Under the pieces are notes generated by a model. That model ran no database searches. It was given only the letters and a program-made list of their open reading frames with translations, and had not been told where the DNA came from. This document shows positions 1 to 64,000 of a stretch of DNA of 64,000 nucleotides, piece after piece. This stretch comes from Thermodesulfobacteriota bacterium. GTDB lineage: Bacteria > Desulfobacterota > Desulfarculia > JACQYL01. The translations under genes were made by a program, and so were the position numbers. Numbering within the stretch: the stretch's first letter is position 1; every line of letters starts with the position of its first letter. Location: positions 3,296,001 to 3,360,000 of the forward strand of contig CAXXLZ010000002.1 in the NCBI GenBank assembly GCA_963675595.2. Direction: 5' to 3'.

Positions 1-210
1 AATCGACCGGTGTGGTTTCAAGGTATGAGCATTCACATCAAAGACTTCGCTCCGCGATCCAAAAGAGGAATGCCCCAGCGGGACCACGTCGCGGTGATTA
101 TCAAACGGGATCGGGGTATTTGGCTCTACATCGCCGGCACGGTGCTGTTTACCTTGGGATTGCTCATGTATTTCCATGAATGGGTTCGAAAAAGGCAAGG
201 GAAGTGGTGA
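1..210 (+). CDS. 3' end of a ResB-like membrane protein (5' truncated by window edge)
   Basis: Frame open from base 1: NRPVWFQGMSIHIKDF...IIKRDRGIWLYIAGTVLFTLGLLMY, resembling the ResB C-terminal N-x-P...D-x-G plus TM helix pattern; TGA overlaps the next ATG. Confidence 0.5.
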   Translation, partial: NRPVWFQGMSIHIKDFAPRSKRGMPQRDHVAVIIKRDRGIWLYIAGTVLFTLGLLMYFHEWVRKRQGKW

Positions 211-1337
211 TGAAGAGACTCAACAGAATGATCGGATGGTGCTTGCCCGTCGTCTGCCTGACGTTGCTGACGCTGTGCGGTTGCCTGCAAGGTCGGCAGG
301 AAGGCGAAGGCTTCATCAACGTGGGGGAATTTACAGTCAAATCCCTCGACAACGGCTTGAAAGAACTGAGGGACGGACAGGGGCGCCGACTGGTTCTCGT
401 ACCCAGGGGTCAACAGGCCCCCCAAGGCTTTCGCAAGGAGGAGATCGTTCCCATACCCGTTCGTCGCGTGGTTGCCTATTCCACTCAGGAAGTGGCCATG
501 TTTCGAGCTTTGGGAGTGTTGGATACGCTCGTGGGCGTCACCACCAGGAAATGCGATTGGACGATGCGAGAAGTGGCTCGCGGGATGGAGGAAGGGAGAA
601 TCTCCTACCTCGGCGATTCCACTTCGGTGGACCTGGAGCGTTTGAAAGCCGCTCGTCCCGAAGTCGTTTTCACTTGGGACCAGAGTGTTGTCCCCATGCT
701 CGAAACCATGAACATTCCAGCGGTGATCACCTACACCGGCAGGGCCATGGACCTCGAGACGCGAGTTCGATTCATCCAATTCCTCGCGCCGTTTTTCGGA
801 AAAGAACGGGAAGCCGATCGTTTCGTAAAAACCGTTTTGGAGACCATTGCTGAGATTCGCCGAAAAACGGCCGACGTCAAACACAGGCCCAAAGTGATTT
901 GGGGGGATATCTACGAAAAACGGGTGATGGTGGAGCCGGGGAATTCATGGGTGGCGGAAATGATCAAGCTCGCCGGAGGAGACTATTTGTTCGAGGACAT
1001 CGGCGGCAGCCATTGACTGGAAATCACACTGGAAAGGTTTCTTTCCAGCGGAACCCGGGCGGATGTCTTCTTCACCTATCGAACGCCCCAATTCGGAGTG
1101 TCGTCCAAGGACGCCATCATGAGCATCAATCCCTTGATCAGAAATATCGCGCCCCTCAACCCCGCGGGTGAAACCTTTTCACCCTATCCGCTGTACGCGC
1201 AGTCCGGAGACGAACTGGCCGACGTCATCCGGGAAGTGGCTTCGATCCTTCATCCGGAGCTTTTCCGGCGGGAAAGAATCAAGTACTTCAGACGGCTTCC
1301 GCAGGAAGACCCCATGGATCGGACGGCGAGGAGATAA
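210..1337 (+). CDS. ABC transporter substrate-binding lipoprotein (BtuF/FecB class) with in-frame TGA at 1014-1016, probable selenocysteine (U269)
   Basis: ORFs 180..1016 and 1098..1337 share a frame; read-through gives ...EDIGGSH-U-LEITLERFLSSGTRADVFFTYR...ILHPELF; lipobox-like LTLCGC; IPVRRVV and DLERLKAARPEVVF motifs; stop overlaps the permease ATG. Confidence 0.85.
1014..1048 (+). promoter_or_regulatory. Putative bacterial SECIS element of the binding-protein gene
   Basis: TGA, 12 nt, then perfect 8-bp stem CTGGAAAG (1029-1036)/CTTTCCAG (1041-1048) with GTTT loop starting 20 nt after the TGA. Confidence 0.75.
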
Positions 1338-2359
1338 TGTCTGTAGGGAAAATCGACACAAACCACGGGATCGTGTTTTCAGCCTCTCTCGTCCTGCTGG
1401 TATCCGCGTTTGTCGTCAACGTGCTCATGGGGTCCGTGGAAATCTCTTTGGGACGGCTGGTGGAAATCGTGACTTCTTTTTCCACCGACGGCACCGAAGG
1501 ATTCATTGTTTGGAATATCCGAATGCCCCGGGCCGTGGCCGCGGCGCTGGGCGGTGCGTATCTCTCCGTGGCGGGTCTGCTGCTTCAGGTGTACTTCCGC
1601 AATCCCGTGGTGGGTCCGTTCATTTTGGGCATCAGTCACGGAGCGACTCTCACCGTATCGGTGGTCATGCTCACGAGTTACGGTTTGGGGCTGCCCCGTG
1701 TCAGTCCGTTCATGAGCACGATCGCGGCCTTCATCGGGGCCTACGGGACCATGGCGGTGGTGATCGGTATCGCGAGCAGACTCAGAAGCGGCATTACGTT
1801 GCTCATCACGGGACTGATGATCGGCTATTTGTGCATGGCCGTCACGAACGTGCTCATCGCTTTCGCCGAGCAGGAGAAGATCAAAGGATTCGTGCTCTGG
1901 CAATTGGGAAGTTTCGCGGGTTTCAAATGGATTGAAATCGAAGTCCTGGTCTACGTGGGGTGCTCGATCCTCACCGGCGTCTATCTTCTGAGCAAGCCCC
2001 TGAACGCTTTCTTGCTGGGAGAGGAATACGCGTCCACCATGGGGGTCAATATTCGTTTATTCCGGATTCTGATTCTTCTTTGCGCCTGCGCCCTGGCCGG
2101 CATGGTGACCTCCGTGGCGGGACCGGTGGCCTTCGTGGGACTTGCGGTGCCTCATCTGACGCGACTTTGCTTCGGCACGTCGGACAACCGCATTCTGATC
2201 CCCGGGGCCGTTCTCATGGGCGGCGCCGTGACCTGTCTTTGCGACCTCATCGCCAGACTGGTCTTCGCTCCCGTGGAACTACCCATCAGCGCCATTACGG
2301 CTCTGTTCGGGGCTCCCATCGTCATCAGCCTGCTCCTCAAGAAAGGAGCCTACATATGA
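1337..2359 (+). CDS. Iron-chelate/cobalamin ABC transporter permease (FecCD/BtuC family)
   Basis: IRMPR, FRNPVVGPFILGISHGA, LGEEYASTMGV, GPVAFVGLAVPH, CDLIAR, GAP motifs; multiple TM helices. Confidence 0.93.
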   Translation: MSVGKIDTNHGIVFSASLVLLVSAFVVNVLMGSVEISLGRLVEIVTSFSTDGTEGFIVWNIRMPRAVAAALGGAYLSVAGLLLQVYFRNPVVGPFILGISHGATLTVSVVMLTSYGLGLPRVSPFMSTIAAFIGAYGTMAVVIGIASRLRSGITLLITGLMIGYLCMAVTNVLIAFAEQEKIKGFVLWQLGSFAGFKWIEIEVLVYVGCSILTGVYLLSKPLNAFLLGEEYASTMGVNIRLFRILILLCACALAGMVTSVAGPVAFVGLAVPHLTRLCFGTSDNRILIPGAVLMGGAVTCLCDLIARLVFAPVELPISAITALFGAPIVISLLLKKGAYI

Positions 2360-3597
2360 CCCGTCCCGTTCCAAGAACTCGGGTCATTGAAACGCGCAAC
2401 CTGGCCGTGGGTTACGGACCAAAGGTCGTTCTCGACCATTTGAACGTTCATGTGGACGAAGGCAGTTTCGTAAGTCTCCTGGGACCCAACGGAGCGGGGA
2501 AGACCACGTTTCTCCGGACTCTGGCGCGCCTACTCCCGGTAATCAAAGGCAGCGTGTTCATTCGGGGAAAGGAGTTGGAGCTCTACTCGGCATCCGAACT
2601 GGCCAGGCGCCTTTCCGTTGTGCTCACGAACCGGGTGTCCCCCGGACTGTTCACCGCCTTTGAATTCGCGGCGCTCGGCCGCTATCCGCACACGGGGTTT
2701 TTGGGAAAGTTGAGCGACGCGGACCGAGACGTCACCCGGCATTGCCTGAAACTCGTTCATGCGGAAGACTTGGCGGAGCGGCGTCTGGATACCCTCAGCG
2801 ACGGTGAGCGGCAGAAAATCCTGGTGGCCCGCGCACTGGCCCAGGAGCCCAAGATCATCCTGCTGGACGAACCCACCCTGCATCTGGACCTGAAACACCG
2901 GATCGAATTGATGGCCATCCTGCAGCGCCTTTGCCGGGATGAGGGTATCTCGGTGGTGGCCTCGCTTCACGACGTTGATATCGCCGCGAAAGTTTCCGAC
3001 CAAGTGGGATTGATCAAAGGAGGAACCTTGATCCGGTGGGGTGCTCCGGAAGATGTTCTTCAGGAAGACGCGGTAGCGTCTTTGTACGACTTCAACGGCG
3101 CAAGTTTCAATCGCCGGCTGGGGAGCATCGAACTAAAGGGCGGCGGGGGGCGACAACGGGTTTGCGTGATCGCGGGAATGGGCAGCGGCGCGGTCTTGTA
3201 TCGTCTCTTGGCCAAACGGGGATACGTCTTGTCCACGGGAGTGCTCCCCTCCAACGACGTGGATGCCTACGTGGCCGCTTCCCTTAGCGCGGAGTGCGTG
3301 ACCAACTCGCCCATGGAAGCGATTTCCGATGAAGCGTTCCGGAAAACGAAGGAGCATATTCTGGAAGCCGATTTCGTTATCGACGCCGGCTTCGAGGTGG
3401 GCTCTTTGAACGAAAGAAACGTGGAACTGCTTCGGTTCGCCATGGAACAGAACAAGCCGGTTTACGGGCGATTGCCCGAGGGCGGCGTCGTTCCGCATCG
3501 GAACGGGGTGAGCTCCCGCATACCGTTCTATGCTTCGGAGCATGAGTTGATTGAAGAGGTGGAGGCGGCTCTTGCCCGAAGAAGGCCGGAGGCATGA
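2356..3597 (+). CDS. ABC transporter ATP-binding protein (FepC/BtuD-like) with about 150-aa C-terminal extension
   Basis: Walker A GPNGAGKTT, signature LSDGERQ, Walker B ILLDEPT, H-loop SLHD; ATG at 2356 overlaps permease stop (ORF track start 1960 is too far upstream). Confidence 0.92.
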   Translation: MTRPVPRTRVIETRNLAVGYGPKVVLDHLNVHVDEGSFVSLLGPNGAGKTTFLRTLARLLPVIKGSVFIRGKELELYSASELARRLSVVLTNRVSPGLFTAFEFAALGRYPHTGFLGKLSDADRDVTRHCLKLVHAEDLAERRLDTLSDGERQKILVARALAQEPKIILLDEPTLHLDLKHRIELMAILQRLCRDEGISVVASLHDVDIAAKVSDQVGLIKGGTLIRWGAPEDVLQEDAVASLYDFNGASFNRRLGSIELKGGGGRQRVCVIAGMGSGAVLYRLLAKRGYVLSTGVLPSNDVDAYVAASLSAECVTNSPMEAISDEAFRKTKEHILEADFVIDAGFEVGSLNERNVELLRFAMEQNKPVYGRLPEGGVVPHRNGVSSRIPFYASEHELIEEVEAALARRRPEA

Positions 3598-3679
3598 TGC
3601 GGTTTGCCTTTTTCTGGACGTCTCCCGATGCCGGCTGTTCGGTGCTCGGTGGAGGCTTTCGACATTGCAGGGAAGAGTG

Positions 3680-5689
3680 ATGAACGGAAATCAGGGTTTT
3701 CCCTTTTCGGCCATTGTCGGCCAGGAGAATTATAAGCTCGCCCTGATCCTCAATGCGGTCAACCCTCGGGTGGGGGGCGTGCTCATCCGAGGGGAAAAGG
3801 GCACCGCCAAGTCAACGGCGGTCAGGGCTCTGGCGGACCTGCTTCCGCGGGTCGAGGTGGTGGAAGGGTGCGCTTATGCGTGCGATCCCGGACGGCCCGA
3901 GGAACTCTGCGAATCCTGCGAAAGGCTGGGAGGGTCGATGCCGACGAGGCTGAAACGAAGGCCGGTGGTGACGCTGCCTCTGAATGCCACGGAGGATCGC
4001 GTCGCCGGGGGTATCGACTTCGATTCGGCCGTCAGGCAGGGCGTGCGGGTGCTTCAGCCCGGGCTGCTGGCCAGGGCGCACCGGGGGATTCTTTACGTGG
4101 ATGAAGTGAACCTGCTGGACGATCATCTGGTGGACATCATCCTGGATGCGGCGGCTTCCGGAGAAAACAGGATCGAAAGGGAGGGCGTCTCCCATCGCCA
4201 TCCGTCCCGTTTCATTCTGGTGGGAACCATGAATCCCGAGGAAGGCGAACTGCGTCCTCAACTGCTCGACCGTTTCGGCCTCTGCGTGGAAGTGACCGGG
4301 GAGCAAGACATCGAGAAACGTATGGAACTCATGAAACTCCGGGAGGAATTCGATTCCGATCCGAAGGGGTTCGTCCAGCGTTTCGCCGAGGAAAACAGGG
4401 AGATCGCCGCCCGCATTGATCGGGCCTGTGCCGCGCTGGAAACCGTAAGAATGGCCAAGCACCTCCGTTCCTTCATCGGTGAGCTCTGTGGGGAAAACCA
4501 TGTGGCCGGGCATCGCGCGGATTTGGTCGTCGAACAGGCGGCCAGGGCTTTGGCTGCTTATATGGGGCGCGGCGAAGTCACCGTGGAGGACATTCAGGAA
4601 GTGGCGCCCATGGCCCTGATGCATCGAAAGCGGGATGTCGCCCCACCACCTCCGCCTCCTCCGCCCGAGCCCGAAGACCGGCCTCCGGACCAAGGGGAAG
4701 CCGAGTCCGGGAAGGAACAGCAAGAGGAGCCGTCTGAAAAGACACCGTCGGAGGAGGAGAATGAAGCGCTTCCGCCCCAAGACTTGCCTCCGCCTGATCC
4801 GGGCGAGAAAGAGCGGGACCGAGAGGGGGAACAAGACGTTTTGGAGCGGATTTTTGAGGTGGGGGCCACCTTCAAGGTGAGAAGCTTCCAGGCGCGAAAG
4901 GATCGCCTCCTGCGGCGAGGTTCCGGCAGACGTTCCCGTTCCCGGGTATCGCAGAAACAGGGTCGCTACGTAAGAAGCACGAACCGGGAAATCAACGGAG
5001 ACATCGCATTGGACGCCACGCTTCGGGCGGCGGCGCCCCACCAGCTCAGGCGCAGAGGAGAAAGCGATCTGGCGGTATGCCTGCGCCCGGATGACATACG
5101 GGAAAAGATTCGGGAAAAACGTATCGGCAATTTCCTGCTCTTTCTGGTGGACGCCAGCGGTTCCATGGGGGCCAGAGGCCGGATGGCCGCATCCAAGGGA
5201 GCCATCATGTCCTTGCTGCTGGATGCTTATCAGAAGCGGGACCAGGTGGCCATGGTTTCATTCAGAAAGCGGGAAGCGGTGCTGAACCTACCTCCCACCT
5301 CCTCCGTTGAAATGGCCGGAAAGCTCCTGGAAGAAATGCCCGTGGGGGGGCGGACTCCTTTGGCTGCGGGCCTGGTAAAGGCATACGAAGTCCTGAGAAG
5401 CCGGCTTCTGAAAGACCCGTCGTCCAGACCTTTTGTAATCGTCATCACCGACGGAAAAGCCAATGCGGGGCTCGGTGAAGGGAGCCCGTTGGATGAAGCC
5501 TTCGCTTTGGCGAGCCGATTGGCGCTGGATGAAAGGCTCCATTTCATCGTGGTCGATACGGAAGAGGAAAACGTGGTTTCCTTCGGCCTTGCCCGCAAAC
5601 TGGCCATGATTCTGAGAGGGAGCTATTTCAGGATCGAAGACCTCAAAGCGGAGAACCTGGTGGAAATCATCAAAGGAAAGGCTGCATGA
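3680..5689 (+). CDS. Chelatase ChlD/BchD-like subunit (AAA+ domain, Pro/acidic linker, VWA domain)
   Basis: [47 protein letters not shown]; poly-Pro linker; MIDAS motif VDASGSM; ITDGKAN. Confidence 0.93.
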
Positions 5690-6732
5690 AGAAGGGACCC
5701 ATTTACCCGTTTACCGCCATTGTAGGCCAGGAAAAGATGAAGCTGGCCCTTATTCTCAATGTGATCAATCCGACCCTGTCGGGAGTGCTGATTCGCGGCG
5801 AAAAGGGCACGGCCAAGTCCACCGCGGTGCGCGCACTGGCCGAGATTCTGCCGGAAATCCAGGTGGTCGAGAACAATCCGTTTCAATTGTCTCCCGAAGA
5901 GGTTCGCGAACAGGAAGGGGACCTGTTCCAAGTGGCCGGGCGCGAGCAACCGGCGTCCGACGGAAGACCCGCAACGATCCGACGGAAGGTCAGGGTGGTG
6001 GAACTACCCGTGGGCGCCACGGAAGACCGCGTTGTCGGCACCCTGGACCTGGAACACGCCCTCAAGAAGGGAGAGAAGCGGATCGAACCGGGTATCCTGG
6101 CCTCCGCTCACCGTGGGATTCTTTATGTGGACGAAGTGAACCTGTTGGACGATCACGTGGTGGACGTCTTGCTGGATTCGGCGGCCATGGGAGTCAACAC
6201 CATCGAGCGCGAGGGCGTTTCTTTTTCGCATCCGGCTCGATTCACATTGGTCGGCACCATGAATCCCGAAGAAGGCGAACTGCGGCCCCAGCTTCTGGAC
6301 CGTTTCGGCTTGTGCGTCCATATCGAGGGCATCCACGAGCTGGAAAGTCGCGTGGAAATCATGGAACGTCGCGCCGCATTCGAGGAAGACCCGGAACGAT
6401 TCGTGGAAAGATGGGCTCCGGCCTCACGGGAACTCACCGAAAGAATTCAACGGGCCGGCGAACTTTATCCTCAGGTGGAAATGGATCGGTCTCATTTGAG
6501 TGAAATCGCCCGCTACTGCTTGGACGTGGGCGTGGACGGTCATCGGGGCGATATCGTCATTCTCAAGACGTCCAAGACCCTGGCTGCTTATCACGGAAGG
6601 ACCCGGGTGGAAGAGGAGGACATCGGGCAGGCCGCGGAACTCGCCTTGCCCCATCGGATTCGCCGTCAACCGCTCCAGGACGTCGTGTTCGACGTGCGCG
6701 GCATGCAGCCCGCTGGGGGAGGCGTCGTGTGA
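5686..6732 (+). CDS. Chelatase ChlI/BchI-like AAA+ subunit
   Basis: [50 protein letters not shown]; ATGA overlap with upstream gene. Confidence 0.93.
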
Positions 6733-6817
6733 CAGGGCGTTGAAAGACACGACCTGCGGCGTTGCGTTGCATGTCGTCGTTCTTACGTAGGCTGCAGCAC
6801 CTGCGTTTTTGCGGCCC
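6732..6817. repeat. Degenerate, shortened copy of the ~125-bp intergenic repeat
   Basis: ACAGGGCGTTGAAAGACACGACCTGCGGCGTTGCG resembles the left end of 13792-13914; ends in CGTTTTTGCGGCCC; follows a stop codon. Confidence 0.45.
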
Positions 6818-6873
6818 GGCGGGCATGTATTGGGAACGGCAGGCCTAAAGCGAACCTTCGACCGTGGTAATCG

Positions 6874-7998
6874 TTGAAGATGAAGGGCGACACGCGCAAA
6901 GAGGAATTCGCACCCCGGTATCTGGTGTTGTTCGTAACCACGGCGTGTAATCTGCAATGTCCCTATTGCTACGCAGACGACCTACGGGCAAAGAAGCCGA
7001 TGCCGTGGGAGGTGGCGGAGGCCGCTCTCAACCGGGTTGCGCACGGCGGCTTTCCGTTTCATGTGCAGTTGACCGGCGGTGAACCCACGTTGGAACCGGT
7101 TCTGGTCGAGAAGATCGCGTCTTGGTTGCGTTCCCGGCGACTACCGGCAAAAGTGGCTCTTCAAACGAACGGCACATGCTTGGACGAAGGGCTGGTCCGG
7201 ATTCTTCAAGAAAGAGAAGTCCAAATCGGTGTAAGTATCGACGGGTCTCCCTCGGTCCACGATCGCATTAGAGGCGGCGTTGTCGGGACGCTGAAAGGAC
7301 TGGACCTGCTGAGTCGCATGGGGGTCCCTTTCCGCACGACAACGGTGGTCACCCAAAGGAATGCGGCCGTCCTGGACCAGCCGGCGCTGATGCTCGCACG
7401 ATATCCGAATTTGCAGGGTATGGCTCTGGACTTGCCGGTACGTAAAGGGCGCATGATTTCAAGGGGCGAAGCGCTCTGTTGCGATCCGGAGTCTCTGGCT
7501 GCCGGCGTTGCCAAGCTGGTGAAGACCATCGACAGACTGAACGGGACCCGCCGACACCCTATTTCGCTGAGAGAATGGGAGAGGCTGCGTTCGTCGAGAA
7601 GAGAGGCGGCCCCAACGGACTATTGCCATGCATGCCGGGGCGAAAGCATGGCGGTTTTGCCGGACGGGTCCGTTTATCCCTGTTCCCAGACAGCCGGGGA
7701 TCCGGCGCTGCAATCGGGCCGGATCGACCGATGGGAATCGGTCCGACCGCGGATGCTCGGGAGGCGCAGTCTCCGTGAGGTTGCCGGGGAGGATTGCAGG
7801 ACCTGTATTGCGGAGCCTTTCTGTCCCGATGATTGTCCAAGCCGATTGCGCTACAACGACCCGCCGACCATCAAATCGGCGTGCGTTCTCTATCGCACGA
7901 TTGTCTCGTTGAGGGCCGGCGGAAGAGACGACGGCGAAGCGTGGACTTCGAAGGACGGTTCGTTCCGACGGGCGGCCCTGGATAAGGGCGACGGGTGA
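6874..7998 (+). CDS. Radical SAM protein with C-terminal SPASM/twitch-like Cys cluster
   Basis: CNLQCPYC, TGGEP, QTNG, VSIDG; C-terminal CHAC...DGSVYPC...CRTC...FCPDDCP...C. Confidence 0.9.
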   Translation: MKMKGDTRKEEFAPRYLVLFVTTACNLQCPYCYADDLRAKKPMPWEVAEAALNRVAHGGFPFHVQLTGGEPTLEPVLVEKIASWLRSRRLPAKVALQTNGTCLDEGLVRILQEREVQIGVSIDGSPSVHDRIRGGVVGTLKGLDLLSRMGVPFRTTTVVTQRNAAVLDQPALMLARYPNLQGMALDLPVRKGRMISRGEALCCDPESLAAGVAKLVKTIDRLNGTRRHPISLREWERLRSSRREAAPTDYCHACRGESMAVLPDGSVYPCSQTAGDPALQSGRIDRWESVRPRMLGRRSLREVAGEDCRTCIAEPFCPDDCPSRLRYNDPPTIKSACVLYRTIVSLRAGGRDDGEAWTSKDGSFRRAALDKGDG

Positions 7999-8111
7999 TG
8001 AGTCGGGAGAGTCCGCAACCGTTCGTCGAACGTTCGTTCTTCCTCGACTTCACAGCGAAGAAGGCGCCGTCGCGGTGAGTCGACTCCTCAAACCAATGTG
8101 AGGTGTCTCCT

Positions 8112-11100
8112 ATGAATCCTTACAGATTGTGCTACTTTTCGGCGACCGCTCTCGAGATTCCGTCCCTGAGAAGAGGACTGGACCTGTATCTGACGGATGG
8201 AGGGCGGGTCCGGGTCACCGCTCGCACCAACAACCAGCTTTTCGATGAAGCGCGGATCAAGGCTTTTGTCAAAGACGCCATGAAATCGGATGCGGTGATC
8301 GTCGTGCTGCACGGCGGCAAGGCGTCATGCGCGGCTTTCGACGCGCTGATAGCGGAATTTTCGGACCCCAAACGCAACGGAAGCAAAGCGCCTTACCTGC
8401 ACATTAAAGCGGATGTCGGCGATGAGGAAGGATTGTTCCTGGCCGGGGAGTATTCCGCGGAATTCGGTACCGAGAACTGGGACATCATATCCAGCTACGT
8501 TTCTTACGGCGGCCCGGTGAACTTTCGCCAGCTTTTCAGGTTCCTCGGCAACATCGTCGCGGACGACGACGTCGGTTGCGTGCCTCCCGAGCCGACGCCG
8601 GGAGAAGGGATTTATCATCCCGATGTCGCGGGCGTTCCTTCTTTGGACGAGTACCTGAAAGCCAAAGTGGATCCCTCGAAAATCACCGTGGGACTCTGGT
8701 TCTATCACTCCTATTGGATCAACAACAACCTCGAGCATATCAATGCCTTGATCAAGGAAGTCGAGAGCCGGGGGGCCAATGTCATCGCCGTTTTTCACCG
8801 AAGGTTCAAGGATGAGTCCTTGGGCACTCGAGGGGCCGATTACGTGGTGGATCATTTTTTTATGGAAAACGGGACGCCCCGAATCGATGCACTCATCAAT
8901 CCCATGAATTTTTCCCTTTCTCTTTTCTCACCGGAGTATGAAGGGTTGCTGGAGCGCCTGGATGTGCCCGTGATCCAGGCCCTGACCACGAGTCAACCCT
9001 ACGAGGTCTGGAAGGCCGGCGTCCAGGGCATGTCGAGCATGGAAGTCTCTTACGCGGCGGCTCAGCCCGAATTCGACGGAGCGTTGATCTCCGTGCCGGT
9101 GAGCACGCGGGAAGAAAATGAGACGGACCCGTTCACCGGCGCCCTGTTGTCCCGTATGGTTCCCATTCCCGATAGGGTTCGAAAGGTGGTTTCTCTGGCG
9201 CTCAACTGGGCCAAACTGAGAAAGAAAAGTCCGGACGGAAAGAAGATCGCCGTTATTTTTCACAACTATCCCCCCAGGAACGACCGCATCGGGTGCGCCG
9301 CAGGCCTGGACAGCTTCGAGAGCGTCAAACTGCTCCTGGATCGTATGAAGGAACAGGGGTACGTGGTTGAACAAACCTACGAGAACGGCGATGAATTGGC
9401 GCAAGAGATGGTCGAACGAATGACCTGCGACCAAAGATGGCTCACACCGGAACGGATGTCGGAAAAGGCGGAGGCGCGTGCCGGTCGAGAAGGTTATCTT
9501 CCTTGGCATGCGGCTCTTCCCGACGGAGTCCGATCGAAAATGCGGGAGGATTGGGGGGAGGTCCCCGGGGATCTCTTCGTCTACCGGGATGAAATGATGT
9601 TTCCGGGCATGATCAACGGGAACATTTTTCTTACCATTCAGCCTCCCAGGGGATACCTGGAAAACGTGGATAAGATTTATCATGACCTCTACCTCTCCCC
9701 GCCTCACCACTACCTGGCTCAGTATCGTTGGATCAGGGACGTATTCCGGGCGGACGCCGTGATGCATGTGGGCAAGCACGGGTCTCTGGAATGGCTTCCG
9801 GGCAAAGCGTTGGGCTTGAGCGAGGAGTGCTTTCCCGATCTCTCCATCATGGATTTGCCCAACGTTTATCCCTACATCATCAACGATCCGAGCGAAGGAA
9901 CTCAGGCCAAGCGCCGTTCCTATTGCTGTATCATCGACCACCTGACCCCGGTCTTTTCCAATGCCGATCTCTACGAGGACCTGACTCAGGTGGAATCCGC
10001 GTTGAAGGATTATGAAGACGCCGTTCGGGAGAACCCCGGCAAGCTCGACGTTTTGCGTCCCATGCTCTGGGAAGCCGTGGTCAAAGCGGATCTGGACAAG
10101 GATTTGGAAATGAACGAGGAATCCGCTTTCGCGGATTTCGAGAAGTTCCGGGAACAACTGCACGGTTACCTATCCGAACTGCGCGATACCATGATCAACG
10201 ACGGACTTCACATCATGGGAACGGCCCCTCGAGATGACCGCCTGGTGGAATTCCTCACGCAACTCACCCGACTCCCCAATGGAGCCGTCCCTTCCTTGAG
10301 GGAGGCTCTTGTCGCATATAAAGGATATGACTACGACGAGTTGCTCGAGAACCGGGGAAGCCGGTTCGCCGGTTCCGGCGATAAGACCGGAGGCATGTTG
10401 ATCGGTGAGGTCCATGAGCTGGCTCTGGAGCTGGTGGGCGGGCTGTCTTCCGAAGATTACGATCCGGAGCGGGCTTCCGCGGCGGTGGAGTCGGTATTGG
10501 GGAGGAGCGTTCCGGAAGTCCTGGAAATCGCGGACTACATTTGCCGGAATCTCGTTCCCGACATTCGTCGCGTGTCGGATGAGATCGATGCGAGTCTGCG
10601 GGCTTTCCAGGGTCGGTTCGTGCCGCCGGGACCTTCGGGCGCTCCCACCAGGGGGCAGGCGGACATTCTTCCCACGGGCCGCAATTTCTTTTCGGTGGAC
10701 CCCTCCAAGATTCCGACTCCCGGGGCCTGGGAGGTGGGCATAAGGCTCGGCGACGCTTTGATCGATCGATGCTTGCAGGAAAACGGAGAATATCCCGAAG
10801 GGATCGGCATTGTTTTGTGGGGCGGGGCCACCATGCGCTCCAAGGGAGACGATCTTGCCGAAATTCTCTACCTCATGGGGGTGAAGCCCGTATGGCAAAA
10901 GGGGAGCGGTCGGGTGACCGGGGTTGAGGTGATTCCCGTGTCGGAACTCAAACGCCCCAGATTGGATGTGACGCCTCGCATTTCGGGTTTTTTTCGAGAC
11001 GCGTTTCCCAACCTGGTGGAATTGATGGACGATGCGGTGCGCATGGTCGCCGCTCTCAAAGAACCTTTCGAATGCAACATGCTTCGGAGGAACGTGCTTC

Positions 11101-11885
11101 GGGATGTGGAATCTTACAGAAGCCAAGGCTTGAACGGGGAGGACGCATTCCGGGAAGCTACTTTTCGGATTTTCGGGTGTCCGCCGGGAACCTACGGCGC
11201 CGGAGTGGAGGAGCTGATTGAATCCAAGAACTGGAAGACTCAGGACGATCTGGCGGACAATTACATCCGGTATTCGGCCCATGCCTACGGTCGGAATTCC
11301 TATGGGAAGCACAATCCCGAAACGTTCAGGCGAGTTCTGTCCCGCATGGAGGTGACGGTGAAGAACGAGGATTCCAGGGAATACGATATGCTTTCGTGCA
11401 CCGACTTCTACAACTATTACGGTGGATTGATCGCTGCCGCCAAGTCGGTTCGGGGTGAGTTGCCGTTTGCCCTGGCCGGAGACGCGTCGGACCCCGGGCG
11501 GATTCTGATGCGCACTACCATGGAAGAGACCAAGCACGTGTTGAGGGCGCGGCTGGTCAATCCCAAATGGCTGGAGGGGATGAAGCGGCATGGTTTTAAA
11601 GGGGCGGGCGATATATCCAAAATGATGGACGTGGTTCTGGGATGGGACGCCACCGCCGAAGTCATGGAAGACTGGATGTACGAGCGGATGGCGCAACAAT
11701 ACGCTTTGGACCCGGACATGCGGCAATGGATGAAGGAAGTGAATCCCTATGCTCTTCAAAACATTCTGGATAAACTGCTGGAAGCCATCAGTCGGGGGAT
11801 GTGGAATGCCGGTGATGAGATGGAAGCGGAACTTCGAAACGCGTATCTTGAAATCGAAGGCCAAATTGAAGAGATCACCGAATAG
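8112..11885 (+). CDS. cobN: CobN/ChlH-family chelatase large subunit
   Basis: QPEFDG, HNYPP, PPHHYLA, HVGKHGSLEWLPGK, IIDHLTP, LPTGRNF, RISGFFRD, RLVNPKW motifs; GAGGTG RBS before ATG 8112. Confidence 0.93.
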   Translation: MNPYRLCYFSATALEIPSLRRGLDLYLTDGGRVRVTARTNNQLFDEARIKAFVKDAMKSDAVIVVLHGGKASCAAFDALIAEFSDPKRNGSKAPYLHIKADVGDEEGLFLAGEYSAEFGTENWDIISSYVSYGGPVNFRQLFRFLGNIVADDDVGCVPPEPTPGEGIYHPDVAGVPSLDEYLKAKVDPSKITVGLWFYHSYWINNNLEHINALIKEVESRGANVIAVFHRRFKDESLGTRGADYVVDHFFMENGTPRIDALINPMNFSLSLFSPEYEGLLERLDVPVIQALTTSQPYEVWKAGVQGMSSMEVSYAAAQPEFDGALISVPVSTREENETDPFTGALLSRMVPIPDRVRKVVSLALNWAKLRKKSPDGKKIAVIFHNYPPRNDRIGCAAGLDSFESVKLLLDRMKEQGYVVEQTYENGDELAQEMVERMTCDQRWLTPERMSEKAEARAGREGYLPWHAALPDGVRSKMREDWGEVPGDLFVYRDEMMFPGMINGNIFLTIQPPRGYLENVDKIYHDLYLSPPHHYLAQYRWIRDVFRADAVMHVGKHGSLEWLPGKALGLSEECFPDLSIMDLPNVYPYIINDPSEGTQAKRRSYCCIIDHLTPVFSNADLYEDLTQVESALKDYEDAVRENPGKLDVLRPMLWEAVVKADLDKDLEMNEESAFADFEKFREQLHGYLSELRDTMINDGLHIMGTAPRDDRLVEFLTQLTRLPNGAVPSLREALVAYKGYDYDELLENRGSRFAGSGDKTGGMLIGEVHELALELVGGLSSEDYDPERASAAVESVLGRSVPEVLEIADYICRNLVPDIRRVSDEIDASLRAFQGRFVPPGPSGAPTRGQADILPTGRNFFSVDPSKIPTPGAWEVGIRLGDALIDRCLQENGEYPEGIGIVLWGGATMRSKGDDLAEILYLMGVKPVWQKGSGRVTGVEVIPVSELKRPRLDVTPRISGFFRDAFPNLVELMDDAVRMVAALKEPFECNMLRRNVLRDVESYRSQGLNGEDAFREATFRIFGCPPGTYGAGVEELIESKNWKTQDDLADNYIRYSAHAYGRNSYGKHNPETFRRVLSRMEVTVKNEDSREYDMLSCTDFYNYYGGLIAAAKSVRGELPFALAGDASDPGRILMRTTMEETKHVLRARLVNPKWLEGMKRHGFKGAGDISKMMDVVLGWDATAEVMEDWMYERMAQQYALDPDMRQWMKEVNPYALQNILDKLLEAISRGMWNAGDEMEAELRNAYLEIEGQIEEITE

Positions 11886-11892
11886 TTCGGAA

Positions 11893-13791
11893 GTGAACTC
11901 CACCAACGGTGGAAGCGGCTGCAAACCGGTCCGTATCCCGGTGTTGTTGTGGGCGGTGATTTTCCTTTTCGTCGCCGGAGCTCACGCGCAGCAAGGCGGC
12001 GGGTCTTCTTCGGACCGTGAGTATCAACTGGAGTCCATCAAGGTGGTTGCGGATGCCATCGAGGAATTCGTCCAAGCCCACCCGGAGTCCGTAACGGTCC
12101 TCGACCGTGCGGAGATTGAACTGCGTAATTTCGGGGACCTTGGAGAAGCCGTTGCGAGCGTGCCGGGAGTCGAAGTGCGCAAAAGAGCGGGCAATTTAGG
12201 TACCCGAGTCATCATTCGAGGGGGGAGCGCCAACGGCGTGCTGGTGCTCATCGACGGCAAACCGGTTAACTCGACTCAGTTCGGAGCCGTGGACCTCGAA
12301 AGCCTGCCTCTGGAAATGGTCGAGAAAATCATGGTGTTCAAACCTCCGGTCCCCGTTGATCTCGGCCCCGGGGCATCGGGGGGCGCGGTGAACATCATTA
12401 CTCGGGTCAAAAAGAAGAGGCCGGTTGCCCGGACCAAGGCTCGGGTGGAGGGCGGGTCCTTCGGTACGGTTTCCGGAAGCGCCACGAGAATTCAGCCGCT
12501 GGGCGAGGATCAGTTTTTTGTGACGGCCGGGGGCGGCCATACCGACGGGAAGAGAACCAACAGCGACAACACCAAAGGGAATTTCAGCGCTCAGTGGCGG
12601 CGTGAGCTGGAAGGGTCCGACTCCCTGGACATCACCGGCCGCTATTACGGGGTCGAACGGGGCGCTTCGGGACCTCTGGACAACCCGACCCCGGACGCGA
12701 GGCAGAGCTATCATCACGCCTCTCTGGGATTGGATTACGATGGTATGTGGGAGGGGGCCGGCCCCTTTACCATCAAGGGCTACGGAGATTTTGAGCATCT
12801 AAACGATAAGACCCAGTTCGGTGACGACAGCGTTCTGAAGGTCTACAAGATCGGCACCAAGAACGAATTTACGTGGCCTCCCGATCAGGACTATTTCTTC
12901 AAGTTCGGCGCCTCCGCCGAGGGCAATTTCGTGGATCACACGGAGACCGGGTACCATGACCGGGGGAGGACGTCGCTTTACACCGAGTACCGCCGTGAAT
13001 GGAAACCCTGGACCTTCATGCTGGGAGTGAGAGGCGATTACACGAGCGATTTCGCCTTTCACCCCGGAGCTCAGGGAGGGGTGAGTCTGGCTCTCGGTCC
13101 CCGCACCGTGTTGCGGGGAAACGCGGGTTATGCCGTAGAAATACCCACCTTCGCACAACTCTACCAGCCCACCCACGGCAGCGCCGACCAGGTCCGTGGA
13201 AACCCGGACCTCAATGAGGAACGCTCCGTTTCCGTGGATATCGGGATCGAGCACGTGTGGTCGGAAATGCTCAGCATGGCATTGAGCGTTTTCCGCACGG
13301 ACACTTTCGATTACATTACCTCGGTGAGGGGCGACGATAAGATTTACCGCGGCGTCAATCTGGACCATGCCTCGCGACAGGGGGTCGAGGTGTCGGCCAA
13401 ATCCAGAATCAACGAATCCGTCACCCTTCGGTTCGACTATGTGTTTCTGGACACCAGAAATCACGATACGGATAAGGAATTGATTTACGCCGCCAAGCAC
13501 ACGATCAAAGGGTCCGGTACGTTCATCCTTCCCTTGGGCGTTCGTCTGGAACCGGAAGTCGCCTACGTGAGCGCGCGATTCGCGGACCTGGAGAATTCCG
13601 ACGGGCAGCGCCTCGGTGGATACACCAAGGTGAACTGCAAGGCCACCCTGCCTTTCGAAATGGGTCGATACAAAGCGGAAGCCTTTGTTTCGGTCTATAA
13701 TCTCCTCGACCATGACTTTTCCGTCCACTTCGGATATCCTGACGACGGCTTTCGAGTCATGGGAGGGCTGCAACTCGAGTTCGGCCCCTAA
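11893..13791 (+). CDS. TonB-dependent outer-membrane receptor (BtuB/heme-receptor-like)
   Basis: Signal peptide; TonB-box-like ESIKVVA; plug motifs VPGV, IRGG, VLIDG, GGAVNIIT; GNPDLNEE; NLLD; near-terminal Phe; start approximate. Confidence 0.9.
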   Translation: MNSTNGGSGCKPVRIPVLLWAVIFLFVAGAHAQQGGGSSSDREYQLESIKVVADAIEEFVQAHPESVTVLDRAEIELRNFGDLGEAVASVPGVEVRKRAGNLGTRVIIRGGSANGVLVLIDGKPVNSTQFGAVDLESLPLEMVEKIMVFKPPVPVDLGPGASGGAVNIITRVKKKRPVARTKARVEGGSFGTVSGSATRIQPLGEDQFFVTAGGGHTDGKRTNSDNTKGNFSAQWRRELEGSDSLDITGRYYGVERGASGPLDNPTPDARQSYHHASLGLDYDGMWEGAGPFTIKGYGDFEHLNDKTQFGDDSVLKVYKIGTKNEFTWPPDQDYFFKFGASAEGNFVDHTETGYHDRGRTSLYTEYRREWKPWTFMLGVRGDYTSDFAFHPGAQGGVSLALGPRTVLRGNAGYAVEIPTFAQLYQPTHGSADQVRGNPDLNEERSVSVDIGIEHVWSEMLSMALSVFRTDTFDYITSVRGDDKIYRGVNLDHASRQGVEVSAKSRINESVTLRFDYVFLDTRNHDTDKELIYAAKHTIKGSGTFILPLGVRLEPEVAYVSARFADLENSDGQRLGGYTKVNCKATLPFEMGRYKAEAFVSVYNLLDHDFSVHFGYPDDGFRVMGGLQLEFGP

Positions 13792-13914
13792 CAGGCTGCG
13801 CAAAAACGCGATCTGCTGCGTTGCGCTTCGTCCCTCGTCACTGCGACGTACTTTATGTACGTCTCATTCCTCGGGATTTGCGCGCCTTGCATCACATCGT
13901 TTTTTCGCAGCCTG
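13792..13914. repeat. 123-bp MITE/REP-like element with terminal inverted repeats
   Basis: Left CAGGCTGCGCAAAAACG and right CGTTTTTTCGCAGCCTG are 16/17 complementary; internal CCTCGTCACTGCGACG recurs at 49911 and, with one mismatch, at 63325. Confidence 0.75.
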
Positions 13915-13968
13915 CGGCAACCGGCCCTTTTCAGCGGGATGCCGGTGTTTGACCGGTCCGGACGCATT

Positions 13969-13994
13969 CCGGGAAGGGCGAGCCCCGGCTCGGC
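13969..13994 (+). repeat. Dispersed REP-like copy related to the repeats around the RAYT at 54 kb
   Basis: CCGGGAAGGGCGAGCCCCGGCTCGGC versus CCGGGAGCGCCGAGCCCCAGCTCGGC at 54054. Confidence 0.55.
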
Positions 13995-14160
13995 TCATCG
14001 ACGAAAGAAGCTGATGCGCGTTGGTGATGTTTGGAAGTTCGCCATGGGCGCTTCGTTCCAATATGGCGGTATCGGACCGACGGGAGGCCGTGCCGAGCGC
14101 CATGGGCGGTTTCCACGCGGTTGTGTGATCAACCTTGAAGCGGAAGAATAGGAAGAGCGC

Positions 14161-15123
14161 TTGATACGAATTGAAGGGCTGACGAAACGCTACGGGAACA
14201 TCACGGCGCTGAACGGCTTGGACCTCCATGTGCGGCAGGGGGAGTTCTTCGGGTTTCTGGGGCCCAACGGGGCGGGCAAGACCACCACCATCAGGATACT
14301 GACCACTCTGACCCTGCCCGATGGCGGTAAGGCCTGGATCGCCGGTCATGAAATATCGGCGCAACCCCTGGCGGCCAAATCCCGGACGGGGGTGGTGCCC
14401 CAAAGCATCAACCTGGATCAGGAGCTCACCGCCGGAGAAAACCTGGAAGTACACGGCCTCTTGTATAATATGTCCGCCTCGGATCGAAAGAAGAAGATTG
14501 GACAAGTCCTGGCTGAAACCGGTCTCACCGACCGGATCGAGAGTCAGGTACGAACTTTCTCGGGAGGGATGAAACGTCGCTTGATGATCGCCCGAGCACT
14601 GATGCACGAACCTTCGGTTCTCTTTTTGGACGAGCCCACCGTGGGCCTGGACCCTTCGGTGAAAAGAAGGCTTTGGGCACTGCTCAAGCAGATCAATCGA
14701 GGGGGAGCGACCATTTTTCTGACCACCCATTACATCGACGAGGCCGAGGCTCTTTGCGACCGTGTCGGCATCATCCATCACGGGAAACTCATCGCTCTGG
14801 ATACGCCCGCGAACCTGATCCGCAGCGCCGGAACTCACGTGGCCGACGTGTTCGAAGACGATACCATGACCACGCATTTCTTCGATTCGAGGGAAAGCGC
14901 GAGCTCCTTCGCTTCCACCCAGTCCCTGCCGGTGATGATCCGCAACTGCAACCTGGAAGACGTATTCGTGAAACTCACCGGTGAACAGATTCAGCCCGAA
15001 CGCCAGGTCCGGACTTCCCGGGAACACGGGGCTTCAGGCCACGGGAGCGCCCACGGCGGTTCCGGCACCGGGCACTCGAGCCATGGACAACACGGGCATG
15101 CATCGGGCCGTTCATCCCATTGA
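14161..15123 (+). CDS. ABC-2 exporter ATP-binding protein (DrrA/NodI-like) with His/Gly/Ser-rich tail
   Basis: GPNGAGKTT, FSGGMKRR, FLDEPTVGLD, TTHY; tail EHGASGHGSAHGGSGTGHSSHGQHGHASGRSSH. Confidence 0.9.
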   Translation: MIRIEGLTKRYGNITALNGLDLHVRQGEFFGFLGPNGAGKTTTIRILTTLTLPDGGKAWIAGHEISAQPLAAKSRTGVVPQSINLDQELTAGENLEVHGLLYNMSASDRKKKIGQVLAETGLTDRIESQVRTFSGGMKRRLMIARALMHEPSVLFLDEPTVGLDPSVKRRLWALLKQINRGGATIFLTTHYIDEAEALCDRVGIIHHGKLIALDTPANLIRSAGTHVADVFEDDTMTTHFFDSRESASSFASTQSLPVMIRNCNLEDVFVKLTGEQIQPERQVRTSREHGASGHGSAHGGSGTGHSSHGQHGHASGRSSH

Positions 15124-15267
15124 AGCCCCGGACGAGATTAGGGTGAAGGGTTTTCAAGAACGTTTTTCCCCGTGATCCTTTTCATAGTCGATGCACCCTG
15201 CCTCGCCGGCGGAGGCGGTGTTGAAAGTGTTCCTTTGTCGCCGGCCTGAGACGGATGGGAGTGTTGT

Positions 15268-16002
15268 ATGCGAGGCTACTTGGCCGTGCTCAAGCGGGAC
15301 CTGTTCATTCTCAAGCACCGGTTCTTCAAAGTCGTTCTTTCCCTGGCCGTTTCTCCGGTTCTGTTCCTCATCGCCTTTGGATGGGGAATCGGGAGGAGCC
15401 TGGATGTGGAGGGAGTTTCCTACATTCTGTTCATGGTTCCCGGATTGATCGCCATGAGCAGCATGTCCCAATCCTTCGGAATCGCCGTGGACATCAATGT
15501 GGCGCGGTTTTATTGGCACATCTTCGAAGAATTCCAGGCCGCGCCGGTGAGTGATTTCGCCATCGCGGCGGCGGAAGTGACCTACGGCATTCTCAAAGGT
15601 TTTCTGTCCGCCGCGGTCATCCTGATTCTGGCCTCCTTGGTGGGAACCCGCGTGTCCGTCAACCCGGGTTTCGTTTCGGCCGTGTTCGCCAACTGTTTCT
15701 GCTTCGCATCCCTGGCATTCATTGCCGCCATGGTGGTCAAGTCGCACGCGGACCAATCCGTGATCGCCAACTTCATTATCACCCCCATGGCCTTTCTGTG
15801 CGGAACGTTCTTTTCCTTGAAGGCGCTTCCGGCCTGGGCCTTCCACATCATCAACGTGTTGCCTCTCACCCAATCCACCAAAGCCATCCGCGCGTCCGCT
15901 CTGGGACGGGAATTCCCCTTTGCCGCCTTCTCCTATACGCTGGCCCTCGGCGCGATCTTCTTCACCATCGCCGTATTCATGGTGAGGCGGTCGAGGCAAT
16001 AA
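15268..16002 (+). CDS. ABC-2 type exporter permease
   Basis: YILFMVPGLIAM, APVS, PMAFLCGTFF, LPLT; about six TM helices; follows the ATPase. Confidence 0.9.
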   Translation: MRGYLAVLKRDLFILKHRFFKVVLSLAVSPVLFLIAFGWGIGRSLDVEGVSYILFMVPGLIAMSSMSQSFGIAVDINVARFYWHIFEEFQAAPVSDFAIAAAEVTYGILKGFLSAAVILILASLVGTRVSVNPGFVSAVFANCFCFASLAFIAAMVVKSHADQSVIANFIITPMAFLCGTFFSLKALPAWAFHIINVLPLTQSTKAIRASALGREFPFAAFSYTLALGAIFFTIAVFMVRRSRQ

Positions 16003-16227
16003 CTCGGAACTCCTGCATTGCCGGTCAAGAGCGATTTTTCAAAGCGGAGATCACTCGTCCGACGGTCGGAACGACTCCCACCCTTTCCGCTGGTTTCGCC
16101 TCTACTCCCTAGTTTTTCCAGGACCTTTTCAAGCCGGCAAGAGGGTGAACCATACCGGAGAAGTCCGCCTTCGGCGGACAACCCCGGATATTCATGAGTT
16201 ATGCGGCTGCGCTCCGAGGCTTTGCCG

Positions 16228-16932
16228 TTACGGTTTCCACACTTCCCAGACCTTGCCCACCAAATCGGGGCCCGGGGTCAGGGTGACCTGGCCGGGCTGC
16301 CATCCGGAAGGCGTCACCTCTCCCGTCTCCACCACGTGACGGAAGGCCTTGAGCTGTCGGAGCAATTCCGCGGGGCTCCGACCGACCTCGGGAGTCAGCA
16401 CTTCCATGGCGCGGATCACGAAATCGGGATCGATGATGAAACGGCCTCGGATATCCACGCCGGCCGCTTCGTCGTATACGCCGTAGATGGTGCCGATGGC
16501 CCCGCCGGCATCCGACAGCATGGGGAAGGGGACCCCTCCGGGCACCATTTTCGAGAGTTCCTCCTGCTGCCAGATCTTGTGCACGAAACGGCTGTCCGTG
16601 CTCATGGCCAGCACCTGGGCGTCCAACGCCTCGAACTCTTTGTACAGGGCGGCGACCGCCGCCAGCTCGGTGGGTCAGACAAAGGTAAAATCACCGGGAT
16701 AGAAACACAATACGATCCATTTGCCTTTGTGGTCCGACAGCTTGATCTGGTCGAACCCGACGCCTTCGATGTATCCGTTGGCCTCAAAATCAATCGCTTC
16801 CCGGCCTACGCGTGCCTGCATCTTCTGTTCCTCCTGTACCGCGGCCGTCCCGCCGGCCGGGGCGTCCGATTGGGGTTTGGGGGCCAGCACCCCGCGAGCG
16901 GGTTTGACGCAACCGTCCTTCTGTTTCGCCAT
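16228..16932 (-). CDS. prxU: Selenocysteine-containing peroxiredoxin (AhpC/PrxU type), TGA at 16677-16675 (U86)
   Basis: ORFs 16675..17016 and 16228..16626 join in frame as [19 protein letters not shown], the peroxidatic site; [12 protein letters not shown]; AAGGAG RBS before ATG 16932. Confidence 0.93.
16648..16677 (-). promoter_or_regulatory. Putative SECIS of the peroxiredoxin
   Basis: TGA CCCACCGAGCT GGCGGC-GGTC-GCCGCC; loop 17 nt after the TGA. Confidence 0.75.
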
Positions 16933-17312
16933 TCGCTTCTCCTTTTGGGGTTGGTGGTTGAGTGGAGTGTGAAAAAAGACCGAGCCCATGCGATCCATGG
17001 GCGAACTTTCCTTCACGCGGAACAGTCCGGGCCGTTCCGAATATCGGATTCAGTATAGAACATTTTTGCGATGGGAAGGTTACAGAAGTATCGGAAAAAT
17101 CACTGTGAACGCCGGGCGAGTTGTCGTCTTTCGGTGTTGCGGGGTATTTTTTGTATGGTTTCCCGCCGGAGTTGCGTCCGCAGGTTCATCATCACCCGTC
17201 GGCAACCAACGGACTTTTGGGGAAACGACGGATAAGAAGAGGAACGCCGGGCATGTTATCGGCGAGTGAATTCGCAAGGGGGGGACAGGTCGTGGAGGGA
17301 CAAACGTGTGGG

Positions 17313-18506
17313 TTAGATTTCTTCACACATGTTACCGGACGGGCGGCCCTGTGTGAATGAAACGACCCTGTCCCGTCCTTCTTCTTTGGCCGTGTATAAG
17401 GCGTTGTCGGCCTTTCTGAGGAGGTCTTCGTATCCATCCGCATGTTCATTACAGCCGGCCACACCAAAACTCGAGGTCAAACTGATGGTCCGGCCTTGAA
17501 AAACCAAGGGCGTGGCCTTGCAGGCCGATCTCAAACGTTCCGCAACGGAGAGGGCCATGGAAACATCGGCTCCGTGCAGAACAGCCACAAATTCCTCTCC
17601 GCCGTACCTTGCCAACACATCTCCGGCGCGTAAGGCTTTGTTGAATACGTTTGCCGTGTGAACCAAAACGGCGTCGCCGGCCTGGTGACCGTAAGTGTCG
17701 TTGATTTTCTTGAAATGATCCAGGTCGGCCATGATCAGGCTTATGGGTTCACCATGCCGTTTGGCCCCGGCGTATTCTCTTTCCAAGGCATTCTCCAAGG
17801 CCCTTCGGTTAAAGACTCCGGTCAAAGGATCGGTCAATGCCATGTTTCTTATCTGATCCTGGAGTCTCGTGGCGACGATGAAGACCACCGACAAACTGGT
17901 CCACACCGCTATGCCGGCGTAGAAGATGACTGAGAGAGCGAATGTAGGAGATGAGAAGGATGGTGCTTTGTAGCCCGGCCCGAACAGATAGAGAACGATT
18001 CTGATTACACTGAATAGAAGCATCAGTGCAAAGGGGATGGCGGCGAAAACGTAGAACACGCGTTGTTCTTTGTGCGGATTTGAACAGAGTAATTTAAGGA
18101 TCAAGGCGCTCAAAGGCCCCATAATGAAATTCCTGACAATCATTCTGGCCTCGAAGCTCGGATGATAATAGGTGTACCGAATAAGGAGAATAAAGTATAT
18201 CATCGCCAACAGGGGAATGATGATTCTCTCGCGAGGACGCACCGATAGGAGACGAACGAATAGTTCATAATAAGCTACAAGATATAGAAGACTTACCATA
18301 TTGGCCACGATGATACTGAAAAAATCAGGAATGATTCCTCTACAGGCTACAAGAAAAAAGGTGACGGTCAAGGCGCCTACGGACATGGCGGCCCAGAGGA
18401 ACAGCCGGTTCTCCTTTCTTGCCAGGCTGTAAAAGAGAATAGCCAGAGTGAGAGAGGCCGTGAGAGCTCCGACCAGAATAGACGTGTTGTGAACATCGAA
18501 TTGCAT
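17313..18506 (-). CDS. Membrane-anchored diguanylate cyclase (GGDEF)
   Basis: About seven TM helices then TDPLTGVFNRR, DLDHFKKINDTYGH, RxxD I-site (RAGD), RYGGEEF, ADNALY. Confidence 0.93.
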   Translation of the reverse strand: MQFDVHNTSILVGALTASLTLAILFYSLARKENRLFLWAAMSVGALTVTFFLVACRGIIPDFFSIIVANMVSLLYLVAYYELFVRLLSVRPRERIIIPLLAMIYFILLIRYTYYHPSFEARMIVRNFIMGPLSALILKLLCSNPHKEQRVFYVFAAIPFALMLLFSVIRIVLYLFGPGYKAPSFSSPTFALSVIFYAGIAVWTSLSVVFIVATRLQDQIRNMALTDPLTGVFNRRALENALEREYAGAKRHGEPISLIMADLDHFKKINDTYGHQAGDAVLVHTANVFNKALRAGDVLARYGGEEFVAVLHGADVSMALSVAERLRSACKATPLVFQGRTISLTSSFGVAGCNEHADGYEDLLRKADNALYTAKEEGRDRVVSFTQGRPSGNMCEEI

Positions 18507-19087
18507 GAGAAGTTCCGGTTGAGCTTGGGTGAGCCGGCATCAAATTCGATGAGACTTTCCTTTGTTTGCTCAGCGGATGAAACCGGGTTTCTTTCAGGCG
18601 GGGTCAATGGGTCATAATAATTTTATAATATCATTATGTTGATAGGCTGTCCGGCTCGGCGTCGACCCTTTTGTGTTTGGTTCGGATCGGAAAACGGAGT
18701 CTCCCGGACTCATAAATCCGTATTTTTCCACTCTTACCGCCTGCAAATAAGGTTCGGTCATTCTACATTGCACCGGCATGTATTCGTGATACCCGGTCGG
18801 CGCTTACTTATCAATAGAGAAAGAACATGTCCACGGAGATTTAAGATTGGAACGATTATCGATATGTACGATAGTGAATGCGTCTTTGTATCGGGAAAAG
18901 CGCCGCAGGCGGGCAATGCGGGATGGAAGACCGGTTTCAGTCGGGGGCGAGGTTCTTTTCGTCGGGCGAATCGGATTCACACGGTAGGTCTTCTCCGTAT
19001 AGCGGCCGCCTCCGATGAGCCGCCGAAATAGGATGCCGCGGCAAGTCGCGTCGGATCTCCTCCCGCGTGAACATTTAGAGGGGTATT

Positions 19088-19275
19088 CGAGGGAACCCTT
19101 TTTTGATAAAAGGGTTCCCTCGGGCTCCTTCCAGAAAACTTTAGGCGTTTCCCTATGTTGTACGGAAGATGCTGCTCATTTTGCGGATCGCGCACGCGAT
19201 GCGCAAAGGCGCGATGGGGGTCCGGGGGGCCATTGGTCCCCCGGCAGGGGGTGCAGGGAGACGGTGTCCCCTTGC
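19088..19275. repeat. Cluster of GC-rich palindromes (REP/MITE-like remnant)
   Basis: 15-bp stem CGAGGGAACCCTTTT/AAAAGGGTTCCCTCG (19088-19122) and twin hairpins at 19216-19275. Confidence 0.6.
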
Positions 19276-19336
19276 GGCACACTCCGTGAATGGGTACCCC
19301 CCGCCTATCCCATGAATGGATACACTTGGATATTCA

Positions 19337-20093
19337 TCAGGGCCTCCACGGCTCATCCGCCAAGGGCGCGCGGTTCAGTTCCGCCTTGTGCAACCGCCAG
19401 GAGGGCAGGAACTGGTCCATGAGGGCCTTGAAGTTCTGCAAACCCCAAAAACGCCCCTTCCCGGTCGTTGTGATGACGTTCGAGCAGGTGGACCATTTCA
19501 TGCACCAGGACGTATTCCAGGCAAACCACGGGTCTCTCGGCCAAATGGAGATTCACCCAGATGCGCCGAGCCCGGATGTTGCACGTGCCCCATCGGGTCT
19601 TCATCCTTTTGATGCGCACCTCGGCCACCGTCACGCCCACCTTGGGCGCCCACCGGGCGAGCAACGCCGGTAGCTGTTGCCGGAGCCGTTCACGATACCA
19701 TCCATACAACAGGGCCTGGCGCTCCTCGTGATCGGTTCCGGGCCGGACATGCAGGGTCAGGACGGCATTGTCCGTGAGGTGAACGGTCGGCGGTCCGTTG
19801 TGCTCGATCACGTCGAGCCGACAGCACCGCCCTTGGAAGTAATGGCTTTCACCGGTGACCAGTTCACGCCGCGGGGGACGGACCTGTTTTCGGAAGGCCT
19901 CCTGTTGCCGGCGAATCCAGGTCAAGCGAGACTCCACGAAGCGGCGGACGGCCTCCTCGTCCAACCACAACGGCGCGGATACCTTCACCCGGCCGTCCGG
20001 CGGGTACACGCGCAAGTGCAGGTTCTTGATCTTCTTGCGCCGGACTTCGACGGTGACGCCGTTGACTTGGATGTGATGGGGTTTGATGTTCAC
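19337..20093 (-). pseudogene. YgjP/M48-like (DUF45) metallo-hydrolase disrupted by an apparent 28-nt insertion
   Basis: MKTRWGTCN and YVLVHEMVHL motifs; expected C-terminus FKALMDQFLPSWRLHKAELN...WRP* lies in another frame and is restored by removing 19434-19461. Confidence 0.75.
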
Positions 20094-20216
20094 GGTGCTT
20101 TTCCAGCGTCTTGAATGTGGCGACCATGAAATCCTTCATGGTCGTCGAGCGCGGACTTGATCGCTTTCCTGACCGGGTCGGCGCGTCGGTAGGGCTTCTT
20201 CTTTCGGCTATGCTTC

Positions 20217-21602
20217 CTACTTCCCAATACAAAACCGGCTGAAGATCCGATGAAGCACCTCATCCGCCGTGGTTTCTCCGGTGAGGGCGGTGAGGGATTC
20301 CAGGGCCCAGTGCAGGTCCGCGGCCAGGGTGTCGATGCCGCCAACCGTGCGCAGGGTTTCCGCGGCTCGGGTGAGGTGGTCCACGCAGCGTTCCACCGCT
20401 TCCTTGTGGCGCACGCGGGTCAGCAGCACCCGGGAGCCGGGTTCCACCGCGTCTTGAAGCAGCAACCGGGCGGCGGCGGATTTGAGGTCCCCGAGGCCCT
20501 CCCCAGTTAAGGCGGAAATCGGCACGACCTTGGGACTGCCCAATTGTTCCTTCAGGGCCGACACGGCCTTTCCTTTCCACAGGTCCAGCTTGTTGGCCGC
20601 CACCAGGTGGGGTTTGGTGCGAATGCGCTCATGCACCGCGAGGTCCTCTTCCGTGAGGTCCGACGCATAATCCACCATGAAGATCACCAGGTCGGCGGCG
20701 TCGATCTTTTTGCGGGTGGTTTCCAGGCTGAGAAGTTCGATTTCGTCACCGGTTTCTCTCAGTCCGGCGGTGTCGATGAGGCGCACCGGGATGCCTTCCA
20801 GGTGGATGCTTTCCTCGATGGCGTCTCGGGTGGTGCCGGGAATGGGGGTGACCAGGGCCCGGTCTTCCATGAGCAGGGCGTTGAGCAGGCTGGATTTGCC
20901 CACGTTGGGCTTGCCGGCGATGACCACGCGAATGCCCTCGGTCATCAAGCGCCCGGTGTCGAAGGTGCGCAGCAGTTGCCGGAGCACGGGGAGGACTTTG
21001 GTTTCCAGGTCGGACAGGGCTTCCCGCGTGTCGATGATTTCCACGTCCTCTTCCGGGAAATCGATGGCCACTTCCACCCGGGCTTTGAGCTCCGCCAAGA
21101 GGGCGCGGATTTCCTCCACATGCCGCGCGAGTTTTCCCTGGAGTTGCGAGGAGGACACAGCCAAGGCTTCCCGGCTCCCCGCGTTCACCACGTCGATGAC
21201 CGCCTCGGCTCGGGTGAGATCGATGCGGCCGTGGAGAAAGGCCCGCTGGGTGAATTCACCGGGCTCGGCCGGACGCGCGCCGTGGAGGAGAACCAGGCGC
21301 AGGACGCTTTCGAGCACCGCTCGTCCGCTGTGGCACTGGATTTCCAGCATGTCCTCCCGAGTGTAGGTTCGGGGGGCCCGCATAAAGGCGAGCAATACTT
21401 CGTCCACGGGTTCGAGGGTGTCCGGGTCCACGATGTGACCGTAATGGAGCACGTGGGAGCGCAGGTCGGAAGCGCCGTCCGGTCGCCGGAACAGCTTTCG
21501 AGCCAGGGCAAGGGACCCGGAGCCGCTGACGCGGATGATGCCGATGGCCCCCACGCCGGGAGGCGTGGCCAAGGCCGCTATGGTGTCCGTGGAAAGTCGC
21601 AT
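20217..21602 (-). CDS. mnmE: tRNA modification GTPase MnmE/TrmE
   Basis: DTIAALATPPG, GKPNVGKSS, PGTTRD, DTAG, NKLD, C-terminal FCIGK. Confidence 0.97.
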   Translation of the reverse strand: MRLSTDTIAALATPPGVGAIGIIRVSGSGSLALARKLFRRPDGASDLRSHVLHYGHIVDPDTLEPVDEVLLAFMRAPRTYTREDMLEIQCHSGRAVLESVLRLVLLHGARPAEPGEFTQRAFLHGRIDLTRAEAVIDVVNAGSREALAVSSSQLQGKLARHVEEIRALLAELKARVEVAIDFPEEDVEIIDTREALSDLETKVLPVLRQLLRTFDTGRLMTEGIRVVIAGKPNVGKSSLLNALLMEDRALVTPIPGTTRDAIEESIHLEGIPVRLIDTAGLRETGDEIELLSLETTRKKIDAADLVIFMVDYASDLTEEDLAVHERIRTKPHLVAANKLDLWKGKAVSALKEQLGSPKVVPISALTGEGLGDLKSAAARLLLQDAVEPGSRVLLTRVRHKEAVERCVDHLTRAAETLRTVGGIDTLAADLHWALESLTALTGETTADEVLHRIFSRFCIGK

Positions 21603-22197
21603 GAGGGAGATTCCGGATGATATTGAGTGATTATTCAGGGATTATCAGGTAAAAACGTTTAAAAAAGGGTTTCCCTGGCCCTTTCCAAAATTTATTGAGC
21701 GGGTTGCTCGCTTCCGCGTCGCAACCGAGGTCGGGCGTTTTCCGTATGTCGGTTACCGGGTCCGTGATAACCGTAATCTTTGACGAGAACGTCGCAATTG
21801 GAACGCGGTGAATCGGGCGGACAAACGGGCTCTCAGTCCTGTCGTCGTTTTTCGAGGAGACGTTCCGCCGAAGGCGATGCGGCTGAGGGGGAAATAGGGT
21901 TGCACATCAATTTCCAGCGTTCCTCACATCTCCTATGTTGACGAAAAGCCTTCCAAGTTCGGCTTCGTCCCGCCGGGGACGGGCACCCTGTGAAGAAGAA
22001 TCCAGGCTTTGTAGAGCAGGCACTAGTGCCGTAATCGTTCACGGGAGGAAGTCGTCCATTGTAGGGGCAGGCCACAGTGCCTGCCCGAAAGGCGGCCGAA
22101 GGCCACCTTCTCCGTCGTACCCCCCGTGCCGGTGGTTCCCCGGTCACCCTATGAATACGAACGGTTTTTCAAAAGGTTCCCCCAAATCCGAATTCAC

Positions 22198-22233
22198 AAA
22201 AAATCCCCCTCCTTGGTCTTTAAGGGAGGGGGA
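22198..22233 (-). terminator. Probable intrinsic terminator downstream of jag
   Basis: TCCCCCTCC/GGAGGGGGA stem followed by a T-run on the minus strand. Confidence 0.6.
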
Positions 22234-22286
22234 CAAATTCGCCTTCACCCGCGGTGGGTATGAACAAACCGCTTTGGCGACGCGGA

Positions 22287-23318
22287 TCAGGATTTCTTCG
22301 GGGGCTTCCCTCTCTGCGGTCGCTGGGGGAAGATCACGATCCGTTTGAGCAGTCCCTCTCCCTTGCTCTTGGTTCGAAGCTGTTTGTCGTTCTGAAGCGC
22401 CAGATGAACGACCCGCCGGTCGTGGGAGTTCATGGGGCTGATGGTGATGGGTTTGCCGGCTTTCTTGGCCTTTTCTCCCAGTCGGAGCGCCATGTCCGCC
22501 AGGGATTTCTCCCGCCGATCCCGATAATTTTCGGAATCCACCACCACGTAGGCCCGTTTGCTCATCTCCTTGCTCACCATCTTGGTGAGCAGGTACTGGA
22601 GCGCATCGAGGGTCTTCCCTTTCTTGCCGATAAGCAAACTGGAAGATTCCCCGGTAAGATCCATGACGATGCGCCCGTTGGTGACCTCTCCTTTGACCGA
22701 AGCGGTCATGCCGGAAAGAGTGATGAGACGGTCGAGTTTGCTGTGGGCGATTTCCAGGGCCTTCTGAACGTCCTCTGAAGATTCGACGGCGGCTACCTGC
22801 TCCTCTTCGTCTTCCGGTTCGAGGTCGAATTCTTCCTGGTCGTCCGCGGTCGCGTCTTCAGTGGGGTCGGCGGGCGCCGCATCGAGGGGTTCCAGGTCCG
22901 AAACGATTTCCACCTCTTCGTCCGACTCCGGCTCCTCGGTGTCTTCCGGCTCCGCTTGAACGGCGACTTCAGGCCGCTTGGGCGGTTGCGGAGGGGGAGC
23001 GGGAGCGGGCTCGGGTTGGGCAGGCGGCTCTTCGGGAACTTCTTCGGCCGCTTTTTCGGGTGCTATGGTCTCGGGTTCGGCTCTCTTGCCTCGGATTTCC
23101 ATTTCGAGGTCCGAAAGGTCGACCAGCGGCTCCTGGGGCGGCTGCTCTTTGAGAAAAGCTTTAATCCTGGCCTTCTTGCCGCCCACCAGCCCGAAAATGC
23201 CCGTGGTGCCGGTGGAAAGAATCTGGATGTCCAGCTTCTCGGGCGTGGTATCGAAGTGCTTGCATGCGTTGTAAATGGCCTCCTCTGTGTTTTTTCCCAC
23301 AAATTCGATGGCGTCCAT
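22287..23318 (-). CDS. jag: Jag/KhpB/EloR RNA-binding protein
   Basis: Jag_N (GKNTEEAI...GIFGLVG), acidic Pro-rich linker, KH (LIGKKGKTLDALQ), R3H (DRRVVH); GGAGG RBS before 23318. Confidence 0.93.
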   Translation of the reverse strand: MDAIEFVGKNTEEAIYNACKHFDTTPEKLDIQILSTGTTGIFGLVGGKKARIKAFLKEQPPQEPLVDLSDLEMEIRGKRAEPETIAPEKAAEEVPEEPPAQPEPAPAPPPQPPKRPEVAVQAEPEDTEEPESDEEVEIVSDLEPLDAAPADPTEDATADDQEEFDLEPEDEEEQVAAVESSEDVQKALEIAHSKLDRLITLSGMTASVKGEVTNGRIVMDLTGESSSLLIGKKGKTLDALQYLLTKMVSKEMSKRAYVVVDSENYRDRREKSLADMALRLGEKAKKAGKPITISPMNSHDRRVVHLALQNDKQLRTKSKGEGLLKRIVIFPQRPQRGKPPKKS

Positions 23319-23341
23319 GTTGGTTGTTCCTCCGAGTGAGG

Positions 23342-24982
23342 TTAGGCCTTTTTGTTGATCAGGTATTGTTGGCCTATGGATAGGATGTTGTTGACAAGCC
23401 AGTATAGAACCAGACCGGAAGGGAAGTTGATGAACAGGAACGTGAAGACGATGGGAAGCATCATCATCATTTTGGCCTGGGTCGGATCTCCCGGAGTGGG
23501 AGTCATTTTCTGCTGAATGAACATGGAAAGACCCATGAGAAGGGTCAGGACCGGAAGGCCGCCCACATAAGGAAGATCGAATCCGATGGGCAGGCGGTCC
23601 GGGGCGGAAAGGTCGTTGACCCACAACATGAAGGGAGCGTGCCTCATTTCGATGGACTGAACCAGAATCCTGTAAAGGGCGAAGAACACGGGAATCTGGA
23701 TCACCATGGGCAGGCAGCCTCCCAGGGGATTCACCTTGTGAGTCTTGTAGAGCCCCATCATCTCGGCGTTTATGCGCTGCTTGTCGTCTTTGTACTGTTC
23801 TCGAATCTTCGTCATCTGAGGCTGCAGGTCCTTCATGGCCTTCATGGAGGTATAGCTCTTTTGAGTTAAGGGCCAGAAGAGAATCTTGATGATGACGGTG
23901 ACAAGGATGATGGCCAGACCGTAGTTGTGCAGTCCTTTGTAGAACCATTTCAGAAGGTACAGGACGGGCTTGGCGATGATGTCGAAGAAACCGTAATCTA
24001 CGACGCGTTCGAGACCGAGATGCAGGCTCTTGAGAACTTCGAGCTGCCTGGGGCCGAAGTAGAGGTGGTAGCCGTACCGGGTTTCCATGGCTTTGGGCAG
24101 GTTGGCCGGAGGATTCACCAAGTCGATGCGCACCGTGGAATCGCCCCGGGGGCTGATGCGAACACTGCCGGTAAAAGCCTGGTCGGGAACCATGGCGGTC
24201 ATGAAATAGTTGTCCACATAGGCGGCCCAATGGATTTCTCCGGCCACGATATCCTGTTCCTCAAGCTTCTTAAGGGCTTCGGTCTTGAGACTGTTTCCGA
24301 TCAATGCGGTCATGTGGACTTCGTTGTACGAAGAGTTGGCGTGATCAAAAGGAGAACCGATCAGGCTCAGTTCCAGGTTGTCGTCGAAGACTCCGGCCCC
24401 GAAGTTGCTGACCGTGACGTCCAGGTCGATGAGATAAGAGTCCGGATGAAACGTGTACTTCTTGATGAATCGGAGCCCTTGAGGTGAGGTCCACTGAAAG
24501 GTAAGCGCTTCGGGCGCGCTCTTGCCCGTCAGATCGATCCGGGAACGATCCGAAGTGAAAAGGGCCCGGGGCAGCTCTGGAACGGAATTGTTGTACAGCC
24601 CCAAAACGAGGCACGGTTGATGCGCCTTGAACAGCTCGAGGGGCGGGGAGTCCTTGGCTACGGTCTCACGGTATTTCTTGAGACGGAAACTCAGGAATCC
24701 GGCTTGATTTTCCGTGAGTTCGGCGCGGTAGAGGGGATGTTCGACCACGATCGTCCGAGCCTGGGTGGTGGGAACCACTTCGGGTACGGCGACCGACGGC
24801 TCGACCGGAGTGGAGGCCGTCACGGATTCGTTCGTCGGAACCGGTTTCGCGGCTTCCTGTTCAGCTGCCTGTTCCACTGCGGGAGGCTGCGGCAAGGGTT
24901 TTTCGGATTGACTTCCGAAAAAGGACCACAGCAGCAGCACCACCATGGACAGGACAACGGCGATCAAAGCGTTCTTTTCCAT
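23342..24982 (-). CDS. yidC: Membrane protein insertase YidC
   Basis: NYGLAII, NPLGGCLP, DLSAPD, FPSGLVLYW; operon context. Confidence 0.97.
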   Translation of the reverse strand: MEKNALIAVVLSMVVLLLWSFFGSQSEKPLPQPPAVEQAAEQEAAKPVPTNESVTASTPVEPSVAVPEVVPTTQARTIVVEHPLYRAELTENQAGFLSFRLKKYRETVAKDSPPLELFKAHQPCLVLGLYNNSVPELPRALFTSDRSRIDLTGKSAPEALTFQWTSPQGLRFIKKYTFHPDSYLIDLDVTVSNFGAGVFDDNLELSLIGSPFDHANSSYNEVHMTALIGNSLKTEALKKLEEQDIVAGEIHWAAYVDNYFMTAMVPDQAFTGSVRISPRGDSTVRIDLVNPPANLPKAMETRYGYHLYFGPRQLEVLKSLHLGLERVVDYGFFDIIAKPVLYLLKWFYKGLHNYGLAIILVTVIIKILFWPLTQKSYTSMKAMKDLQPQMTKIREQYKDDKQRINAEMMGLYKTHKVNPLGGCLPMVIQIPVFFALYRILVQSIEMRHAPFMLWVNDLSAPDRLPIGFDLPYVGGLPVLTLLMGLSMFIQQKMTPTPGDPTQAKMMMMLPIVFTFLFINFPSGLVLYWLVNNILSIGQQYLINKKA

Positions 24983-25007
24983 TCAAATGAACTCCTGGGG
25001 GATGTGC

Positions 25008-25238
25008 TCAATCCACGGGATCAACCGGATCAACGGGATCGTAGCCGCCGGGGTGAAACGGGTGGCATTTCAAGAGACGTCGCACCGCGAGATACGAACC
25101 TCGCACGGCGCCGTATCTTCGCACGGCTTCCAGCGCATAAGCGGAGCACGTAGGGGTGAACCGGCAGGAGGGCGGAAAAATGGGGGATACCAACCAGCGA
25201 TATGCTTGGATCAAGACGACTAACAAACCTCTGGCCAT
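25008..25238 (-). CDS. yidD: Membrane protein insertion efficiency factor YidD
   Basis: [10 protein letters not shown] and [13 protein letters not shown]; C-terminal DPV repeated three times. Confidence 0.95.
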
Positions 25239-25248
25239 GTAACGGCAC

Positions 25249-25674
25249 TCATGCCCAAACCTTAACGACTTCCTCGACAAGGCCGGAATAACTCAGCGTA
25301 TGAGCCCCGGGTTTGGCTATCATGACGACGTCCATGGATCCGGGAACTTCAAATTTATTCAATCTGAAGAACTCTCTCGCCAAACGTTTGACGCGATTTC
25401 TTCTTACCGCGTTCCCGATTCTCTTGCTGACGATCAGGCCCAATCGAGAATGGTCCAATTCATTAGGGCAAAGGACAATAGTAAAATGCGGCGTATGATG
25501 CCTGCGTCCTCTTCGAAGCGCGTGGTCGAACTCCGACCTGCGTAGGAGCCTCTCTTCCTTTGCAAGGCCGAACCGCTTGCGATCATTTCGCTCACCGGCT
25601 ACCGGAGACGAGGTTGATGGCAAAGTCAATCCTCGAACGATCCGAGCCGGCGCATGGTTCGACGCTGGTACCAT
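25249..25674 (-). CDS. rnpA: Ribonuclease P protein component
   Basis: [25 protein letters not shown]; true start may be further downstream. Confidence 0.93.
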
Positions 25675-25737
25675 CGGCCTGACCCAGGCTGAAACTCAGT
25701 TTGATTCGGAAGAGAATGCACCTTTCTCCAGGTGAAT

Positions 25738-25872
25738 TCACGCGGACAAAACTTTTCTGCCCTTCGCCCTCCTCCTCCTGAGGACGTTCTTCCCCCCTTT
25801 GGTACTCATCCTAACCAGAAAACCGTGCGTTCGTTTTCTCTTTATATTACTCGGCTGAAAAGTCCGTTTCAT
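25738..25872 (-). CDS. rpmH: 50S ribosomal protein L34 (below ORF-track cutoff)
   Basis: Manual translation [44 protein letters not shown], 44 aa. Confidence 0.97.
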
Positions 25873-26032
25873 AGCATCCTCAAAGTTGGCAAATTTCGCG
25901 CCTATCTTACATGGGCGCCCAGGTTTGTCAAGCCGGATTTTGTCTTGCGACGGCGGAATCGCGCGAAAACCCCCGCCGTCCTCTCCGAGCTTCGTTGTTT
26001 CGAATTGTTCTATCCGACGCCGATTTCGGTCG

Positions 26033-27124
26033 TCAGAAAATCTTGAGCTGTTGGCCGGGATGAATCACGTCGTGCGTCAGGCCGTTCCAGACCTTGATGT
26101 CCCGTACGGTGACTCCCAGCCGTTTGGCGATCAGTCCCAGACTCTCACCGGCCCGAACCACGTGGATCTTGAAACTCGGTTTGACATAGCTTGCCTTGTA
26201 GTCGTCATAGAACTTGGCGAACCGATTTTCGGAACCTTTGGGCAGCTTGATTTCGTACTTCCCCGGTGGAAAGTAATCGCCTTTAATGTCCGGGTTGAGG
26301 GCTTTCATTTCCTTATAATAGGTGCCGCAGGCCCGGGCCACGGTACGGAAGTGAATTCCCTCTTCAAAATCCACCACGAAAGTATCGAATTCCACTGGCC
26401 GATACCTGGTCGGGTGGCTGTAAGGCTCGTACCCGTAATCCCGCGGATTGCTCAAAATGACCTTGGCCGCCAGAATCCGGAAAATATACCGTTCCGTTTC
26501 GGTGGGCAGATCCATCCGATAATAATTCGTCTCTCCCTGCTCCTTGATAACGCTTTCGACTCTTTTTTCACCGCAGTTATAGGCGGCCGCCGCCAGAGTC
26601 CACGACTTGAACTCCTCGTAAAGGTCGCTCAGGTAATTCAGCGCCGCGTCCGTGGCTTTTTCGGCATGAAGCCGATCTTCGAACCACGAGTTGCTTCGGA
26701 GATCGTATCTTCTTCCGGTCTCCCTGATGAACTGCCACATGCCCAGGGCTCCGCGGTAGGAGCGAACATCCGTAATCAAGGAACTCTCGGCCACGGCCAG
26801 ATATTTCAAATCGTCCGGCATGGTTCGGCTGCGCAGCTCTTTTTCGACGGCTGGGAAGAATCGCTGCTTCCTACGCAACCACAAGTAGACTTGCGCGTGA
26901 TCGTAGACCGAAATCAGGAATTCCCTTTCCATCCGTTCCCATACTTCGGGAATGAACAGCGGCACGGGCTCTCCGCAAAGTTCAAGGGTGGAAGGCAATT
27001 CGTATGCGGGCACCTGGAGTACGGACGGTTTCGCATCTCCTCCGAAGGCGGTCCCCGCAACGGTCAAACATAGGACAAAAAACAGTATTTGAATGGAATG
27101 ACCGACGTTGACGGATGTCCTCAT
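26033..27124 (-). CDS. Lytic transglycosylase (MltD-like SLT domain plus LysM)
   Basis: [26 protein letters not shown]; C-terminal Lys[16 protein letters not shown]...IHPGQQL. Confidence 0.9.
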
Positions 27125-27149
27125 GTCAATACTCGGCTTTGGCTCCCTT

Positions 27150-27575
27150 TCAAACGGGACGGCAAGGAATCTCCAGTTCGTTGAAAAAATATCCGATTTC
27201 CGTGGCGGCCGTCTCCGGTGCATCCGAACCGTGAACGGCGTTTCGTTCCACATCGGTACCGTGCGCCTTACGAATCGTCCCTTCCGCCGCATCGGCGGGG
27301 TTTGTAGCGCCCATGATCCTGCGATTGGCGGCAATGGCGTCCGGGCCTTCCAGGATCATCACCACAATGGGACCTTCCGACATGAACCCGGTGAGGCTTT
27401 CGAAGAAAGGCCTTTCGCGGTGCACGGCATAAAATCCCATGGCTTCTTCCTTGGTGAGGTGAAGCATTTTCATGGCGGCGATCCGCAAACCTTCCCGTTC
27501 GAACCGGTTGATGATATCTCCGACGACATTCTTGGAAACGGCGTCGGGCTTAATGATGGACAGTGTTCTTTCCAT
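27150..27575 (-). CDS. ndk: Nucleoside diphosphate kinase
   Basis: [25 protein letters not shown]. Confidence 0.97.
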
Positions 27576-27803
27576 GGAATCTTTCCTCCGCGTGAATCTC
27601 AGAACTTCGAACTCGCTATCGGGACTTCGGGCGAAGCGCATCCGACCGGGACCAGACCATACGTTAAACCCGGGTGGATTGCAAGGACATGGGAACTCCC
27701 TGCAAAGGAACGAATCCACTTGACTGAACCGGGCTGCTGCCGGATGATCTAATGTTGGATGATTTTCCTTTAGGCTCTTTAGACTGGGACGAATGTAGCT
27801 GCC

Positions 27804-28130
27804 ATGAAGACGTCTTCAAAAATAAATCAAGGCATTCCGACCCTCAAGCCGGGCCGCGACATTACGGCGTCCGTGGCTCAAGACTTTAACCAGGCCCTTG
27901 TGGCCATGGTGAAACGGAAGCCTCAAGCGCTCGTTGTGGACTTCGACGGAGTGGAAATGATCGATTCCGTCGGTTTAGGCGTTCTTGTGGGCGCCATCAA
28001 CTCCCTGAGCAAGCACGGGGGGGAGTTGCGGCTGATCCATGTTTCGGAACAGATTCACGAGTTGCTGATTCTCATGCGCCTCGACCGAAGACTCGTGGTT
28101 GAAGGCCCTTCCGAACCCACGTCTGAGTAA
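27804..28130 (+). CDS. STAS-domain anti-sigma-factor antagonist
   Basis: [18 protein letters not shown] with the phospho-acceptor Ser motif. Confidence 0.9.
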
Positions 28131-28240
28131 TCTCATACCCCACGGGGCGCCCGCGTTGAATGCATCGCTGATGCGGAACGGCCTCGAAAATACGGAAGAC
28201 GGTTTCGGGTTCCCGTCCGTTTTCGGCTTCAGGATGAGGG

Positions 28241-30121
28241 ATGGAACTTGAACACATCAAGGACTTCCTGCGGGAGCATGAGCCCTTGTGGGAAGCCTGG
28301 CAAATTCAGGTGGAAGTGAACGATCGGGCGGCGGCGCCTCTTTTCGTACTTTTCAATCCCGAGCAACCGGAAGTGCGTTCCCTGCTTCGCGTGGTCGGCG
28401 CCGCGAAAGCACCGCCTCCACCCGGCGAAGAGGGAGCCGAAGCCGAAGAAGCCGCCTCCCGGGCGTGCGAGGACAGCCTGCGAAACGAAGCCGCCGTGGT
28501 GCTCGAACCGGCGAGCCTGCCTCCGCATCCGGCCGTTGCCGCCGCTAGAGATATGGATATCCTTGCGGAACGAGTGGGCAAGGGGGCCGCATGCTATATC
28601 CTGGTGCGAATGGACTACTACCCCGCCACCCTCGAAGAAGTTCTGGAAGAGTCTCTCCTGTCGGAAGAAGAGGCGGCGGAATTCGGGTTGTCCTTGCTTT
28701 CCGGGCTTGAACATCTGGTGGAATACGAGATCGGCGGGGTGTGCTTCCGCGCCGACGCCGTCTTCGTCTCGGATGACGGCCCGGTGATGGACCCCGTCTG
28801 GGGGGTCTTTCCCTCGGAAGCGCAATCGTGGCGGCAGTCCTTTGGGGAACACTCGCGGTTCATGGCGCCCGAACCCGTTGGAGACTCGGGGTTCGACGCC
28901 ACGGCGGAGCTGAAGACCGGCATGTATTCCCTGGGAGCGCTGCTCTATTTGACCGTCGAGGGGAAATTGCCTTTCTCGGAGGAAGATTCCGAGGAGCCGC
29001 CAAGCGGCGAGGAACGGGACTCTCCGGTGTCCTTCGGTCGGAGCGTATCCAGGAAGTTTCAGGAGGTGGTGTTCCGATGCCTGGACCCGGACCCGGATCG
29101 GCGATTCGAAACCGTCGGCCAAATGCGCTCCGGGCTCGAGGAGACTCTGGCGAGCATACGTCGATCCGTGAAAGAACAGAAACGGACTCTGCGTTCCGCC
29201 CTGGAAAAGGGCGATGTGCGGAAAGCGGCGCTGGCTCGGATCAAGCTTGGTCTTCTACTGGGGCGCAGAACCGGGCAGGACTCTGAATTCACGGCACTCA
29301 GCCGGAACCTGGACAAAGTCCTGGAGAAAGAGGACGCCGCTGAGACGTCGGGGACGGCTGAGCCGGAACCGCTTCAGCCTCGGGCGAAGAAAGGGGCTCG
29401 TTCGAAGACGGTGAAAGGTTCGGCCGAAGTCTGGACCAACTCATTGGGAATGACCTTTGTGCCGATCTTGCCGGGAAAGTTTCTTATGGGTAGCCCCGAC
29501 GATGAACCGGGACGTTTCGGCAACGAGTCGCTGCATCCGGTGGAGCTTACGGGCCGGTTTGATCTCCAGAAGACTTTGGTGACCCAGGGGCAGTGGACCG
29601 CGGTCATGGGCGCCAATCCTTCTCATTTTCAGGGAGAGGAAGAACGACCGGTGGAAAAAGTCTCCTGGATGGATTGCCAGGAATTCATCCGTCGTCTGAA
29701 CGAGCGGGACTCTTCGGGGGCTTATCGGCTTCCTACGGAAGCCGAATGGGAATACGCTTGCCGAGCGGGTGGTTCGACCTTATTTTGTTACGGAGACAAC
29801 GAGGAACTTCTCGGCGAATACGCTTGGTATGAAGCCAATGCCGAGGGGAGCACCCATGCGGTGGCGCTGAAAAAACCCAATGCCTGGGGTCTGTTCGATA
29901 TGCACGGAAACGTGATGGAATGGGTCCTGGACGGTCGATCGGAGTATCCCAAAGGATCGGTGAAGGATCCCGTTGCCCCTCTTAAAGGGCCTTTGCGCAT
30001 GGCCCGCGGAGGCAGCTGGAGCAACGGCCGGCGTTTTCTGCGTTGCGCCTTCCGTTTCCCTTGTCTGGCCGACTTCCGCAATGTGGACCTGGGATTTCGA
30101 CTGGTTCGGATATCGAACTGA
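28241..30121 (+). CDS. Kinase-like (probable pseudokinase) domain fused to an FGE-sulfatase/SUMF1 domain
   Basis: FMAPE, MYSLGALLY...GKLPF, CLDPDPDRRF; C-terminal FLMGS, RLPTEAEWEYACRAG, PNAWGLFDMHGNVMEW, RGGSW, LGFRL. Confidence 0.85.
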   Translation: MELEHIKDFLREHEPLWEAWQIQVEVNDRAAAPLFVLFNPEQPEVRSLLRVVGAAKAPPPPGEEGAEAEEAASRACEDSLRNEAAVVLEPASLPPHPAVAAARDMDILAERVGKGAACYILVRMDYYPATLEEVLEESLLSEEEAAEFGLSLLSGLEHLVEYEIGGVCFRADAVFVSDDGPVMDPVWGVFPSEAQSWRQSFGEHSRFMAPEPVGDSGFDATAELKTGMYSLGALLYLTVEGKLPFSEEDSEEPPSGEERDSPVSFGRSVSRKFQEVVFRCLDPDPDRRFETVGQMRSGLEETLASIRRSVKEQKRTLRSALEKGDVRKAALARIKLGLLLGRRTGQDSEFTALSRNLDKVLEKEDAAETSGTAEPEPLQPRAKKGARSKTVKGSAEVWTNSLGMTFVPILPGKFLMGSPDDEPGRFGNESLHPVELTGRFDLQKTLVTQGQWTAVMGANPSHFQGEEERPVEKVSWMDCQEFIRRLNERDSSGAYRLPTEAEWEYACRAGGSTLFCYGDNEELLGEYAWYEANAEGSTHAVALKKPNAWGLFDMHGNVMEWVLDGRSEYPKGSVKDPVAPLKGPLRMARGGSWSNGRRFLRCAFRFPCLADFRNVDLGFRLVRISN

Positions 30122-30159
30122 ACGGGCCTCAGGCAAGGCGCTATCCTATGAGATGAGAG

Positions 30160-30453
30160 ATGGAAAAAAACGCGAACGAAATGCTTCGGACTATCTCCGC
30201 TATGCGTCGGGAACTTAGTGAGAAGTTCACCGTAATACGGATCGGAGTCTTTGGCTCCTTCGCCAGGGGAGATGCGGGTCCTGATAGCGACGTGGACATT
30301 CTTGTGGAGCTGGCTGAGCCGACCTTCGATCACTATATGGATCTCAAATTCAGGTTGGAAGAGGTACTCCGGCGTCGTGTGGATCTTGTACTCGCCGACG
30401 CCTTGAAACCTCGATTGAAGCCGATCATCGAGAATGAGCTTATGTATGTATAG
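30160..30453 (+). CDS. Minimal nucleotidyltransferase (MNT antitoxin)
   Basis: GVFGSFARGD...DSDVDILVE, RRVDLV; 97 aa. Confidence 0.92.
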   Translation: MEKNANEMLRTISAMRRELSEKFTVIRIGVFGSFARGDAGPDSDVDILVELAEPTFDHYMDLKFRLEEVLRRRVDLVLADALKPRLKPIIENELMYV

Positions 30454-30792
30454 AGATTTTCGACTTTTCCTCGATGACATCCTGGATGCCGTAACCCAAG
30501 TGCGGGAATATACTTTTGGATTCGGCTATGAGGAGTTCTCCGGAGAAGGAGGACGCAGGATGCCGTGATGCGCAATCTCGAGATCATAGGAGAGACGGTA
30601 GGCCGTTTGCCGGAATCGATAAAGGCTGCTCCCGAAATAAAATGGAAAAAGATTGTCGGGTTTCGGAATATCGTGGCGCAAGAGTATTTCGGCGTAAGCC
30701 TCCCGCTGGTGTGGGATATAATGAGTTGGGCTCCCTTGAAATGGCCTGCAGAGACTCTTGGCGGGCGATTCTTCGGAGCCGGGAGTCGGTAG
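30446..30792 (+). pseudogene. HEPN/DUF86 toxin, frameshifted and with altered active site
   Basis: MYRDFRLFLDDILDA...YEEFSG, frame change near 30546, then RTQDAVMRNLEIIGE...FRNIVAQEYFGV (R-x4-H reads R-x4-Q). Confidence 0.8.
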
Positions 30793-31033
30793 TTGACCTT
30801 ACTCTTTGTATGGAATTCGATCGATACCATAGGCAGCGGAAAGAGGCCGTCCCGGGGTTTTTGCACGGCTTCTCCCTTTTCGTCGGCCTGCCTTTTCAAG
30901 CCGATGGTTGACGGGCGGAAGGTGTCCGGTGTATGTGCGATGAACCATCGGGGCGAGCCCCGGAAAATATGACGGTGAGAGCGGATGAATCGCGGTATCA
31001 TAGTCGGGCGGGCATGCTCGGGGGAAAATAATA

Positions 31034-31061
31034 AAGGCGCAACCTTTGAAAGGTTACGCCC
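31034..31061 (-). terminator. Probable terminator downstream of tRNA-Leu
   Basis: GGCGCAACCTTT-G-AAAGGTTACGCC hairpin flanked by A/T runs. Confidence 0.6.
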
Positions 31062-31073
31062 TTATTTTCAAGA

Positions 31074-31160
31074 TGGTGCCGAAGGCGAGACTCGAACTCG
31101 CACAGGCGTACGCCTACTAGACCCTGAACCTAGCGCGTCTACCACTTCCGCCACTTCGGC
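31074..31160 (-). tRNA. tRNA-Leu (anticodon CAG), 87 nt, encoded CCA
   Basis: Acceptor stem GCCGAAG/CTTCGGC-ACCA; anticodon arm CTAGG-TTCAGGG-TCTAG; long variable arm AGGCG-TA-CGCCT; T-loop GTTCGAG. Confidence 0.97.
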
Positions 31161-31248
31161 ACGCGAGATTGATATCAATAAAGGGTTTCCCCGCTTTTGT
31201 CAAGTCGGATAAAATCCTTTTCAAATAGAATGCGAAACGGGGATCGAA

Positions 31249-32196
31249 ATGGGCCTCTTTCATGGTCTCGAAGAACTGCGCCGGCCTTTTAAAGGTGCGG
31301 CGGTCACCATAGGAAATTTCGACGGCGTCCACATGGGGCACAGGGCGCTTTTCAATCAGGTAAAGGGCCTTGCCGCTAAGCTGGACGGGGAGTCCGTGGT
31401 GGTCACTTTCGATCCGCACCCCCTCACCGTGTTGAAGAACCCGGCGAACCCGGCCCCGGAAATGATTCACCCCCTGGATGAAAAGGTACGGCTCATTCGT
31501 GCGTGCACGGTGAACCACGTGGTGGTGCTTCCTTTCAACGAGGAATTTTCCCGAATCAGGGCCGCGGATTTTGTCCGGCGGATTCTTTGCGAACGGATCG
31601 GCATGAAGGCCATCGTCATCGGCCACGATTACGCTTTCGGGTATCGCAGGGAAGGAAACATCGACCTGCTGCGCGACCTGAGCGGCGAGCTGGGATTTCA
31701 GGTCGTTCTACTCGAGCCGGTGGAGGTAAACGGCGAAAGGGTCAGCAGCACCACGGTCCGGCGCCTCATCAAGGAAGGAGAAATGGACAGGGTCCGGGAC
31801 TTCCTGGGACGGCCTTTCAGAATGGAGGGCGAGGTGGTTCCGGGACGCAAAGTAGGGGGGGCGCAGCTCGGATTCCCCACCCTGAACCTCGAGCCGGGAA
31901 AGGGCATCGTTCCCGGTAAGGGCGTTTACGTGGTGGAAGTGATTCTGGACGATATCGCTTATCCGGCCGTCTGCAACGTGGGCGTCAATCCCACCTTCGG
32001 CCTGGATCGACTCAGCGTGGAGGCGCACATTCTCGACTTCAACCGGATGATTTACGGGGAGCGGGTCAAGATGGATTTTCTCAAGAAACTTCGAGACGAG
32101 AGGAAGTTTCCCGATTTTGAGGCATTATCCAGGCAGATCGCTTCGGATGTGGCCGAGGCTGCGTCTTATTTCCAAGGGAGTCGTGTACCGGCCTGA
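31249..32196 (+). CDS. ribF: Bifunctional riboflavin kinase/FAD synthetase
   Basis: IGNFDGVHMGH, TFDPHP, VSST, GFPTLN, GVNPTF, VEAHILDF. Confidence 0.96.
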   Translation: MGLFHGLEELRRPFKGAAVTIGNFDGVHMGHRALFNQVKGLAAKLDGESVVVTFDPHPLTVLKNPANPAPEMIHPLDEKVRLIRACTVNHVVVLPFNEEFSRIRAADFVRRILCERIGMKAIVIGHDYAFGYRREGNIDLLRDLSGELGFQVVLLEPVEVNGERVSSTTVRRLIKEGEMDRVRDFLGRPFRMEGEVVPGRKVGGAQLGFPTLNLEPGKGIVPGKGVYVVEVILDDIAYPAVCNVGVNPTFGLDRLSVEAHILDFNRMIYGERVKMDFLKKLRDERKFPDFEALSRQIASDVAEAASYFQGSRVPA

Positions 32197-32201
32197 GCCT
32201 T

Positions 32202-32843
32202 TCACACCCCCCGTGTCTCAGGGGCCCAAACGTACTTGTGAATCTGGAGGTTCAATCTTACCGAAAGACGGTCCCGCAGTATCCATTCCGAAAGCACCCG
32301 TGGTTCCATCCGTCCGAACACCGGAGAGAAATTCACCGTGAAGCCCGGCGACCCTCCCCGGACCCGTCGTTTCAGAACGTCCACTGCGTAGTCGTAGTCT
32401 TCCTCCGTGCCGATGACGAATTTCGCCTCGTCACTGGGGCTCATTCGAGCCCAGTTGTCCCAATCGGTTTGCCCGCACTCGCCGCTCGACGGACATTTGA
32501 AATCCACGATCCTCACGCAACCGGGGTCCAGGACCCCAATGTTCAGAGAGCCGTTGGTTTCCACCAGCACGCGGCGGCCTTGCCGAATGAGCTCACGAGC
32601 CAGGGACGGGGTTTCCTCTTGATACAACGGCTCTCCTCCGGTGATCTCCACGAGACCGCACTCGAATCGGCCGACTTGTTGGAGAATCGCGGAAACCGAC
32701 ATGGAGTCGCCTTCGTCGTAGGCGTACCGGGTATCGCAAAACGTGCAACGAAGGTTGCACCCCGTCAGGCGAACAAAGACGCAGGGCAGACCCGAATAAG
32801 TCGACTCTCCCTGAATGGAATGGAAGATTTCAGTAACCCGCAT
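32202..32843 (-). CDS. queE: 7-carboxy-7-deazaguanine synthase (radical SAM)
   Basis: EIFHSIQGE, FVRLTGCNLRCTFCDT, TGGEP, LQIHKYVW. Confidence 0.92.
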   Translation of the reverse strand: MRVTEIFHSIQGESTYSGLPCVFVRLTGCNLRCTFCDTRYAYDEGDSMSVSAILQQVGRFECGLVEITGGEPLYQEETPSLARELIRQGRRVLVETNGSLNIGVLDPGCVRIVDFKCPSSGECGQTDWDNWARMSPSDEAKFVIGTEEDYDYAVDVLKRRVRGGSPGFTVNFSPVFGRMEPRVLSEWILRDRLSVRLNLQIHKYVWAPETRGV

Positions 32844-32906
32844 GGAGAAGATGTTTCTTTCGGCCCGTACTCGTCGAGTCCGAAGACTCCGGCGACCGGA
32901 GCCGGA

Positions 32907-34616
32907 CTAATTGGAATCCACCCAGAAAAGGTCCACGAAACGCGGGTCCATGTCTTTTCGGCCCACGGTTGAAAACAGGCTCCAGGCATGATCCAGCAGC
33001 TCTCGGTAAACCTGCTTGAGAATCGGGAGCTCGGGATCTTCCGAGTCCAAGGAACACGGCAGCCGCTCGAAGAAAGCCTCGATGACTTCGTCTCCGGACC
33101 ACAGGTCCCGATGGGGTCCCGCTTCGCCCATGCGATCCAGGAACTCCTCGAGTTGCTTGTGGGAAAGGGGAGCGAACACCGGTTTGACCTCAAGGGATGC
33201 GCGGGCCCAAATGGTGTAAAGACAATTTCGGAACGTGAACCATCGGTCCTTGCAGAGGTCTTCGGGCAGTTCGATTTCGCAAAGGTCTTCGAGAAAACGG
33301 TCCACGGCTCGGACCTTGCCGAGCGCATCGCGGCAATCTTCCACTTGAGCCACGGTGGAAAACGACCGATAGGAGTCCTCCGCACGGGACGGATCGTATC
33401 GCACCGGTCGTCTCAGGCCCAGGCATCTCAGCGTCTCACCCCACGGTTCGTCCCAAAAACCCCAGGACAATCCCACGGCGCGAAACCAGCTTTTCTTCCG
33501 CCACCCTGCCAGTTGCCTGCGGACGTCGAGGACTGCGCTGAACCCGAGGCGAAACAGATCGAACAGGTTATGAACACGGATCGTTTCCGACCAACCTGAA
33601 GCATCGTTTCCGGCGAGCCGTTCCATGCCGATGCTGATCATTCCGGAAGCCTTTTGATAAAGACGCTGAAGCGTCTCCGGTTCTTCGGGCACAATGGAAT
33701 CCGCGCTCATGAGGTGATTGCACACGCCGGCGAATTCCATCATGAGCCGATCCAATAACAGCGTGTCGTCCACTCGGGAGAGTGCCTGGAAGAAAGCGGT
33801 GTCCTCGCCGGCAAGTCGCACAGGCGTCACCGGAAGGTGCACGGGGGGCGTATCGGTCTCTCCTTCGAGGTTTCCGGACAGACGACCGCCGACGAACTCG
33901 GAAGGCTTAACGTAAGTATAGAGATACATGGCCTCGTCGTACGGGACAAACCCCTTTTCCGCCAACCGTGCGTCCCGAAATCGCCGAGCCGTTTCTTCCT
34001 CTTCTGCGGGCAGAAAGCCGCCGAGAGCAAGCAGCAGGTTGTGCAGCGCTTCGTAGTCCGAATCCGCCAGGCGTTTCACGGCATCGCGAACCAGTGGCGC
34101 GTATTTTGTATCCCGGCAACGGATATAGGCCACGTCGTCCAGGGTGAACCATTCTTCAAGATTTACTTCCGGCGGCTCGTCGTAGTCCCGGAACCACACT
34201 TCGATGGTGCGCGCGAGAAACAGAAGCAGAAGCGTCGGTGAGCGATGCATCGCCCAACGACAGAACCTCGGAGCGTCGGCCAACAACAGTCGCGCGAACC
34301 ACACCGCCAGGGAGTCGGTGTGCAGGCCTTCCGCATCCCAGGTCATGAGGTCCAGAAAGTATTGCCACTGTTCCTCCGAGGCAAGCCGCAGCAACCGCAG
34401 GGAGGTCTCAGGCTCCGCATTGAGCAGGAGCCAATGGAGGTCTTCGACCGCCAGGGCGCGAACCAGGCGTGCGGGATGCCCGGAGTCGAAGATGGTTTCG
34501 AGCGTTTGCTCCACCGATACCGGGCGATCCAAGTGGATGGGGACTATGGGCCCCGCGGGGGGCGGCTCCGGTCCGCGAAGTCCGGCATTGATCGACTGGT
34601 CCTTGGAATTCTTCAA
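32907..34616 (-). CDS. Conserved hypothetical protein (DUF6178-like)
   Basis: Long ORF; LVRALAVEDLHWLL...ASEEQWQYFLDL and RFRDARLAEKGF recalled as deltaproteobacterial DUF6178-like; TTG start after GAGG is approximate. Confidence 0.6.
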   Translation of the reverse strand: MKNSKDQSINAGLRGPEPPPAGPIVPIHLDRPVSVEQTLETIFDSGHPARLVRALAVEDLHWLLLNAEPETSLRLLRLASEEQWQYFLDLMTWDAEGLHTDSLAVWFARLLLADAPRFCRWAMHRSPTLLLLFLARTIEVWFRDYDEPPEVNLEEWFTLDDVAYIRCRDTKYAPLVRDAVKRLADSDYEALHNLLLALGGFLPAEEEETARRFRDARLAEKGFVPYDEAMYLYTYVKPSEFVGGRLSGNLEGETDTPPVHLPVTPVRLAGEDTAFFQALSRVDDTLLLDRLMMEFAGVCNHLMSADSIVPEEPETLQRLYQKASGMISIGMERLAGNDASGWSETIRVHNLFDLFRLGFSAVLDVRRQLAGWRKKSWFRAVGLSWGFWDEPWGETLRCLGLRRPVRYDPSRAEDSYRSFSTVAQVEDCRDALGKVRAVDRFLEDLCEIELPEDLCKDRWFTFRNCLYTIWARASLEVKPVFAPLSHKQLEEFLDRMGEAGPHRDLWSGDEVIEAFFERLPCSLDSEDPELPILKQVYRELLDHAWSLFSTVGRKDMDPRFVDLFWVDSN

Positions 34617-34828
34617 TACGTGTTCCTCGAAATCGTGTCGTTGTTTATACCGCCGCGAGACGAGGCGATTCGTCGGCCGGCGTCCGTTCGGCATGATACA
34701 TGTATAACGCAAAAAGGCCGTAACGCAAAGCACGGCTTGGACATCGGGAAACGGACTGAAGCACGGTCCGTGGGTACGAGAAAGGCTCGACGCTTTCGTG
34801 CCGAAGAAAATCGGGCGGAAGGTCGGAG

Positions 34829-34876
34829 AAAAGAAACCCCGGGGTCCCTTCCATAAGGGAAGGGAAAGCCCCGGGG
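34829..34876 (-). terminator. Terminator downstream of groEL
   Basis: CCCCGGGG-TCCCTTCC...GGAAGGGA-CCCCGGGG stem followed by TTTCTTTT on the minus strand. Confidence 0.65.
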
Positions 34877-34888
34877 ATGCAGGCAGGC

Positions 34889-36532
<1,644 letters not shown>

Positions 36533-36820
36533 TTATTCCACGATGGCCAGGATGTCGTCTTCTCTCATGATCAGATGATCCACCCCGTCGAAACTGATTT
36601 CGGTCCCGGCGTACTTCCCGAACAGCACCTTGTCGCCCTCTTTTACCTGCATGGGAATGATCTTCCCATCCTCTCCGACCCGTCCGGGTCCCGCTGCCGC
36701 CACCTTGCCCTGCTGAGGCTTCTCTTTGGCGGTGTCCGGGATGATGATTCCACCGGCGGTCTTTGCTTCCTCTTCCGTTCGAACGATCAGTACTCGGTCA
36801 TTTAACGGTTTTACCTTCAT
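36533..36820 (-). CDS. groS: Co-chaperonin GroES
   Basis: [26 protein letters not shown]; AGGAGG RBS. Confidence 0.98.
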
Positions 36821-36922
36821 TGAACCAAACCTCCTGACTAGGTAGTCGTATGATATATCCCAATAAATTGGGCAACTCGTAACCGGAATCAATGGATAAT
36901 CAAGCAGAGAAAAATATATCTG

Positions 36923-36950
36923 AAAATAAGACGGGGACAAGGGTTGTCAA
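36923..36950 (-). promoter_or_regulatory. Putative groESL promoter
   Basis: TTGACA-N16-TATTTT on the minus strand, 103-130 nt upstream of groES. Confidence 0.55.
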
Positions 36951-37025
36951 GAGGACGGGACAAAAATTTCGGGAAAAAGGCGGCCGTTTGGGGGGTTGTA
37001 TAATTTCTTGAATATACAAGAAAAA

Positions 37026-38387
37026 TCAGGTTGGTTGCGCGTCCTCGGGCTCTTGGGAGTCCCCTTGGGCGGCCGCGTGAGCAACCAACACTTCTTTGAT
37101 GGAAGTGTGCTCCAACTCTTCGTCCGACAGACAGCGGACCCGGCGTACAATCCGGTCCACGTGGTCCGCGAACTCGTTTTTCAAGGTCGCGGATTCCGAT
37201 CCGCTCCACATCCCGCGCATCACCTCGCCCACCGTGATCGCTTCCAGGTCCCGTGCGGGTTGGAGCTTGGGAGGGGAGTCCTTGGTTTGGGCCACCAGGC
37301 TTTTTCGGATGAGGTGGTCCAGCACCTCGTTGATAAGGGCCGGATCGATGCCGAGACGGAGGGAAATTTCCCGGGAGGTCAAAGGCCGGCGGCCCTTGCG
37401 GAATCGTTCGGCCAACACCAGGAATATCTTGAGGGCCAGGGGCTCGAAACAGGATTGATCCAGCGTTCTCAGGCTTCGGGGGTGCACCTTGCCGAATCCG
37501 TAGAACGCATAGGACATTTCCGCGCCGAAAAGGAGGATGAGCCAGCTTAAATTGAGCCAGATGAGGAACAGGGGGAGGCTGGCGAAGGAACCATAGATGG
37601 CGTTATATTTGGCCACCCCGATCTGGAAGGTGATGTAAAGGCTCTGTACCACCTGCCAGAGCGTGCCGGCGATGATGGCGCCGGGCAGAGCGCAGGCTAC
37701 GGGCACCCGCGTGTTCGGAAGCAACTGGTAGAGCACCGCGATGGCGATCCAGATAAGCAGGTAGGGCACCAGCGACAAGGCCAAGGCCACCAGGGAACGC
37801 AGGAACTGGACACCTAAAAGGAATTCCACGTAGGCGTTGCTCTTGAGAGAAGCCGTGATGGTGGTGGCCGCAATGAAAAGGAGGGGGCAGACCATCACGA
37901 TGCTGATGTAGTCCGAAAACTTCCGATACAGGGGCCGCTGTTCGGGGACGTTCCAGATGCGGTTGAAGGCGTCCTCCATGCTGCTCAGCATGCGGGTCAC
38001 CGTATAGAAGAGAAACAGGACGCCGATAATGCCCAGGGTGGAGGCATTGGTGTTCTCCACGTACTGGAACAGGTATTCGAGGACTTCCGGTTGGATCCCC
38101 GAGACCTGGGTCTCGATGGTCTTTCTTAGGATATCCGCCACGCCCAGTCCTTTGGCCACGGAAAAGGATACGGCCAGCACCGGAACGATGGAGAGCGTGG
38201 TGATGAAAGTGAGGGAAGCGGCGAGAAAGCTGATCCGGTCCGATTGGGTGCGGTAACCGGCGATGTAGATCACCCGAAGCAGGTTCATGCCCCACTCCCG
38301 AAATCGATCACCGTGATTGGTCGGGGCCTCGCCGGTTCCTCGGAACAACCATGCCTCGACACGCTGGAGCAGGGATGCCTGGTTCAT
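37026..38387 (-). CDS. YihY/BrkB-family membrane protein with C-terminal winged-helix-like domain
   Basis: AASLTFITTLSIVP, AFNRIW, YNAIYGSFASLPLFLIW, LFGAE; Rrf2-like tail (PARDLEAITVGEV). Confidence 0.88.
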   Translation of the reverse strand: MNQASLLQRVEAWLFRGTGEAPTNHGDRFREWGMNLLRVIYIAGYRTQSDRISFLAASLTFITTLSIVPVLAVSFSVAKGLGVADILRKTIETQVSGIQPEVLEYLFQYVENTNASTLGIIGVLFLFYTVTRMLSSMEDAFNRIWNVPEQRPLYRKFSDYISIVMVCPLLFIAATTITASLKSNAYVEFLLGVQFLRSLVALALSLVPYLLIWIAIAVLYQLLPNTRVPVACALPGAIIAGTLWQVVQSLYITFQIGVAKYNAIYGSFASLPLFLIWLNLSWLILLFGAEMSYAFYGFGKVHPRSLRTLDQSCFEPLALKIFLVLAERFRKGRRPLTSREISLRLGIDPALINEVLDHLIRKSLVAQTKDSPPKLQPARDLEAITVGEVMRGMWSGSESATLKNEFADHVDRIVRRVRCLSDEELEHTSIKEVLVAHAAAQGDSQEPEDAQPT

Positions 38388-38714
38388 GATGGGGATCCCC
38401 TTTCAAGATGGTTCGAGATTCGCAAAGCAGGGGTTGAACGGGTCGCCGGTGAGGTCCGGAGTTTCGCGGCCGGTTCCGGCTTCGGTGAATTCTCAAGCAA
38501 CCTTCTTCCGGATTGTACCAGAAGAGAATCCGGTTGAAAGCCCAAAAGAGGTCCGGTACGGTTCGTATTTCGGCTGCGCCGGGTGACGAGTCTCGGGGAG
38601 CACCATGGATTGAGAAAGTAAATAGGCCCATCTTTTCTATATTGATATTTCCTATTTTACCTTCGCCTCCCCGAAATGACTAGATAATAAAAAATACATC
38701 ACCCGGGAGCGGCT

Positions 38715-39320
38715 ATGGAAATGCTGGATTGTATGGGACTGGCCTGCCCCAGCCCCGTCATCAAAACCAAGGACTTACTGGAATCGAAAAATCCCGACAC
38801 CCTCGAAGTGCTGGTGGACAACGAGGCGGCGAGTCAGAACGTTTCGAGGTTTCTTAAAACCAAGGGATTCGAAGTTCGGGTGCGCACCCAAAACGGCGGG
38901 TTTGCGGTGGAAGGGTCCCGACAGCAGGGGGAAGAGACCGCGGCCTGCGAGATCATGGACTTCGAAGCTCCGATGCTTCAGGATGCCCGAACCCTGGTCA
39001 TGGTGGCCACGGACCACATCGGTTCCGGAGACGACGTCCTGGGCGGCAAACTGATGCTCTCCTTCATTTCCACGCTCAAGGAGATGGAGGGGCTTTGGCG
39101 CTTGGTGCTCGTGAACAACGGCGTCAAATTGTCCATCGAGGGAGCGGAAACCCTCGGCGCCATCCAAGAGCTGGAGGCCTCCGGCGTGAGCGTCCTGGTG
39201 TGCGGCACCTGCCTCACGTTCTTCGATCTGCTGGATAGGAAACGAGTGGGAGAAACCACCAACATGCTGGATATCGTGACTTCCATGCAGGTAGCCGGCA
39301 AGGTGATTACCTTCGGCTAG
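38715..39320 (+). CDS. yedF: Selenium metabolism protein YedF (TusA-like plus DsrE-like domains)
   Basis: LDCMGLACPSPV, CGTCL, GETTNMLDIV; directly upstream of selD. Confidence 0.88.
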   Translation: MEMLDCMGLACPSPVIKTKDLLESKNPDTLEVLVDNEAASQNVSRFLKTKGFEVRVRTQNGGFAVEGSRQQGEETAACEIMDFEAPMLQDARTLVMVATDHIGSGDDVLGGKLMLSFISTLKEMEGLWRLVLVNNGVKLSIEGAETLGAIQELEASGVSVLVCGTCLTFFDLLDRKRVGETTNMLDIVTSMQVAGKVITFG

Positions 39321-39526
39321 CGGCCGGCCGTTGTGTCCGGGATCGCGATTGCGTGATCGTGTCGAGCCGGGTTTCGGTTTTTCCGCGCGCCGACCGTGGG
39401 GCGAGTAAGCCGGGAAGAAATCCCGTACTCGATATCCGATTTTAAGGGGGCGCAAGCGGACGGCGGAGTTCTTCCCGCGCGTCTCGGTCGCCCCTTTCAT
39501 TTCATCCAAAACTGCGGAGTGATGGA

Positions 39527-40570
39527 TTGAGCGACAAACCCGACAAACTCACCTCACGAGTCAAAGCCGCCGGTTGAGCTTCGAAGATTCCTCCAGGTGA
39601 TCTGGAGGCCATACTTTCGGAACTGGTGGTGGAACCCCATCCGAATCTCCTGGTGGGTCAGGGGACGTCGGACGACGCCGGGGTGTACAAACTTTCCGAT
39701 GACCTGGCGTTGATTCAGACGTTGGACTTCTTCACTCCCATCGTGGACGATCCCTTTCAATTCGGACGCATCGCCGCGGTGAATGCGTTGAGCGACGTGT
39801 ACGCCATGGGCGGACGCCCTCTAACCGCCATGAACATCGTGTGCTTTCCTTCCAAAGAAATGGACCTGGACGTTCTAAAACGGATTCTGCAGGGAGGGCT
39901 GGACGCGGTGCGCGAGTCCGGGGCGGTGCTGGTGGGGGGGCACAGCGTACAGGATCCGGAAATCAAGTATGGTCTTTCGATCACCGGAACCGTGCATCCC
40001 GATCGAGTGCTCACCAACGCGGGGGCCCGGCCGGGAGACCTGATCGTCCTCACCAAACCCTTGGGCACGGGCATCGTGACCACGGTCATCAAAGCCGGTA
40101 TGGCGTCCGAGGAAACGGAACAAAAGGCCGTTCGCATCATGGGGACCTTGAACCGGAAAGCGGCCGAGGTCATGGAAGGCTTTCGGGTCAATGCCTGCAC
40201 CGACGTCACGGGATTCGGTCTGCTGGGGCATACGCTTGAGGTGGCTCTTGCAAGTCGGGTGACCATCGAATTGGATGCTTCCGAGGTCCCGGTTCTGCCC
40301 GAAGCCCTTGAGTTCGGCGCCATGGGCCTGGTGCCGGAAGGCTCTCACGCCAACCGGAATTATTGCTCCAAGTCGCTCGAAGTCTCCTCGTCCGTGGATG
40401 AAGTCCTGCTGGACGTGCTCGCCGACGCCCAAACCTCGGGCGGGCTGCTCATCTTCACACCGGAAGGGGAAGCGCTCCTGCAGGCGTTGTGGGATGCCGG
40501 CATTCCCGAGTCCCGAATCGTGGGGCGGGTGGTGGGGGCGCATGCTTTGGGCCGACTTCAGGTGCTTTAG
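39527..40570 (+). CDS. selD: Selenophosphate synthetase with selenocysteine U17 (TGA 39575-39577)
   Basis: TTG start, ...LTSRVKAAG-U-ASKIPPGDL in frame with 39626..40570; DDAGVY, DFFTPIVDDP, SDVYAMGG, DVTGFGLLGH, DAQTSGGLL. Confidence 0.96.
39575..39608 (+). promoter_or_regulatory. Putative SECIS of selD
   Basis: TGA, 12 nt, then CCTCCAG-GTGAT-CTGGAGG; loop 19 nt after the TGA. Confidence 0.8.
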
Positions 40571-40653
40571 GCTCGCTCCGCCGACCTTCCCTCGCCTCGA
40601 ATGATATCCCGCCCATGCGCCGCCCGTTCAAGGATTGGACTTTGAACCCGGGC

Positions 40654-41910
40654 TCAGGATCGACCGGGCTTCTCGTTCGAAGGCTCCGGAGTAAACGAGA
40701 AGCGGAAGTGAGTTCCCCCTTCGGTGGCGACCTCGAAGGTTCCCCTCAGTTGTTTGGTGACCAAAGTACGCGCCAACATGAGCCCGAAGGAATCCGTGTT
40801 TTGCACATCAACGGATTGCGGCAACCCAACGCCGTTGTCCCGAACATGGATATCCAAATCCCGCGACTCCATGAGCCGCGCCGTGAGGCTTATCTCCCCA
40901 TGGGACCCATGGGATCCATGGGATCCATGGGGGAATGCGTGCTTATAAGCGTTGCTCAGCAGTTCCGTGATCACCAGTCCACAGTGTATCGCCTGACTTA
41001 CGGGTCCACAGTGTATCGCCTGACTTACGGGCAGCTGAACCGGCTCCAAGTCCAAAGTCAAAGAAATCCGATCCCGAGCCGAGTACATGGACGAGATGAG
41101 CATGTTGCTCAACCGCGTAAGATAATTGCGTAAATTCACAGCCGCAAGGGTGGATGATTGAAAGAGGACTTCATGGATCAGGCTGATGGACTGGATTTGG
41201 CGGTCGCATTGCTCCAAGGTGACGATCACCTCGGGTTCGGTGTGTTGCATGCTCTGCAATCGCAGCAGGCTGGATACCAGTTGCAGGTCGTTCTTGACGC
41301 GATGGTGGATTTCCCGCATGAGAAGCTGTTTTTCTTCCAACAGTGCCTTCAGGGTCTCATTTTCCTTGAGATCGGAAATGTCCAGTATGGCTAGGAGGAA
41401 GCGGGATCCCGGCTTAGAGTCGGACGAAATTCGGACTCGAGCCCAAAAAGGGACTTCCCCTTTTCGCAGGAGCCTGAGTTCAATGGTTTGCACCGCTTGG
41501 TTCACTAGGGAGGCCCGGACTCCTTGGAGGAAGGTCTCCTCGTCCCCGTTGACGACCAATCGATGGAAGGGCCTGCCCAGCAGGTCACCGCGCGCCTCTT
41601 CAAACAAGGTCACAACCGCGAGATTGGCCTTGGACACGTGCCTCCTTTCATCCAGAACCATATAGGCCGCGGGAGCGGATTCGAACAGGTTCTCGAATCG
41701 ATCCTTCTCCCACTGAAGGGCCGTTCGGGAATTTCTCAATTCCTCGTTCTGGATTTCAAGCTCAGTCTGGTACACTTGCACTTCGTGCAGCAGTTCCGAC
41801 AGATCCACGGAGGCGAAAGATGCTGCCTCGGTTCCGCTCACCGACATCCCCTGTTCCGCCACTATCCGCAGCTTTTCCCACCATTCGGAACTCTTGGAGC
41901 CCTCTCTCAT
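40654..41910 (-). CDS. PAS-domain sensor histidine kinase (HisKA_2/HWE-like)
   Basis: ELEIQNEEL coil, PAS, EIHHRVKNDLQ, ELLSNAYKHAF, DNGVG, SFGL. Confidence 0.9.
   Translation of the reverse strand: MREGSKSSEWWEKLRIVAEQGMSVSGTEAASFASVDLSELLHEVQVYQTELEIQNEELRNSRTALQWEKDRFENLFESAPAAYMVLDERRHVSKANLAVVTLFEEARGDLLGRPFHRLVVNGDEETFLQGVRASLVNQAVQTIELRLLRKGEVPFWARVRISSDSKPGSRFLLAILDISDLKENETLKALLEEKQLLMREIHHRVKNDLQLVSSLLRLQSMQHTEPEVIVTLEQCDRQIQSISLIHEVLFQSSTLAAVNLRNYLTRLSNMLISSMYSARDRISLTLDLEPVQLPVSQAIHCGPVSQAIHCGLVITELLSNAYKHAFPHGSHGSHGSHGEISLTARLMESRDLDIHVRDNGVGLPQSVDVQNTDSFGLMLARTLVTKQLRGTFEVATEGGTHFRFSFTPEPSNEKPGRS
40898..40931. repeat. 9-bp tandem repeat (about four units) encoding HGSHGSHGSHG
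   Basis: CCATGGGA(C/T) repeated inside the kinase gene. Confidence 0.85.
40978..41031. repeat. Perfect 27-bp tandem duplication encoding PVSQAIHCG twice
   Basis: TCCACAGTGTATCGCCTGACTTACGGG at 40978-41004 and 41005-41031. Confidence 0.95.
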
Positions 41911-41932
41911 GGGCGTCTCCTTTGTTTTCGGT

Positions 41933-44900
41933 TCACGAAACCCGGTCTTTTTGGTCCGATCCGGTATGGATCGGATCCCGGATGGACACGACAAGATATT
42001 CCGTCTGTGGACGACGTTCCTCACCGTCCAATTCGATTTTTCTGAGTAAAATGTCTCGGTCGCCGAATCCCGGCAAATTCACCTTGAAGTGCGTTTGCAG
42101 GGGGCCGTTGGAAGATCGAAGTACCATATCCACGTTTTTCTTCAGCGGCTCGAAATTCCAAATCCCGGGACAGGCTTCATATAATCCCGACTTTTCAACG
42201 TTTCCGGAATCGCAGCCGAAAATCCTGCAATAAGTCTGGTTCACGTTGACCACGTTGAGCGCGGAATCCACGATCATTATGGGTTCCGGAAGGGTGTCCA
42301 GAATGCCGGCGAAAAATTTCCGAGCGTGAGCCAGTTCGGAGTTGGTCGCTAACCCCAGCCCCTCACTCTTCTTCAGCTTGTCGATGTCCACAAAGGTGAG
42401 CACCACGCCGTCGATTTGATTGTCCATCTTCCGGTAAGGTTTGATCCGCATGAGGTACCAGTCACCGTCTTTGGTTAGGACTTCATCTTCTTTGGGGATC
42501 AATGTGTCGAGCACTTGCCGAAGGTCTTCCATGAGTCCCTCGTATTTCAGTTTGGTGACCATGTGTTCCAGCGGACGACCGATGTCCGTTTGAATGAGGT
42601 TGACGATGCGGGTCGCCTGTTCGGTGAACCGTTTGACCCGAAGGTCCGGGTCCAGAAAGACGGTGGCGATGTCCGTGCTGTTGAGCAGGTTTCGCATATC
42701 GTCCTGAGAGGAATCCAACTCATCGATTTTGCCATGTAATTCGGTGTTGACCGTTTGCAGTTCCTCATTGAGGGACTGCAATTCCTCCTTGGACGATTCC
42801 AATTCCTCATTGGTGCTTTGGAGTTCTTCATTGGACGACTGGAGTTCCTCGTTGATGGACTTGAGTTCCTCGTTGGAGGTTTCCAGCTCCTCGATGGTGG
42901 TCTGATGGCTTTCTCTTGTGGCTTGCAGCTCTCGCTGCAGTTCCCGAACGCGTTCATCATCCGGGTCCCCGTTCCCCTCACTTTCGCCGGAGCCGAGTGC
43001 CGTCAAGGGGGAGTTTTCCGTTTCCGCTTCCTTGAACACCACGGCCAGGCAGGAGGCGGGTTCCTCGGGAAATCTCACTGGTTTGACCAACAGGTTGAGC
43101 AAAGAAGTTCCACTGTTGGATTGGACGCGCACATGCCGTCTTTCCACGGTTTCGTTGGTTACGGCCGCCTTGCGCAGGGCCGCGGCCAATTCGACGCGCA
43201 GACCTTCCCTGGCCAAATCCAGGATGTTCTGGGTGGGGGGACCCGACGGATACTCCAGATACTTGCCCGTCCGTCCTTGAATATGTTGTATGAGTCCGTT
43301 GGGCGTTACGATAATGCAGGGAGGAGCGAATTCATCGAGGATGAGTTTTCTGCTCAGGGACGCCAAGTCCTTGTCTCCAATCTCCGATTCCACCGACATC
43401 GGAAGTCCGATTTCGCGTTCTTCATGGTAACCTGCTCCTGTGGGGAATTTCACTTCGGGCCGCTCGCTGGTGGGTAAATCGCGCCGGCGGAAAACCTTCC
43501 ATTTGTTGTCCAAGGGAAGGAACAAGTTGCCGAAGGTCCCGATGGTCTCTGAGGACCCCAGCAGCAGAACTCCTCCCGGCTTCAGAGTGTAGTGGAACAA
43601 GGGCAACAAGGTCTTCTGGGCTTCGGAGTCCAAATAGATGAGCAGGTTCCGACAACTGAGCAGGTCCAGTTTGGAAAAGGGGGGATCCTTGAGCACGTCC
43701 TGAACGGAAAATACAATGTGGTCCCGAAGTTCTCGCTTGACTCGATAGGTTTCCCCCTCTCCGCTGAAAAAGTGTTTCAAGCGCTCCTGGTTGACCTCAG
43801 CGGCAATGTTTCTTGGATAGGAGCCCTCTCGGGCTTTTTCTACTGCGGTTTCGTCGATATCCGTCCCAAAAACCTGCAATCGGATTTGACGTCCCTGTTC
43901 CTGGATGGCTTCCAGAACCACCATGGCAATGGAATAGGCTTCCTCGCCGGTGGAACAGCCGGGAACCCATACCCGAAACGTCCCATCTTCGTCCAACTCT
44001 CTGAGCAATCCGGGTAATACGTCGTGTTTCAGCGTTGCGAAAGCCTCATGATCGCGAAAAAAGGAAGTGACGCCGATGAGAAGTTCCCGAAACAGCGCGG
44101 TCACCTCAGCGCCGCTTTCACGTAATAGTTGGATATACTGATCGTATTCACCGATTTGTTGAATGCCCATCCTCCTGGCGACACGCCGCACCATGGTATT
44201 CTTCTTGTATTTGGAGAAGTCGTGGCCGGTGCGATTACTGAGGATGATGAAAATCTTTTTGAGCCAATCCTCCGAAAGAGGTTGGATAACTATTTCTTTT
44301 CGGCCCAGGAGGTGATCCGTCTGTCTGAAATACCGGAGAATTTTTTCCGGCATGGCTTCCGGTGGAAGCGTCATATCCACCAGCCCGGTTTGGATCGCGT
44401 GATGGGGCATGCCGTTGTACTTGGCTGTTTGCGGATCCTGGGCCACGGCCAGACCCTCGTTGGCTTTGATCTGCTCCAGCCCCAGGGTTCCGTCCGTCCC
44501 AGTGCCGGAAAGAATCACGGCCGCGGCTTTTTCTTTTTTGGCGCAAGCCAGGGATTGCAGAAAAAAGTCAATGGGAAGCGAGGAGGTGTCGGTCTTTATG
44601 AGGTCGAAAACCTGGATGGTTTCACCCGTAATACCCAGCTCCTTGTTGGGTGAGGTGATGTAGACTCTATCGGGTTGGATCTTGTCGCCGTCGGTCGCGG
44701 CTTTGACCTCGAGTTTCGTGACCTTCTGCAGCAGTTCGGGCAACAGACTCCCCTGTTTCGGCGCCAGATGCACCACCACCACGAAGGCCATGCCGCATGG
44801 CACGGGCACGGCGGAGAAAAAGGACTTGAGGGCTTCCAGACCTCCGGCGGACGCGCCTATTCCCACCACGGGAATCTCCCTTTTCATCGAGCAGGGAGGT

Positions 44901-45013
44901 GGTTCGCCTACCGGCTTAGCGGTGGAGCTTCCTTTTCCTTGGGACACGGCGCCTTCCTGTTCGGCGTTCTTTTTATCCGGAGCTTCTTCTTTTGGAGGCT
45001 TAGGCTTGGCCAT
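41933..45013 (-). CDS. CheB methylesterase/CheR methyltransferase/PAS fusion protein
   Basis: GASAGG, VVVHL, SGTGTDG; IGVTSFFRD, GCSTGEEAYS, SCRNLLIY; heptad EEL(Q/E)SxNEEL repeats; PAS domains. Confidence 0.93.
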   Translation of the reverse strand: MAKPKPPKEEAPDKKNAEQEGAVSQGKGSSTAKPVGEPPPCSMKREIPVVGIGASAGGLEALKSFFSAVPVPCGMAFVVVVHLAPKQGSLLPELLQKVTKLEVKAATDGDKIQPDRVYITSPNKELGITGETIQVFDLIKTDTSSLPIDFFLQSLACAKKEKAAAVILSGTGTDGTLGLEQIKANEGLAVAQDPQTAKYNGMPHHAIQTGLVDMTLPPEAMPEKILRYFRQTDHLLGRKEIVIQPLSEDWLKKIFIILSNRTGHDFSKYKKNTMVRRVARRMGIQQIGEYDQYIQLLRESGAEVTALFRELLIGVTSFFRDHEAFATLKHDVLPGLLRELDEDGTFRVWVPGCSTGEEAYSIAMVVLEAIQEQGRQIRLQVFGTDIDETAVEKAREGSYPRNIAAEVNQERLKHFFSGEGETYRVKRELRDHIVFSVQDVLKDPPFSKLDLLSCRNLLIYLDSEAQKTLLPLFHYTLKPGGVLLLGSSETIGTFGNLFLPLDNKWKVFRRRDLPTSERPEVKFPTGAGYHEEREIGLPMSVESEIGDKDLASLSRKLILDEFAPPCIIVTPNGLIQHIQGRTGKYLEYPSGPPTQNILDLAREGLRVELAAALRKAAVTNETVERRHVRVQSNSGTSLLNLLVKPVRFPEEPASCLAVVFKEAETENSPLTALGSGESEGNGDPDDERVRELQRELQATRESHQTTIEELETSNEELKSINEELQSSNEELQSTNEELESSKEELQSLNEELQTVNTELHGKIDELDSSQDDMRNLLNSTDIATVFLDPDLRVKRFTEQATRIVNLIQTDIGRPLEHMVTKLKYEGLMEDLRQVLDTLIPKEDEVLTKDGDWYLMRIKPYRKMDNQIDGVVLTFVDIDKLKKSEGLGLATNSELAHARKFFAGILDTLPEPIMIVDSALNVVNVNQTYCRIFGCDSGNVEKSGLYEACPGIWNFEPLKKNVDMVLRSSNGPLQTHFKVNLPGFGDRDILLRKIELDGEERRPQTEYLVVSIRDPIHTGSDQKDRVS

Positions 45014-45854
45014 GTCTTTTCCTGGCTTTCATTTCGAGGGGGCACTCGCTCGAGACACGGAGGCGGTGATAATAGGCCGATTCCGCGAATTGTGGGGAAA
45101 ATGCATTGCTTTCACACAAAAAGACCGTCTTGTTTCGGACGCTGAGACGCTTTTGAAGCATTGCGGAATCATCCGTAAAAGCAACAAATTCTCATTACCG
45201 CGCCAAATCGGTTTGAGGAAGTCTGATTCTCTCCGTGCCACGGAGAACAATAAGAGCGGGAGTTGAGAGGATTCCATCAAGAAGTGTTGAATACCACACC
45301 TTGGCAACAAATTGTATCATATCGATTTGATTCTTGACAACGGTAAGGGCTCCGAAAGTGGGATTCTTTCCTTGCTCTACCGACCGAGACCCGTCTATAT
45401 TAAGAAGCACTAAGAATTGTGGCACATTGCGCAAAGTGAGTGGGCGGCCGGTCGGGGTTTGTTTGGTATGCGATTCACTATAACACGAATTGTCTATACT
45501 CTAAATTACGTATAATCGTCTCCGGCAGACGGGACGCCGGCGGCCGTCGCGGCTTTTCGCTCGCGGTGGGTTCTTCGTTCGGTCTTTCGCTTCATTTTTT
45601 TTCGACCCGCTCTCCGCGTTCAGGCCCCGTTTCCATCGAAATTCCAATTATCCCTACAAACCAGTCCGTCCATGCCTACCGGCGATCGGAGCGCTCCGCT
45701 CCTTTGCGGGGGGAGTCTCGCCGATGCGACGCTCTATCGCGGCGGATTGCCGGTGGGTCCGTCCCTCAAGCGTTCGCACGGCATGGGGGCGCTCGCAGGC
45801 TTCGAACCCTGTTTTCCATTTGGGTCCATGAGGAAAAACCGCAGGAGGAACTCT

Positions 45855-47135
45855 ATGGGAATTGCGCGCAGTTTACGATTGCCGGCCTGCCTGGCGATCG
45901 CCGTTCTGCTGTTTTGTCCCGACTTCGCTGGAGCCAAAAGCCCGAGGCAAGCGGGACAGATACGGATCATCCCCGCTTCACCGGAAGCGAACGCTCTCCT
46001 TCAACCGGCGATTTTGTCGGGACTTCAAAACGGGGTGCCCTGGTCCATGACGTTGGAATCGATGAACTACGGAAACGTTTACATCGAGGTGCCCGAGGGG
46101 GCCACAAAGCTCACGGTGGTCACATCCGGCGGCGTGGGGGACCTGGACTTGTATCTCAAATACGGGAGCACGGTTTCCGGTGGAACCGTGCCCGAGTTGG
46201 ATGAGGATGCCGACATCCGCTCCGACGGACCCACCGCCGTCGAGCAAATCGAGATTACGCCCGAAACGAATCCCCCCCTGGTGAAAGGAAACTGGTATAT
46301 CGCCGTGCTCAATCTGAACGATTATACGACGCAGTTCAGCGTCACGGCGACCTATGAAACCCCGGAACCCGAGGAAGCGGAGGCATTGCCGCAGCTTTCT
46401 TTTCGCATCAACGACGCCCACGCAACACCCTGGTCCTCGGTTCGCATCGCGGCGGACGCCTCGGGCGCCGAAGCCGAAGATCGATTCGACCTATACGTGG
46501 CCTTGCGGGATGCGGGTACCGGCGCCCTGACGTTTCTTTCGGAAAGCCCCCCGGCGGACGGATGGATTTTTCCTTTCCGATCGAATTTCGCGTTCACCGA
46601 CGAAGTGGTCCTTCTGGAAGGAATCCTCGGCGCGGAACTTCCGCAGATGACTTTTTACCTGTTCGGGGTGTTGGTGAAACCCGGTGCGTCGCCGTTGGAC
46701 CCGAGTAATTGGGCGAGCGACCTGGCGGCCCTGGTGATCATTCTGGGGAATCTGTCCCAAGTCCAGTGGGACGTGCTTTCCGACTATGGAACGCCCCATG
46801 CGTTTCATATCCTTTTCGACCGTGAAACCCATCGACGCATCGAAACCTGGAGTTACGGGAGCAATCGAATGTTTCAGTTCATTAACGGTCAAGGCCTGGT
46901 CGCTCCGGAACCGGGTGCGCGAGGCGGCGTATCGGGAGGAAGGGGCGTTCCCGTGTCCTATGGTCCGGGGTTCTTCCATCCGTCCACAACCACGGAGGAC
47001 CTGCGTGCTTTGCTGGGTGAGCCGGACCGTATTCTGGACGGGGAAACCCCGGGGGAACGAACGTGGTATTTCTGCGGGGCGGGAATTTTCGCCACTTTCG
47101 TCAATGATGTGGTTACGGAAATAGGGGGCGAGTGA
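45855..47135 (+). CDS. Secreted protein with PPC (pre-peptidase C-terminal) domain
   Basis: AGGAGG RBS, signal peptide, IEVPEGATKLTV...GDLDLYLKYG...GNWYIAV. Confidence 0.75.
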   Translation: MGIARSLRLPACLAIAVLLFCPDFAGAKSPRQAGQIRIIPASPEANALLQPAILSGLQNGVPWSMTLESMNYGNVYIEVPEGATKLTVVTSGGVGDLDLYLKYGSTVSGGTVPELDEDADIRSDGPTAVEQIEITPETNPPLVKGNWYIAVLNLNDYTTQFSVTATYETPEPEEAEALPQLSFRINDAHATPWSSVRIAADASGAEAEDRFDLYVALRDAGTGALTFLSESPPADGWIFPFRSNFAFTDEVVLLEGILGAELPQMTFYLFGVLVKPGASPLDPSNWASDLAALVIILGNLSQVQWDVLSDYGTPHAFHILFDRETHRRIETWSYGSNRMFQFINGQGLVAPEPGARGGVSGGRGVPVSYGPGFFHPSTTTEDLRALLGEPDRILDGETPGERTWYFCGAGIFATFVNDVVTEIGGE

Positions 47136-49702
47136 TGCGTCGATTGGGAATGGTCCTGTTGGCCGCCGTCTTGACCCTAAGTGCGGTCCGTCCCGTCGTC
47201 GCGGTCATGACCGGCGACGACGCCTGCAAGGAATGCGGAATCAGCACATCATACGATTCGGTGTCATATTATCTCAGCAAGCCATGGACTTACTATAACA
47301 ACTGCATCTTTTCCGTGGACGCCCTCAGTCGTGACACGCGCGTGAGATGCTACTGCATCGCCTATCTTCTGAATAGATGGGGAGACCCGGACTATGCCGC
47401 GGGTGAAACCAAGTTCAGGGATTCCCTGGTGGAGAAAGGACCGTGCTCCCTAACGGGGCCCAATGATGTGGATTTGCCCGCCACGGGCCGGGAGATCGGC
47501 GTCACCTTGTCGGGGAAGGTGCCCAATGCCCGGGACAGCGTCACGGTGCGTTCCGATTGGGACTCTTCCGCCGCAACGACCGAGTCGGATTTGGAGGGGA
47601 ATTTTTCCGTCAACTTCAATCCGGTGTTGATGCCCGACGAATCCGAACATGCGGCCCTTACCTTCCATATCGAGCAGGCCCAGGGATGCACCAACATGGA
47701 TTTGGCCTCCCATACGGTGATGCTGAAACGACCGCAGCCCAAGGCGGAACTGAAACTCCAGGACGGAGGCAAGTCGGACGTTCAACCCGGAGAACCGGTG
47801 TGGTTCGTTGCCGAAGTGAAGGCCGTGGGACCCGTCTCGTGCGAGCTGCTGGCCGACGACGAGAAGCATACCCCTGTGCCCATGATTCCTTCGGGCGGCA
47901 CGGGGAAGATGGTCTCGTCCTTCAGCACCACGTTTACCGACAATGCTAAGGTGCGGCTCCAGGCAACGGACAATTCCGGCCAGAACACCTTCAGCAATTC
48001 CATTGAAATCAAAGCCCGCCGACTTCCGAGCGTCACCCGGGTGCAGAAGCAGGGCTGTTACGAAGCGGGAGGGCAGGTGGGAGGCATCCTCCTGATTCAC
48101 TACCAAAATCCCAGTAAGGCCTATCTGTCGGTGACCGTTGAAGCCCATTTCAAAGGGGCCAAGTCTTCGACTTTCGTGAGCATCGGTGATCAGACCCAAG
48201 GGCAATGCGAGGCGCGGGTTCTTTTTCCCTATTGGCCCGGTCCCGGAGACCCTCAAAAGGTTACCATCAACGTCCTGGTGAAACCCAATTACACCTTTCT
48301 GCCCGATGGCTCCAAAGACTTACCCGCCAAATCGGGGTCCTTCAAAGTGGACTACGGGAAGCACGGATTCAGCTCGGATACCAAGGCGATCGGTTCGTAT
48401 TCCGACGAAGGGTGCGAGTTCTGCACGGACTGCTGGGACTCCCTTGCCGACATGGACGAAGACGGAATAAGCGATGAGAAGGACAATTGCCTGAGCACGC
48501 CCAACGCCGACCAAAAGGATGAGGATAACGATCAAGTCGGCGATGCGTGCGACAACTGCCCCACGCATCCCAATCGAAGCCAGCGGGATCAGGACGAGGA
48601 CGGCATTGGAGACGAGTGCGACTCCTGCCCGGAATTGGCCGGGGCCGGCGGAGCCGATGCGGACAACGACGGATGGGGGGATGAATGCGATAATTGTCCG
48701 CAGGTCTTCAATCCCACCCAGTCGGACCAAGACGGCGACGAAAAGGGTGATGAATGCGACAACTGCCCCGACGTCGCCAACTCCGACCAGGCGGACGACA
48801 ACGGCGACGGTGTGGGCGACGCATGTCCGGAGTTCATCTGCGTTCCGCCGGATTGTTGTGAGGAGTTTCCGGAACCCTGCGACGGGGATTGTTACGAACC
48901 CTGCCGGGACGGATGGGAACCCGACCCGTCGGATTGTTCCGTGTGCGTATCCACCGTGGATGAGCACCCTCCCATGGTGAGCATCACATCACCCGCCTCC
49001 GGTACCCTGGTTACCGCCGGGTCCACCGTTACCGTGTCCGCCCTCTTCTGGGATGCCGGCGAAAAGGACGGAGGGGTGGTTTCGGGGGTCTTCTCGGCGG
49101 CGGGGGAAGCCCTGGGCGGCGGGCCCGGTCCCGCGAGCTTTACCTCTTCCCCGGTGGGCGAAGTCACCAAGAACTGCACCATTACCGTGAAATCGGATAT
49201 CGACGGCATTGCGGACCCCAACATCGTGGTCACGGCCCAGGGGACCGACGCACGGGGAAACCGTTCCGCCGCGGCCTCCATTACCCTGAAGGCCGTAGCC
49301 CCGACCGAATGCGAGCCGCCGGGATGTTGCGCTGAAAAGCCGTTGCCGTGCGACCCGTGGTGCCTTCCCGCCGATTATGTTTGTTGCGATGCGGGAGGCG
49401 GCGGGTATTGTAATCCGGGGGAAATCTGTTGTGGGACCGACTACTGCTGCCAACCCGGAGCCGAGTGTTGCGGGGACAGCTGCTGTCCCTTGGGAGCCGA
49501 GTGCTGTTCCGGACTCGGCTGCTGTGCGCCGGGTACGTGCTGCGGTCAGGGCTGCTGTCCCGACACGAGCTATTACTGTTGCTATCATGGAAGAGCTTGC
49601 TGCCCGTATGGAACCGAATGTACGGAAGACGGGAGGTGTGTGAGTTCGACCAATTCCGTTCCCATGCGGATGAATGGCTTCCTGATACAGGACGGGATTT
49701 GA
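47132..49702 (+). CDS. Secreted protein with thrombospondin type 3 repeats, Ig-like domain and Cys-rich tail
   Basis: Signal peptide; repeated DxDxDGxGDxCDNCPxxxNxxQ; PPMVSITSPASG...AQGTDARGN; C-terminal periodic CC motifs. Confidence 0.82.
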   Translation: MMRRLGMVLLAAVLTLSAVRPVVAVMTGDDACKECGISTSYDSVSYYLSKPWTYYNNCIFSVDALSRDTRVRCYCIAYLLNRWGDPDYAAGETKFRDSLVEKGPCSLTGPNDVDLPATGREIGVTLSGKVPNARDSVTVRSDWDSSAATTESDLEGNFSVNFNPVLMPDESEHAALTFHIEQAQGCTNMDLASHTVMLKRPQPKAELKLQDGGKSDVQPGEPVWFVAEVKAVGPVSCELLADDEKHTPVPMIPSGGTGKMVSSFSTTFTDNAKVRLQATDNSGQNTFSNSIEIKARRLPSVTRVQKQGCYEAGGQVGGILLIHYQNPSKAYLSVTVEAHFKGAKSSTFVSIGDQTQGQCEARVLFPYWPGPGDPQKVTINVLVKPNYTFLPDGSKDLPAKSGSFKVDYGKHGFSSDTKAIGSYSDEGCEFCTDCWDSLADMDEDGISDEKDNCLSTPNADQKDEDNDQVGDACDNCPTHPNRSQRDQDEDGIGDECDSCPELAGAGGADADNDGWGDECDNCPQVFNPTQSDQDGDEKGDECDNCPDVANSDQADDNGDGVGDACPEFICVPPDCCEEFPEPCDGDCYEPCRDGWEPDPSDCSVCVSTVDEHPPMVSITSPASGTLVTAGSTVTVSALFWDAGEKDGGVVSGVFSAAGEALGGGPGPASFTSSPVGEVTKNCTITVKSDIDGIADPNIVVTAQGTDARGNRSAAASITLKAVAPTECEPPGCCAEKPLPCDPWCLPADYVCCDAGGGGYCNPGEICCGTDYCCQPGAECCGDSCCPLGAECCSGLGCCAPGTCCGQGCCPDTSYYCCYHGRACCPYGTECTEDGRCVSSTNSVPMRMNGFLIQDGI

Positions 49703-49870
49703 CGAAAAGCCGCACCGGGGTTTCCCTATTCGGGGATGGTGTGTTTTTCGTACGGATCGGATTACGGAGGGTTGAGACTGCATCAAATCGGATCATGGGA
49801 CCCGAGGGAGGAGCCGTCGGAAAGGCTCCCTCCCCTCATCATGCCCCGTTAAAGGGAAAACGTCATATGC

Positions 49871-49993
49871 CCTGAAAAACGGCTCCCGATCCGCGGAGTT
49901 GTACTTCATTCCTCGTCACTGCGACGCACTTCCATGTAGGCCTCGCTTCCTAACATTTGCGTGCGTTTCACCTCGCCGTCTTTCAACAGCCTG
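49871..49993. repeat. Diverged copy of the ~125-bp intergenic element
   Basis: Shares CCTCGTCACTGCGACG core and right end CAGCCTG with 13792-13914. Confidence 0.65.
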
Positions 49994-50386
49994 AAATCAT
50001 CGGACTTTTTACCGAGCCGTCAAGCCAAGGCCCTCCCGCTTCCGCTTCGTTCCGAAAGCGGGCAAGTTCCATGAAAGAAGACTTGAGGCTTCGTCGTTTC
50101 TCCCGATGTACCATATGGTAACCCCAAGCGGGATTCCCGTACTTCTCCCGGCGTCGGACGCCCAAGTCCAATGGGTCCCCATCCCGGTTCAGGTCCGGGC
50201 CGTGGCCGTTTTCGGGCGACATTGGCTTGGACCTTGCTTAAAATCGGCTAAGAATGTTTGTCCCGGAGGCAAGGCGGTATTAGAATTACATATCAAAGCC
50301 CTCCAACACGATTCGATTTCGAAAAATCGGGCGCGGACCTGAAACCGAAATCCGGCGCCTTTCGATGTAAACGGCAGGTGGTAATC

Positions 50387-52162
50387 ATGCGAACCGCTCG
50401 AATCATTCTTTTTTTATTGGCCTTAGCGGCCTGCACGGTGATGGCCGGGCCCTCGGGAGCGGTGGAAATAGACCCGAGCTCAAAGTCCATTCATCAGGAC
50501 AGCTTTGAGGATATCCTCGAAAGAGAGGGCACGGTACGGGTCATCGCCGAACTCAGGGTGGACGGGCTTCCCGCTCTGCTCAGCGCCTCCCGGGCCTACA
50601 AATCCGCCCACAGGGGTCTCGCTTTTCCCGCCGAAGGGATCGAGGCGGACGCGGCTTTGGCTCGGGGCATCGATCATGCCGCCGATCTGGCGCTCAAATC
50701 CATGGAAGGCGCGGCCTATCGGGTCGTCCACACCTATCGGAGCGTGCCCGCCATCGCTTTGGAAGTCGGACGAAAAGGCCTGGAGGCTTTGAGGGCGTCT
50801 CCCTACGTGGTCGGAGTAGCGGAGGACCGGCCCATGCCCCTTCCTCCCATGCCGGAGGAGGACCTCGACGGAGTTTCGGGCTCGACCCTGTCCCCGTCTC
50901 TCAGTGATTCCACGGACCTCATCGGAGCGGACCAAGCCTGGAGCCGGGGTTACACCGGAGACGGGTGGTATGTGGCCGTGTTGGATACCGGAATTCGGCG
51001 GACTCACCAGATGTTCGCCGGAAAAGACATTGTGGAAGCCTGCTTTTCCACCGCCGGGGATTGCCCCAACAACACTACCGTCAAGTACGGAACGGGTTCG
51101 GCCGTGCACCTCTCGAGCAGCTACGCCGGCTGGGACCACGGAACCCATGTGGCCGGCATCGCCACGGGCAACAGCGCAAGCCTGAAGGGCGTGGCCAAGG
51201 ACGCGGAGATCATCGCGGTCCAGGTGTTTTCCTACTGTTACGATTACTATAGCGGGCAATGGTATCTCGGAAGCTACCCGTCGGATCAGATCGCCGGGAT
51301 GGACTACGTATACAGCCTGCGGACCACCAAGCAGATCGCGTCCGTGAACATGAGCCTGGGAGGAAGCGCCTATTCCAGCGAGTCTTCGTGCGATTCGGCG
51401 TCTTCATCCACCAAGACGGCGATCGATAACCTCCGGGCCGTGGGCATTGCCACGGCCATCGCCTCGGGCAACTCATACCAGTGCAACGGCGTATCCACTC
51501 CGGGCTGCATCTCCACCGCGGTGGCGGTGGGCGCCACGTCCAAATCGGATGCGGAGGCGAACTTCAGCAACTGGCAGTCCGATATTCTGGATGTGTTCGC
51601 TCCGGGGGTGTCCATCCTTTCATCCACCGCGGACAGCGACTACAGCACCGAAGCCTGGAACGGAACCTCCATGGCCACGCCTCACGTGGCCGGCGCCTGG
51701 GCCGTGCTCAAACAACGTTCTCCCGACGCTTCGGTGAGTGAGGTCCTGAACGCTCTGCAGAGCACCGGCGTCACCGTGAGCAGTCGGTGCGGCACCGGAA
51801 GCAAGCCCAGAATCAACGTGAACTCCGCTTTGGACGCTCTGTCGTCTCAGACCGACCCGCCCATCGCCGATTTTACGTCGGACGTAAGGTCGGGAGCTCT
51901 TCCCCTGACGGTGAGCTTCACGAATCTCGGGAGCGGACAGATTTCCTCTTATCGTTGGTCCTTCGGCGACGGCGCAACGAGCACGCTTGCCAATCCTTCT
52001 CATACCTATTCCACAAAAGGTCGATATACGGTGGCGCTCACCGTGACCGGCTCCGGGGGCTCGGACACGGAAACCAAGGAGCGTTATGTGCGGGCGGGAT
52101 ACGCATTGAACGGCCTACTGATACAAGCGACGATCGGGCAGTTGCTGGAAGACGACGACTAG
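50387..52162 (+). CDS. Secreted subtilisin-family (S8) serine protease with PKD domain
   Basis: Catalytic triad motifs VAVLDTG, HGTHVAG, GTSMATPHVAG; PKD YRWSFGDG...NPSHTY...YTVALTV. Confidence 0.95.
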   Translation: MRTARIILFLLALAACTVMAGPSGAVEIDPSSKSIHQDSFEDILEREGTVRVIAELRVDGLPALLSASRAYKSAHRGLAFPAEGIEADAALARGIDHAADLALKSMEGAAYRVVHTYRSVPAIALEVGRKGLEALRASPYVVGVAEDRPMPLPPMPEEDLDGVSGSTLSPSLSDSTDLIGADQAWSRGYTGDGWYVAVLDTGIRRTHQMFAGKDIVEACFSTAGDCPNNTTVKYGTGSAVHLSSSYAGWDHGTHVAGIATGNSASLKGVAKDAEIIAVQVFSYCYDYYSGQWYLGSYPSDQIAGMDYVYSLRTTKQIASVNMSLGGSAYSSESSCDSASSSTKTAIDNLRAVGIATAIASGNSYQCNGVSTPGCISTAVAVGATSKSDAEANFSNWQSDILDVFAPGVSILSSTADSDYSTEAWNGTSMATPHVAGAWAVLKQRSPDASVSEVLNALQSTGVTVSSRCGTGSKPRINVNSALDALSSQTDPPIADFTSDVRSGALPLTVSFTNLGSGQISSYRWSFGDGATSTLANPSHTYSTKGRYTVALTVTGSGGSDTETKERYVRAGYALNGLLIQATIGQLLEDDD

Positions 52163-52189
52163 ACCATTTTTCGAGGAATTCAACCTGAT

Positions 52190-52222
52190 TCAGGGCGGGC
52201 CTTGGTGTCCGCCCTGATTTTT
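52190..52222 (+). terminator. Terminator downstream of the subtilase
   Basis: TCAGGGCGG...CCGCCCTGA followed by TTTTT. Confidence 0.7.
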
Positions 52223-52477
52223 GGGGTCCCGCCTTAAGACGTCCCTTTTCTTGTTCTTCATCACTGAAACCCGGTGTTCCTCCGGGAATTCTCTACGACA
52301 GCCTCCTCCCTCGTCGCGGAATCGCCGGGCGGCGGACCGAGACTGGTGCGAAGGACGACGAATGCTCCTCCCCTTGCGACCGTCGGGTCGGCAAGGTCTG
52401 GAACATTTCCGACCTTTTATTTATGCTGATCCCATATCCGTTGTTCCCCTTTTCCCAATTCACCCGGAGGTATTGGA

Positions 52478-52996
52478 ATGAGAGCTTTCCCCTTCGCTTT
52501 CTTGGACGAAACGTTTTTTGGAACACGCCGCCGCAGCGGTGCGAGAGCCCGTTGGGAGTCCCGCGTTCTTCCTTGCTGGATTCTCCTTGTGTGCATCCTG
52601 TCGCTTACATGGCCGGCTGTCGCGTCGGCGGAATCTCCCTCGGGCAAGGACCAAGGGCCGCTTCCCAGCATCAGCGAAGACCGGGAGGAGCGGGCCGGGG
52701 TCCATCTGGAACGAGCGAAAGTACTCGAATCCTGGGAGATGTGGGAGAAAGCCCTAAGCCAATATCGAGTTGTACTGGAATTGTCCGGCGATGGGGCTCG
52801 GCGTGCGGACGCTCATTACGGAGAAGCTTTCTGCTTGTTCAGGTTGGGGCGGTATGAGGAGGCTTTGAAGTCTTTGGATGAAATCAGTCCCGAAGACGTG
52901 TCCGATCCTGCCATGATGGATGTGGTGGAGGATGCCCGAAAGACCATCCTACGAGCCCGGGAACAGGCCGGGCAAACTGAAAAGCCCGAAAAATGA
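52478..52996 (+). CDS. Tetratricopeptide-repeat protein, probably exported
   Basis: Hydrophobic segment then DAHYGEAFCLFRLGRYEEALKSL; start uncertain. Confidence 0.65.
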   Translation: MRAFPFAFLDETFFGTRRRSGARARWESRVLPCWILLVCILSLTWPAVASAESPSGKDQGPLPSISEDREERAGVHLERAKVLESWEMWEKALSQYRVVLELSGDGARRADAHYGEAFCLFRLGRYEEALKSLDEISPEDVSDPAMMDVVEDARKTILRAREQAGQTEKPEK

Positions 52997-53059
52997 GCGA
53001 GCCCGAGTAAGGTGTGCAATTCGCTGCTTATCCAGGATAAAGACGGTTATTTCAGCTAG

Positions 53060-53087
53060 TTGACAACCAAGGGGGTGTGGTTATTTT
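53060..53087 (+). promoter_or_regulatory. Putative Hsp20 promoter
   Basis: TTGACA-N16-TATTTT, 68-95 nt upstream of the ATG. Confidence 0.55.
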
Positions 53088-53154
53088 ATAGTCGTAAGGG
53101 GCCTCATGCGAGGCCGAAAAATGATAACGTTGCCTCTGAAAGGAGGGAGTGTGT

Positions 53155-53610
53155 ATGTTCAGCCTGATTCCCATTAGGAGGAAATCCATGCTTCCCGGAG
53201 TTTGGGGGCCTGGAGAAGGTCTATGGAATCGCTTCGAATCCTTGTTCGACGACCTGCCCATGATGGGGCCCGGCGAAAAGGGCTTTATGCCCAAACTGGA
53301 CGTGAGTGAGACGGAAGGGGAGGTCGTGGTAAGACTCGAAGCACCCGGTATGGAAGCCAAGGATTTCGAGGTTTCGTTGGAAAAGGGGAAGCTGTACCTC
53401 AGCGGGGAAAAGAAAGAAGTGCGTGAGGATGAGAAAGAAGATTACCACGTGAGGGAAACGCATTACGGCAGCTTCTGCAGAACGGTGGACATGCCGGCTG
53501 AAGTGGATACGGACAATGTGAATGCCGAGTACGTGGGCGGTGTGCTCAAAGTGACCATGAAGAAGACGGAAGAAGCCAAGCGAATGCGGAAACGGATCGA
53601 GATTCACTGA
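53155..53610 (+). CDS. Hsp20/alpha-crystallin small heat-shock protein
   Basis: PKLDVSET, EAPGM, YGSFCRTV, AEYVGGVLKV; AAGGAGG RBS. Confidence 0.93.
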   Translation: MFSLIPIRRKSMLPGVWGPGEGLWNRFESLFDDLPMMGPGEKGFMPKLDVSETEGEVVVRLEAPGMEAKDFEVSLEKGKLYLSGEKKEVREDEKEDYHVRETHYGSFCRTVDMPAEVDTDNVNAEYVGGVLKVTMKKTEEAKRMRKRIEIH

Positions 53611-53647
53611 CCCGCGGCAAAACTGGAAACCGAATAAACTCAAGAAA

Positions 53648-53686
53648 GGGGGGTGCCCACCGCAGGAGGGCGCCCCCCGAACTTTT
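53648..53686 (+). terminator. Probable terminator downstream of Hsp20
   Basis: GGGGGGTGCCC...GGGCGCCCCCC hairpin followed by a short T-run. Confidence 0.55.
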
Positions 53687-53824
53687 CGGCAAGAGGACGG
53701 ACGGGGGTGGGGGCGAGTGTTGTGCCGAGCTTTGTTGTCGGAGAGGGTCAAAACGACACGAAGGCACTCTTGGGGTTACATCCGGGGGAGAATGGAGCGT
53801 TCTCCCGGACATTTCCGCTTTTTT

Positions 53825-54960
53825 GCCGAGCTGGGGCTCGGCGTTCCCAGGGGGGCGAACCGTGAGGGTTTCCAACGCAAGTCGGTGAAGTTGGCCGATT
53901 CTATTGAGAGTCGGACTCTTTAGGACGATCCCGCCTGATTGGATCCCATTCGGCGCCCCGTACCTAGTCGCTTATCGTTTCGCCGGACTTCCGGTTTGAC
54001 GACTTTCAACACCCTCTTCTGGTCTTTGGGGAAGTCGTATTCCCGATCATGTCCCGGGAGCGCCGAGCCCCAGCTCGGCCCATTTGTCGAACCCAGCACT
54101 GGACCATGGCCACTGCTCCGGAAACCGGCAGAGTCCGGCGTTCACAGGGTTATTCATGGATATACGCCGCTACGGCATCCAGGTGCTGTTGATCTCGGAT
54201 ATAGCGATCCCAGTAGTCCCGCATCCAAAGGTTCTTCCCTGGAATGCCGAGCCCCAACCGGGAATTGTGTGCCAAAGCCCAACGACCGGTAAACGACTTC
54301 CAAGATTGCACAATTTTGGACAAGGACGCGGAAGGCTCGATGAGCACATGCATGTGATTGGGCATGACACACCATGCCACAAGCCGGTAACGATTTTCGT
54401 GGAATCTGAGCAGGGTTTCCTGCATCAATGCGGCCAAGCGCCCATGTCTTAGGGCGCAGCACCCCATCCCCGCGTCCAACCAGGCCTCGATGGTGCGTCG
54501 CTTCTCACCCTCTCGTCGGGTCCTCGGCACGGAGGCAAGCTCTTGTTCCAAGCAGTGCAGCTTTTCTTGAGGCACTGAGTCGGCCAAACGGAACGTAATC
54601 GATTGAAGGATCCCGAAGGAATCAAAGTGCGGCAAATATCCACGATGATACCAGCCCACGGATGAGGGGCCGGGAGAATCGAGGGTTTCGTCGGGTTTCT
54701 CCGCTGCGTTGCCGAGCTGGGGCTCGGCGTTCCGAGGGGGGCACTTCATTATGGCTGGATTCTCCGGCCCGCAAGTTTGCGGCCCCCTCTGTGTTCAGGC
54801 ATGCGTGAAGCATCTCCCTTCGTGCAAGCGTAAGGAAGTCCGCCGTGTCGGCTCGTCAAACCACCGGCCGTTGTTCCCCAAGTCGTTTGCCTGCAGGTGC
54901 CTGTTGTCGGCGAGGTCATGCTCGCGATGAGTTCCTGAGAGCGCCGAGCCCCGGCTCGGC
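53825..54960. repeat. REP-like palindrome cluster, consensus GG(A/G)A(A/G)CGCCGAGCCCCAGCTCGGC
   Basis: Copies at 53825-53850 (-), 54054-54079 (+), 54239-54262 (+, degenerate), 54711-54734 (-), 54934-54960 (+). Confidence 0.85.
54047..54749 (-). mobile_element. REP-associated tyrosine transposase (RAYT, Y1 HUH), frameshifted near the C-terminus
   Basis: RGYLPHF, ITFRLADS, VMPNHMHVL (HUH), SWKSFT, DYWDRYIRD, YIHE; NPVNAGL...WPWSS follows in the +1 frame after an extra base near 54152. Confidence 0.85.
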
Positions 54961-54980
54961 CTCACGGTGTGCCCATGTTG

Positions 54981-55391
54981 TCAAAGCTCGGCTTTGATCT
55001 TCTCCGCGTTCTTGCGGATTTCCTCCATATCTCCCTCAACGGGCGTCCATTTGGACACGGTGAGCCCGTCTTCCTCCCAACGCGGAACCAGATGCATGTG
55101 CAGATGGAACACCGCCTGATTGGCGGCTGCGCCGTTCAATTGGAGCACGTTCATGCCGTCCGGGTTGAAGCTTTTCCGTACGGCCCCGGCCAACCGATGG
55201 ATGGCCGAAGCCACGGCCGCATAGGTTTCAGCGTCGATATCCAGGATGCTTTCGAAATGCTTTTTGGGCACCACGAGGAGGTGCCCGGGATTCATGGGTT
55301 GAATGTCCAGGAATCCGAGGACCTGTTCATTTTCATACACCTTGAAACAGGGTATTTCTCCGGCCACGATTTTGCAGAAGATGCAGTCCAT
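54981..55391 (-). CDS. HIT-family hydrolase
   Basis: MDCIFCKIVAGEIP, GHLLVVPKKH, QAVFHLHMHLVPR. Confidence 0.95.
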   Translation of the reverse strand: MDCIFCKIVAGEIPCFKVYENEQVLGFLDIQPMNPGHLLVVPKKHFESILDIDAETYAAVASAIHRLAGAVRKSFNPDGMNVLQLNGAAANQAVFHLHMHLVPRWEEDGLTVSKWTPVEGDMEEIRKNAEKIKAEL

Positions 55392-55482
55392 GGGTCTTCC
55401 TTTCCTTGAAGGTTCACGGGACGTTGAGTCCGGGCGCCCGCCTTACGGCCCGATCAAGAGCGGAACCGCCGGCAGGGAATTA

Positions 55483-57369
55483 TCATCGGGGCGCGGACGC
55501 TTCGGGCGTGCGGAGAAGAGCGGCATCTCGTGCTGCGCCTTTGGCCGCCCAAGACTCCGGAATGAATTTCCAGTGCCCGATGGGCGCGGTGGTCACTTGT
55601 TTCCGTTCCCGAAGGTATTCTTCCATCAGCCGCCTCAGATTTTTCCGAGACACGGCCAAACGTCGCTCCCGCAAGGCGGCGGGGGACAGGCGGATGCCGT
55701 AGGTGAGATGCCCTCCTCCGCCTTCCCCCCGATAGGAATTGACCGCCGCCAGGTAGTCGTGCCTGAAGTGAAAGGGCTCGCCCGCATCCACATGGCCGTC
55801 CAGGTTGCGATCCATTCCGAGTATGTTCACGCGTTTCCCCGGAGGGCGGCTTACGTCCACCGTATACACGATGCCGGCGGCGGAGCTGTAATGGTAGTAT
55901 CTGGTTGCCGGGATGGGGTGTTCCGAGGTTTCCGAATCCGGTTTGAACAGAAGCAGGTGATCTTGTTCGTCCCGCATTCGGCCGGCCCAGCCTTTGTAGG
56001 AGTACTCCAGATAATCGCGGATTTCTTTTCCGGAGAGCCTGACCAGATATAGGTAATTCTCGAAACGAAAAAGACTGAACAGGTCGCGGATACGGATGGG
56101 ACCGGCTTCAATGGAACGATTATGGTACTGAGGAGCGGCGAAGGACACATCCGCGGGTCCACCGGGCAGTCCACCGGAGGCGTGGAGCTGGAATCGGTGA
56201 ATCAGGTCCGTATAGGCCGAGTCTCCGAACAAGGCGTCTCGGGTTTCAATGGTTCGGGACAAAGTGCCCACGGGTTGGGAGAGGTATTCTTTGGTTTCCC
56301 GGTAAGGTCGGCTGAAACGTGCCATGAATTCGGGGTCCGGTCGGAAAAGGAAGGTCGGAACCGGTTCGCCTCTGGTTTCGATTTCCCAAGCGTTTTGGGT
56401 CCCGGACCTTCGAGCCGTGATGTGGGCCACGGCCAGAGCCTCGGCTTGTTTGCCGCCTCCGAGAATCAACACGTCGTTGACTCGTGTGTTGCGCCGCCGA
56501 TGATCGTGGCCTGTGAAGATGACGTTAAACCCCGGCACTTTTTCGGCCACCAACTGAGCCGCGTCGGGGTTGTCGCGCGTGTTTGCGTCGGCGCCGCCGT
56601 GGGTGTAATCCGTGCCCGAGTGGAAAAGGCCCACCAATACCGCGGGGTGTTCCTTTTTTTGAATGTGTGAAACCCATTTTTCAGCGGATTGGACCATGTC
56701 GGCGAAGACAAGCCCTTGTTGAGCTTCTTCCGGAACCCAACGGGGCATGCCGGGGGTGCCCATTCCCAGTACCGCAATCTTGACTCCCTGTTTGTCGAAC
56801 ACCTGATAAGGTTGGAAATAGGGAGCTCCCGTATCGGCATCCAGGATGTTGCAGGCCAGCCAGGGAAACCGGAACTGCCGGGCTGTGGGGCGATACACCT
56901 CGGGTCCCGCTTCAATGTCGCGATCGCCGGGAACCCCGGCGTCGTATCCCAAATGGTTCATGACTTGGGCCGCCACATGAGTATAACGGTCGGGAGTCTT
57001 CACCGTATTGTAGTAGGCTACGATGGGACTGCCGCGCAGGATGTCTCCTCCGTCGAGCAGAAGGAAATTTTGAGTTTCGGCTCTTTGCTTCTTGATGTAG
57101 GCGGCCGCGTGCGCCAATGAATGATTGGTTTCCCTGTCCCCGGCAAAATCATAGGGAAAGATTTGTCCGAGAACGTCGGTGGTCGCCGCGATGGTGATTT
57201 CGACCGTTGCGCCTTCGGAGGAGCCGGCGGAATGGGATGGTGAGAGAAGAAAACAGAGTAAGAGAACGGACAGGAAGGCGATCAGGCGCGGTGAAACCCC
57301 TCCACGAGGGAAGCGCGCCCCGGCTTCGCCTTGTGGAGGGAGTTCGCGCACATGGACGATTCTTTGCAT
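55483..57369 (-). CDS. CpdB/5'-nucleotidase-family protein with altered metal-binding motifs
   Basis: Two-domain architecture: DGGD, FPWLACN, GLFHSG, TGHDH, FENYLY, AVNSYRGEGGG; motifs I and III read TTDVLG and GDRD. Confidence 0.85.
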   Translation of the reverse strand: MQRIVHVRELPPQGEAGARFPRGGVSPRLIAFLSVLLLCFLLSPSHSAGSSEGATVEITIAATTDVLGQIFPYDFAGDRETNHSLAHAAAYIKKQRAETQNFLLLDGGDILRGSPIVAYYNTVKTPDRYTHVAAQVMNHLGYDAGVPGDRDIEAGPEVYRPTARQFRFPWLACNILDADTGAPYFQPYQVFDKQGVKIAVLGMGTPGMPRWVPEEAQQGLVFADMVQSAEKWVSHIQKKEHPAVLVGLFHSGTDYTHGGADANTRDNPDAAQLVAEKVPGFNVIFTGHDHRRRNTRVNDVLILGGGKQAEALAVAHITARRSGTQNAWEIETRGEPVPTFLFRPDPEFMARFSRPYRETKEYLSQPVGTLSRTIETRDALFGDSAYTDLIHRFQLHASGGLPGGPADVSFAAPQYHNRSIEAGPIRIRDLFSLFRFENYLYLVRLSGKEIRDYLEYSYKGWAGRMRDEQDHLLLFKPDSETSEHPIPATRYYHYSSAAGIVYTVDVSRPPGKRVNILGMDRNLDGHVDAGEPFHFRHDYLAAVNSYRGEGGGGHLTYGIRLSPAALRERRLAVSRKNLRRLMEEYLRERKQVTTAPIGHWKFIPESWAAKGAARDAALLRTPEASAPR

Positions 57370-57403
57370 GCGCGGACCTTCGATGAAAGCAGGCAGACGG
57401 ACG

Positions 57404-58738
57404 TCAGGTCATGGCCGGGAACTGGAACAAGAGTTCCACGTTGCGATCCTCGGGGGAACCTTCGCCGTCCATACTTTCGTCCGCGGCGGAATCGTAGGAA
57501 GCCGAGGCGTTCTCTCCCAGTTGTCCGGTCCCCTGCTGGTTAAAGACATAAGTGAAAATCGACCCTGTTCCGTCTCCGTTATTGCGGATTTCGAAAATAC
57601 GAGCTTCCTGTGGAAAATCGATGAGCGAGGCGGTCTGTATGTTCCAGAATCCCTTATCCGGCGTACCGGATACGGCAAAGGATCGGATTCGATTGAAATG
57701 GTCGTGGCCGCTGACCACGGCAATCACCTGGGGATGGTCGTAGAGGATTGCCACAAAGTCGTCGCGGCCGTGTTCAATATCGTTTACCCGATGGTGAGAG
57801 ACGACAATGGCCAGGGAGTCGGGATGCTCGCCCAAATCGGCTGCCAGCCAAGACCGCTGGTCTTCGTCCAGGTAACCGAGAGCGCTGCCGTCCGGATGTG
57901 TGCTGTCGAGAACGTAAAAACGGATTCCGGGCTGGACCAGTTCCTCGGATGCGTTTCTTAAGGGTGCTAAAGGACTGAAGGCGTAGAAGCCGCGGACACT
58001 GCCGGGGTCACCGTTGTATTCGGGACCGAAATCGAAACCCATGGCGGCCGAGCCGAATGCGAGCAACGTGGGCGCGTGGGTGCGAGTGAAATGCTCAGTG
58101 ATGAATTGGCCCTTGTCCACGAAGTCCAGGTCCGAGACTTTTTCCGCCGTATCCGGAGGGATGTTGCCCAGAGCGAGAACGTCATGGTTTCCAATGGCCT
58201 GAACCCAAGGCAGGGGGGATTGGTTGATTTCCGTGAGAAAGGAGACCAATTCTTGGAAGGTCCCCGCGTCCAGGGCGTCTCCGTTGTGAACGATCAGGTC
58301 GAGGGGCGGGTCCACGGCGGCCATGGTTTTGACGATGGCCTGGAGCACGTCCACGTCGTACCGCTCCTGCGGGTCGGGACGGTCCAGTCCGCCGAATCCG
58401 ATGTTGTTCCCGAAGGAGTCCAGCAAACCTTCGAGAAAGACGTTGCCCGTCACACTGAAATCGTCCTGACTGATGTGGGTGTCCGTGATCTGGCCGAAGG
58501 AAATGAGTTGGGTCGCCGGGCCGATGGGACCCTCGGCGCTTGGGGCCGCTCCCAAATCATTGCGCAGCAGGAATTCGGCGGGACGCGGCGGAGGACCGGC
58601 CGAGCCCTCCGCGGAAACCGGGAATTCACCGACGTTCCCCGCGCTGCTCTCACTTCCGCAACCGGTCAGGGCGAGACTGCGTCCGGCGAGAACCGCCGCG
58701 CCGCACATCTTGAGAAAGTTGCGCCTGTTCAGCGTCAT
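57404..58738 (-). CDS. Tat-exported lipoprotein metallophosphoesterase
   Basis: NRRNFLK twin-Arg, lipobox LTGC; ITDTH, NGD, GNHD, SHH, SGHDH. Confidence 0.88.
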   Translation of the reverse strand: MTLNRRNFLKMCGAAVLAGRSLALTGCGSESSAGNVGEFPVSAEGSAGPPPRPAEFLLRNDLGAAPSAEGPIGPATQLISFGQITDTHISQDDFSVTGNVFLEGLLDSFGNNIGFGGLDRPDPQERYDVDVLQAIVKTMAAVDPPLDLIVHNGDALDAGTFQELVSFLTEINQSPLPWVQAIGNHDVLALGNIPPDTAEKVSDLDFVDKGQFITEHFTRTHAPTLLAFGSAAMGFDFGPEYNGDPGSVRGFYAFSPLAPLRNASEELVQPGIRFYVLDSTHPDGSALGYLDEDQRSWLAADLGEHPDSLAIVVSHHRVNDIEHGRDDFVAILYDHPQVIAVVSGHDHFNRIRSFAVSGTPDKGFWNIQTASLIDFPQEARIFEIRNNGDGTGSIFTYVFNQQGTGQLGENASASYDSAADESMDGEGSPEDRNVELLFQFPAMT

Positions 58739-59002
58739 GACGCGTTCCTCCATTCAAGTAAGGGGACAGGAAGTGAAGCCACGGCGGAAGCCCGTTCGTT
58801 CCGACGTTACCGCGTCGGAATGGTGGCAGATTCCCTGGTTCGTGTCAACAGTGGAATGGCCGGGGATCCTGTCCCGGAGCGGATTCGCCGGGGATTTCCC
58901 TTGCCCGTGAGAATCGCTTCGTCCATAATGGCCTGTAATGTTACGGACGGCTCTTTGCGCCGTTCCTTTCCCATTCCCAATGCTTTGCCGGAGGCTCGGT
59001 GA

Positions 59003-60193
59003 ATGAAAAAAACTTGGTTGATGCTTTTTTGTTGTATGGTTCTGGCGACGAGTTCCGCGCACGCCACTTTGGATGGAATTTGGAAAGATGCACCCCAACA
59101 GGCTGAGGAAACTCAGATTTCCTTGTATATCCAGACCACTACGGAAGGTTCCATGCTGGTGGTTCTGCTGGATATGTCGGAACTTCTCGGCCCGCCGCGA
59201 TTTCTGATTTTTCTGGACCCGGATTATTCCGACGGAGTGGAAGCCGCCGAAATGGGAGGGTCGGGCCTAACATTGACCATGACGAACTTTGTGGGTGAGG
59301 AGTCCGCGGATGCGACTCTGTCATTGGACGTGATGGAACTCAGCTTCCCGGTGTTTAAATGGTTTCAGGCACCGGATCCGGCAACCGAGTATATGAACGG
59401 AATTTTCAAGGACCAACCTTTGGGAGAGGCGTCCGATTTCTCGGTTTTCGTTCAAACCTATTACGGAGTGGAGCCGAGATCGGCGCTGGCGGTGCTGACC
59501 GCCGACGGCGGCGGGTCCTACTATGCCTTCTTGGATCCGGATATTGACGACGGCGGATTTGAAGCGGATGATCTGTTCGAGTCCGGCGCTCATCTTTCCC
59601 TGGAGGTCTACGAGGTGACGATTCAAGGGGAGATGACGGCTCAGGCCGTGGGCGTGACCGACGGCGAATACTCGTTCACCGCGCCCGAAGGTGATCCCGT
59701 TTCCGGAGATCTGTACCAATGGTTTTCCGCCCCCAATGAATTCAGCTTATCAAGCCCGGCCTTCAGCAACGGAAACCTGATTCCCGTCAAGTACACCGCC
59801 GATGGAGACGGAGTGTCTCCTCCCTTGACCTGGGCGGACGCGCCTCCGGGCACGGAAAGTTACGTGGTGCTTATCGAGGACCTTACGGCGAGTGATTTCC
59901 TGCATTGGCTGGTGTACGATCTTTCGGCGGACACGCTGAGCCTTGAAGAGGGCGCGGACCAGGACCCTCCGGGTCCCGCCAAACAGGGAGTGAACTCGGC
60001 GTCCGCTCAGGGTTATGCTCCCATGGATCCACCCGTCCAGAGTGGAGTGCATCAGTACTTCTTCCGAGTTTACGCGCTGGACGAGACCGCGCTGGACATT
60101 ACCGGAACCCCCACGAGGTCCGTGGTGGAAAACGCCATGCAGGGCCACATCCTGGGCGAAGCCTCCTTTTTCGGTACCTACGTGAGGAACTGA
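59003..60193 (+). CDS. Secreted protein with two tandem unknown domains and a C-terminal YbhB/YbcL (PEBP) domain
   Basis: Signal peptide AHA; LSSPAF, YTADGDGVSPPLTW, FLHW, GVHQYFFRVYALD. Confidence 0.82.
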   Translation: MKKTWLMLFCCMVLATSSAHATLDGIWKDAPQQAEETQISLYIQTTTEGSMLVVLLDMSELLGPPRFLIFLDPDYSDGVEAAEMGGSGLTLTMTNFVGEESADATLSLDVMELSFPVFKWFQAPDPATEYMNGIFKDQPLGEASDFSVFVQTYYGVEPRSALAVLTADGGGSYYAFLDPDIDDGGFEADDLFESGAHLSLEVYEVTIQGEMTAQAVGVTDGEYSFTAPEGDPVSGDLYQWFSAPNEFSLSSPAFSNGNLIPVKYTADGDGVSPPLTWADAPPGTESYVVLIEDLTASDFLHWLVYDLSADTLSLEEGADQDPPGPAKQGVNSASAQGYAPMDPPVQSGVHQYFFRVYALDETALDITGTPTRSVVENAMQGHILGEASFFGTYVRN

Positions 60194-60234
60194 AACGAGT
60201 CGGCGGCTTGGCTCCGAAAAAGTGAAGGATCACC

Positions 60235-60591
60235 ATGAAACGAAAATTTGTTTCCCCCATCGCCAGCGCCATCCTGCTCCCCGGTACGGGGCAGCTATTG
60301 AACCGTCAGCCGCTGAAAGCGCTGGCGCTGATCGGTTGCGTCACCGTGCTTTTTCTGGCTATTTTGTTCAAGTTTCTTTCCGACTTGAACAAGGCCCTTC
60401 AAACACTCACCGCGGAAGGCCTGGACGGCCCCACATATAAGGATCTCACCCGCATTATGGGAGAGGGGGATCACACGTTGCTTGCCGTTCTGATTCTTGT
60501 TTTCGTGGGAGTCTGGGCATTTTCGGTTGTGGATGCGTATATTTACGGTAAGAGATTGGACGTGAAGGAAAATGAGACAACTGCTGTATGA
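60235..60591 (+). CDS. Small membrane protein
   Basis: SAILLPGTGQL, two TM helices, WAFSVVDAY; AAGGA RBS. Confidence 0.7.
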   Translation: MKRKFVSPIASAILLPGTGQLLNRQPLKALALIGCVTVLFLAILFKFLSDLNKALQTLTAEGLDGPTYKDLTRIMGEGDHTLLAVLILVFVGVWAFSVVDAYIYGKRLDVKENETTAV

Positions 60592-60904
60592 TGAGATATC
60601 CGTTTCGGACATGGAAAAAGTCCGCGCTCACTTGGCGGAGCACGCCATGCCGGGACCTATTAACGACATCTATTTTGTTGAGTTCCCCGAAGATTTGCTT
60701 GAGGGGGATCAACGGACTCATGAGGCTTGTGCGCCTTTCGTTTTTGCCATCGAAACGGGACAGAATTGGTTCAAGACCGAGTTATTGGTGCGCAGCAGGA
60801 ACACCCTGCGCTGTTCGTGCGTTCAATATGCCGGTAAGGAACAGACGGATTTCATCTTTCGGTTCAACGAAAGGCTGATCGAGCAGTGCGGGATCATGAC
60901 CTGA
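60572..60904 (+). CDS. Hypothetical protein
   Basis: 110-aa ORF overlapping the upstream gene; ELLVRSRNTLRCSC. Confidence 0.65.
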   Translation: MRQLLYDEISVSDMEKVRAHLAEHAMPGPINDIYFVEFPEDLLEGDQRTHEACAPFVFAIETGQNWFKTELLVRSRNTLRCSCVQYAGKEQTDFIFRFNERLIEQCGIMT

Positions 60905-60930
60905 CGTCCCGTCTCGGTTTGGAGCATGGA

Positions 60931-61926
60931 TTGAATTGGAGTTCTCTCTACGACGGCGATCCCCGGCGGATCAACTATCTCCGGGTTTCGGTGACGGACC
61001 GCTGTAACCTGCGCTGCCGTTACTGTATGGGGGAGGAAGGCATTCGGCTGATTCCCCATGGTGAGGTTTTGACCTACGAGGAGCTGCTTCGGGTCATTCG
61101 GCTCGCCTCGGAGCGAGGCATCCGCAAAGTCCGCATCACGGGCGGAGAACCTCTGGTGCGCAAGGGGCTATGTGAGTTCATCCGCACGGTCAACGGGCTT
61201 CCCGGAATCCGTGAGACGGCCCTCACCACCAACGGAGTCCTTCTGGGGGAGTTCGCGGAAGAGCTTTTTTCGAGCGGGGTCCGGCACATCAATGTCAGCA
61301 TGGACAGTTTGAAGCCGGAATGCTTTGAATCGATTACCGGCAGGCCTCATTTTGAGAAGGTCTGGAATGGAATCCGGGAAGCGGAACGGCTGGGGTTTGA
61401 TCCCATCAAATTGAATATGGTGGTGATTCGGGGCTGGAACGACGACGAGGTCGTGGAGTTCGCCCGTTTGACCTACTCGAAACCCTACCATGTGCGTTTT
61501 ATCGAATTCATGCCCTTGGGGGACCCCGCCAAATGGAAAGAGGAATTGGTGGTTGGAACGGATGATATCCGGGGGCGGATTCAAGAGCTGGGACCCTTGG
61601 AGCCGATACACCGGAGCGTCACCAGCGGCCCGGCTTCCACTTTCCGGCTGAAAGGAGCGCGAGGTCGTATCGGGTTCATTTCAGCGGTCAGTCACCAGTT
61701 CTGTTCCACCTGCAACCGGCTGCGCCTCACGGCTGAGGGAAGACTTCGAACCTGCCTGTTTTCCGACATGGAAACCGATTTGAAATCCCCCATGAGAAAC
61801 GGCATATCCGATGAAGGCCTTCTGGGTATCATGGATCAGGCGGTTCGGGACAAGCCTCGCGGCCATCTTCTCGAAGCGGATCGCAGACCGGATCTGAATC
61901 GCCGCATGTGGGGCATCGGGGGATAA
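60931..61926 (+). CDS. moaA: GTP 3',8-cyclase MoaA
   Basis: YLRVSVTDRCNLRCRYC, RFIEFMP, FCSTCNRLRLT...CL, C-terminal IGG; start approximate. Confidence 0.96.
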   Translation: MNWSSLYDGDPRRINYLRVSVTDRCNLRCRYCMGEEGIRLIPHGEVLTYEELLRVIRLASERGIRKVRITGGEPLVRKGLCEFIRTVNGLPGIRETALTTNGVLLGEFAEELFSSGVRHINVSMDSLKPECFESITGRPHFEKVWNGIREAERLGFDPIKLNMVVIRGWNDDEVVEFARLTYSKPYHVRFIEFMPLGDPAKWKEELVVGTDDIRGRIQELGPLEPIHRSVTSGPASTFRLKGARGRIGFISAVSHQFCSTCNRLRLTAEGRLRTCLFSDMETDLKSPMRNGISDEGLLGIMDQAVRDKPRGHLLEADRRPDLNRRMWGIGG

Positions 61927-62222
61927 ACAGCGGCGAGCAAAGGCATCCGCCCGGAGGAGCCCGCCCGGCCTTTTTCAGCGGATCTCTCCGTTCATGCACC
62001 TGTCGGCCGGATTCTCCCGGGAACTCTCCGGCGTCCCAGGGACAGGCCGAAGCGGTACGCTGTTGAGGGATCATCAGAGTGATATTCCCTTGAGGCGATT
62101 CCATACGGATACGTACGGTTCCTTGGATACTTCGTCTCCTTCCGCTCATCATCCTTTGGAGACTCGTCCGCAACCCGTTTTTTTCATCGGACGGTCGACT
62201 CGAATTATCAGGGCTCTCGATC

Positions 62223-63293
62223 ATGCAACCTGAAGCCATTCTGGCCATTGATGTGGGAGGGGGCACCCAGGATATTTTGTTCTGGAGCCCGGAAAACTGC
62301 ATTGAGAATTGCGTCAAGCTGGTTCTTCCCTCTCCGACGAGAATCCAGGCGGGACACATTCGCAGGGTTACCGGTGCCGGACGATCTCTCTTTCTCGATG
62401 GAATGACCATGGGAGGGGGGGCTGTGACCAAAGCCCTGAAAGAGCATCTCGCCGCCGGGCTTGAAGTTTTCGCCACCCCGCCCGCCGCGACCACGTTTCA
62501 CGACAACTTGGACTACGTGGTAGACATGGGCGTACAAATAACCGAGACGGCGCCCGAACACGCGGTACGTCTTCGGCTGGGAGACCTGGACCTTCAGGCC
62601 TTGGCCCGCGCCGTGGAACATTTCGATATCGTCCTGCCGCCGAGGTTGGCCGTGGCGGTCCAGGATCACGGCCATGTGCGGGGGCGGAGCAACCGTATCA
62701 CCCGATTCGAACTTTGGAGGCGCTTCCTAAATCGTGAAGGCAACCTTTCGGACCTGGCCTATTGCGAACCTCCCAGGCAAAACTCCCGAATGAGGGCCAT
62801 CCACGAGCTTCGCCCCGACGCTCTCATCATGGACACCGGTCCCGCCGCGATTTTGGGTGCCTTGCTCGACGGATGGGCCGCGGAAAAGGCGTCGTCGGGT
62901 CTATTGGTGGTGAATGTGGGAAACGAGCACACCTTGGGAGCTCTGGTGCGCGGAAAGCGGGTTTTTGGAATCTACGAGCACCACACGTCCTGCCTGGACA
63001 GGAATAAGCTTCTGAACCACCTCGAAAGGTTTCGGCGCGGAGAGTTATGTTTCGAGGAAGTCTTCCAAGACATGGGGCACGGAACGGCTATGGCCGCAAG
63101 GCTCGACGGGGATTTTCGGCAAGCCCCGCTGCTGGTGACGGGACCTCAAAGGCGTTTGCTGCGAAACGACGACGGGCGCATGGCGGCTCCTTTGGGCGAT
63201 ATGATGCTCAGCGGCTGCTTTGGACTGGTGAGCGGGGCCTTGGATAAGTGGTATCCCGGGTATTCTTTTTCCTGCAACCCGGCGGACCATTAG
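62223..63293 (+). CDS. DUF1786-like protein (ASKHA-type fold suggested)
   Basis: ILAIDVGGGTQD, AVQDHG, MDTGPAA, NVGNEHT, YEHHT, GDMMLSGCFGL. Confidence 0.75.
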   Translation: MQPEAILAIDVGGGTQDILFWSPENCIENCVKLVLPSPTRIQAGHIRRVTGAGRSLFLDGMTMGGGAVTKALKEHLAAGLEVFATPPAATTFHDNLDYVVDMGVQITETAPEHAVRLRLGDLDLQALARAVEHFDIVLPPRLAVAVQDHGHVRGRSNRITRFELWRRFLNREGNLSDLAYCEPPRQNSRMRAIHELRPDALIMDTGPAAILGALLDGWAAEKASSGLLVVNVGNEHTLGALVRGKRVFGIYEHHTSCLDRNKLLNHLERFRRGELCFEEVFQDMGHGTAMAARLDGDFRQAPLLVTGPQRRLLRNDDGRMAAPLGDMMLSGCFGLVSGALDKWYPGYSFSCNPADH

Positions 63294-63397
63294 AAAACGC
63301 GACGCGCGATGCCTGCGTTCAGCTCTCGTCATTGCGACGTCCTTCTGTGTACGCGGCGTTCCGGGGGATTTCCTCGCCGCGTTCAGCATGTTTTTTC
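63292..63397. repeat. Degenerate copy of the ~125-bp intergenic element
   Basis: AAAACGCGA...CTCGTCATTGCGACGT...TGTACG...GGGATTT...TGTTTTTTCG colinear with 13792-13914. Confidence 0.55.
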
Positions 63398-63513
63398 GCC
63401 GGGCCGCCGTTCGACCTAAATTTGCTGTAATCGAGCGACGATCCAAGGGAGAAATCACGGTCGACAACGATGGTTTGCACCGGCCTTGACGCCGGATGGA
63501 CGGGGGGAAGCGT

Positions 63514-63873
63514 ATGGGCCTGGATGCCATGCATGAAAAGATCCGCAAACACCCGGATTACGGCAAGGTGGGCATGGTGGCGTTTCATCGGGGTGTGGTC
63601 CGTGCAACTTCGCGCAACGGCCGGCCCGTGGAAGCCTTCCAGGTGTCCATGGACGACGAGGTATTGGAGCGACTCAAGAACGAGTCGCGGGCCGAGCCGG
63701 GCATTGTGGAAGTGCTCGTGGAACATCGGGAAGGGACCTTCGCGCCCGGAGAAGACATTCTGCTCGTGGCCGTGGCCGGGGACATTCGGGACCATGTGTT
63801 TCCCTCCCTTGTCCGTCTCGTGGATCGCATTAAGACCGAAGCCACGCGGAGCTCTGAAATTTTTTCAACCTGA
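63514..63873 (+). CDS. moaE: MoaE-family molybdopterin synthase-like protein (short form)
   Basis: VGMVAFHRGVVR, GEDILLVAVAGDIR, DRIK. Confidence 0.75.
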   Translation: MGLDAMHEKIRKHPDYGKVGMVAFHRGVVRATSRNGRPVEAFQVSMDDEVLERLKNESRAEPGIVEVLVEHREGTFAPGEDILLVAVAGDIRDHVFPSLVRLVDRIKTEATRSSEIFST

Positions 63874-64000
63874 ACGCGGCGGCTGCAGTCGTAAAGATAA
63901 AGGGGTATAATAATAGCCGGTAGTGGATATTGAGACTGTTTGAGTATCGAGAAAGAGGAAAACCGACCTCCATTTCCCGCGGTATTTGAAAAAGATGGTT

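Follow-up and report, generated by a model that had tools for sequence, protein, structure and literature searches.

A described counterpart of the locus analysed here is operon-2 of Dehalobacter restrictus, a corrinoid auxotroph. As described (PMC4285132), this operon carries CobN, Mg-chelatase subunits, two CbiZ proteins, Fep/Btu-type transporters and a riboswitch, and on corrinoid starvation it is induced 346-fold at the transcript and 46-fold at the protein level. Two further systems share individual features with the locus. HmuS, a CobN homologue, is reported to be able to act as a dechelatase, on heme, and the same source holds that reliable annotation is out of reach for most CobN-like sequences from bacteria and archaea (PMC12583661). 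A review describes CbtJKL, a cobalt importer of BtuF-like type, and TonB receptors under B12 regulation for which cobalt specificity is predicted (PMC7689651). The window considered here, a stretch of 64,000 nucleotides from a Thermodesulfobacteriota bacterium, bears in its first 16,002 positions a gene set that matches operon-2.

Results

As originally predicted, eleven genes run in one direction, all on the + strand and in the order given (Pfam, NCBIfam and start assignment), and overlapping stop and start codons are seen at four of the ten junctions: TGATG between the ResB-like and binding-protein genes, TAATG between binding protein and permease, and ATGA both between permease and ATPase and between the ChlD- and ChlI-like genes. 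The stated absence of cbi/cob biosynthetic enzymes also stands, since no such family was matched in 1-16002 by Pfam or NCBIfam.

The operon itself starts outside the window. A cobalamin riboswitch, which the original prediction had suggested seeking upstream, was found on the same strand at 3.4-3.6 kb (RF00174, 122.1 bits); together with the CcsA-like gene that follows it, it occupies the region 2.5-3.6 kb upstream, and a split ResB-like gene comes next. The eleven genes are the downstream part of this operon, which would be repressed through the riboswitch and on when B12 is scarce. The 3′ part of the small ResB-like membrane protein (1..210; ~170 codons, beginning upstream of the window) matches PF05140 with 26 bits (C2:3295722-3296051; cut-off 24.6), the intact orthologue at L015:8281-9105 scores 32.9 bits, and PH..H and NT.VC motifs are conserved among six orthologues. 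The 5′ part lies outside the window, upstream of an insertion sequence of 1879-1880 bp, which splits the reading frame just before the window, as read from its junctions and both gene halves, and which is flanked on both sides by CAAGCTTG. The genome holds a further 20 copies of full length that are ≥99.8% identical, so the element is active or recently was. In contigs from two separate studies, with 99.0% and 99.3% identity over 2.8 kb, this region is free of the element, and one of them continues into the exact left flank of the insertion.

In this strain the insertion sequence has thus cut the eleven genes off from their riboswitch and promoter, and it may have silenced them. With the ResB-like gene broken and the remainder uncoupled, the system would therefore no longer work here, and the locus would be a recently disabled remnant; we regard this as a serious possibility, though one that falls short of an even chance. 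Against it, the ten downstream genes all keep open frames, selenocysteine codon included, and the element itself, or the 370-nt gap ahead of the ABC-2 genes, could harbour a transcription start. Moreover, in three of 12 related loci (L019, L023 and L026) the fetched stretch beside CobN showed no CcsA-like gene and no ResB-like one, so the ResB-like gene may be dispensable for the core.

The second gene encodes a BtuF-like class III periplasmic binding lipoprotein of 375 codons (210..1337; Peripla_BP_2, 59 bits), and in nearly all cases a small CcsA-like/ResB-like pair comes before this protein. Translation table 11 splits the gene into two open reading frames because of an in-frame TGA at 1014..1016, which is codon 269 (residue 279 counted from the ATG at 180). 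The TGA column holds Cys in all five relatives that cover the site and in 117/117 full-length database homologues, and in metagenome homologues a TGA with in-frame continuation was present at 20 of the 20 loci examined. The genome encodes tRNA-Sec and selB (404 bits, cut-off 242). Folding places a SECIS-like hairpin with an 8 bp stem and a GTTT loop at 1029..1048, beginning 12 nt past the TGA; across 15 distinct sequences its stem cells are paired in 115/120 cases, versus 48-81/120 with the 3′ arm slid, and pair 18-27 is A-T in ten and G-C in five of them, at synonymous codon positions. The TGA is thus a selenocysteine codon, and the two frames are a single selenoprotein gene. Within the family (n=117), C279 and H358 are invariant, M240 is kept in 116 and C191 in 110 members, and the invariant Cys, here selenocysteine, probably ligates a bound metal. 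Foldseek, applied to the binding protein (AF2 model, mean pLDDT 89), matched siderophore, heme and B12 binders alike, so a corrinoid cargo for this component is suggested by context and not by fold.

Import would further involve a FecCD/BtuC-like permease (1337..2359; PF01032, 253 bits), a 413-aa ATPase with a C-terminal extension (2356..3597; ABC_tran) and a TonB-dependent receptor with plug and β-barrel domains and a signal-peptide-like N terminus (about 11893..13791). Their best NCBIfam matches are BtuC (197.5 bits, cut-off 334), ‘corrinoid ABC transporter ATPase’ (230.7, cut-off 537) and TonB-dependent vitamin B12 receptor (129.5, far under the cut-off of 599.7); none of the three reaches its B12-specific cut-off. 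The predicted import of a tetrapyrrole stands to the extent that the cargo is most likely of corrinoid type, because a riboswitch heads the operon, here and in 10/12 related loci, and CbiZ often adjoins. The exporter comprises a DrrA/NodI-like ABC-2 ATPase (14161..15123; ABC_tran; drrA subfamily 290.4 bits, under the cut-off of 312.45) and its permease (15268..16002; ABC2_membrane, 58.4 bits). The ATPase gene directly follows the riboswitch in L017, L020 and at one of the three riboswitches of L016.

The chelatase genes encode a ChlD-like subunit combining AAA+ and VWA domains (3680..5689, with the start assigned; Mg_chelatase, AAA_lid_2, VWA_2), a ChlI-like AAA+ motor subunit (5686..6732; Mg_chelatase, AAA_lid_2) and CobN, the large subunit of a class I (ATP-dependent) chelatase (8112..11885; PF02514, 1318.6 bits). 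CobN scores 955.7 bits with the NCBIfam cobaltochelatase model TIGR02257 (cut-off 822.05) and 800 with the BchH model, under its cut-off of 829; among solved chains it gives 786 and 680 bits to CobN, 483 to ChlH and 359 to HmuS. A quick-search tree, with SH-aLRT as its only support measure and annotated genes, not assayed enzymes, as anchors, places it in a 100% clade with annotated cobN, apart from BchH and Bacteroides HmuS, and its clade-mates come from cobW-cobN-cobO and cobW-cobN-cobG contexts. The ChlD-like protein exceeds the cut-off for TIGR02442 ‘putative cobaltochelatase’ (804.8 against 779.45 bits), and the ChlI-like protein reaches 432.3 bits with BchI-ChlI, under 466.95. By these family memberships CobN with ChlI and ChlD is a predicted cobaltochelatase-type class I chelatase. 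HmuS, in contrast, has N- and C-terminal hydrophobic anchors, and a search of the window CobN for a hydrophobic 19-mer or membrane anchor found none. The Bacteroides hmu operon retrieved for comparison also differs, consisting of HmuY, a TonB receptor, HmuS and a MotA/ExbB protein with no ChlI or ChlD. An HmuS-like architecture does occur in the genome, in the paralogue CobN3, 490 kb away. The part of the prediction in which a metal is changed or stripped is unsupported, because CobN passes its cut-off, groups with cobaltochelatases and not with ChlH or HmuS, is flanked by AAA+ partners and lacks anchors.

Between the chelatase subunits lies a radical SAM/SPASM enzyme of an unnamed family (6880..7998; Radical_SAM, Fer4_12), which reaches no NCBIfam cut-off and whose profile aligns over its full length with anSME 4k37. 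Among 120 homologues the CX3CX2C cysteines are kept in 116 and seven further cysteines in all. A CobN-family gene accompanies 22 of the 34 loci that best match this profile and 1/45 of the others, under labels that include Desulfobacterota, Chlorobium, Actinomycetota, Neomoorella, Acetobacterium, Selenomonas, Fusobacterium and Treponema. From the conservation of this gene and of the ABC-2 pair we infer that ring modification and by-product export may occur.

The genome has its own anaerobic cbi cluster (CbiD, CbiG and three tetrapyrrole methylases) 880 kb from the window, with CbiK elsewhere, and a profile search detected no aerobic-pathway genes in the window or 20 kb upstream. The locus is a transport-plus-chelatase unit and no segment of a de novo pathway, in agreement with the claim that it does not make B12 de novo. 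The original prediction had named one outcome as contrary to it, a CobN grouping with cobaltochelatases behind a standard B12 pathway; the grouping was found and the upstream pathway was not. That the organism has the early-insertion route (CbiK, CbiD, CbiG) and no known late-insertion substrate counts against late cobalt insertion. Among relatives, CbiD is present in 20/20 genomes with a CobN-family match and in 10/21 without one, and none of the 11 CbiD-negative genomes has a match. In several relatives Cbi and CbiK genes lie 5-20 kb from CobN, under riboswitch control. Both patterns would suit a function in synthesis no less than one in salvage.

Co-occurrence of the transport genes with the chelatase, as predicted, was confirmed across the 12 related loci: the radical SAM gene adjoins CobN in nine, ChlD, ChlI, BtuC and the TonB receptor are each found in eight, the CcsA-like gene in seven, the ResB-like gene, BtuF and the ABC-2 pair in six, and CbiZ in five. 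The riboswitch is present in six of the seven loci from other phyla.

Discussion

We propose, as the reading that we modestly favour, a B12-repressed operon for corrinoid uptake and re-use with a putative cobalt-type chelatase. The TonB-dependent receptor would pass a complete, incomplete or metal-free corrinoid across the outer membrane to the BtuF-like lipoprotein, assisted in the periplasm by the CcsA-like/ResB-like membrane pair, and the BtuCD-like importer would bring it into the cell. There, CobN, ChlI and ChlD, with their radical SAM/SPASM companion, could process a corrinoid intermediate, the chelatase most likely using ATP to insert cobalt into a corrinoid that never held a metal or has lost it. 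CbiZ, whose gene lies nearby, would then rebuild the cofactor together with the normal late pathway, and the ABC-2 pair would export something, perhaps a rejected product.

Alternatively, receptor and BtuFCD-like importer might bring in cobalt itself, free or as a small complex, the Cys/Sec site of the binding protein serving as a soft ligand for the metal. At low B12, in sulfidic habitats for instance, the ATP-driven CobN-ChlI-ChlD would insert this scarce cobalt into one of the intermediates that the cell makes itself. The restriction of CobN-family matches to CbiD-positive genomes, the riboswitch-controlled CbiK and cbi genes near CobN, the conserved Cys, Met and His positions of the binding protein and the precedent of CbtJKL are all consistent with this. 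It is nevertheless unlikely: CbiZ, which acts only on corrinoids, adjoins in five of the 12 related loci and in the Dehalobacter operon, an auxotroph induces its own version on corrinoid starvation, the best matches of receptor, permease and ATPase, sub-threshold as they are, are all B12/corrinoid transporters, and the radical SAM enzyme, CcsA/ResB-like pair and exporter would be left with no role. Least probable is the original scheme, in which an intact heme, corrinoid or nickel tetrapyrrole is imported, stripped of its metal or given another as HmuS does with heme, altered by the radical SAM enzyme and its remains exported; the dechelatase precedent, the uncertain annotation of CobN-like proteins and the conserved exporter and ring-chemistry enzyme speak for it, but HmuS is the solved homologue least like this CobN, and destroying corrinoids when B12 is short would serve little purpose, except as a way to gain cobalt.

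The gene set of the module, comprising a BtuFCD-like importer, TonB receptor, CobN, ChlI, ChlD, radical SAM/SPASM enzyme, ABC-2 pair and often CbiZ, recurs with the riboswitch in relatives and across several phyla. The kind of operon is already published, and the window copy is a Gram-negative variant of it, set apart by the mobile element that cuts it and by a binding protein made with selenocysteine.

Results

An uptake operon that begins outside the window

The eleven genes at 1-16002 of the window all lie on the plus strand and follow the order that had been read from the sequence, as Pfam and NCBIfam matches and a reading of the start codons bear out. A ResB-like fragment (1-210; Pfam, NCBIfam) is followed by a Peripla_BP_2 binding protein (210-1337; Pfam), a FecCD permease (1337-2359; Pfam, NCBIfam), the ABC ATPase of the importer (2356-3597; Pfam, NCBIfam), a ChlD-like AAA+/VWA protein (3680-5689; TIGR02442, 804.8 bits against a cut-off of 779.45), a ChlI-like AAA+ protein (5686-6732; Pfam, NCBIfam), a radical SAM protein (6880-7998; Pfam), CobN (8112-11885; TIGR02257, 955.7 bits against a cut-off of 822.05), a TonB-dependent receptor (about 11893-13791; Pfam Plug and barrel), and the ATPase (14161-15123; Pfam, NCBIfam) and permease (15268-16002; Pfam) of an ABC-2 pair. 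Stop and start codons overlap at four junctions, as predicted, and the ChlD-like and ChlI-like genes stand 1.4-4.4 kb upstream of CobN in the same operon. The importer parts and the receptor belong at Pfam level to the FecCD, Peripla_BP_2, Plug and barrel families, and score below the cut-offs of the NCBIfam equivalogs for BtuC (permease, 197.5 bits, cut-off 334), the corrinoid ATPase (importer ATPase, 230.7 bits, cut-off 537) and the TonB-B12 receptor (129.5 bits, cut-off 599.7); none of these models covers the binding protein.

Beyond the operon, at 17-64 kb, the window holds unrelated genes, e.g., GGDEF, MnmE, Jag, RibF and chemotaxis genes. No further B12 gene was seen there and bch genes were not found in the window, in agreement with the prediction that the stretch lacks genes of B12 or bch biosynthesis, and family searches of the window and the 20 kb upstream found no genes of the late-insertion pathway. 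An open reading frame at 16201-17058 (+; 285 codons, rich in Arg, His and Gly) was considered as a member of the system and rejected, as it matches no Pfam or NCBIfam family and the relatives have no equivalent of it; in all probability it is not a true gene.

The start of the operon was traced to the 20 kb directly upstream (L002) of the window, which occupies C2:3296001-3360000 (C2, contig CAXXLZ010000002.1) of a 6.79-Mb genome. Three cobalamin riboswitches are present in L002 (RF00174; 122.1, 114.7 and 109.8 bits), and the first of these (L002 16399-16579, +; 122.1 bits against a gathering score of 31.5) is the upstream B12 aptamer that the original prediction had proposed to look for, on the strand of the operon. 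It is followed by a CcsA-like gene (L002 16734-17525, +), from which the operon runs on into the window. The second riboswitch (L002 16040-16228, -; Rfam) diverges from the first and heads a second CobN-family gene, CobN2 (L002 12107-15961), together with a 'Gate'-domain membrane protein, both genes spanning 11022-15961 (-). CbiZ (L002 5606-6778) is 13 kb upstream of the window genes. The 'Gate' (nucleoside recognition) protein downstream of CobN2 has 374 aa. The third riboswitch (L002 9108-9290, +; Rfam) heads a 487-aa protein (L002 9446-10909, +) without a Pfam or NCBIfam family, which has homologues at 31-35% identity in two related loci, L022 and L023.

Within the window itself, the Rfam search found no riboswitch, including in the 370-nt gap before the ABC-2 genes. 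This gap (13792-14160) has its riboswitch-bearing equivalents in the related loci L017 and L020, where an aptamer directly precedes the ABC-2 ATPase gene, and in L016, where one of three riboswitches does so.

A recent insertion separates the genes from their riboswitch

Between the CcsA-like gene and the window lies an insertion sequence of 1879-1880 bp (L002 about 17820-19698; C2:3293820-3295698), which encodes a DDE transposase (DUF772, DDE_Tnp_1, DDE_Tnp_1_6) on the minus strand, opposite to the operon, and has 20 other full-length copies of at least 99.8% identity on contigs C1 and C2. Both of its flanks are CAAGCTTG. It splits the ResB-like reading frame into about 105 codons on its left and about 170 on its right, and the halves, when joined, match the intact 274-aa orthologue of the closest relative (L015, genome G014). 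In two other studies the region was recovered on contigs that lack the element, with identities of 99.0% and 99.3% over 2.8 kb (locus L001, 1196-4000), and one of these contigs continues, exactly at the junction, into the sequence to the left of the element in this genome; the insertion is therefore recent and strain-specific. Elsewhere in the genome two copies stand in tandem at C2:3852921-3856684, and diverged remnants are found at C2:2236-2243 kb.

The eleven genes are thus separated from their own riboswitch, with 1.88 kb of insertion sequence interrupting the transcription unit that would lead from the aptamer to the genes. A scan of 1-17500 returned one promoter-like site where 4.8 were expected, and 21 terminator-like sites against an expected 19.5, numbers at or below chance. 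It is possible, although we would sooner expect otherwise, that the locus is silent in this strain, a question separate from that of what its products do.

The window's CobN is of the cobaltochelatase type

The genome encodes three CobN-family proteins. That of the window (CobN1) alone exceeds the TIGR02257 cut-off, with 955.7 bits against 683.2 and 622.2 for its paralogues; its BchH score (TIGR02025, 800 bits) is below the cut-off of 829. Among solved chains, its top scores are to CobN (7c6o and 9uk9; 786 and 680 bits), ahead of ChlH (483 bits) and HmuS (359 bits). Both cobaltochelatase models are matched above cut-off, TIGR02257 by CobN1 and TIGR02442 by the ChlD-like protein. The phylogeny of CobN, ChlH and HmuS that had been suggested as a check was built as a quick maximum likelihood tree of 23 sequences (LG+G4, SH-aLRT only), whose anchors are annotated genes rather than assayed enzymes. 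CobN1 and 12 relatives form a clade of their own (100% SH-aLRT), nested in an 18-row clade (100% SH-aLRT) with the annotated cobN genes of Sinorhizobium, Paracoccus, Ralstonia, Tsukamurella and Haloferax, two of which lie in cobW-cobN-cobO and cobW-cobN-cobG clusters. BchH, the Bacteroides HmuS of the hmuY-hmuR-hmuS operon, CobN2 and the third paralogue, CobN3, fall outside. The anchors are found in cobalt-late (cobW, cobG, cobO) or cobalt-transport contexts, whereas CobN1 sits in an uptake operon of a cobalt-early organism.

HmuS and BtuS resemble CobN1 in belonging to the CobN superfamily and in being encoded at a tetrapyrrole uptake locus, next to the gene of a TonB-dependent receptor. However, Bacteroides HmuS carries hydrophobic anchors at both ends (B. 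finegoldii copy), while a search of CobN1 for a hydrophobic 19-mer found none; and the Bacteroides hmu operon used for comparison (HmuY, HmuR, MotA/ExbB-like) has no ChlI or ChlD, both of which are present in the window operon. CobN2 (1284 aa) is likewise free of hydrophobic anchors and below the CobN and BchH cut-offs, and a CobN2-like gene adjoins the CobN1 orthologue in the relative locus L021. CobN3 (C2:3845-3849 kb; 1315 aa) carries a single hydrophobic segment at either end, as does Bacteroides HmuS. Its region (L028 7049-14701; C2:3845-3852.7 kb) also encodes a MotA/ExbB-family protein and a 711-aa protein in which a periplasmic binding protein is fused to CbiZ, and the gene of a SOUL heme-binding protein is found at a distance of 6 kb. 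Given its anchors and neighbours, the idea of an HmuS-like enzyme therefore fits CobN3 better than the window's CobN, and CobN3 appears the better candidate for such a function.

The binding-protein gene has a selenocysteine codon

Under translation table 11 the binding-protein gene is split by a TGA at 1014-1016, and reading through it yields a 375-codon lipoprotein of the usual length. Several features of the genome and of related sequences identify the TGA as a selenocysteine codon and the protein as a probable selenoprotein. The genome has a tRNA-Sec with anticodon TCA and selB (404.2 bits against a cut-off of 242.25), and the TGA column (residue 279, counted from the ATG at 180) is Cys in all five relatives that cover it and in 117/117 full-length database homologues. 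The three nearest database entries, this genome's own among them, are gene calls that end exactly at the TGA; a metagenome scan with one such truncated call gave 20 loci, every one with TGA at the codon and an in-frame continuation. A conserved 8-bp SECIS-like hairpin starts 12 bases after the TGA. In 15 distinct sequences 115 of the 120 cells of its stem are paired, a number that drops to 48-81 once the 3' arm is shifted, and one pair covaries, G-C replacing A-T by changes in two codons that are both synonymous; the fold of a single sequence alone is not significant (z = -1.17).

The residue is embedded in the motif G-x-S-U-[ILM]-E-[IV], and the position three residues ahead of it is not a Cys. 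In the 22 Sec-type sequences that cover it (the window's own, the 20 metagenome loci L037-L056 and P0122), position 191 is always Asp or Asn, and position 240 is Ile in 22/22, whereas the Cys forms have Cys at 191 in 110 of 117 and Met at 240 in 116 of 117. The coupling points to a single site made up of the three residues, although the Sec forms may be a single lineage, so that the coupling need not reflect repeated events. The AF2 model of the protein (pLDDT 89) is weakest in the block around the Sec loop and shows an extra N-terminal beta unit. Foldseek searches with this model match siderophore, heme and B12 binders alike, BtuF (1n2z) among them, and sequence and profile searches of solved structures give weak matches. 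A cysteine thiolate can ligate the cobalt of cobalamin in a transporter, as in BtuM.

Among the selenoproteins tabulated in a 2026 review is a 'Cobalamin-binding protein BtuF', whose motif is CxxU (PMC13188914). This motif differs from that of the protein described here; judging from the review's entry, the two have in common an in-frame TGA, a SECIS-like hairpin, a periplasmic binding protein and a riboswitch-controlled ABC importer. 'BtuF' was not found in the text or in four supplements of Peng et al. 2016 (PMC5029168), the source cited for the entry.

A radical SAM enzyme and a small CcsA/ResB-like pair

The radical SAM enzyme is named in public sources as 'radical SAM/SPASM' only and falls below every NCBIfam cut-off. 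Its CX3CX2C cysteines (C23, C27 and C30) are kept in 116/120 homologues, and a complete seven-cysteine SPASM signature (C249, C268, C306, C309, C315, C319 and C335) is invariant in 120/120. Its whole length can be aligned to the fold of the anaerobic sulfatase maturase, and its weak NCBIfam matches include the tetrapyrrole enzymes AhbC, AhbD and NirJ (47-53 bits). A role as RiPP maturase acting on a peptide was rejected because no conserved small open reading frame is present in L016 and L017, two relatives' loci in which the radical SAM gene abuts or overlaps its neighbours, and because the enzyme travels with CobN across phyla.

In the CcsA-like protein a WWD-like segment, 'E.WSY....PV.W', precedes a single invariant His, and the ResB-like protein keeps an invariant 'PH..H' and an 'NT.VC'. 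The ResB model of Pfam (cut-off 24.6) is matched by the L015 orthologue at 32.9 and by this genome's own fragment at 26. Cytochrom_C_asm (cut-off 29.9) is matched by the L015 orthologue at 42.5, and this genome's CcsA-like protein stays below the cut-off at 27.8. The resemblance to System II CcsBA/ResBC lies in these Pfam scores, in the WWD-like segment with its His and in 'PH..H'. The genome's canonical pair (ResB 470 aa, CcsA 286 aa; C2:3807089-3809235), however, is about twice the size, and the small pair lies beside the Cys/Sec binding protein in B12-riboswitch loci rather than beside cytochrome genes. It is confined to diderm loci. The pair directly precedes the binding protein in 6/12 relatives' loci, i.e., those that have the binding protein, and in the four loci with a binding protein from the radical SAM scan described below; of the 15 metagenome loci with upstream DNA, 14 have a ResB-like gene ahead of the binding protein, in most cases with a CcsA-like gene in front. 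No paper tying ResB or CcsA to B12 loci was found in the part of the literature on cobalamin riboswitch terms that was covered.

The module recurs across phyla, mainly in B12 producers

Full-length CobN matches (46-65% identity) are present in 15 of the 40 other genomes of the class and in none of the four genomes of the same family and order. We searched 12 loci around CobN matches by tblastn with the window's proteins. As the original prediction had anticipated, the gene set of the operon recurs around CobN, with its order shuffled: the radical SAM gene in nine of the 12 loci, ChlD, ChlI, BtuC and the TonB receptor in eight each, the CcsA-like gene in seven, the ResB-like gene, the binding protein and the ABC-2 pair in six each, and an adjacent CbiZ in five. 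At least one cobalamin riboswitch occurs in ten of these loci. In L015 the riboswitch is followed by DUF3450, ExbB, ExbB, ExbD, TonB, a TPR protein, the CcsA-like and ResB-like genes, BtuFCD, CobN, the receptor and ChlD. The first part of this array (L015 1819-7504) is a complete TonB energising set under B12 control, without counterpart in the operon of the present genome. L019 contains a group II intron RNA domain (10200-10448; RF02005, 111.8 bits) 1.7 kb upstream of riboswitch and CobN.

A profile scan for the radical SAM family, with one genome per species, gave 79 loci. A CobN-family gene is present in 22 of the 34 best-matching loci against 1/45 of the remainder, several of the CobN-negative loci being contigs of 2-5 kb. 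The CobN-positive loci are labelled Desulfobacterota, Chlorobium, Accumulibacter, Actinomycetota, Desulfovirgula, Neomoorella, Acetobacterium, Selenomonas, Fusobacterium, Treponema and Clostridiales and, weakly, Methanothrix. Six of the seven such loci from other phyla that were checked have a cobalamin riboswitch upstream on the same strand; none was found in the stretch examined of the Treponema locus.

The genome has the genes of an early-insertion route. CbiD, CbiG and three tetrapyrrole methylases form one cluster at C2:4.18 Mb, and CbiK, the only CbiK-family gene, lies at C2:1.93 Mb (L027 7937-8971; C2:1931.9-1933.0 kb); the CbiX family has no match in the genome. This CbiK has an N-terminal extension of about 46 residues and scores 131.9 bits, below the best CbiK-family match of all but two (G001 and G022) of the other 28 matching genomes. 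An isolated gene, it adjoins a sigma-54 activator, with the cbi cluster far off and a reverse-transcriptase gene 3 kb away.

Across 41 genomes, which are kin, so that the pattern is not a statistical test, CbiD is found in 20/20 with any CobN-family match and in 10/21 without one. CbiK accompanies CobN in 19 of the 20, and in several relatives CbiD or a copy of CbiK lies 5-20 kb from CobN. From this co-occurrence the chelatase is therefore an addition to the early-insertion route and not a replacement for it. CbiD is also present in three of four genomes of other phyla that carry the module, and was not found in the fourth, a Treponema MAG that may be incomplete. The module is thus found mainly, perhaps not only, in B12 producers.

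Discussion

The kind of operon described here is already published. The closest described system is 'operon-2' of Dehalobacter restrictus PER-K23, an operon of the same type for which Rupakula et al. 2015 report a 346-fold rise in transcript and a 46-fold rise in protein on corrinoid starvation, and whose function they term augmented salvage (PMC4285132). Its gene set as described there (a cobalamin riboswitch, a Fep/Btu-type ABC importer, CbiZ, CobN and Mg-chelatase-type subunits) is present here in full. According to the same paper, homologues occur in Acetobacterium woodii and 'a few delta-Proteobacteria', and we find the module in Acetobacterium bakii, Neomoorella and Desulfobacterota loci. 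The window represents a diderm variant which, unlike the Dehalobacter operon as described, has a TonB-dependent receptor, the CcsA-like/ResB-like pair and a Sec binding protein; moreover, CbiZ lies inside operon-2 but 13 kb upstream here, and the present operon is cut by an insertion sequence. A radical SAM gene is not mentioned in the text on operon-2 (PMC4285132), although the supplementary gene tables may list one.

The importer also displays the general architecture of E. coli BtuB-BtuFCD, with a TonB receptor, a class III binding protein, a FecCD permease, an ABC ATPase and a cobalamin riboswitch. It departs from BtuFCD in its binding protein, a lipoprotein that carries an additional beta unit at its N-terminus and an invariant Cys/Sec residue which, to our knowledge, E. 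coli BtuF does not have.

With somewhat more confidence than doubt, we lean towards the reading that this is a corrinoid-uptake operon of B12 starvation, combined with an ATP-driven chelatase of the cobalt type that has a radical SAM partner and acts on a cytoplasmic corrinoid intermediate. The genes could instead serve the supply of cobalt rather than the salvage of corrinoids. This would explain both the link to B12 producers and the soft-ligand site of the binding protein, but it leaves CbiZ and the Dehalobacter data unexplained, and we regard it as unlikely.

More speculatively, and with a probability that we would put lower still, the module may represent an undescribed pathway of corrinoid 'repair and re-metallation'. 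The CcsA-like/ResB-like pair, a putative descendant of the heme-handling cytochrome c synthetase, would hand an incomplete or base-off corrinoid to the lipoprotein, whose invariant Cys (Sec in one lineage) would ligate the cobalt. CobN-ChlI-ChlD and the SPASM radical SAM enzyme might then restore or exchange the metal in the cytoplasm, and the same enzymes could trim ring substituents of salvaged or damaged corrinoids. Were this so, anaerobes would gain an oxygen-independent, late and ATP-driven cobalt insertion alongside CbiK.

Least probable of all is the original prediction of an imported metallo-tetrapyrrole whose metal is changed or stripped by the CobN complex, since every test of CobN itself (scores, tree, anchors and ATPase partners) weakens it, and HmuS-like stripping in particular is not supported for a protein that lacks anchors, has ChlI and ChlD beside it, lies outside the HmuS branch and matches HmuS with the lowest of its scores to solved chains, 359 bits.

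Heme dechelation has been shown for HmuS, a CobN homologue, in a paper which states that most other members of the CobN superfamily cannot yet be annotated (PMC12583661). CobN-like genes in B12 uptake loci were pointed out by comparative genomics as early as 2003, and Rodionov et al. 2003, as quoted by Rocha et al., predicted for BtuS, a third CobN-like type, the 'salvage of metalloporphyrins' (PMC6460266).

Since the operon kind is known and this copy is interrupted, the value of the window itself is limited. Its wider meaning is that a cobalt-type class I chelatase with a dedicated radical SAM partner occurs in the B12-starvation operons of many anaerobes, among them sediment, gut and mouth genera (Desulfobacterota, Chlorobium, Acetobacterium, Selenomonas, Fusobacterium and Treponema). 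The Sec binding protein and its CcsA/ResB-like companions provide a concrete handle on the system, as a single Cys/Sec residue can be mutated and followed by spectroscopy. The substrate and direction of the chelatase, once solved, would show whether anaerobes perform late cobalt insertion or corrinoid repair, a question that matters for the sharing of B12 and cobalt within microbial communities.

Follow-up and report, generated by a model that had tools for sequence, protein, structure and literature searches.

A Predicted Selenocysteine-Containing Substrate-Binding Lipoprotein in a Putative Corrinoid or Cobalt Acquisition Operon

Introduction

The 64,000-nucleotide stretch of Thermodesulfobacteriota DNA analysed here (the window) opens on a gene for an ABC transporter substrate-binding protein (SBP) that is interrupted by an in-frame TGA. 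This raises the question of whether the codon is read as selenocysteine (Sec) and, if it is, what Sec would do in a protein whose task is to bind a cargo. A preliminary description of the window had proposed a Sec-containing substrate-binding lipoprotein with a bacterial SECIS element, and every proposed test that was run supported this core claim. The overall explanation we favour, at a probability of roughly 0.55, is a Sec-containing SBP that serves a corrinoid or cobalt importer and uses its Sec to ligate the metal of the cargo.

Results and Discussion

The SBP Gene and Its Reading Frame

The gene occupies positions 210–1337 on the plus strand, as do all features of the locus described below, and translation with TGA as Sec (U) yields a protein of 375 aa with U269. 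Its first codons (210–284) encode a signal peptide and a lipobox ending in Cys25 (L-x-G-C), as read from the sequence; Cys25 is at least 90% conserved, with Gly at −1, in both alignments that were made (A1 and A2). The TGA at 1014–1016 is in the same frame as the ATG at 210, in the context GGSH-U-LEITLERF, and the frame then stays open for 106 codons up to a TAA at 1335–1337 that overlaps the ATG of the permease gene (1337–1339), all as first described. The first start codon downstream of the TGA is a GTG at 1098. A Pfam search placed a PF01497 match over residues 87–292, across the TGA, with an E-value of 2.1e-18 and a score of 67 bits against a curated cut-off of 27.5, which assigns the protein to the class III (cluster A) family. 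The adjacent FecCD-type permease and ATPase genes, together with equivalents of the docking glutamates, agree with a class III SBP, and the product of 210–1337 is a lipid-anchored SBP of a BtuCD-type ABC importer with the class III/PF01497 fold.

Conservation of the Codon Across Relatives

The column of residue 269 holds Cys in 117/117 full-length homologues aligned, and TGA and hairpin are kept in relatives, which is the outcome that a Sec codon had been expected to give. A protein search turned up 17 distinct relatives with TGA at this site, and a pattern search 21 metagenome contigs. The stop-bearing relatives from the protein search carry TGA in 17 of 17 distinct sequences, with no case of TAA or TAG. 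An orthologue (E ≤ 1e-80) is present in 29 of 95 genomes of the window's class, five of which, G000 counted, have TGA at the site; among the 21 loci of the genome_contigs set, the site is TGA in 16 and TGY in 5. A miscalled base at 1014–1016 had been named as a possible flaw, and the same TGA appears in contigs of three further studies: the P2 and P3 contigs span 700–1400, the P4 contig spans 916–1066, and none differs at 1014–1016. In run X1, two contig pieces overlap at 992–1017, and none of those listed covers the full 700–1400. Together with the homologue alignment and the relatives, these independent contigs are the basis on which we annotate UGA 1014–1016 as the codon for U269.

The region after the TGA behaves as protein-coding DNA and aligns with the C-lobe of the Cys homologues. 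In a comparison of 37 pairs, substitutions at codon positions 1/2/3 numbered 318/214/1046 after the TGA and 219/146/464 before it, and by this measure the downstream region is as coding-like as the upstream region. Sec and Cys have interchanged repeatedly on the tree, with at least three changes forced by well-supported branches. A second Cys is found in 128/134 Cys forms, at position 181 in 121 and at position 246 in 7, whereas in 30/30 Sec forms residue 181 is Asp or Asn and position 246 lacks Cys. The pattern at 181 and 269 is confounded by phylogeny, since the Cys forms that lack a second Cys fall in the clade that holds the Sec forms. The motif reads G-x-x-U-[LIM]-E in Sec forms and G-[ST]-[SA]-C in Cys forms, and the residue at −3 to Sec is Gly in 30/30 Sec forms and in 52/52 clusters of gene calls ending at the codon. 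The pairing of Sec with the His beside it, suggested as a ligand site, is not conserved: His268 is confined to the window's protein and the three closest relatives seen (P0003, P0004 and L065) and does not characterise the family, the remaining Sec forms showing S, T, A or G at this position.

The SECIS-Like Hairpin and Selenium Machinery

A SECIS-like hairpin at 1027–1050 follows the TGA, with CTGGAAAG (1029–1036) and CTTTCCAG (1041–1048) as the two strands of the stem, GTTT (GUUU in the RNA) as the loop at 1037–1040, and an outer pair C1027–G1050. The perfect 8-bp hairpin of the preliminary description was recovered in this form, its stem beginning 12 nt and its loop 20 nt after the TGA, with G-T first in the loop. 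The consensus numbers for spacing and loop of bacterial SECIS elements served as the yardstick. In the same genome, selD and two fdhA-type genes have a stem that begins 15–16 nt from the U of the UGA and is 6–8 bp long, with a G-first loop; the spacing and loop of the SBP hairpin match both the known bacterial layout and these hairpins.

Of the alignment cells of the hairpin, 97.4% are paired in 17 Sec forms vs 65.4% in 17 Cys forms, although the slid controls flatter this score because the structure was derived from the very Sec sequences that were scored. Pair 30–39 is AU in 12 and GC in 5 of the 17 Sec forms and unpaired in none, and pair 32–37 is GC in 8, GU in 3, AU in 2 and other in 4. 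Read from these alignments, the two pairs covary, and the hairpin is kept in Sec forms and decayed in Cys forms. The peptide LERF(L/F)SSG dictates some of the hairpin sequence, and one Cys form (L010) retains the hairpin at −15 kcal/mol. Folded as a lone sequence, the 68 nt from 1008 to 1075 did not give a significant structure (z = −1.17, with 27/200 shuffles as good), so the weight of the hairpin rests on its conservation, its covariation and the in-genome controls. An Rfam scan of 900–1200 (E ≤ 10) returned a chance snoRNA match alone and no SECIS family.

The genome holds the full decoding apparatus that had been put forward as a check, namely selA (538 bits), selB (wing domain 79.5 bits within a 635-aa frame), a tRNA-SeC(tca) called by ARAGORN, and selD. 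As noted at the outset, selD and yedF lie in the window itself, selD at 39626–40570, with its own in-frame TGA at 39575–39577, and the YedF-like gene with a TusA domain at 38715–39320. SelA is also present in 4/4 other genomes with a Sec form. The recoding signature made up of codon, hairpin and machinery is an observed feature of the locus, and we regard it as very probable that UGA 1014–1016 is decoded as Sec, making the product a predicted selenoprotein. SelB and tRNA-Sec would read the codon, recruited by the hairpin at 1029–1048.

The Operon and Its Riboswitch

The SBP gene sits among genes whose order is conserved in related loci: CcsB-like, ResB-like, SBP, BtuC-like permease, ATPase, radical SAM and CobN. 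The 3′ end of the ResB-like membrane protein gene (191 aa; Pfam PF05140 ResB, E 4.3e-09) occupies 1–210; the gene begins 365 nt upstream of the window, has a stop codon that overlaps the SBP start, and precedes the SBP gene in nearly all related loci. Downstream lie a FecCD/BtuC-type ABC permease gene (1337–2359; PF01032, E 3.3e-75; best NCBIfam match a BtuC permease, below its cut-off) and a gene for an ABC ATPase with a C-terminal extension (2362–3597; 411 aa; PF00005), the best NCBIfam match of which is the ‘corrinoid ABC transporter ATPase’ NF007082 at 230.7 bits, below the cut-off of 537. A ChlD-like AAA+/VWA chelatase subunit (3677–5689) matches the putative cobaltochelatase TIGR02442 with 805 bits, above the cut-off of 779, and was also found by Pfam. 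It is followed by a ChlI-like AAA+ subunit (5686–6732; PF01078; TIGR02030 at 432 bits, below the cut-off of 467); ChlD and ChlI are additional members of the operon in this genome. A radical SAM/SPASM-like protein (6874–7998; PF04055, with sub-threshold NCBIfam matches) is found in related loci too, and the CobN-type large chelatase subunit (8103–11885) scores 1318 bits with PF02514 and 955.7 bits with TIGR02257 CobN, above its cut-off of 822. Both families of the CcsB/ResB-like neighbours, PF01578 and PF05140, are heme-handling ones, and in the CcsB-like protein His residues come after a degenerate WWD-like stretch.

A cobalamin riboswitch (RF00174, 122 bits) is located at L023:10399–10579, on the same strand as, and just upstream of, the CcsB-like gene (10734). 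It stands upstream of the cluster in 7/9 other loci, or 8/10 with the window's own, and was not found in the scanned stretches of L041 and L042. An IS transposase separates the riboswitch and its CcsB-like gene from the ResB-like and SBP genes in this genome, and control of the SBP by the riboswitch is uncertain here for that reason. In relatives, the operon would probably be switched on when cobamides are scarce. The preliminary description had the SBP feeding a chelatase; the chelatase cluster stands, with CobN and ChlD matching cobaltochelatases, while the riboswitch over the cluster leads us to recast its purpose as corrinoid or cobalt acquisition. We infer the cargo from this context and consider it likely that the system acquires corrinoid or cobalt, the cargo itself being putative. 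The operon probably takes up or salvages a corrinoid (or a cobalt complex), which the cobaltochelatase-type enzymes would then process.

The Fold and the Place of Residue 269

The AlphaFold2 model has a mean pLDDT of 89.5 and a class III SBP fold in which helix 199–220 joins the two lobes, with a pLDDT of just 69 in block 261–270. Foldseek returned 178 PDB matches at E ≤ 0.001, and those listed are SBPs of this class. The top matches include the heme binders RhuT, ShuT, BhuT and PhuT as well as siderophore binders and BtuF (1n2z, E 2e-10), and because the E-values for heme, siderophore and B12 binders differ by no more than tenfold, the fold gives no indication of which cargo is bound. A profile search of PDB sequences gave weak matches to 4ovk and 4ljs, which are proteins of unknown ligand, and to ShuT 2r7a (E 4e-4). 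The curated BtuF model of NCBIfam was not matched, and the only NCBIfam matches, IsdE and SstD, fell far below their cut-offs.

BLASTP aligned residues 130–263 with residues 59–191 of E. coli BtuF (E 2e-6), and L-INS-i paired E143 with E72, W156 with W85, D263 with D191, C269 with W196 and E275 with E202. We take BtuF E72 and E202 to be the docking glutamates, one per lobe; E143 falls on E72 by three methods and E275 on E202 by L-INS-i only. According to PMC5269720, the aromatic residues of the BtuF cavity are Y50, W66, W85, F162, F168 and W196; W196 is one of six cavity residues in contact with cobinamide and cobalamin, and the corrin turns its beta side to the C-lobe. W85 alone is kept (as W156), with W196 aligned to U269/C269, F162 to P243 and W66 to S137/T138, and with 1/6 aromatic cavity residues kept, the pocket differs from that of BtuF. 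An hhalign comparison of the family profile with E. coli BtuF (probability 12%) reached the N-lobe and the start of the C-lobe only, and hmmalign left region 231–290 unaligned; the match of U269 with W196 therefore draws on L-INS-i and manually extended BLASTP anchors. A placement of C269 opposite an Arg, given by mafft --add --keeplength, was set aside, and it differs because that procedure deletes inserted BtuF residues. On this alignment, U269 probably lies in a C-lobe loop of the pocket wall, at the place of BtuF Trp196.

A Possible Ligand Role for Sec and Its Alternatives

Sec269 would stand on the pocket wall toward the upper (beta) side of a bound corrin, where its selenolate could bind directly to the cargo's metal, for which cobalt in a base-off or incomplete corrinoid is the likeliest candidate. 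The Cys of the B12 transporter BtuM would serve as the model for this ligation, with Sec in a binding role instead of a redox role. The alignment of U269 with BtuF Trp196 lends support to a non-redox ligand role, which we propose as an interpretation of sequence comparison. We give direct ligation of the cargo's metal by Sec somewhat less than an even chance, and are more tentative still about its specific form, in which Sec is a direct axial ligand to corrinoid cobalt in an extracytoplasmic binding protein and a Co–Se bond serves capture, not redox.

Other readings of the same data differ in what the selenolate would meet. It could bind a soft metal ion, either free or in a loose chelate (Co2+, possibly Ni2+), which the importer would deliver to the CobN/ChlID chelatase, with the thiol at 181 in the other lobe assisting in most Cys forms. 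The CobN and ChlD scores above cobaltochelatase cut-offs agree with this, the riboswitch fits a need for cobalt as well as a need for corrinoid, and the second Cys of 128/134 Cys forms against Asp/Asn at 181 in 30/30 Sec forms resembles a metal site with two ligands that has switched to Sec and a carboxylate or amide. CbtJ of Sinorhizobium, an SBP of the PF01497 type, is reportedly for cobalt. We nevertheless think such an ion unlikely. Large chelates are the usual cargo of class III SBPs of comparable size, and the solved structures closest in fold are binders of heme, siderophores or B12; the best family matches of permease and ATPase are corrinoid or B12 transporters, and the 181/269 pattern carries the phylogenetic confounding described above. 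Somewhat less probable again is a catalytic or redox Sec/Cys269, either removing the upper axial ligand (decyanation or dealkylation) or forming a thiol/selenol switch with Cys181 that gates release. The BtuM Cys both ligates cobalt and mediates decyanation (PMC6072759), Sec serves redox chemistry in most known selenoproteins according to PMC9312934, and at least three Sec/Cys changes on the tree fit the pattern usual where Sec confers a kinetic benefit. On the other side, a thioredoxin-like CxxC/CxxU motif is lacking, with Gly at −3 in all Sec forms seen and in the 52 clusters, and the operon has no redox partner except the radical SAM protein of unknown role; a 181–269 selenenyl-sulfide switch cannot be general, since 30/30 Sec forms lack the second Cys.

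The metal might also be that of heme or another non-corrin tetrapyrrole, with Sec/Cys axial to it and the CcsB/ResB-like and CobN proteins acting on it. The heme binders at the top of the Foldseek matches, ShuT in the PDB profile search (2r7a, E 4e-4), the weak NCBIfam match to IsdE, and the PF01578 and PF05140 neighbours with the WWD-like stretch and His residues of the CcsB-like protein all point that way, as does HmuS, a CobN-like de-chelatase that takes iron out of heme in Bacteroides (PMC12583661). We find this cargo improbable, because the riboswitch in 8/10 loci scanned points to B12 and not to heme, CobN scores as a cobaltochelatase and is accompanied by ATP-dependent ChlI/ChlD, and the Foldseek E-values of the three kinds of binder are too close to discriminate. 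Covalent heme attachment of the cytochrome c type (thioether), suggested by the same CcsB/ResB-like neighbours, was set aside because a CxxCH-like His is absent and the operon is B12-regulated. That the TGA is a true stop, in a pseudogene, a split gene or an assembly error, so that a 268-aa N-terminal piece alone is made, is how gene callers and NCBI annotate it, with 52 clusters ending at the site. We hold this to be highly improbable given that the codon recurs in contigs of three other studies and is always TGA in 17 distinct diverged relatives, that the frame past this codon shows coding constraint, can be aligned with the C-lobe of Cys homologues and has no start codon before GTG 1098, that a half-domain SBP would be unable to close on a ligand, and that a conserved hairpin and full Sec machinery accompany it.

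Annotation and Significance

Public gene calls end at the Sec codon in 52 clusters, two of which NCBI names plain ‘ABC transporter substrate-binding protein’. With at least 52 clusters cut at the codon, half of the protein is missing from annotation, and with it the residue that probably contacts the cargo. The family is widespread in anaerobic sediment bacteria, and our literature search, incomplete in its coverage, found no description of the family as a selenoprotein or of this type of operon with CcsA/ResB. According to PMC13188914, Sec is known or predicted in few transport proteins.

If Sec binds corrinoid cobalt as we propose, the trace-element economies of selenium and cobalt/B12 would be linked in sulfidic habitats, and cobamide salvage would be selenium-dependent in many sulfate-reducing Desulfobacterota. 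The family would also offer a clean test case for Sec replacing Cys in a binding site, with several switches within one orthologous family. The riboswitch-controlled CcsB/ResB-like pair would then represent a machine of the heme-handling type re-used for corrinoids, and the B12-regulated operon with its CcsB/ResB-like, radical SAM and CobN proteins flags uncharacterised chemistry.

Comparison With Known Systems

Among the close known counterparts is BtuF of E. coli BtuCD-F, which has the same fold and Pfam family, a BtuC-like permease and an ABC ATPase as partners, and an expression context tied to cobalamin. The SBP, about 16% identical to it, adds an N-terminal beta region of some 60 residues, is lipid-anchored, and lacks 5/6 of the aromatic cavity residues. 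An invariant Cys/Sec stands at the W196 position in the SBP family, whereas BtuF gives cobalt no protein ligand. Two reviews (PMC9312934 and PMC13188914) list a ‘cobalamin-binding protein BtuF (cd01144), motif CxxU’ as a predicted selenoprotein and credit it to Peng et al. 2016, so the caution about novelty in the preliminary description was apt, even though the motif does not fit the family. Both are BtuF-class SBPs predicted to have one Sec and possibly belong to the same superfamily branch, but the −3 residue here is Gly and never Cys (30/30 Sec forms, 52/52 clusters). The examples given for it, RUA21600.1 and MDE0719563.1, were not among the members read in ten clusters, for which accessions were shown for two members only. 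By the listed motif the two look distinct.

SaoB and SaoX, the SBP selenoproteins of the SAO locus (Haft and Gwadz, bioRxiv 10.1101/2022.07.06.499078), resemble the protein described here as extracytoplasmic importer SBPs of anaerobes in which Sec takes the place of the homologues' Cys and is a proposed metal ligand in the pocket, and their database entries likewise end at the UGA. They are members of other SBP families, SaoB having the motif CU and, according to the same paper, a distant relationship to amino-acid-type SBPs such as 3VVE. Our SBP was not matched by NCBIfam NF040727/NF040735 (SaoB/SaoX) at E ≤ 0.01 and has no CU/UxP motif. The operon here has no MerB-like or double-cubane genes, while the SAO locus has no riboswitch or chelatase.

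For the chemistry, a parallel is BtuM, a membrane B12 transporter that binds base-off B12 with Cys as axial cobalt ligand (PMC6072759). It shares with our proposal B12 uptake and the thiolate-on-cobalt chemistry suggested for U269/C269, but BtuM is an unrelated membrane protein with an S-component-like fold, not an SBP. To our knowledge, BtuM has no Sec form. For the operon, Operon-2 of Dehalobacter restrictus combines a cobalamin riboswitch, Fep/Btu-type ABC genes, CobN and Mg-chelatase-type subunits, and its transcript rises 346-fold under corrinoid starvation (PMC4285132). The two share a cobalamin riboswitch, an ABC transporter and chelatase-type subunits in one operon; Operon-2 differs in coming from a Firmicute and having CbiZ genes, and neither a CcsB/ResB-like pair nor a selenoprotein is reported for it. 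IsdE and CeuE are of the same fold family, CeuE being among the Foldseek matches, and in them too the protein contributes a residue to the coordination sphere of the metal chelate it binds, the ligands being Met/His in IsdE and His/Tyr in CeuE and the metal iron.

Probable selenocysteine decoding in the SBP gene

The ATG at position 210 of the window opens the reading frame of a substrate-binding lipoprotein (SBP; 210-1337), and reading of the ORF bears out the preliminary description of an in-frame TGA at 1014-1016 followed by 106 further open codons to a TAA (1335-1337) overlapping the ATG of the downstream gene. The read-through product would have 375 residues, with the residue of the TGA, U269, in the context GGSH-U-LEITLERF. 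Its N-terminus is a signal peptide with a lipobox ending at Cys25, which is kept in homologues, and residues 87-292 match Pfam PF01497 (periplasmic binding protein, E 2.1e-18), so a single domain runs across the TGA.

It had been proposed that homologues be checked for Cys or a conserved TGA at this position, and both were found. A large protein collection searched with the SBP gave 431 matches, and in the 117 best full-length homologues aligned with the query the U269 column is Cys in every case, within a conserved block G-[ST]-[SA]-C-[IV]-E-I. The two nearest protein matches (77% and 74% identity) are each 268 residues long and therefore end at the same site as the SBP TGA. An orthologue (E <= 1e-80) is present in 29 of the 95 genomes of the window's class; the homologous codon is TGA in five of these, the window's genome counted, and TGC or TGT in all 12 other class orthologues read as DNA (loci L004-L017). 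The 21 closest loci from a species-representative genome collection have TGA in 16 and TGT/TGC in 5, and all 17 distinct stop-bearing sequences found via protein similarity have TGA, with neither TAA nor TAG. Searching with the DNA pattern (TGA plus hairpin) gave 21 additional metagenome contigs, all with the same gene and frame, which are evidence of prevalence only, being picked by the pattern itself. Across 37 pairs of Sec-form genes (TGA at the U269 codon), differences at codon positions 1/2/3 number 219/146/464 upstream and 318/214/1046 downstream of the TGA, so the downstream part is equally coding-like. A miscall had also been raised; contigs of two other studies cover 700-1400 and differ at 3 and 8 positions, with 1014-1016 unaffected, and a fourth study has a 151-nt contig over the site that is free of differences, so the independent assemblies of three other studies agree on TGA.

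In a quick maximum-likelihood tree built from 17 Cys and 30 Sec forms, well-supported branches require at least three changes of Sec/Cys state and the topology as obtained requires five; the tree is silent on Sec/Cys frequencies, since the search methods favoured Sec rows. One Sec-form gene lies on L037, a 1022-nt contig labelled as a Methanocaldococcaceae MAG; around the Sec codon it is identical to L030, a locus labelled as a Desulfohalobiaceae MAG, and on the tree the two proteins are all but identical. Mis-binning of a short, low-coverage contig probably explains the archaeal label.

The perfect 8-bp hairpin with a G-T-initiated loop reported earlier is present, starting 12 nt past the TGA (CTGGAAAG, loop GTTT, CTTTCCAG; 1029-1048). 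As a lone sequence it folds no better than shuffles (z = -1.17), so its weight must rest on comparison. In 17 Sec forms the nine-pair structure, which includes an outer pair and was derived from the same 17 sequences that it is scored on, has standard pairs in 97.4% of cells, and the same columns in 17 Cys forms are paired in 65.4%, with the caution that the peptide LERF(L/F)SSG imposes part of the hairpin. One stem pair alternates cleanly (A-U in 12 Sec forms, G-C in 5), the loop-closing pair is G-C, G-U or A-U with four mismatches, and one Cys form (L010) retains the hairpin. Rfam holds no model matching it. The suggested bacterial SECIS geometry agrees with controls from the same genome: in selD, two fdhA-type genes and the SBP gene alike the apical stem has 6-8 bp and a loop beginning with G, and the stem begins 15-16 nt from the U of UGA.

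The selA, selB and tRNA-Sec genes that were to be confirmed are all present in the genome, as is selD, and SelA is found in each of the class's four further Sec-form genomes. Both selD and yedF had been placed in the window. The former (39575-40570, + strand) has an in-frame TGA at 39575-39577 in the context AAG-U-ASKIPP, with a hairpin CCTCCAG-GTGAT-CTGGAGG 12 nt past it; in a plain ORF list it appears as no more than the 314 aa that follow the TGA, and judged from its sequence selD is itself a selenoprotein gene in this genome. Directly upstream is a YedF-like gene (38715-39320, + strand, 201 aa), whose product begins with a TusA/SirA domain bearing a CPxP motif (PF01206, 65 bits). Molybdopterin-oxidoreductase genes with in-frame TGA lie at C2:18810-20081 (- strand), C2:3228833-3230104 (+ strand) and C2:4120743-4122185 (+ strand) in whole-contig numbering, and the two inspected have an FdhA-type CAR(L/T)-U-H site and a SECIS-like hairpin. 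A tRNA-Pyl (anticodon cta; C2:125847-125918) and a gene for the PylS C-terminal domain (C2:161682-162401; TIGR02367, 297.6 bits, above cut-off) are also present, and thus both selenocysteine and pyrrolysine appear to be in use in this genome.

Taken as a whole, the earlier observation of a Sec-containing ABC substrate-binding lipoprotein is confirmed and its interpretation supported and sharpened. We predict that UGA 1014-1016 is genuinely decoded as Sec, with a probability of roughly 0.93, and that it is a true stop codon we find scarcely credible.

A B12-regulated operon

By tblastn, related loci of the Sec and the Cys kind share a near-constant gene order. A CcsB-like membrane protein and a ResB-like protein precede the SBP; after it come a FecCD/BtuC-type permease and an ABC ATPase, then usually a radical SAM protein, and lastly a CobN-type chelatase. 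The window's genome also has ChlD-like and ChlI-like subunits, encoded between the ATPase and radical SAM genes, in keeping with the chelatase cluster described beside the SBP gene. CobN (TIGR02257) and the ChlD-like subunit (TIGR02442, "putative cobaltochelatase") score above curated cut-offs; the permease has its best match in the BtuC permease, the ATPase in a corrinoid ABC ATPase, both sub-threshold. No Pfam family matches, at E <= 0.001, any of the five consecutive ORFs of 200-387 aa (12196-17058) directly past the CobN gene.

Before the window, in the stretch of the same genome read as L023, a span of 8 kb contains three cobalamin riboswitches. One (C2:3292399-3292579 = L023:10399-10579, + strand; RF00174, 122 bits) lies ~3.4-3.6 kb ahead of the window and ~150 nt 5′ of the CcsB-like gene, which shares its strand, and the operon is therefore B12-regulated. 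Another (L023:10040-10228, - strand) faces a divergent second CobN gene (L023:6107-9961, - strand) accompanied by a Gate-domain membrane protein, and the last (L023:3108-3290, + strand) precedes an unannotated 487-aa ORF (L023:3446-4909). A riboswitch is found 5′ of the cluster in seven of nine other loci scanned, Sec and Cys forms both, with none in the scanned stretches of L041 and L042. Between the CcsB-like (C2:3292734-3293525) and ResB-like (C2:3295635-3296210, its 3′ end at window 1-210) genes, a gap of ~300 nt in other loci, sits an IS-type DDE transposase gene (C2:3293879-3295588 = L023:11879-13588, - strand, 569 aa), so the insertion may uncouple the SBP and following genes from the riboswitch in this genome. 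The CcsB-like and ResB-like proteins are small relatives of the heme-handling proteins of system II cytochrome c biogenesis, the former with a degenerate WWD-like stretch (AWSYLSTGYPVVWED) and then HLH; our literature search found no paper tying such proteins to corrinoids.

Position of U269 in the fold

AlphaFold, given a 118-row alignment, returned a class III SBP model (pLDDT 89.5, pTM 0.85) in which residues 261-270 form a Gly-rich loop ending in U269, at a lower mean confidence of 69. Foldseek matched heme binders (RhuT/ShuT/BhuT/PhuT), siderophore binders (CeuE/YiuA/HtsA) and BtuF at similar E-values, so the fold leaves the cargo unnamed. Against E. coli K-12 BtuF, BLASTP aligns SBP 130-263 with BtuF 59-191 (E 2e-6; E143=E72, W156=W85), terminating at GGDYLFED in the SBP and GGENIFKD in BtuF. 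L-INS-i with 25 family members plus BtuF extends this to C269=W196 and E275=E202, with the same six-residue spacing from U269 to E275 as from W196 to E202. Both hhalign and hmmalign stop short of this region, leaving the equivalence of U269 and W196 moderately supported, not proven. W196 lines the BtuF cavity together with Y50, W66, W85, F162 and F168, all six touching cobinamide as well as cobalamin, and the C-lobe faces the beta side of the corrin (PMC5269720); a selenolate at this position would thus be on the pocket wall, facing a bound corrin from its upper axial side. The suggested Sec-His ligand pair does not hold as a family feature, as His268 is not conserved.

Among 134 Cys forms a second Cys is found at position 181 in 121, at 246 in seven and at neither in six; position 181 is in an N-lobe loop that aligns around BtuF D108-T110. 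In the 30 Sec forms residue 181 is Asp or Asn without exception, and Cys never stands at 246. Phylogeny accounts for part of this pattern, since the six partnerless Cys forms share a clade with Sec forms; it nonetheless suggests a site formed by both lobes, like SBPs whose side chains complete the coordination of a metal chelate.

Proposed role and comparison with known systems

Our best reading is that the lipoprotein would capture a corrinoid (probably incomplete or base-off), or alternatively some cobalt complex, on the outer side of the cytoplasmic membrane, with Sec269 proposed as a direct ligand of its cobalt; the BtuCD-like importer would then take over the cargo, on which radical SAM and cobaltochelatase-type enzymes would work inside the cell. 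The same chelatase setting might instead serve free Co2+ or Ni2+ as cargo, which we consider unlikely, and a catalytic or redox role for Sec, such as axial ligand removal, appears slightly less likely still. Heme or another tetrapyrrole as cargo would suit the heme-handling type of the neighbouring proteins and has a precedent in HmuS; with the riboswitch 5′ of the cluster, we judge it highly improbable.

We file the SBP among the Sec/Cys selenoprotein families, specifically transporter SBPs with Sec. Haft and Gwadz describe SaoB and SaoX as SBP selenoproteins and were aware of no earlier Sec-containing SBP (bioRxiv 10.1101/2022.07.06.499078), but these are different SBP families whose NCBIfam models do not match SBP 210-1337. 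The expectation that a BtuF-like candidate might already be in selenoprotein lists holds in part: two reviews list a "Cobalamin-binding protein BtuF (cd01144), motif CxxU", credited to Peng et al. 2016 (PMC9312934, PMC13188914), although the main text of that paper does not name it. Going by the listed motif, that protein appears to differ from the present family, in which the residue at -3 to Sec is always Gly rather than Cys, so CxxU does not fit. The family lacks a model in NCBIfam release 20, existing names are generic (e.g., MCK5507978.1, "ABC transporter substrate-binding protein"), and public gene calls break off at the Sec codon; among the best 120 matches to the N-terminal fragment, 53 have at most 300 residues, 52 of which end exactly at the TGA site. 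The B12-riboswitch setting is new, as is the pocket position of Sec. One more selenoprotein family would by itself be no surprise, but an extracytoplasmic Sec that is widespread and mis-annotated, and that lies at the cargo pocket of a B12-regulated importer, would be a good experimental handle on non-redox Sec chemistry, as well as on a selenium-cobalt link.

The nearest described type of operon is operon-2 of Dehalobacter restrictus, in which a riboswitch accompanies genes for a Fep/Btu-type ABC transporter, CobN and Mg-chelatase subunits; corrinoid starvation induces this operon 346-fold (PMC4285132). For the site itself, B12 chaperones use cobalt-sulfur coordination (bioRxiv 10.1101/2023.07.25.550549; PMC12501144), and the B12 transporter BtuM, in which a Cys is the axial cobalt ligand (PMC6072759), is a precedent in B12 transport for the kind of side-chain ligand to cobalt that we propose Sec269 to be.
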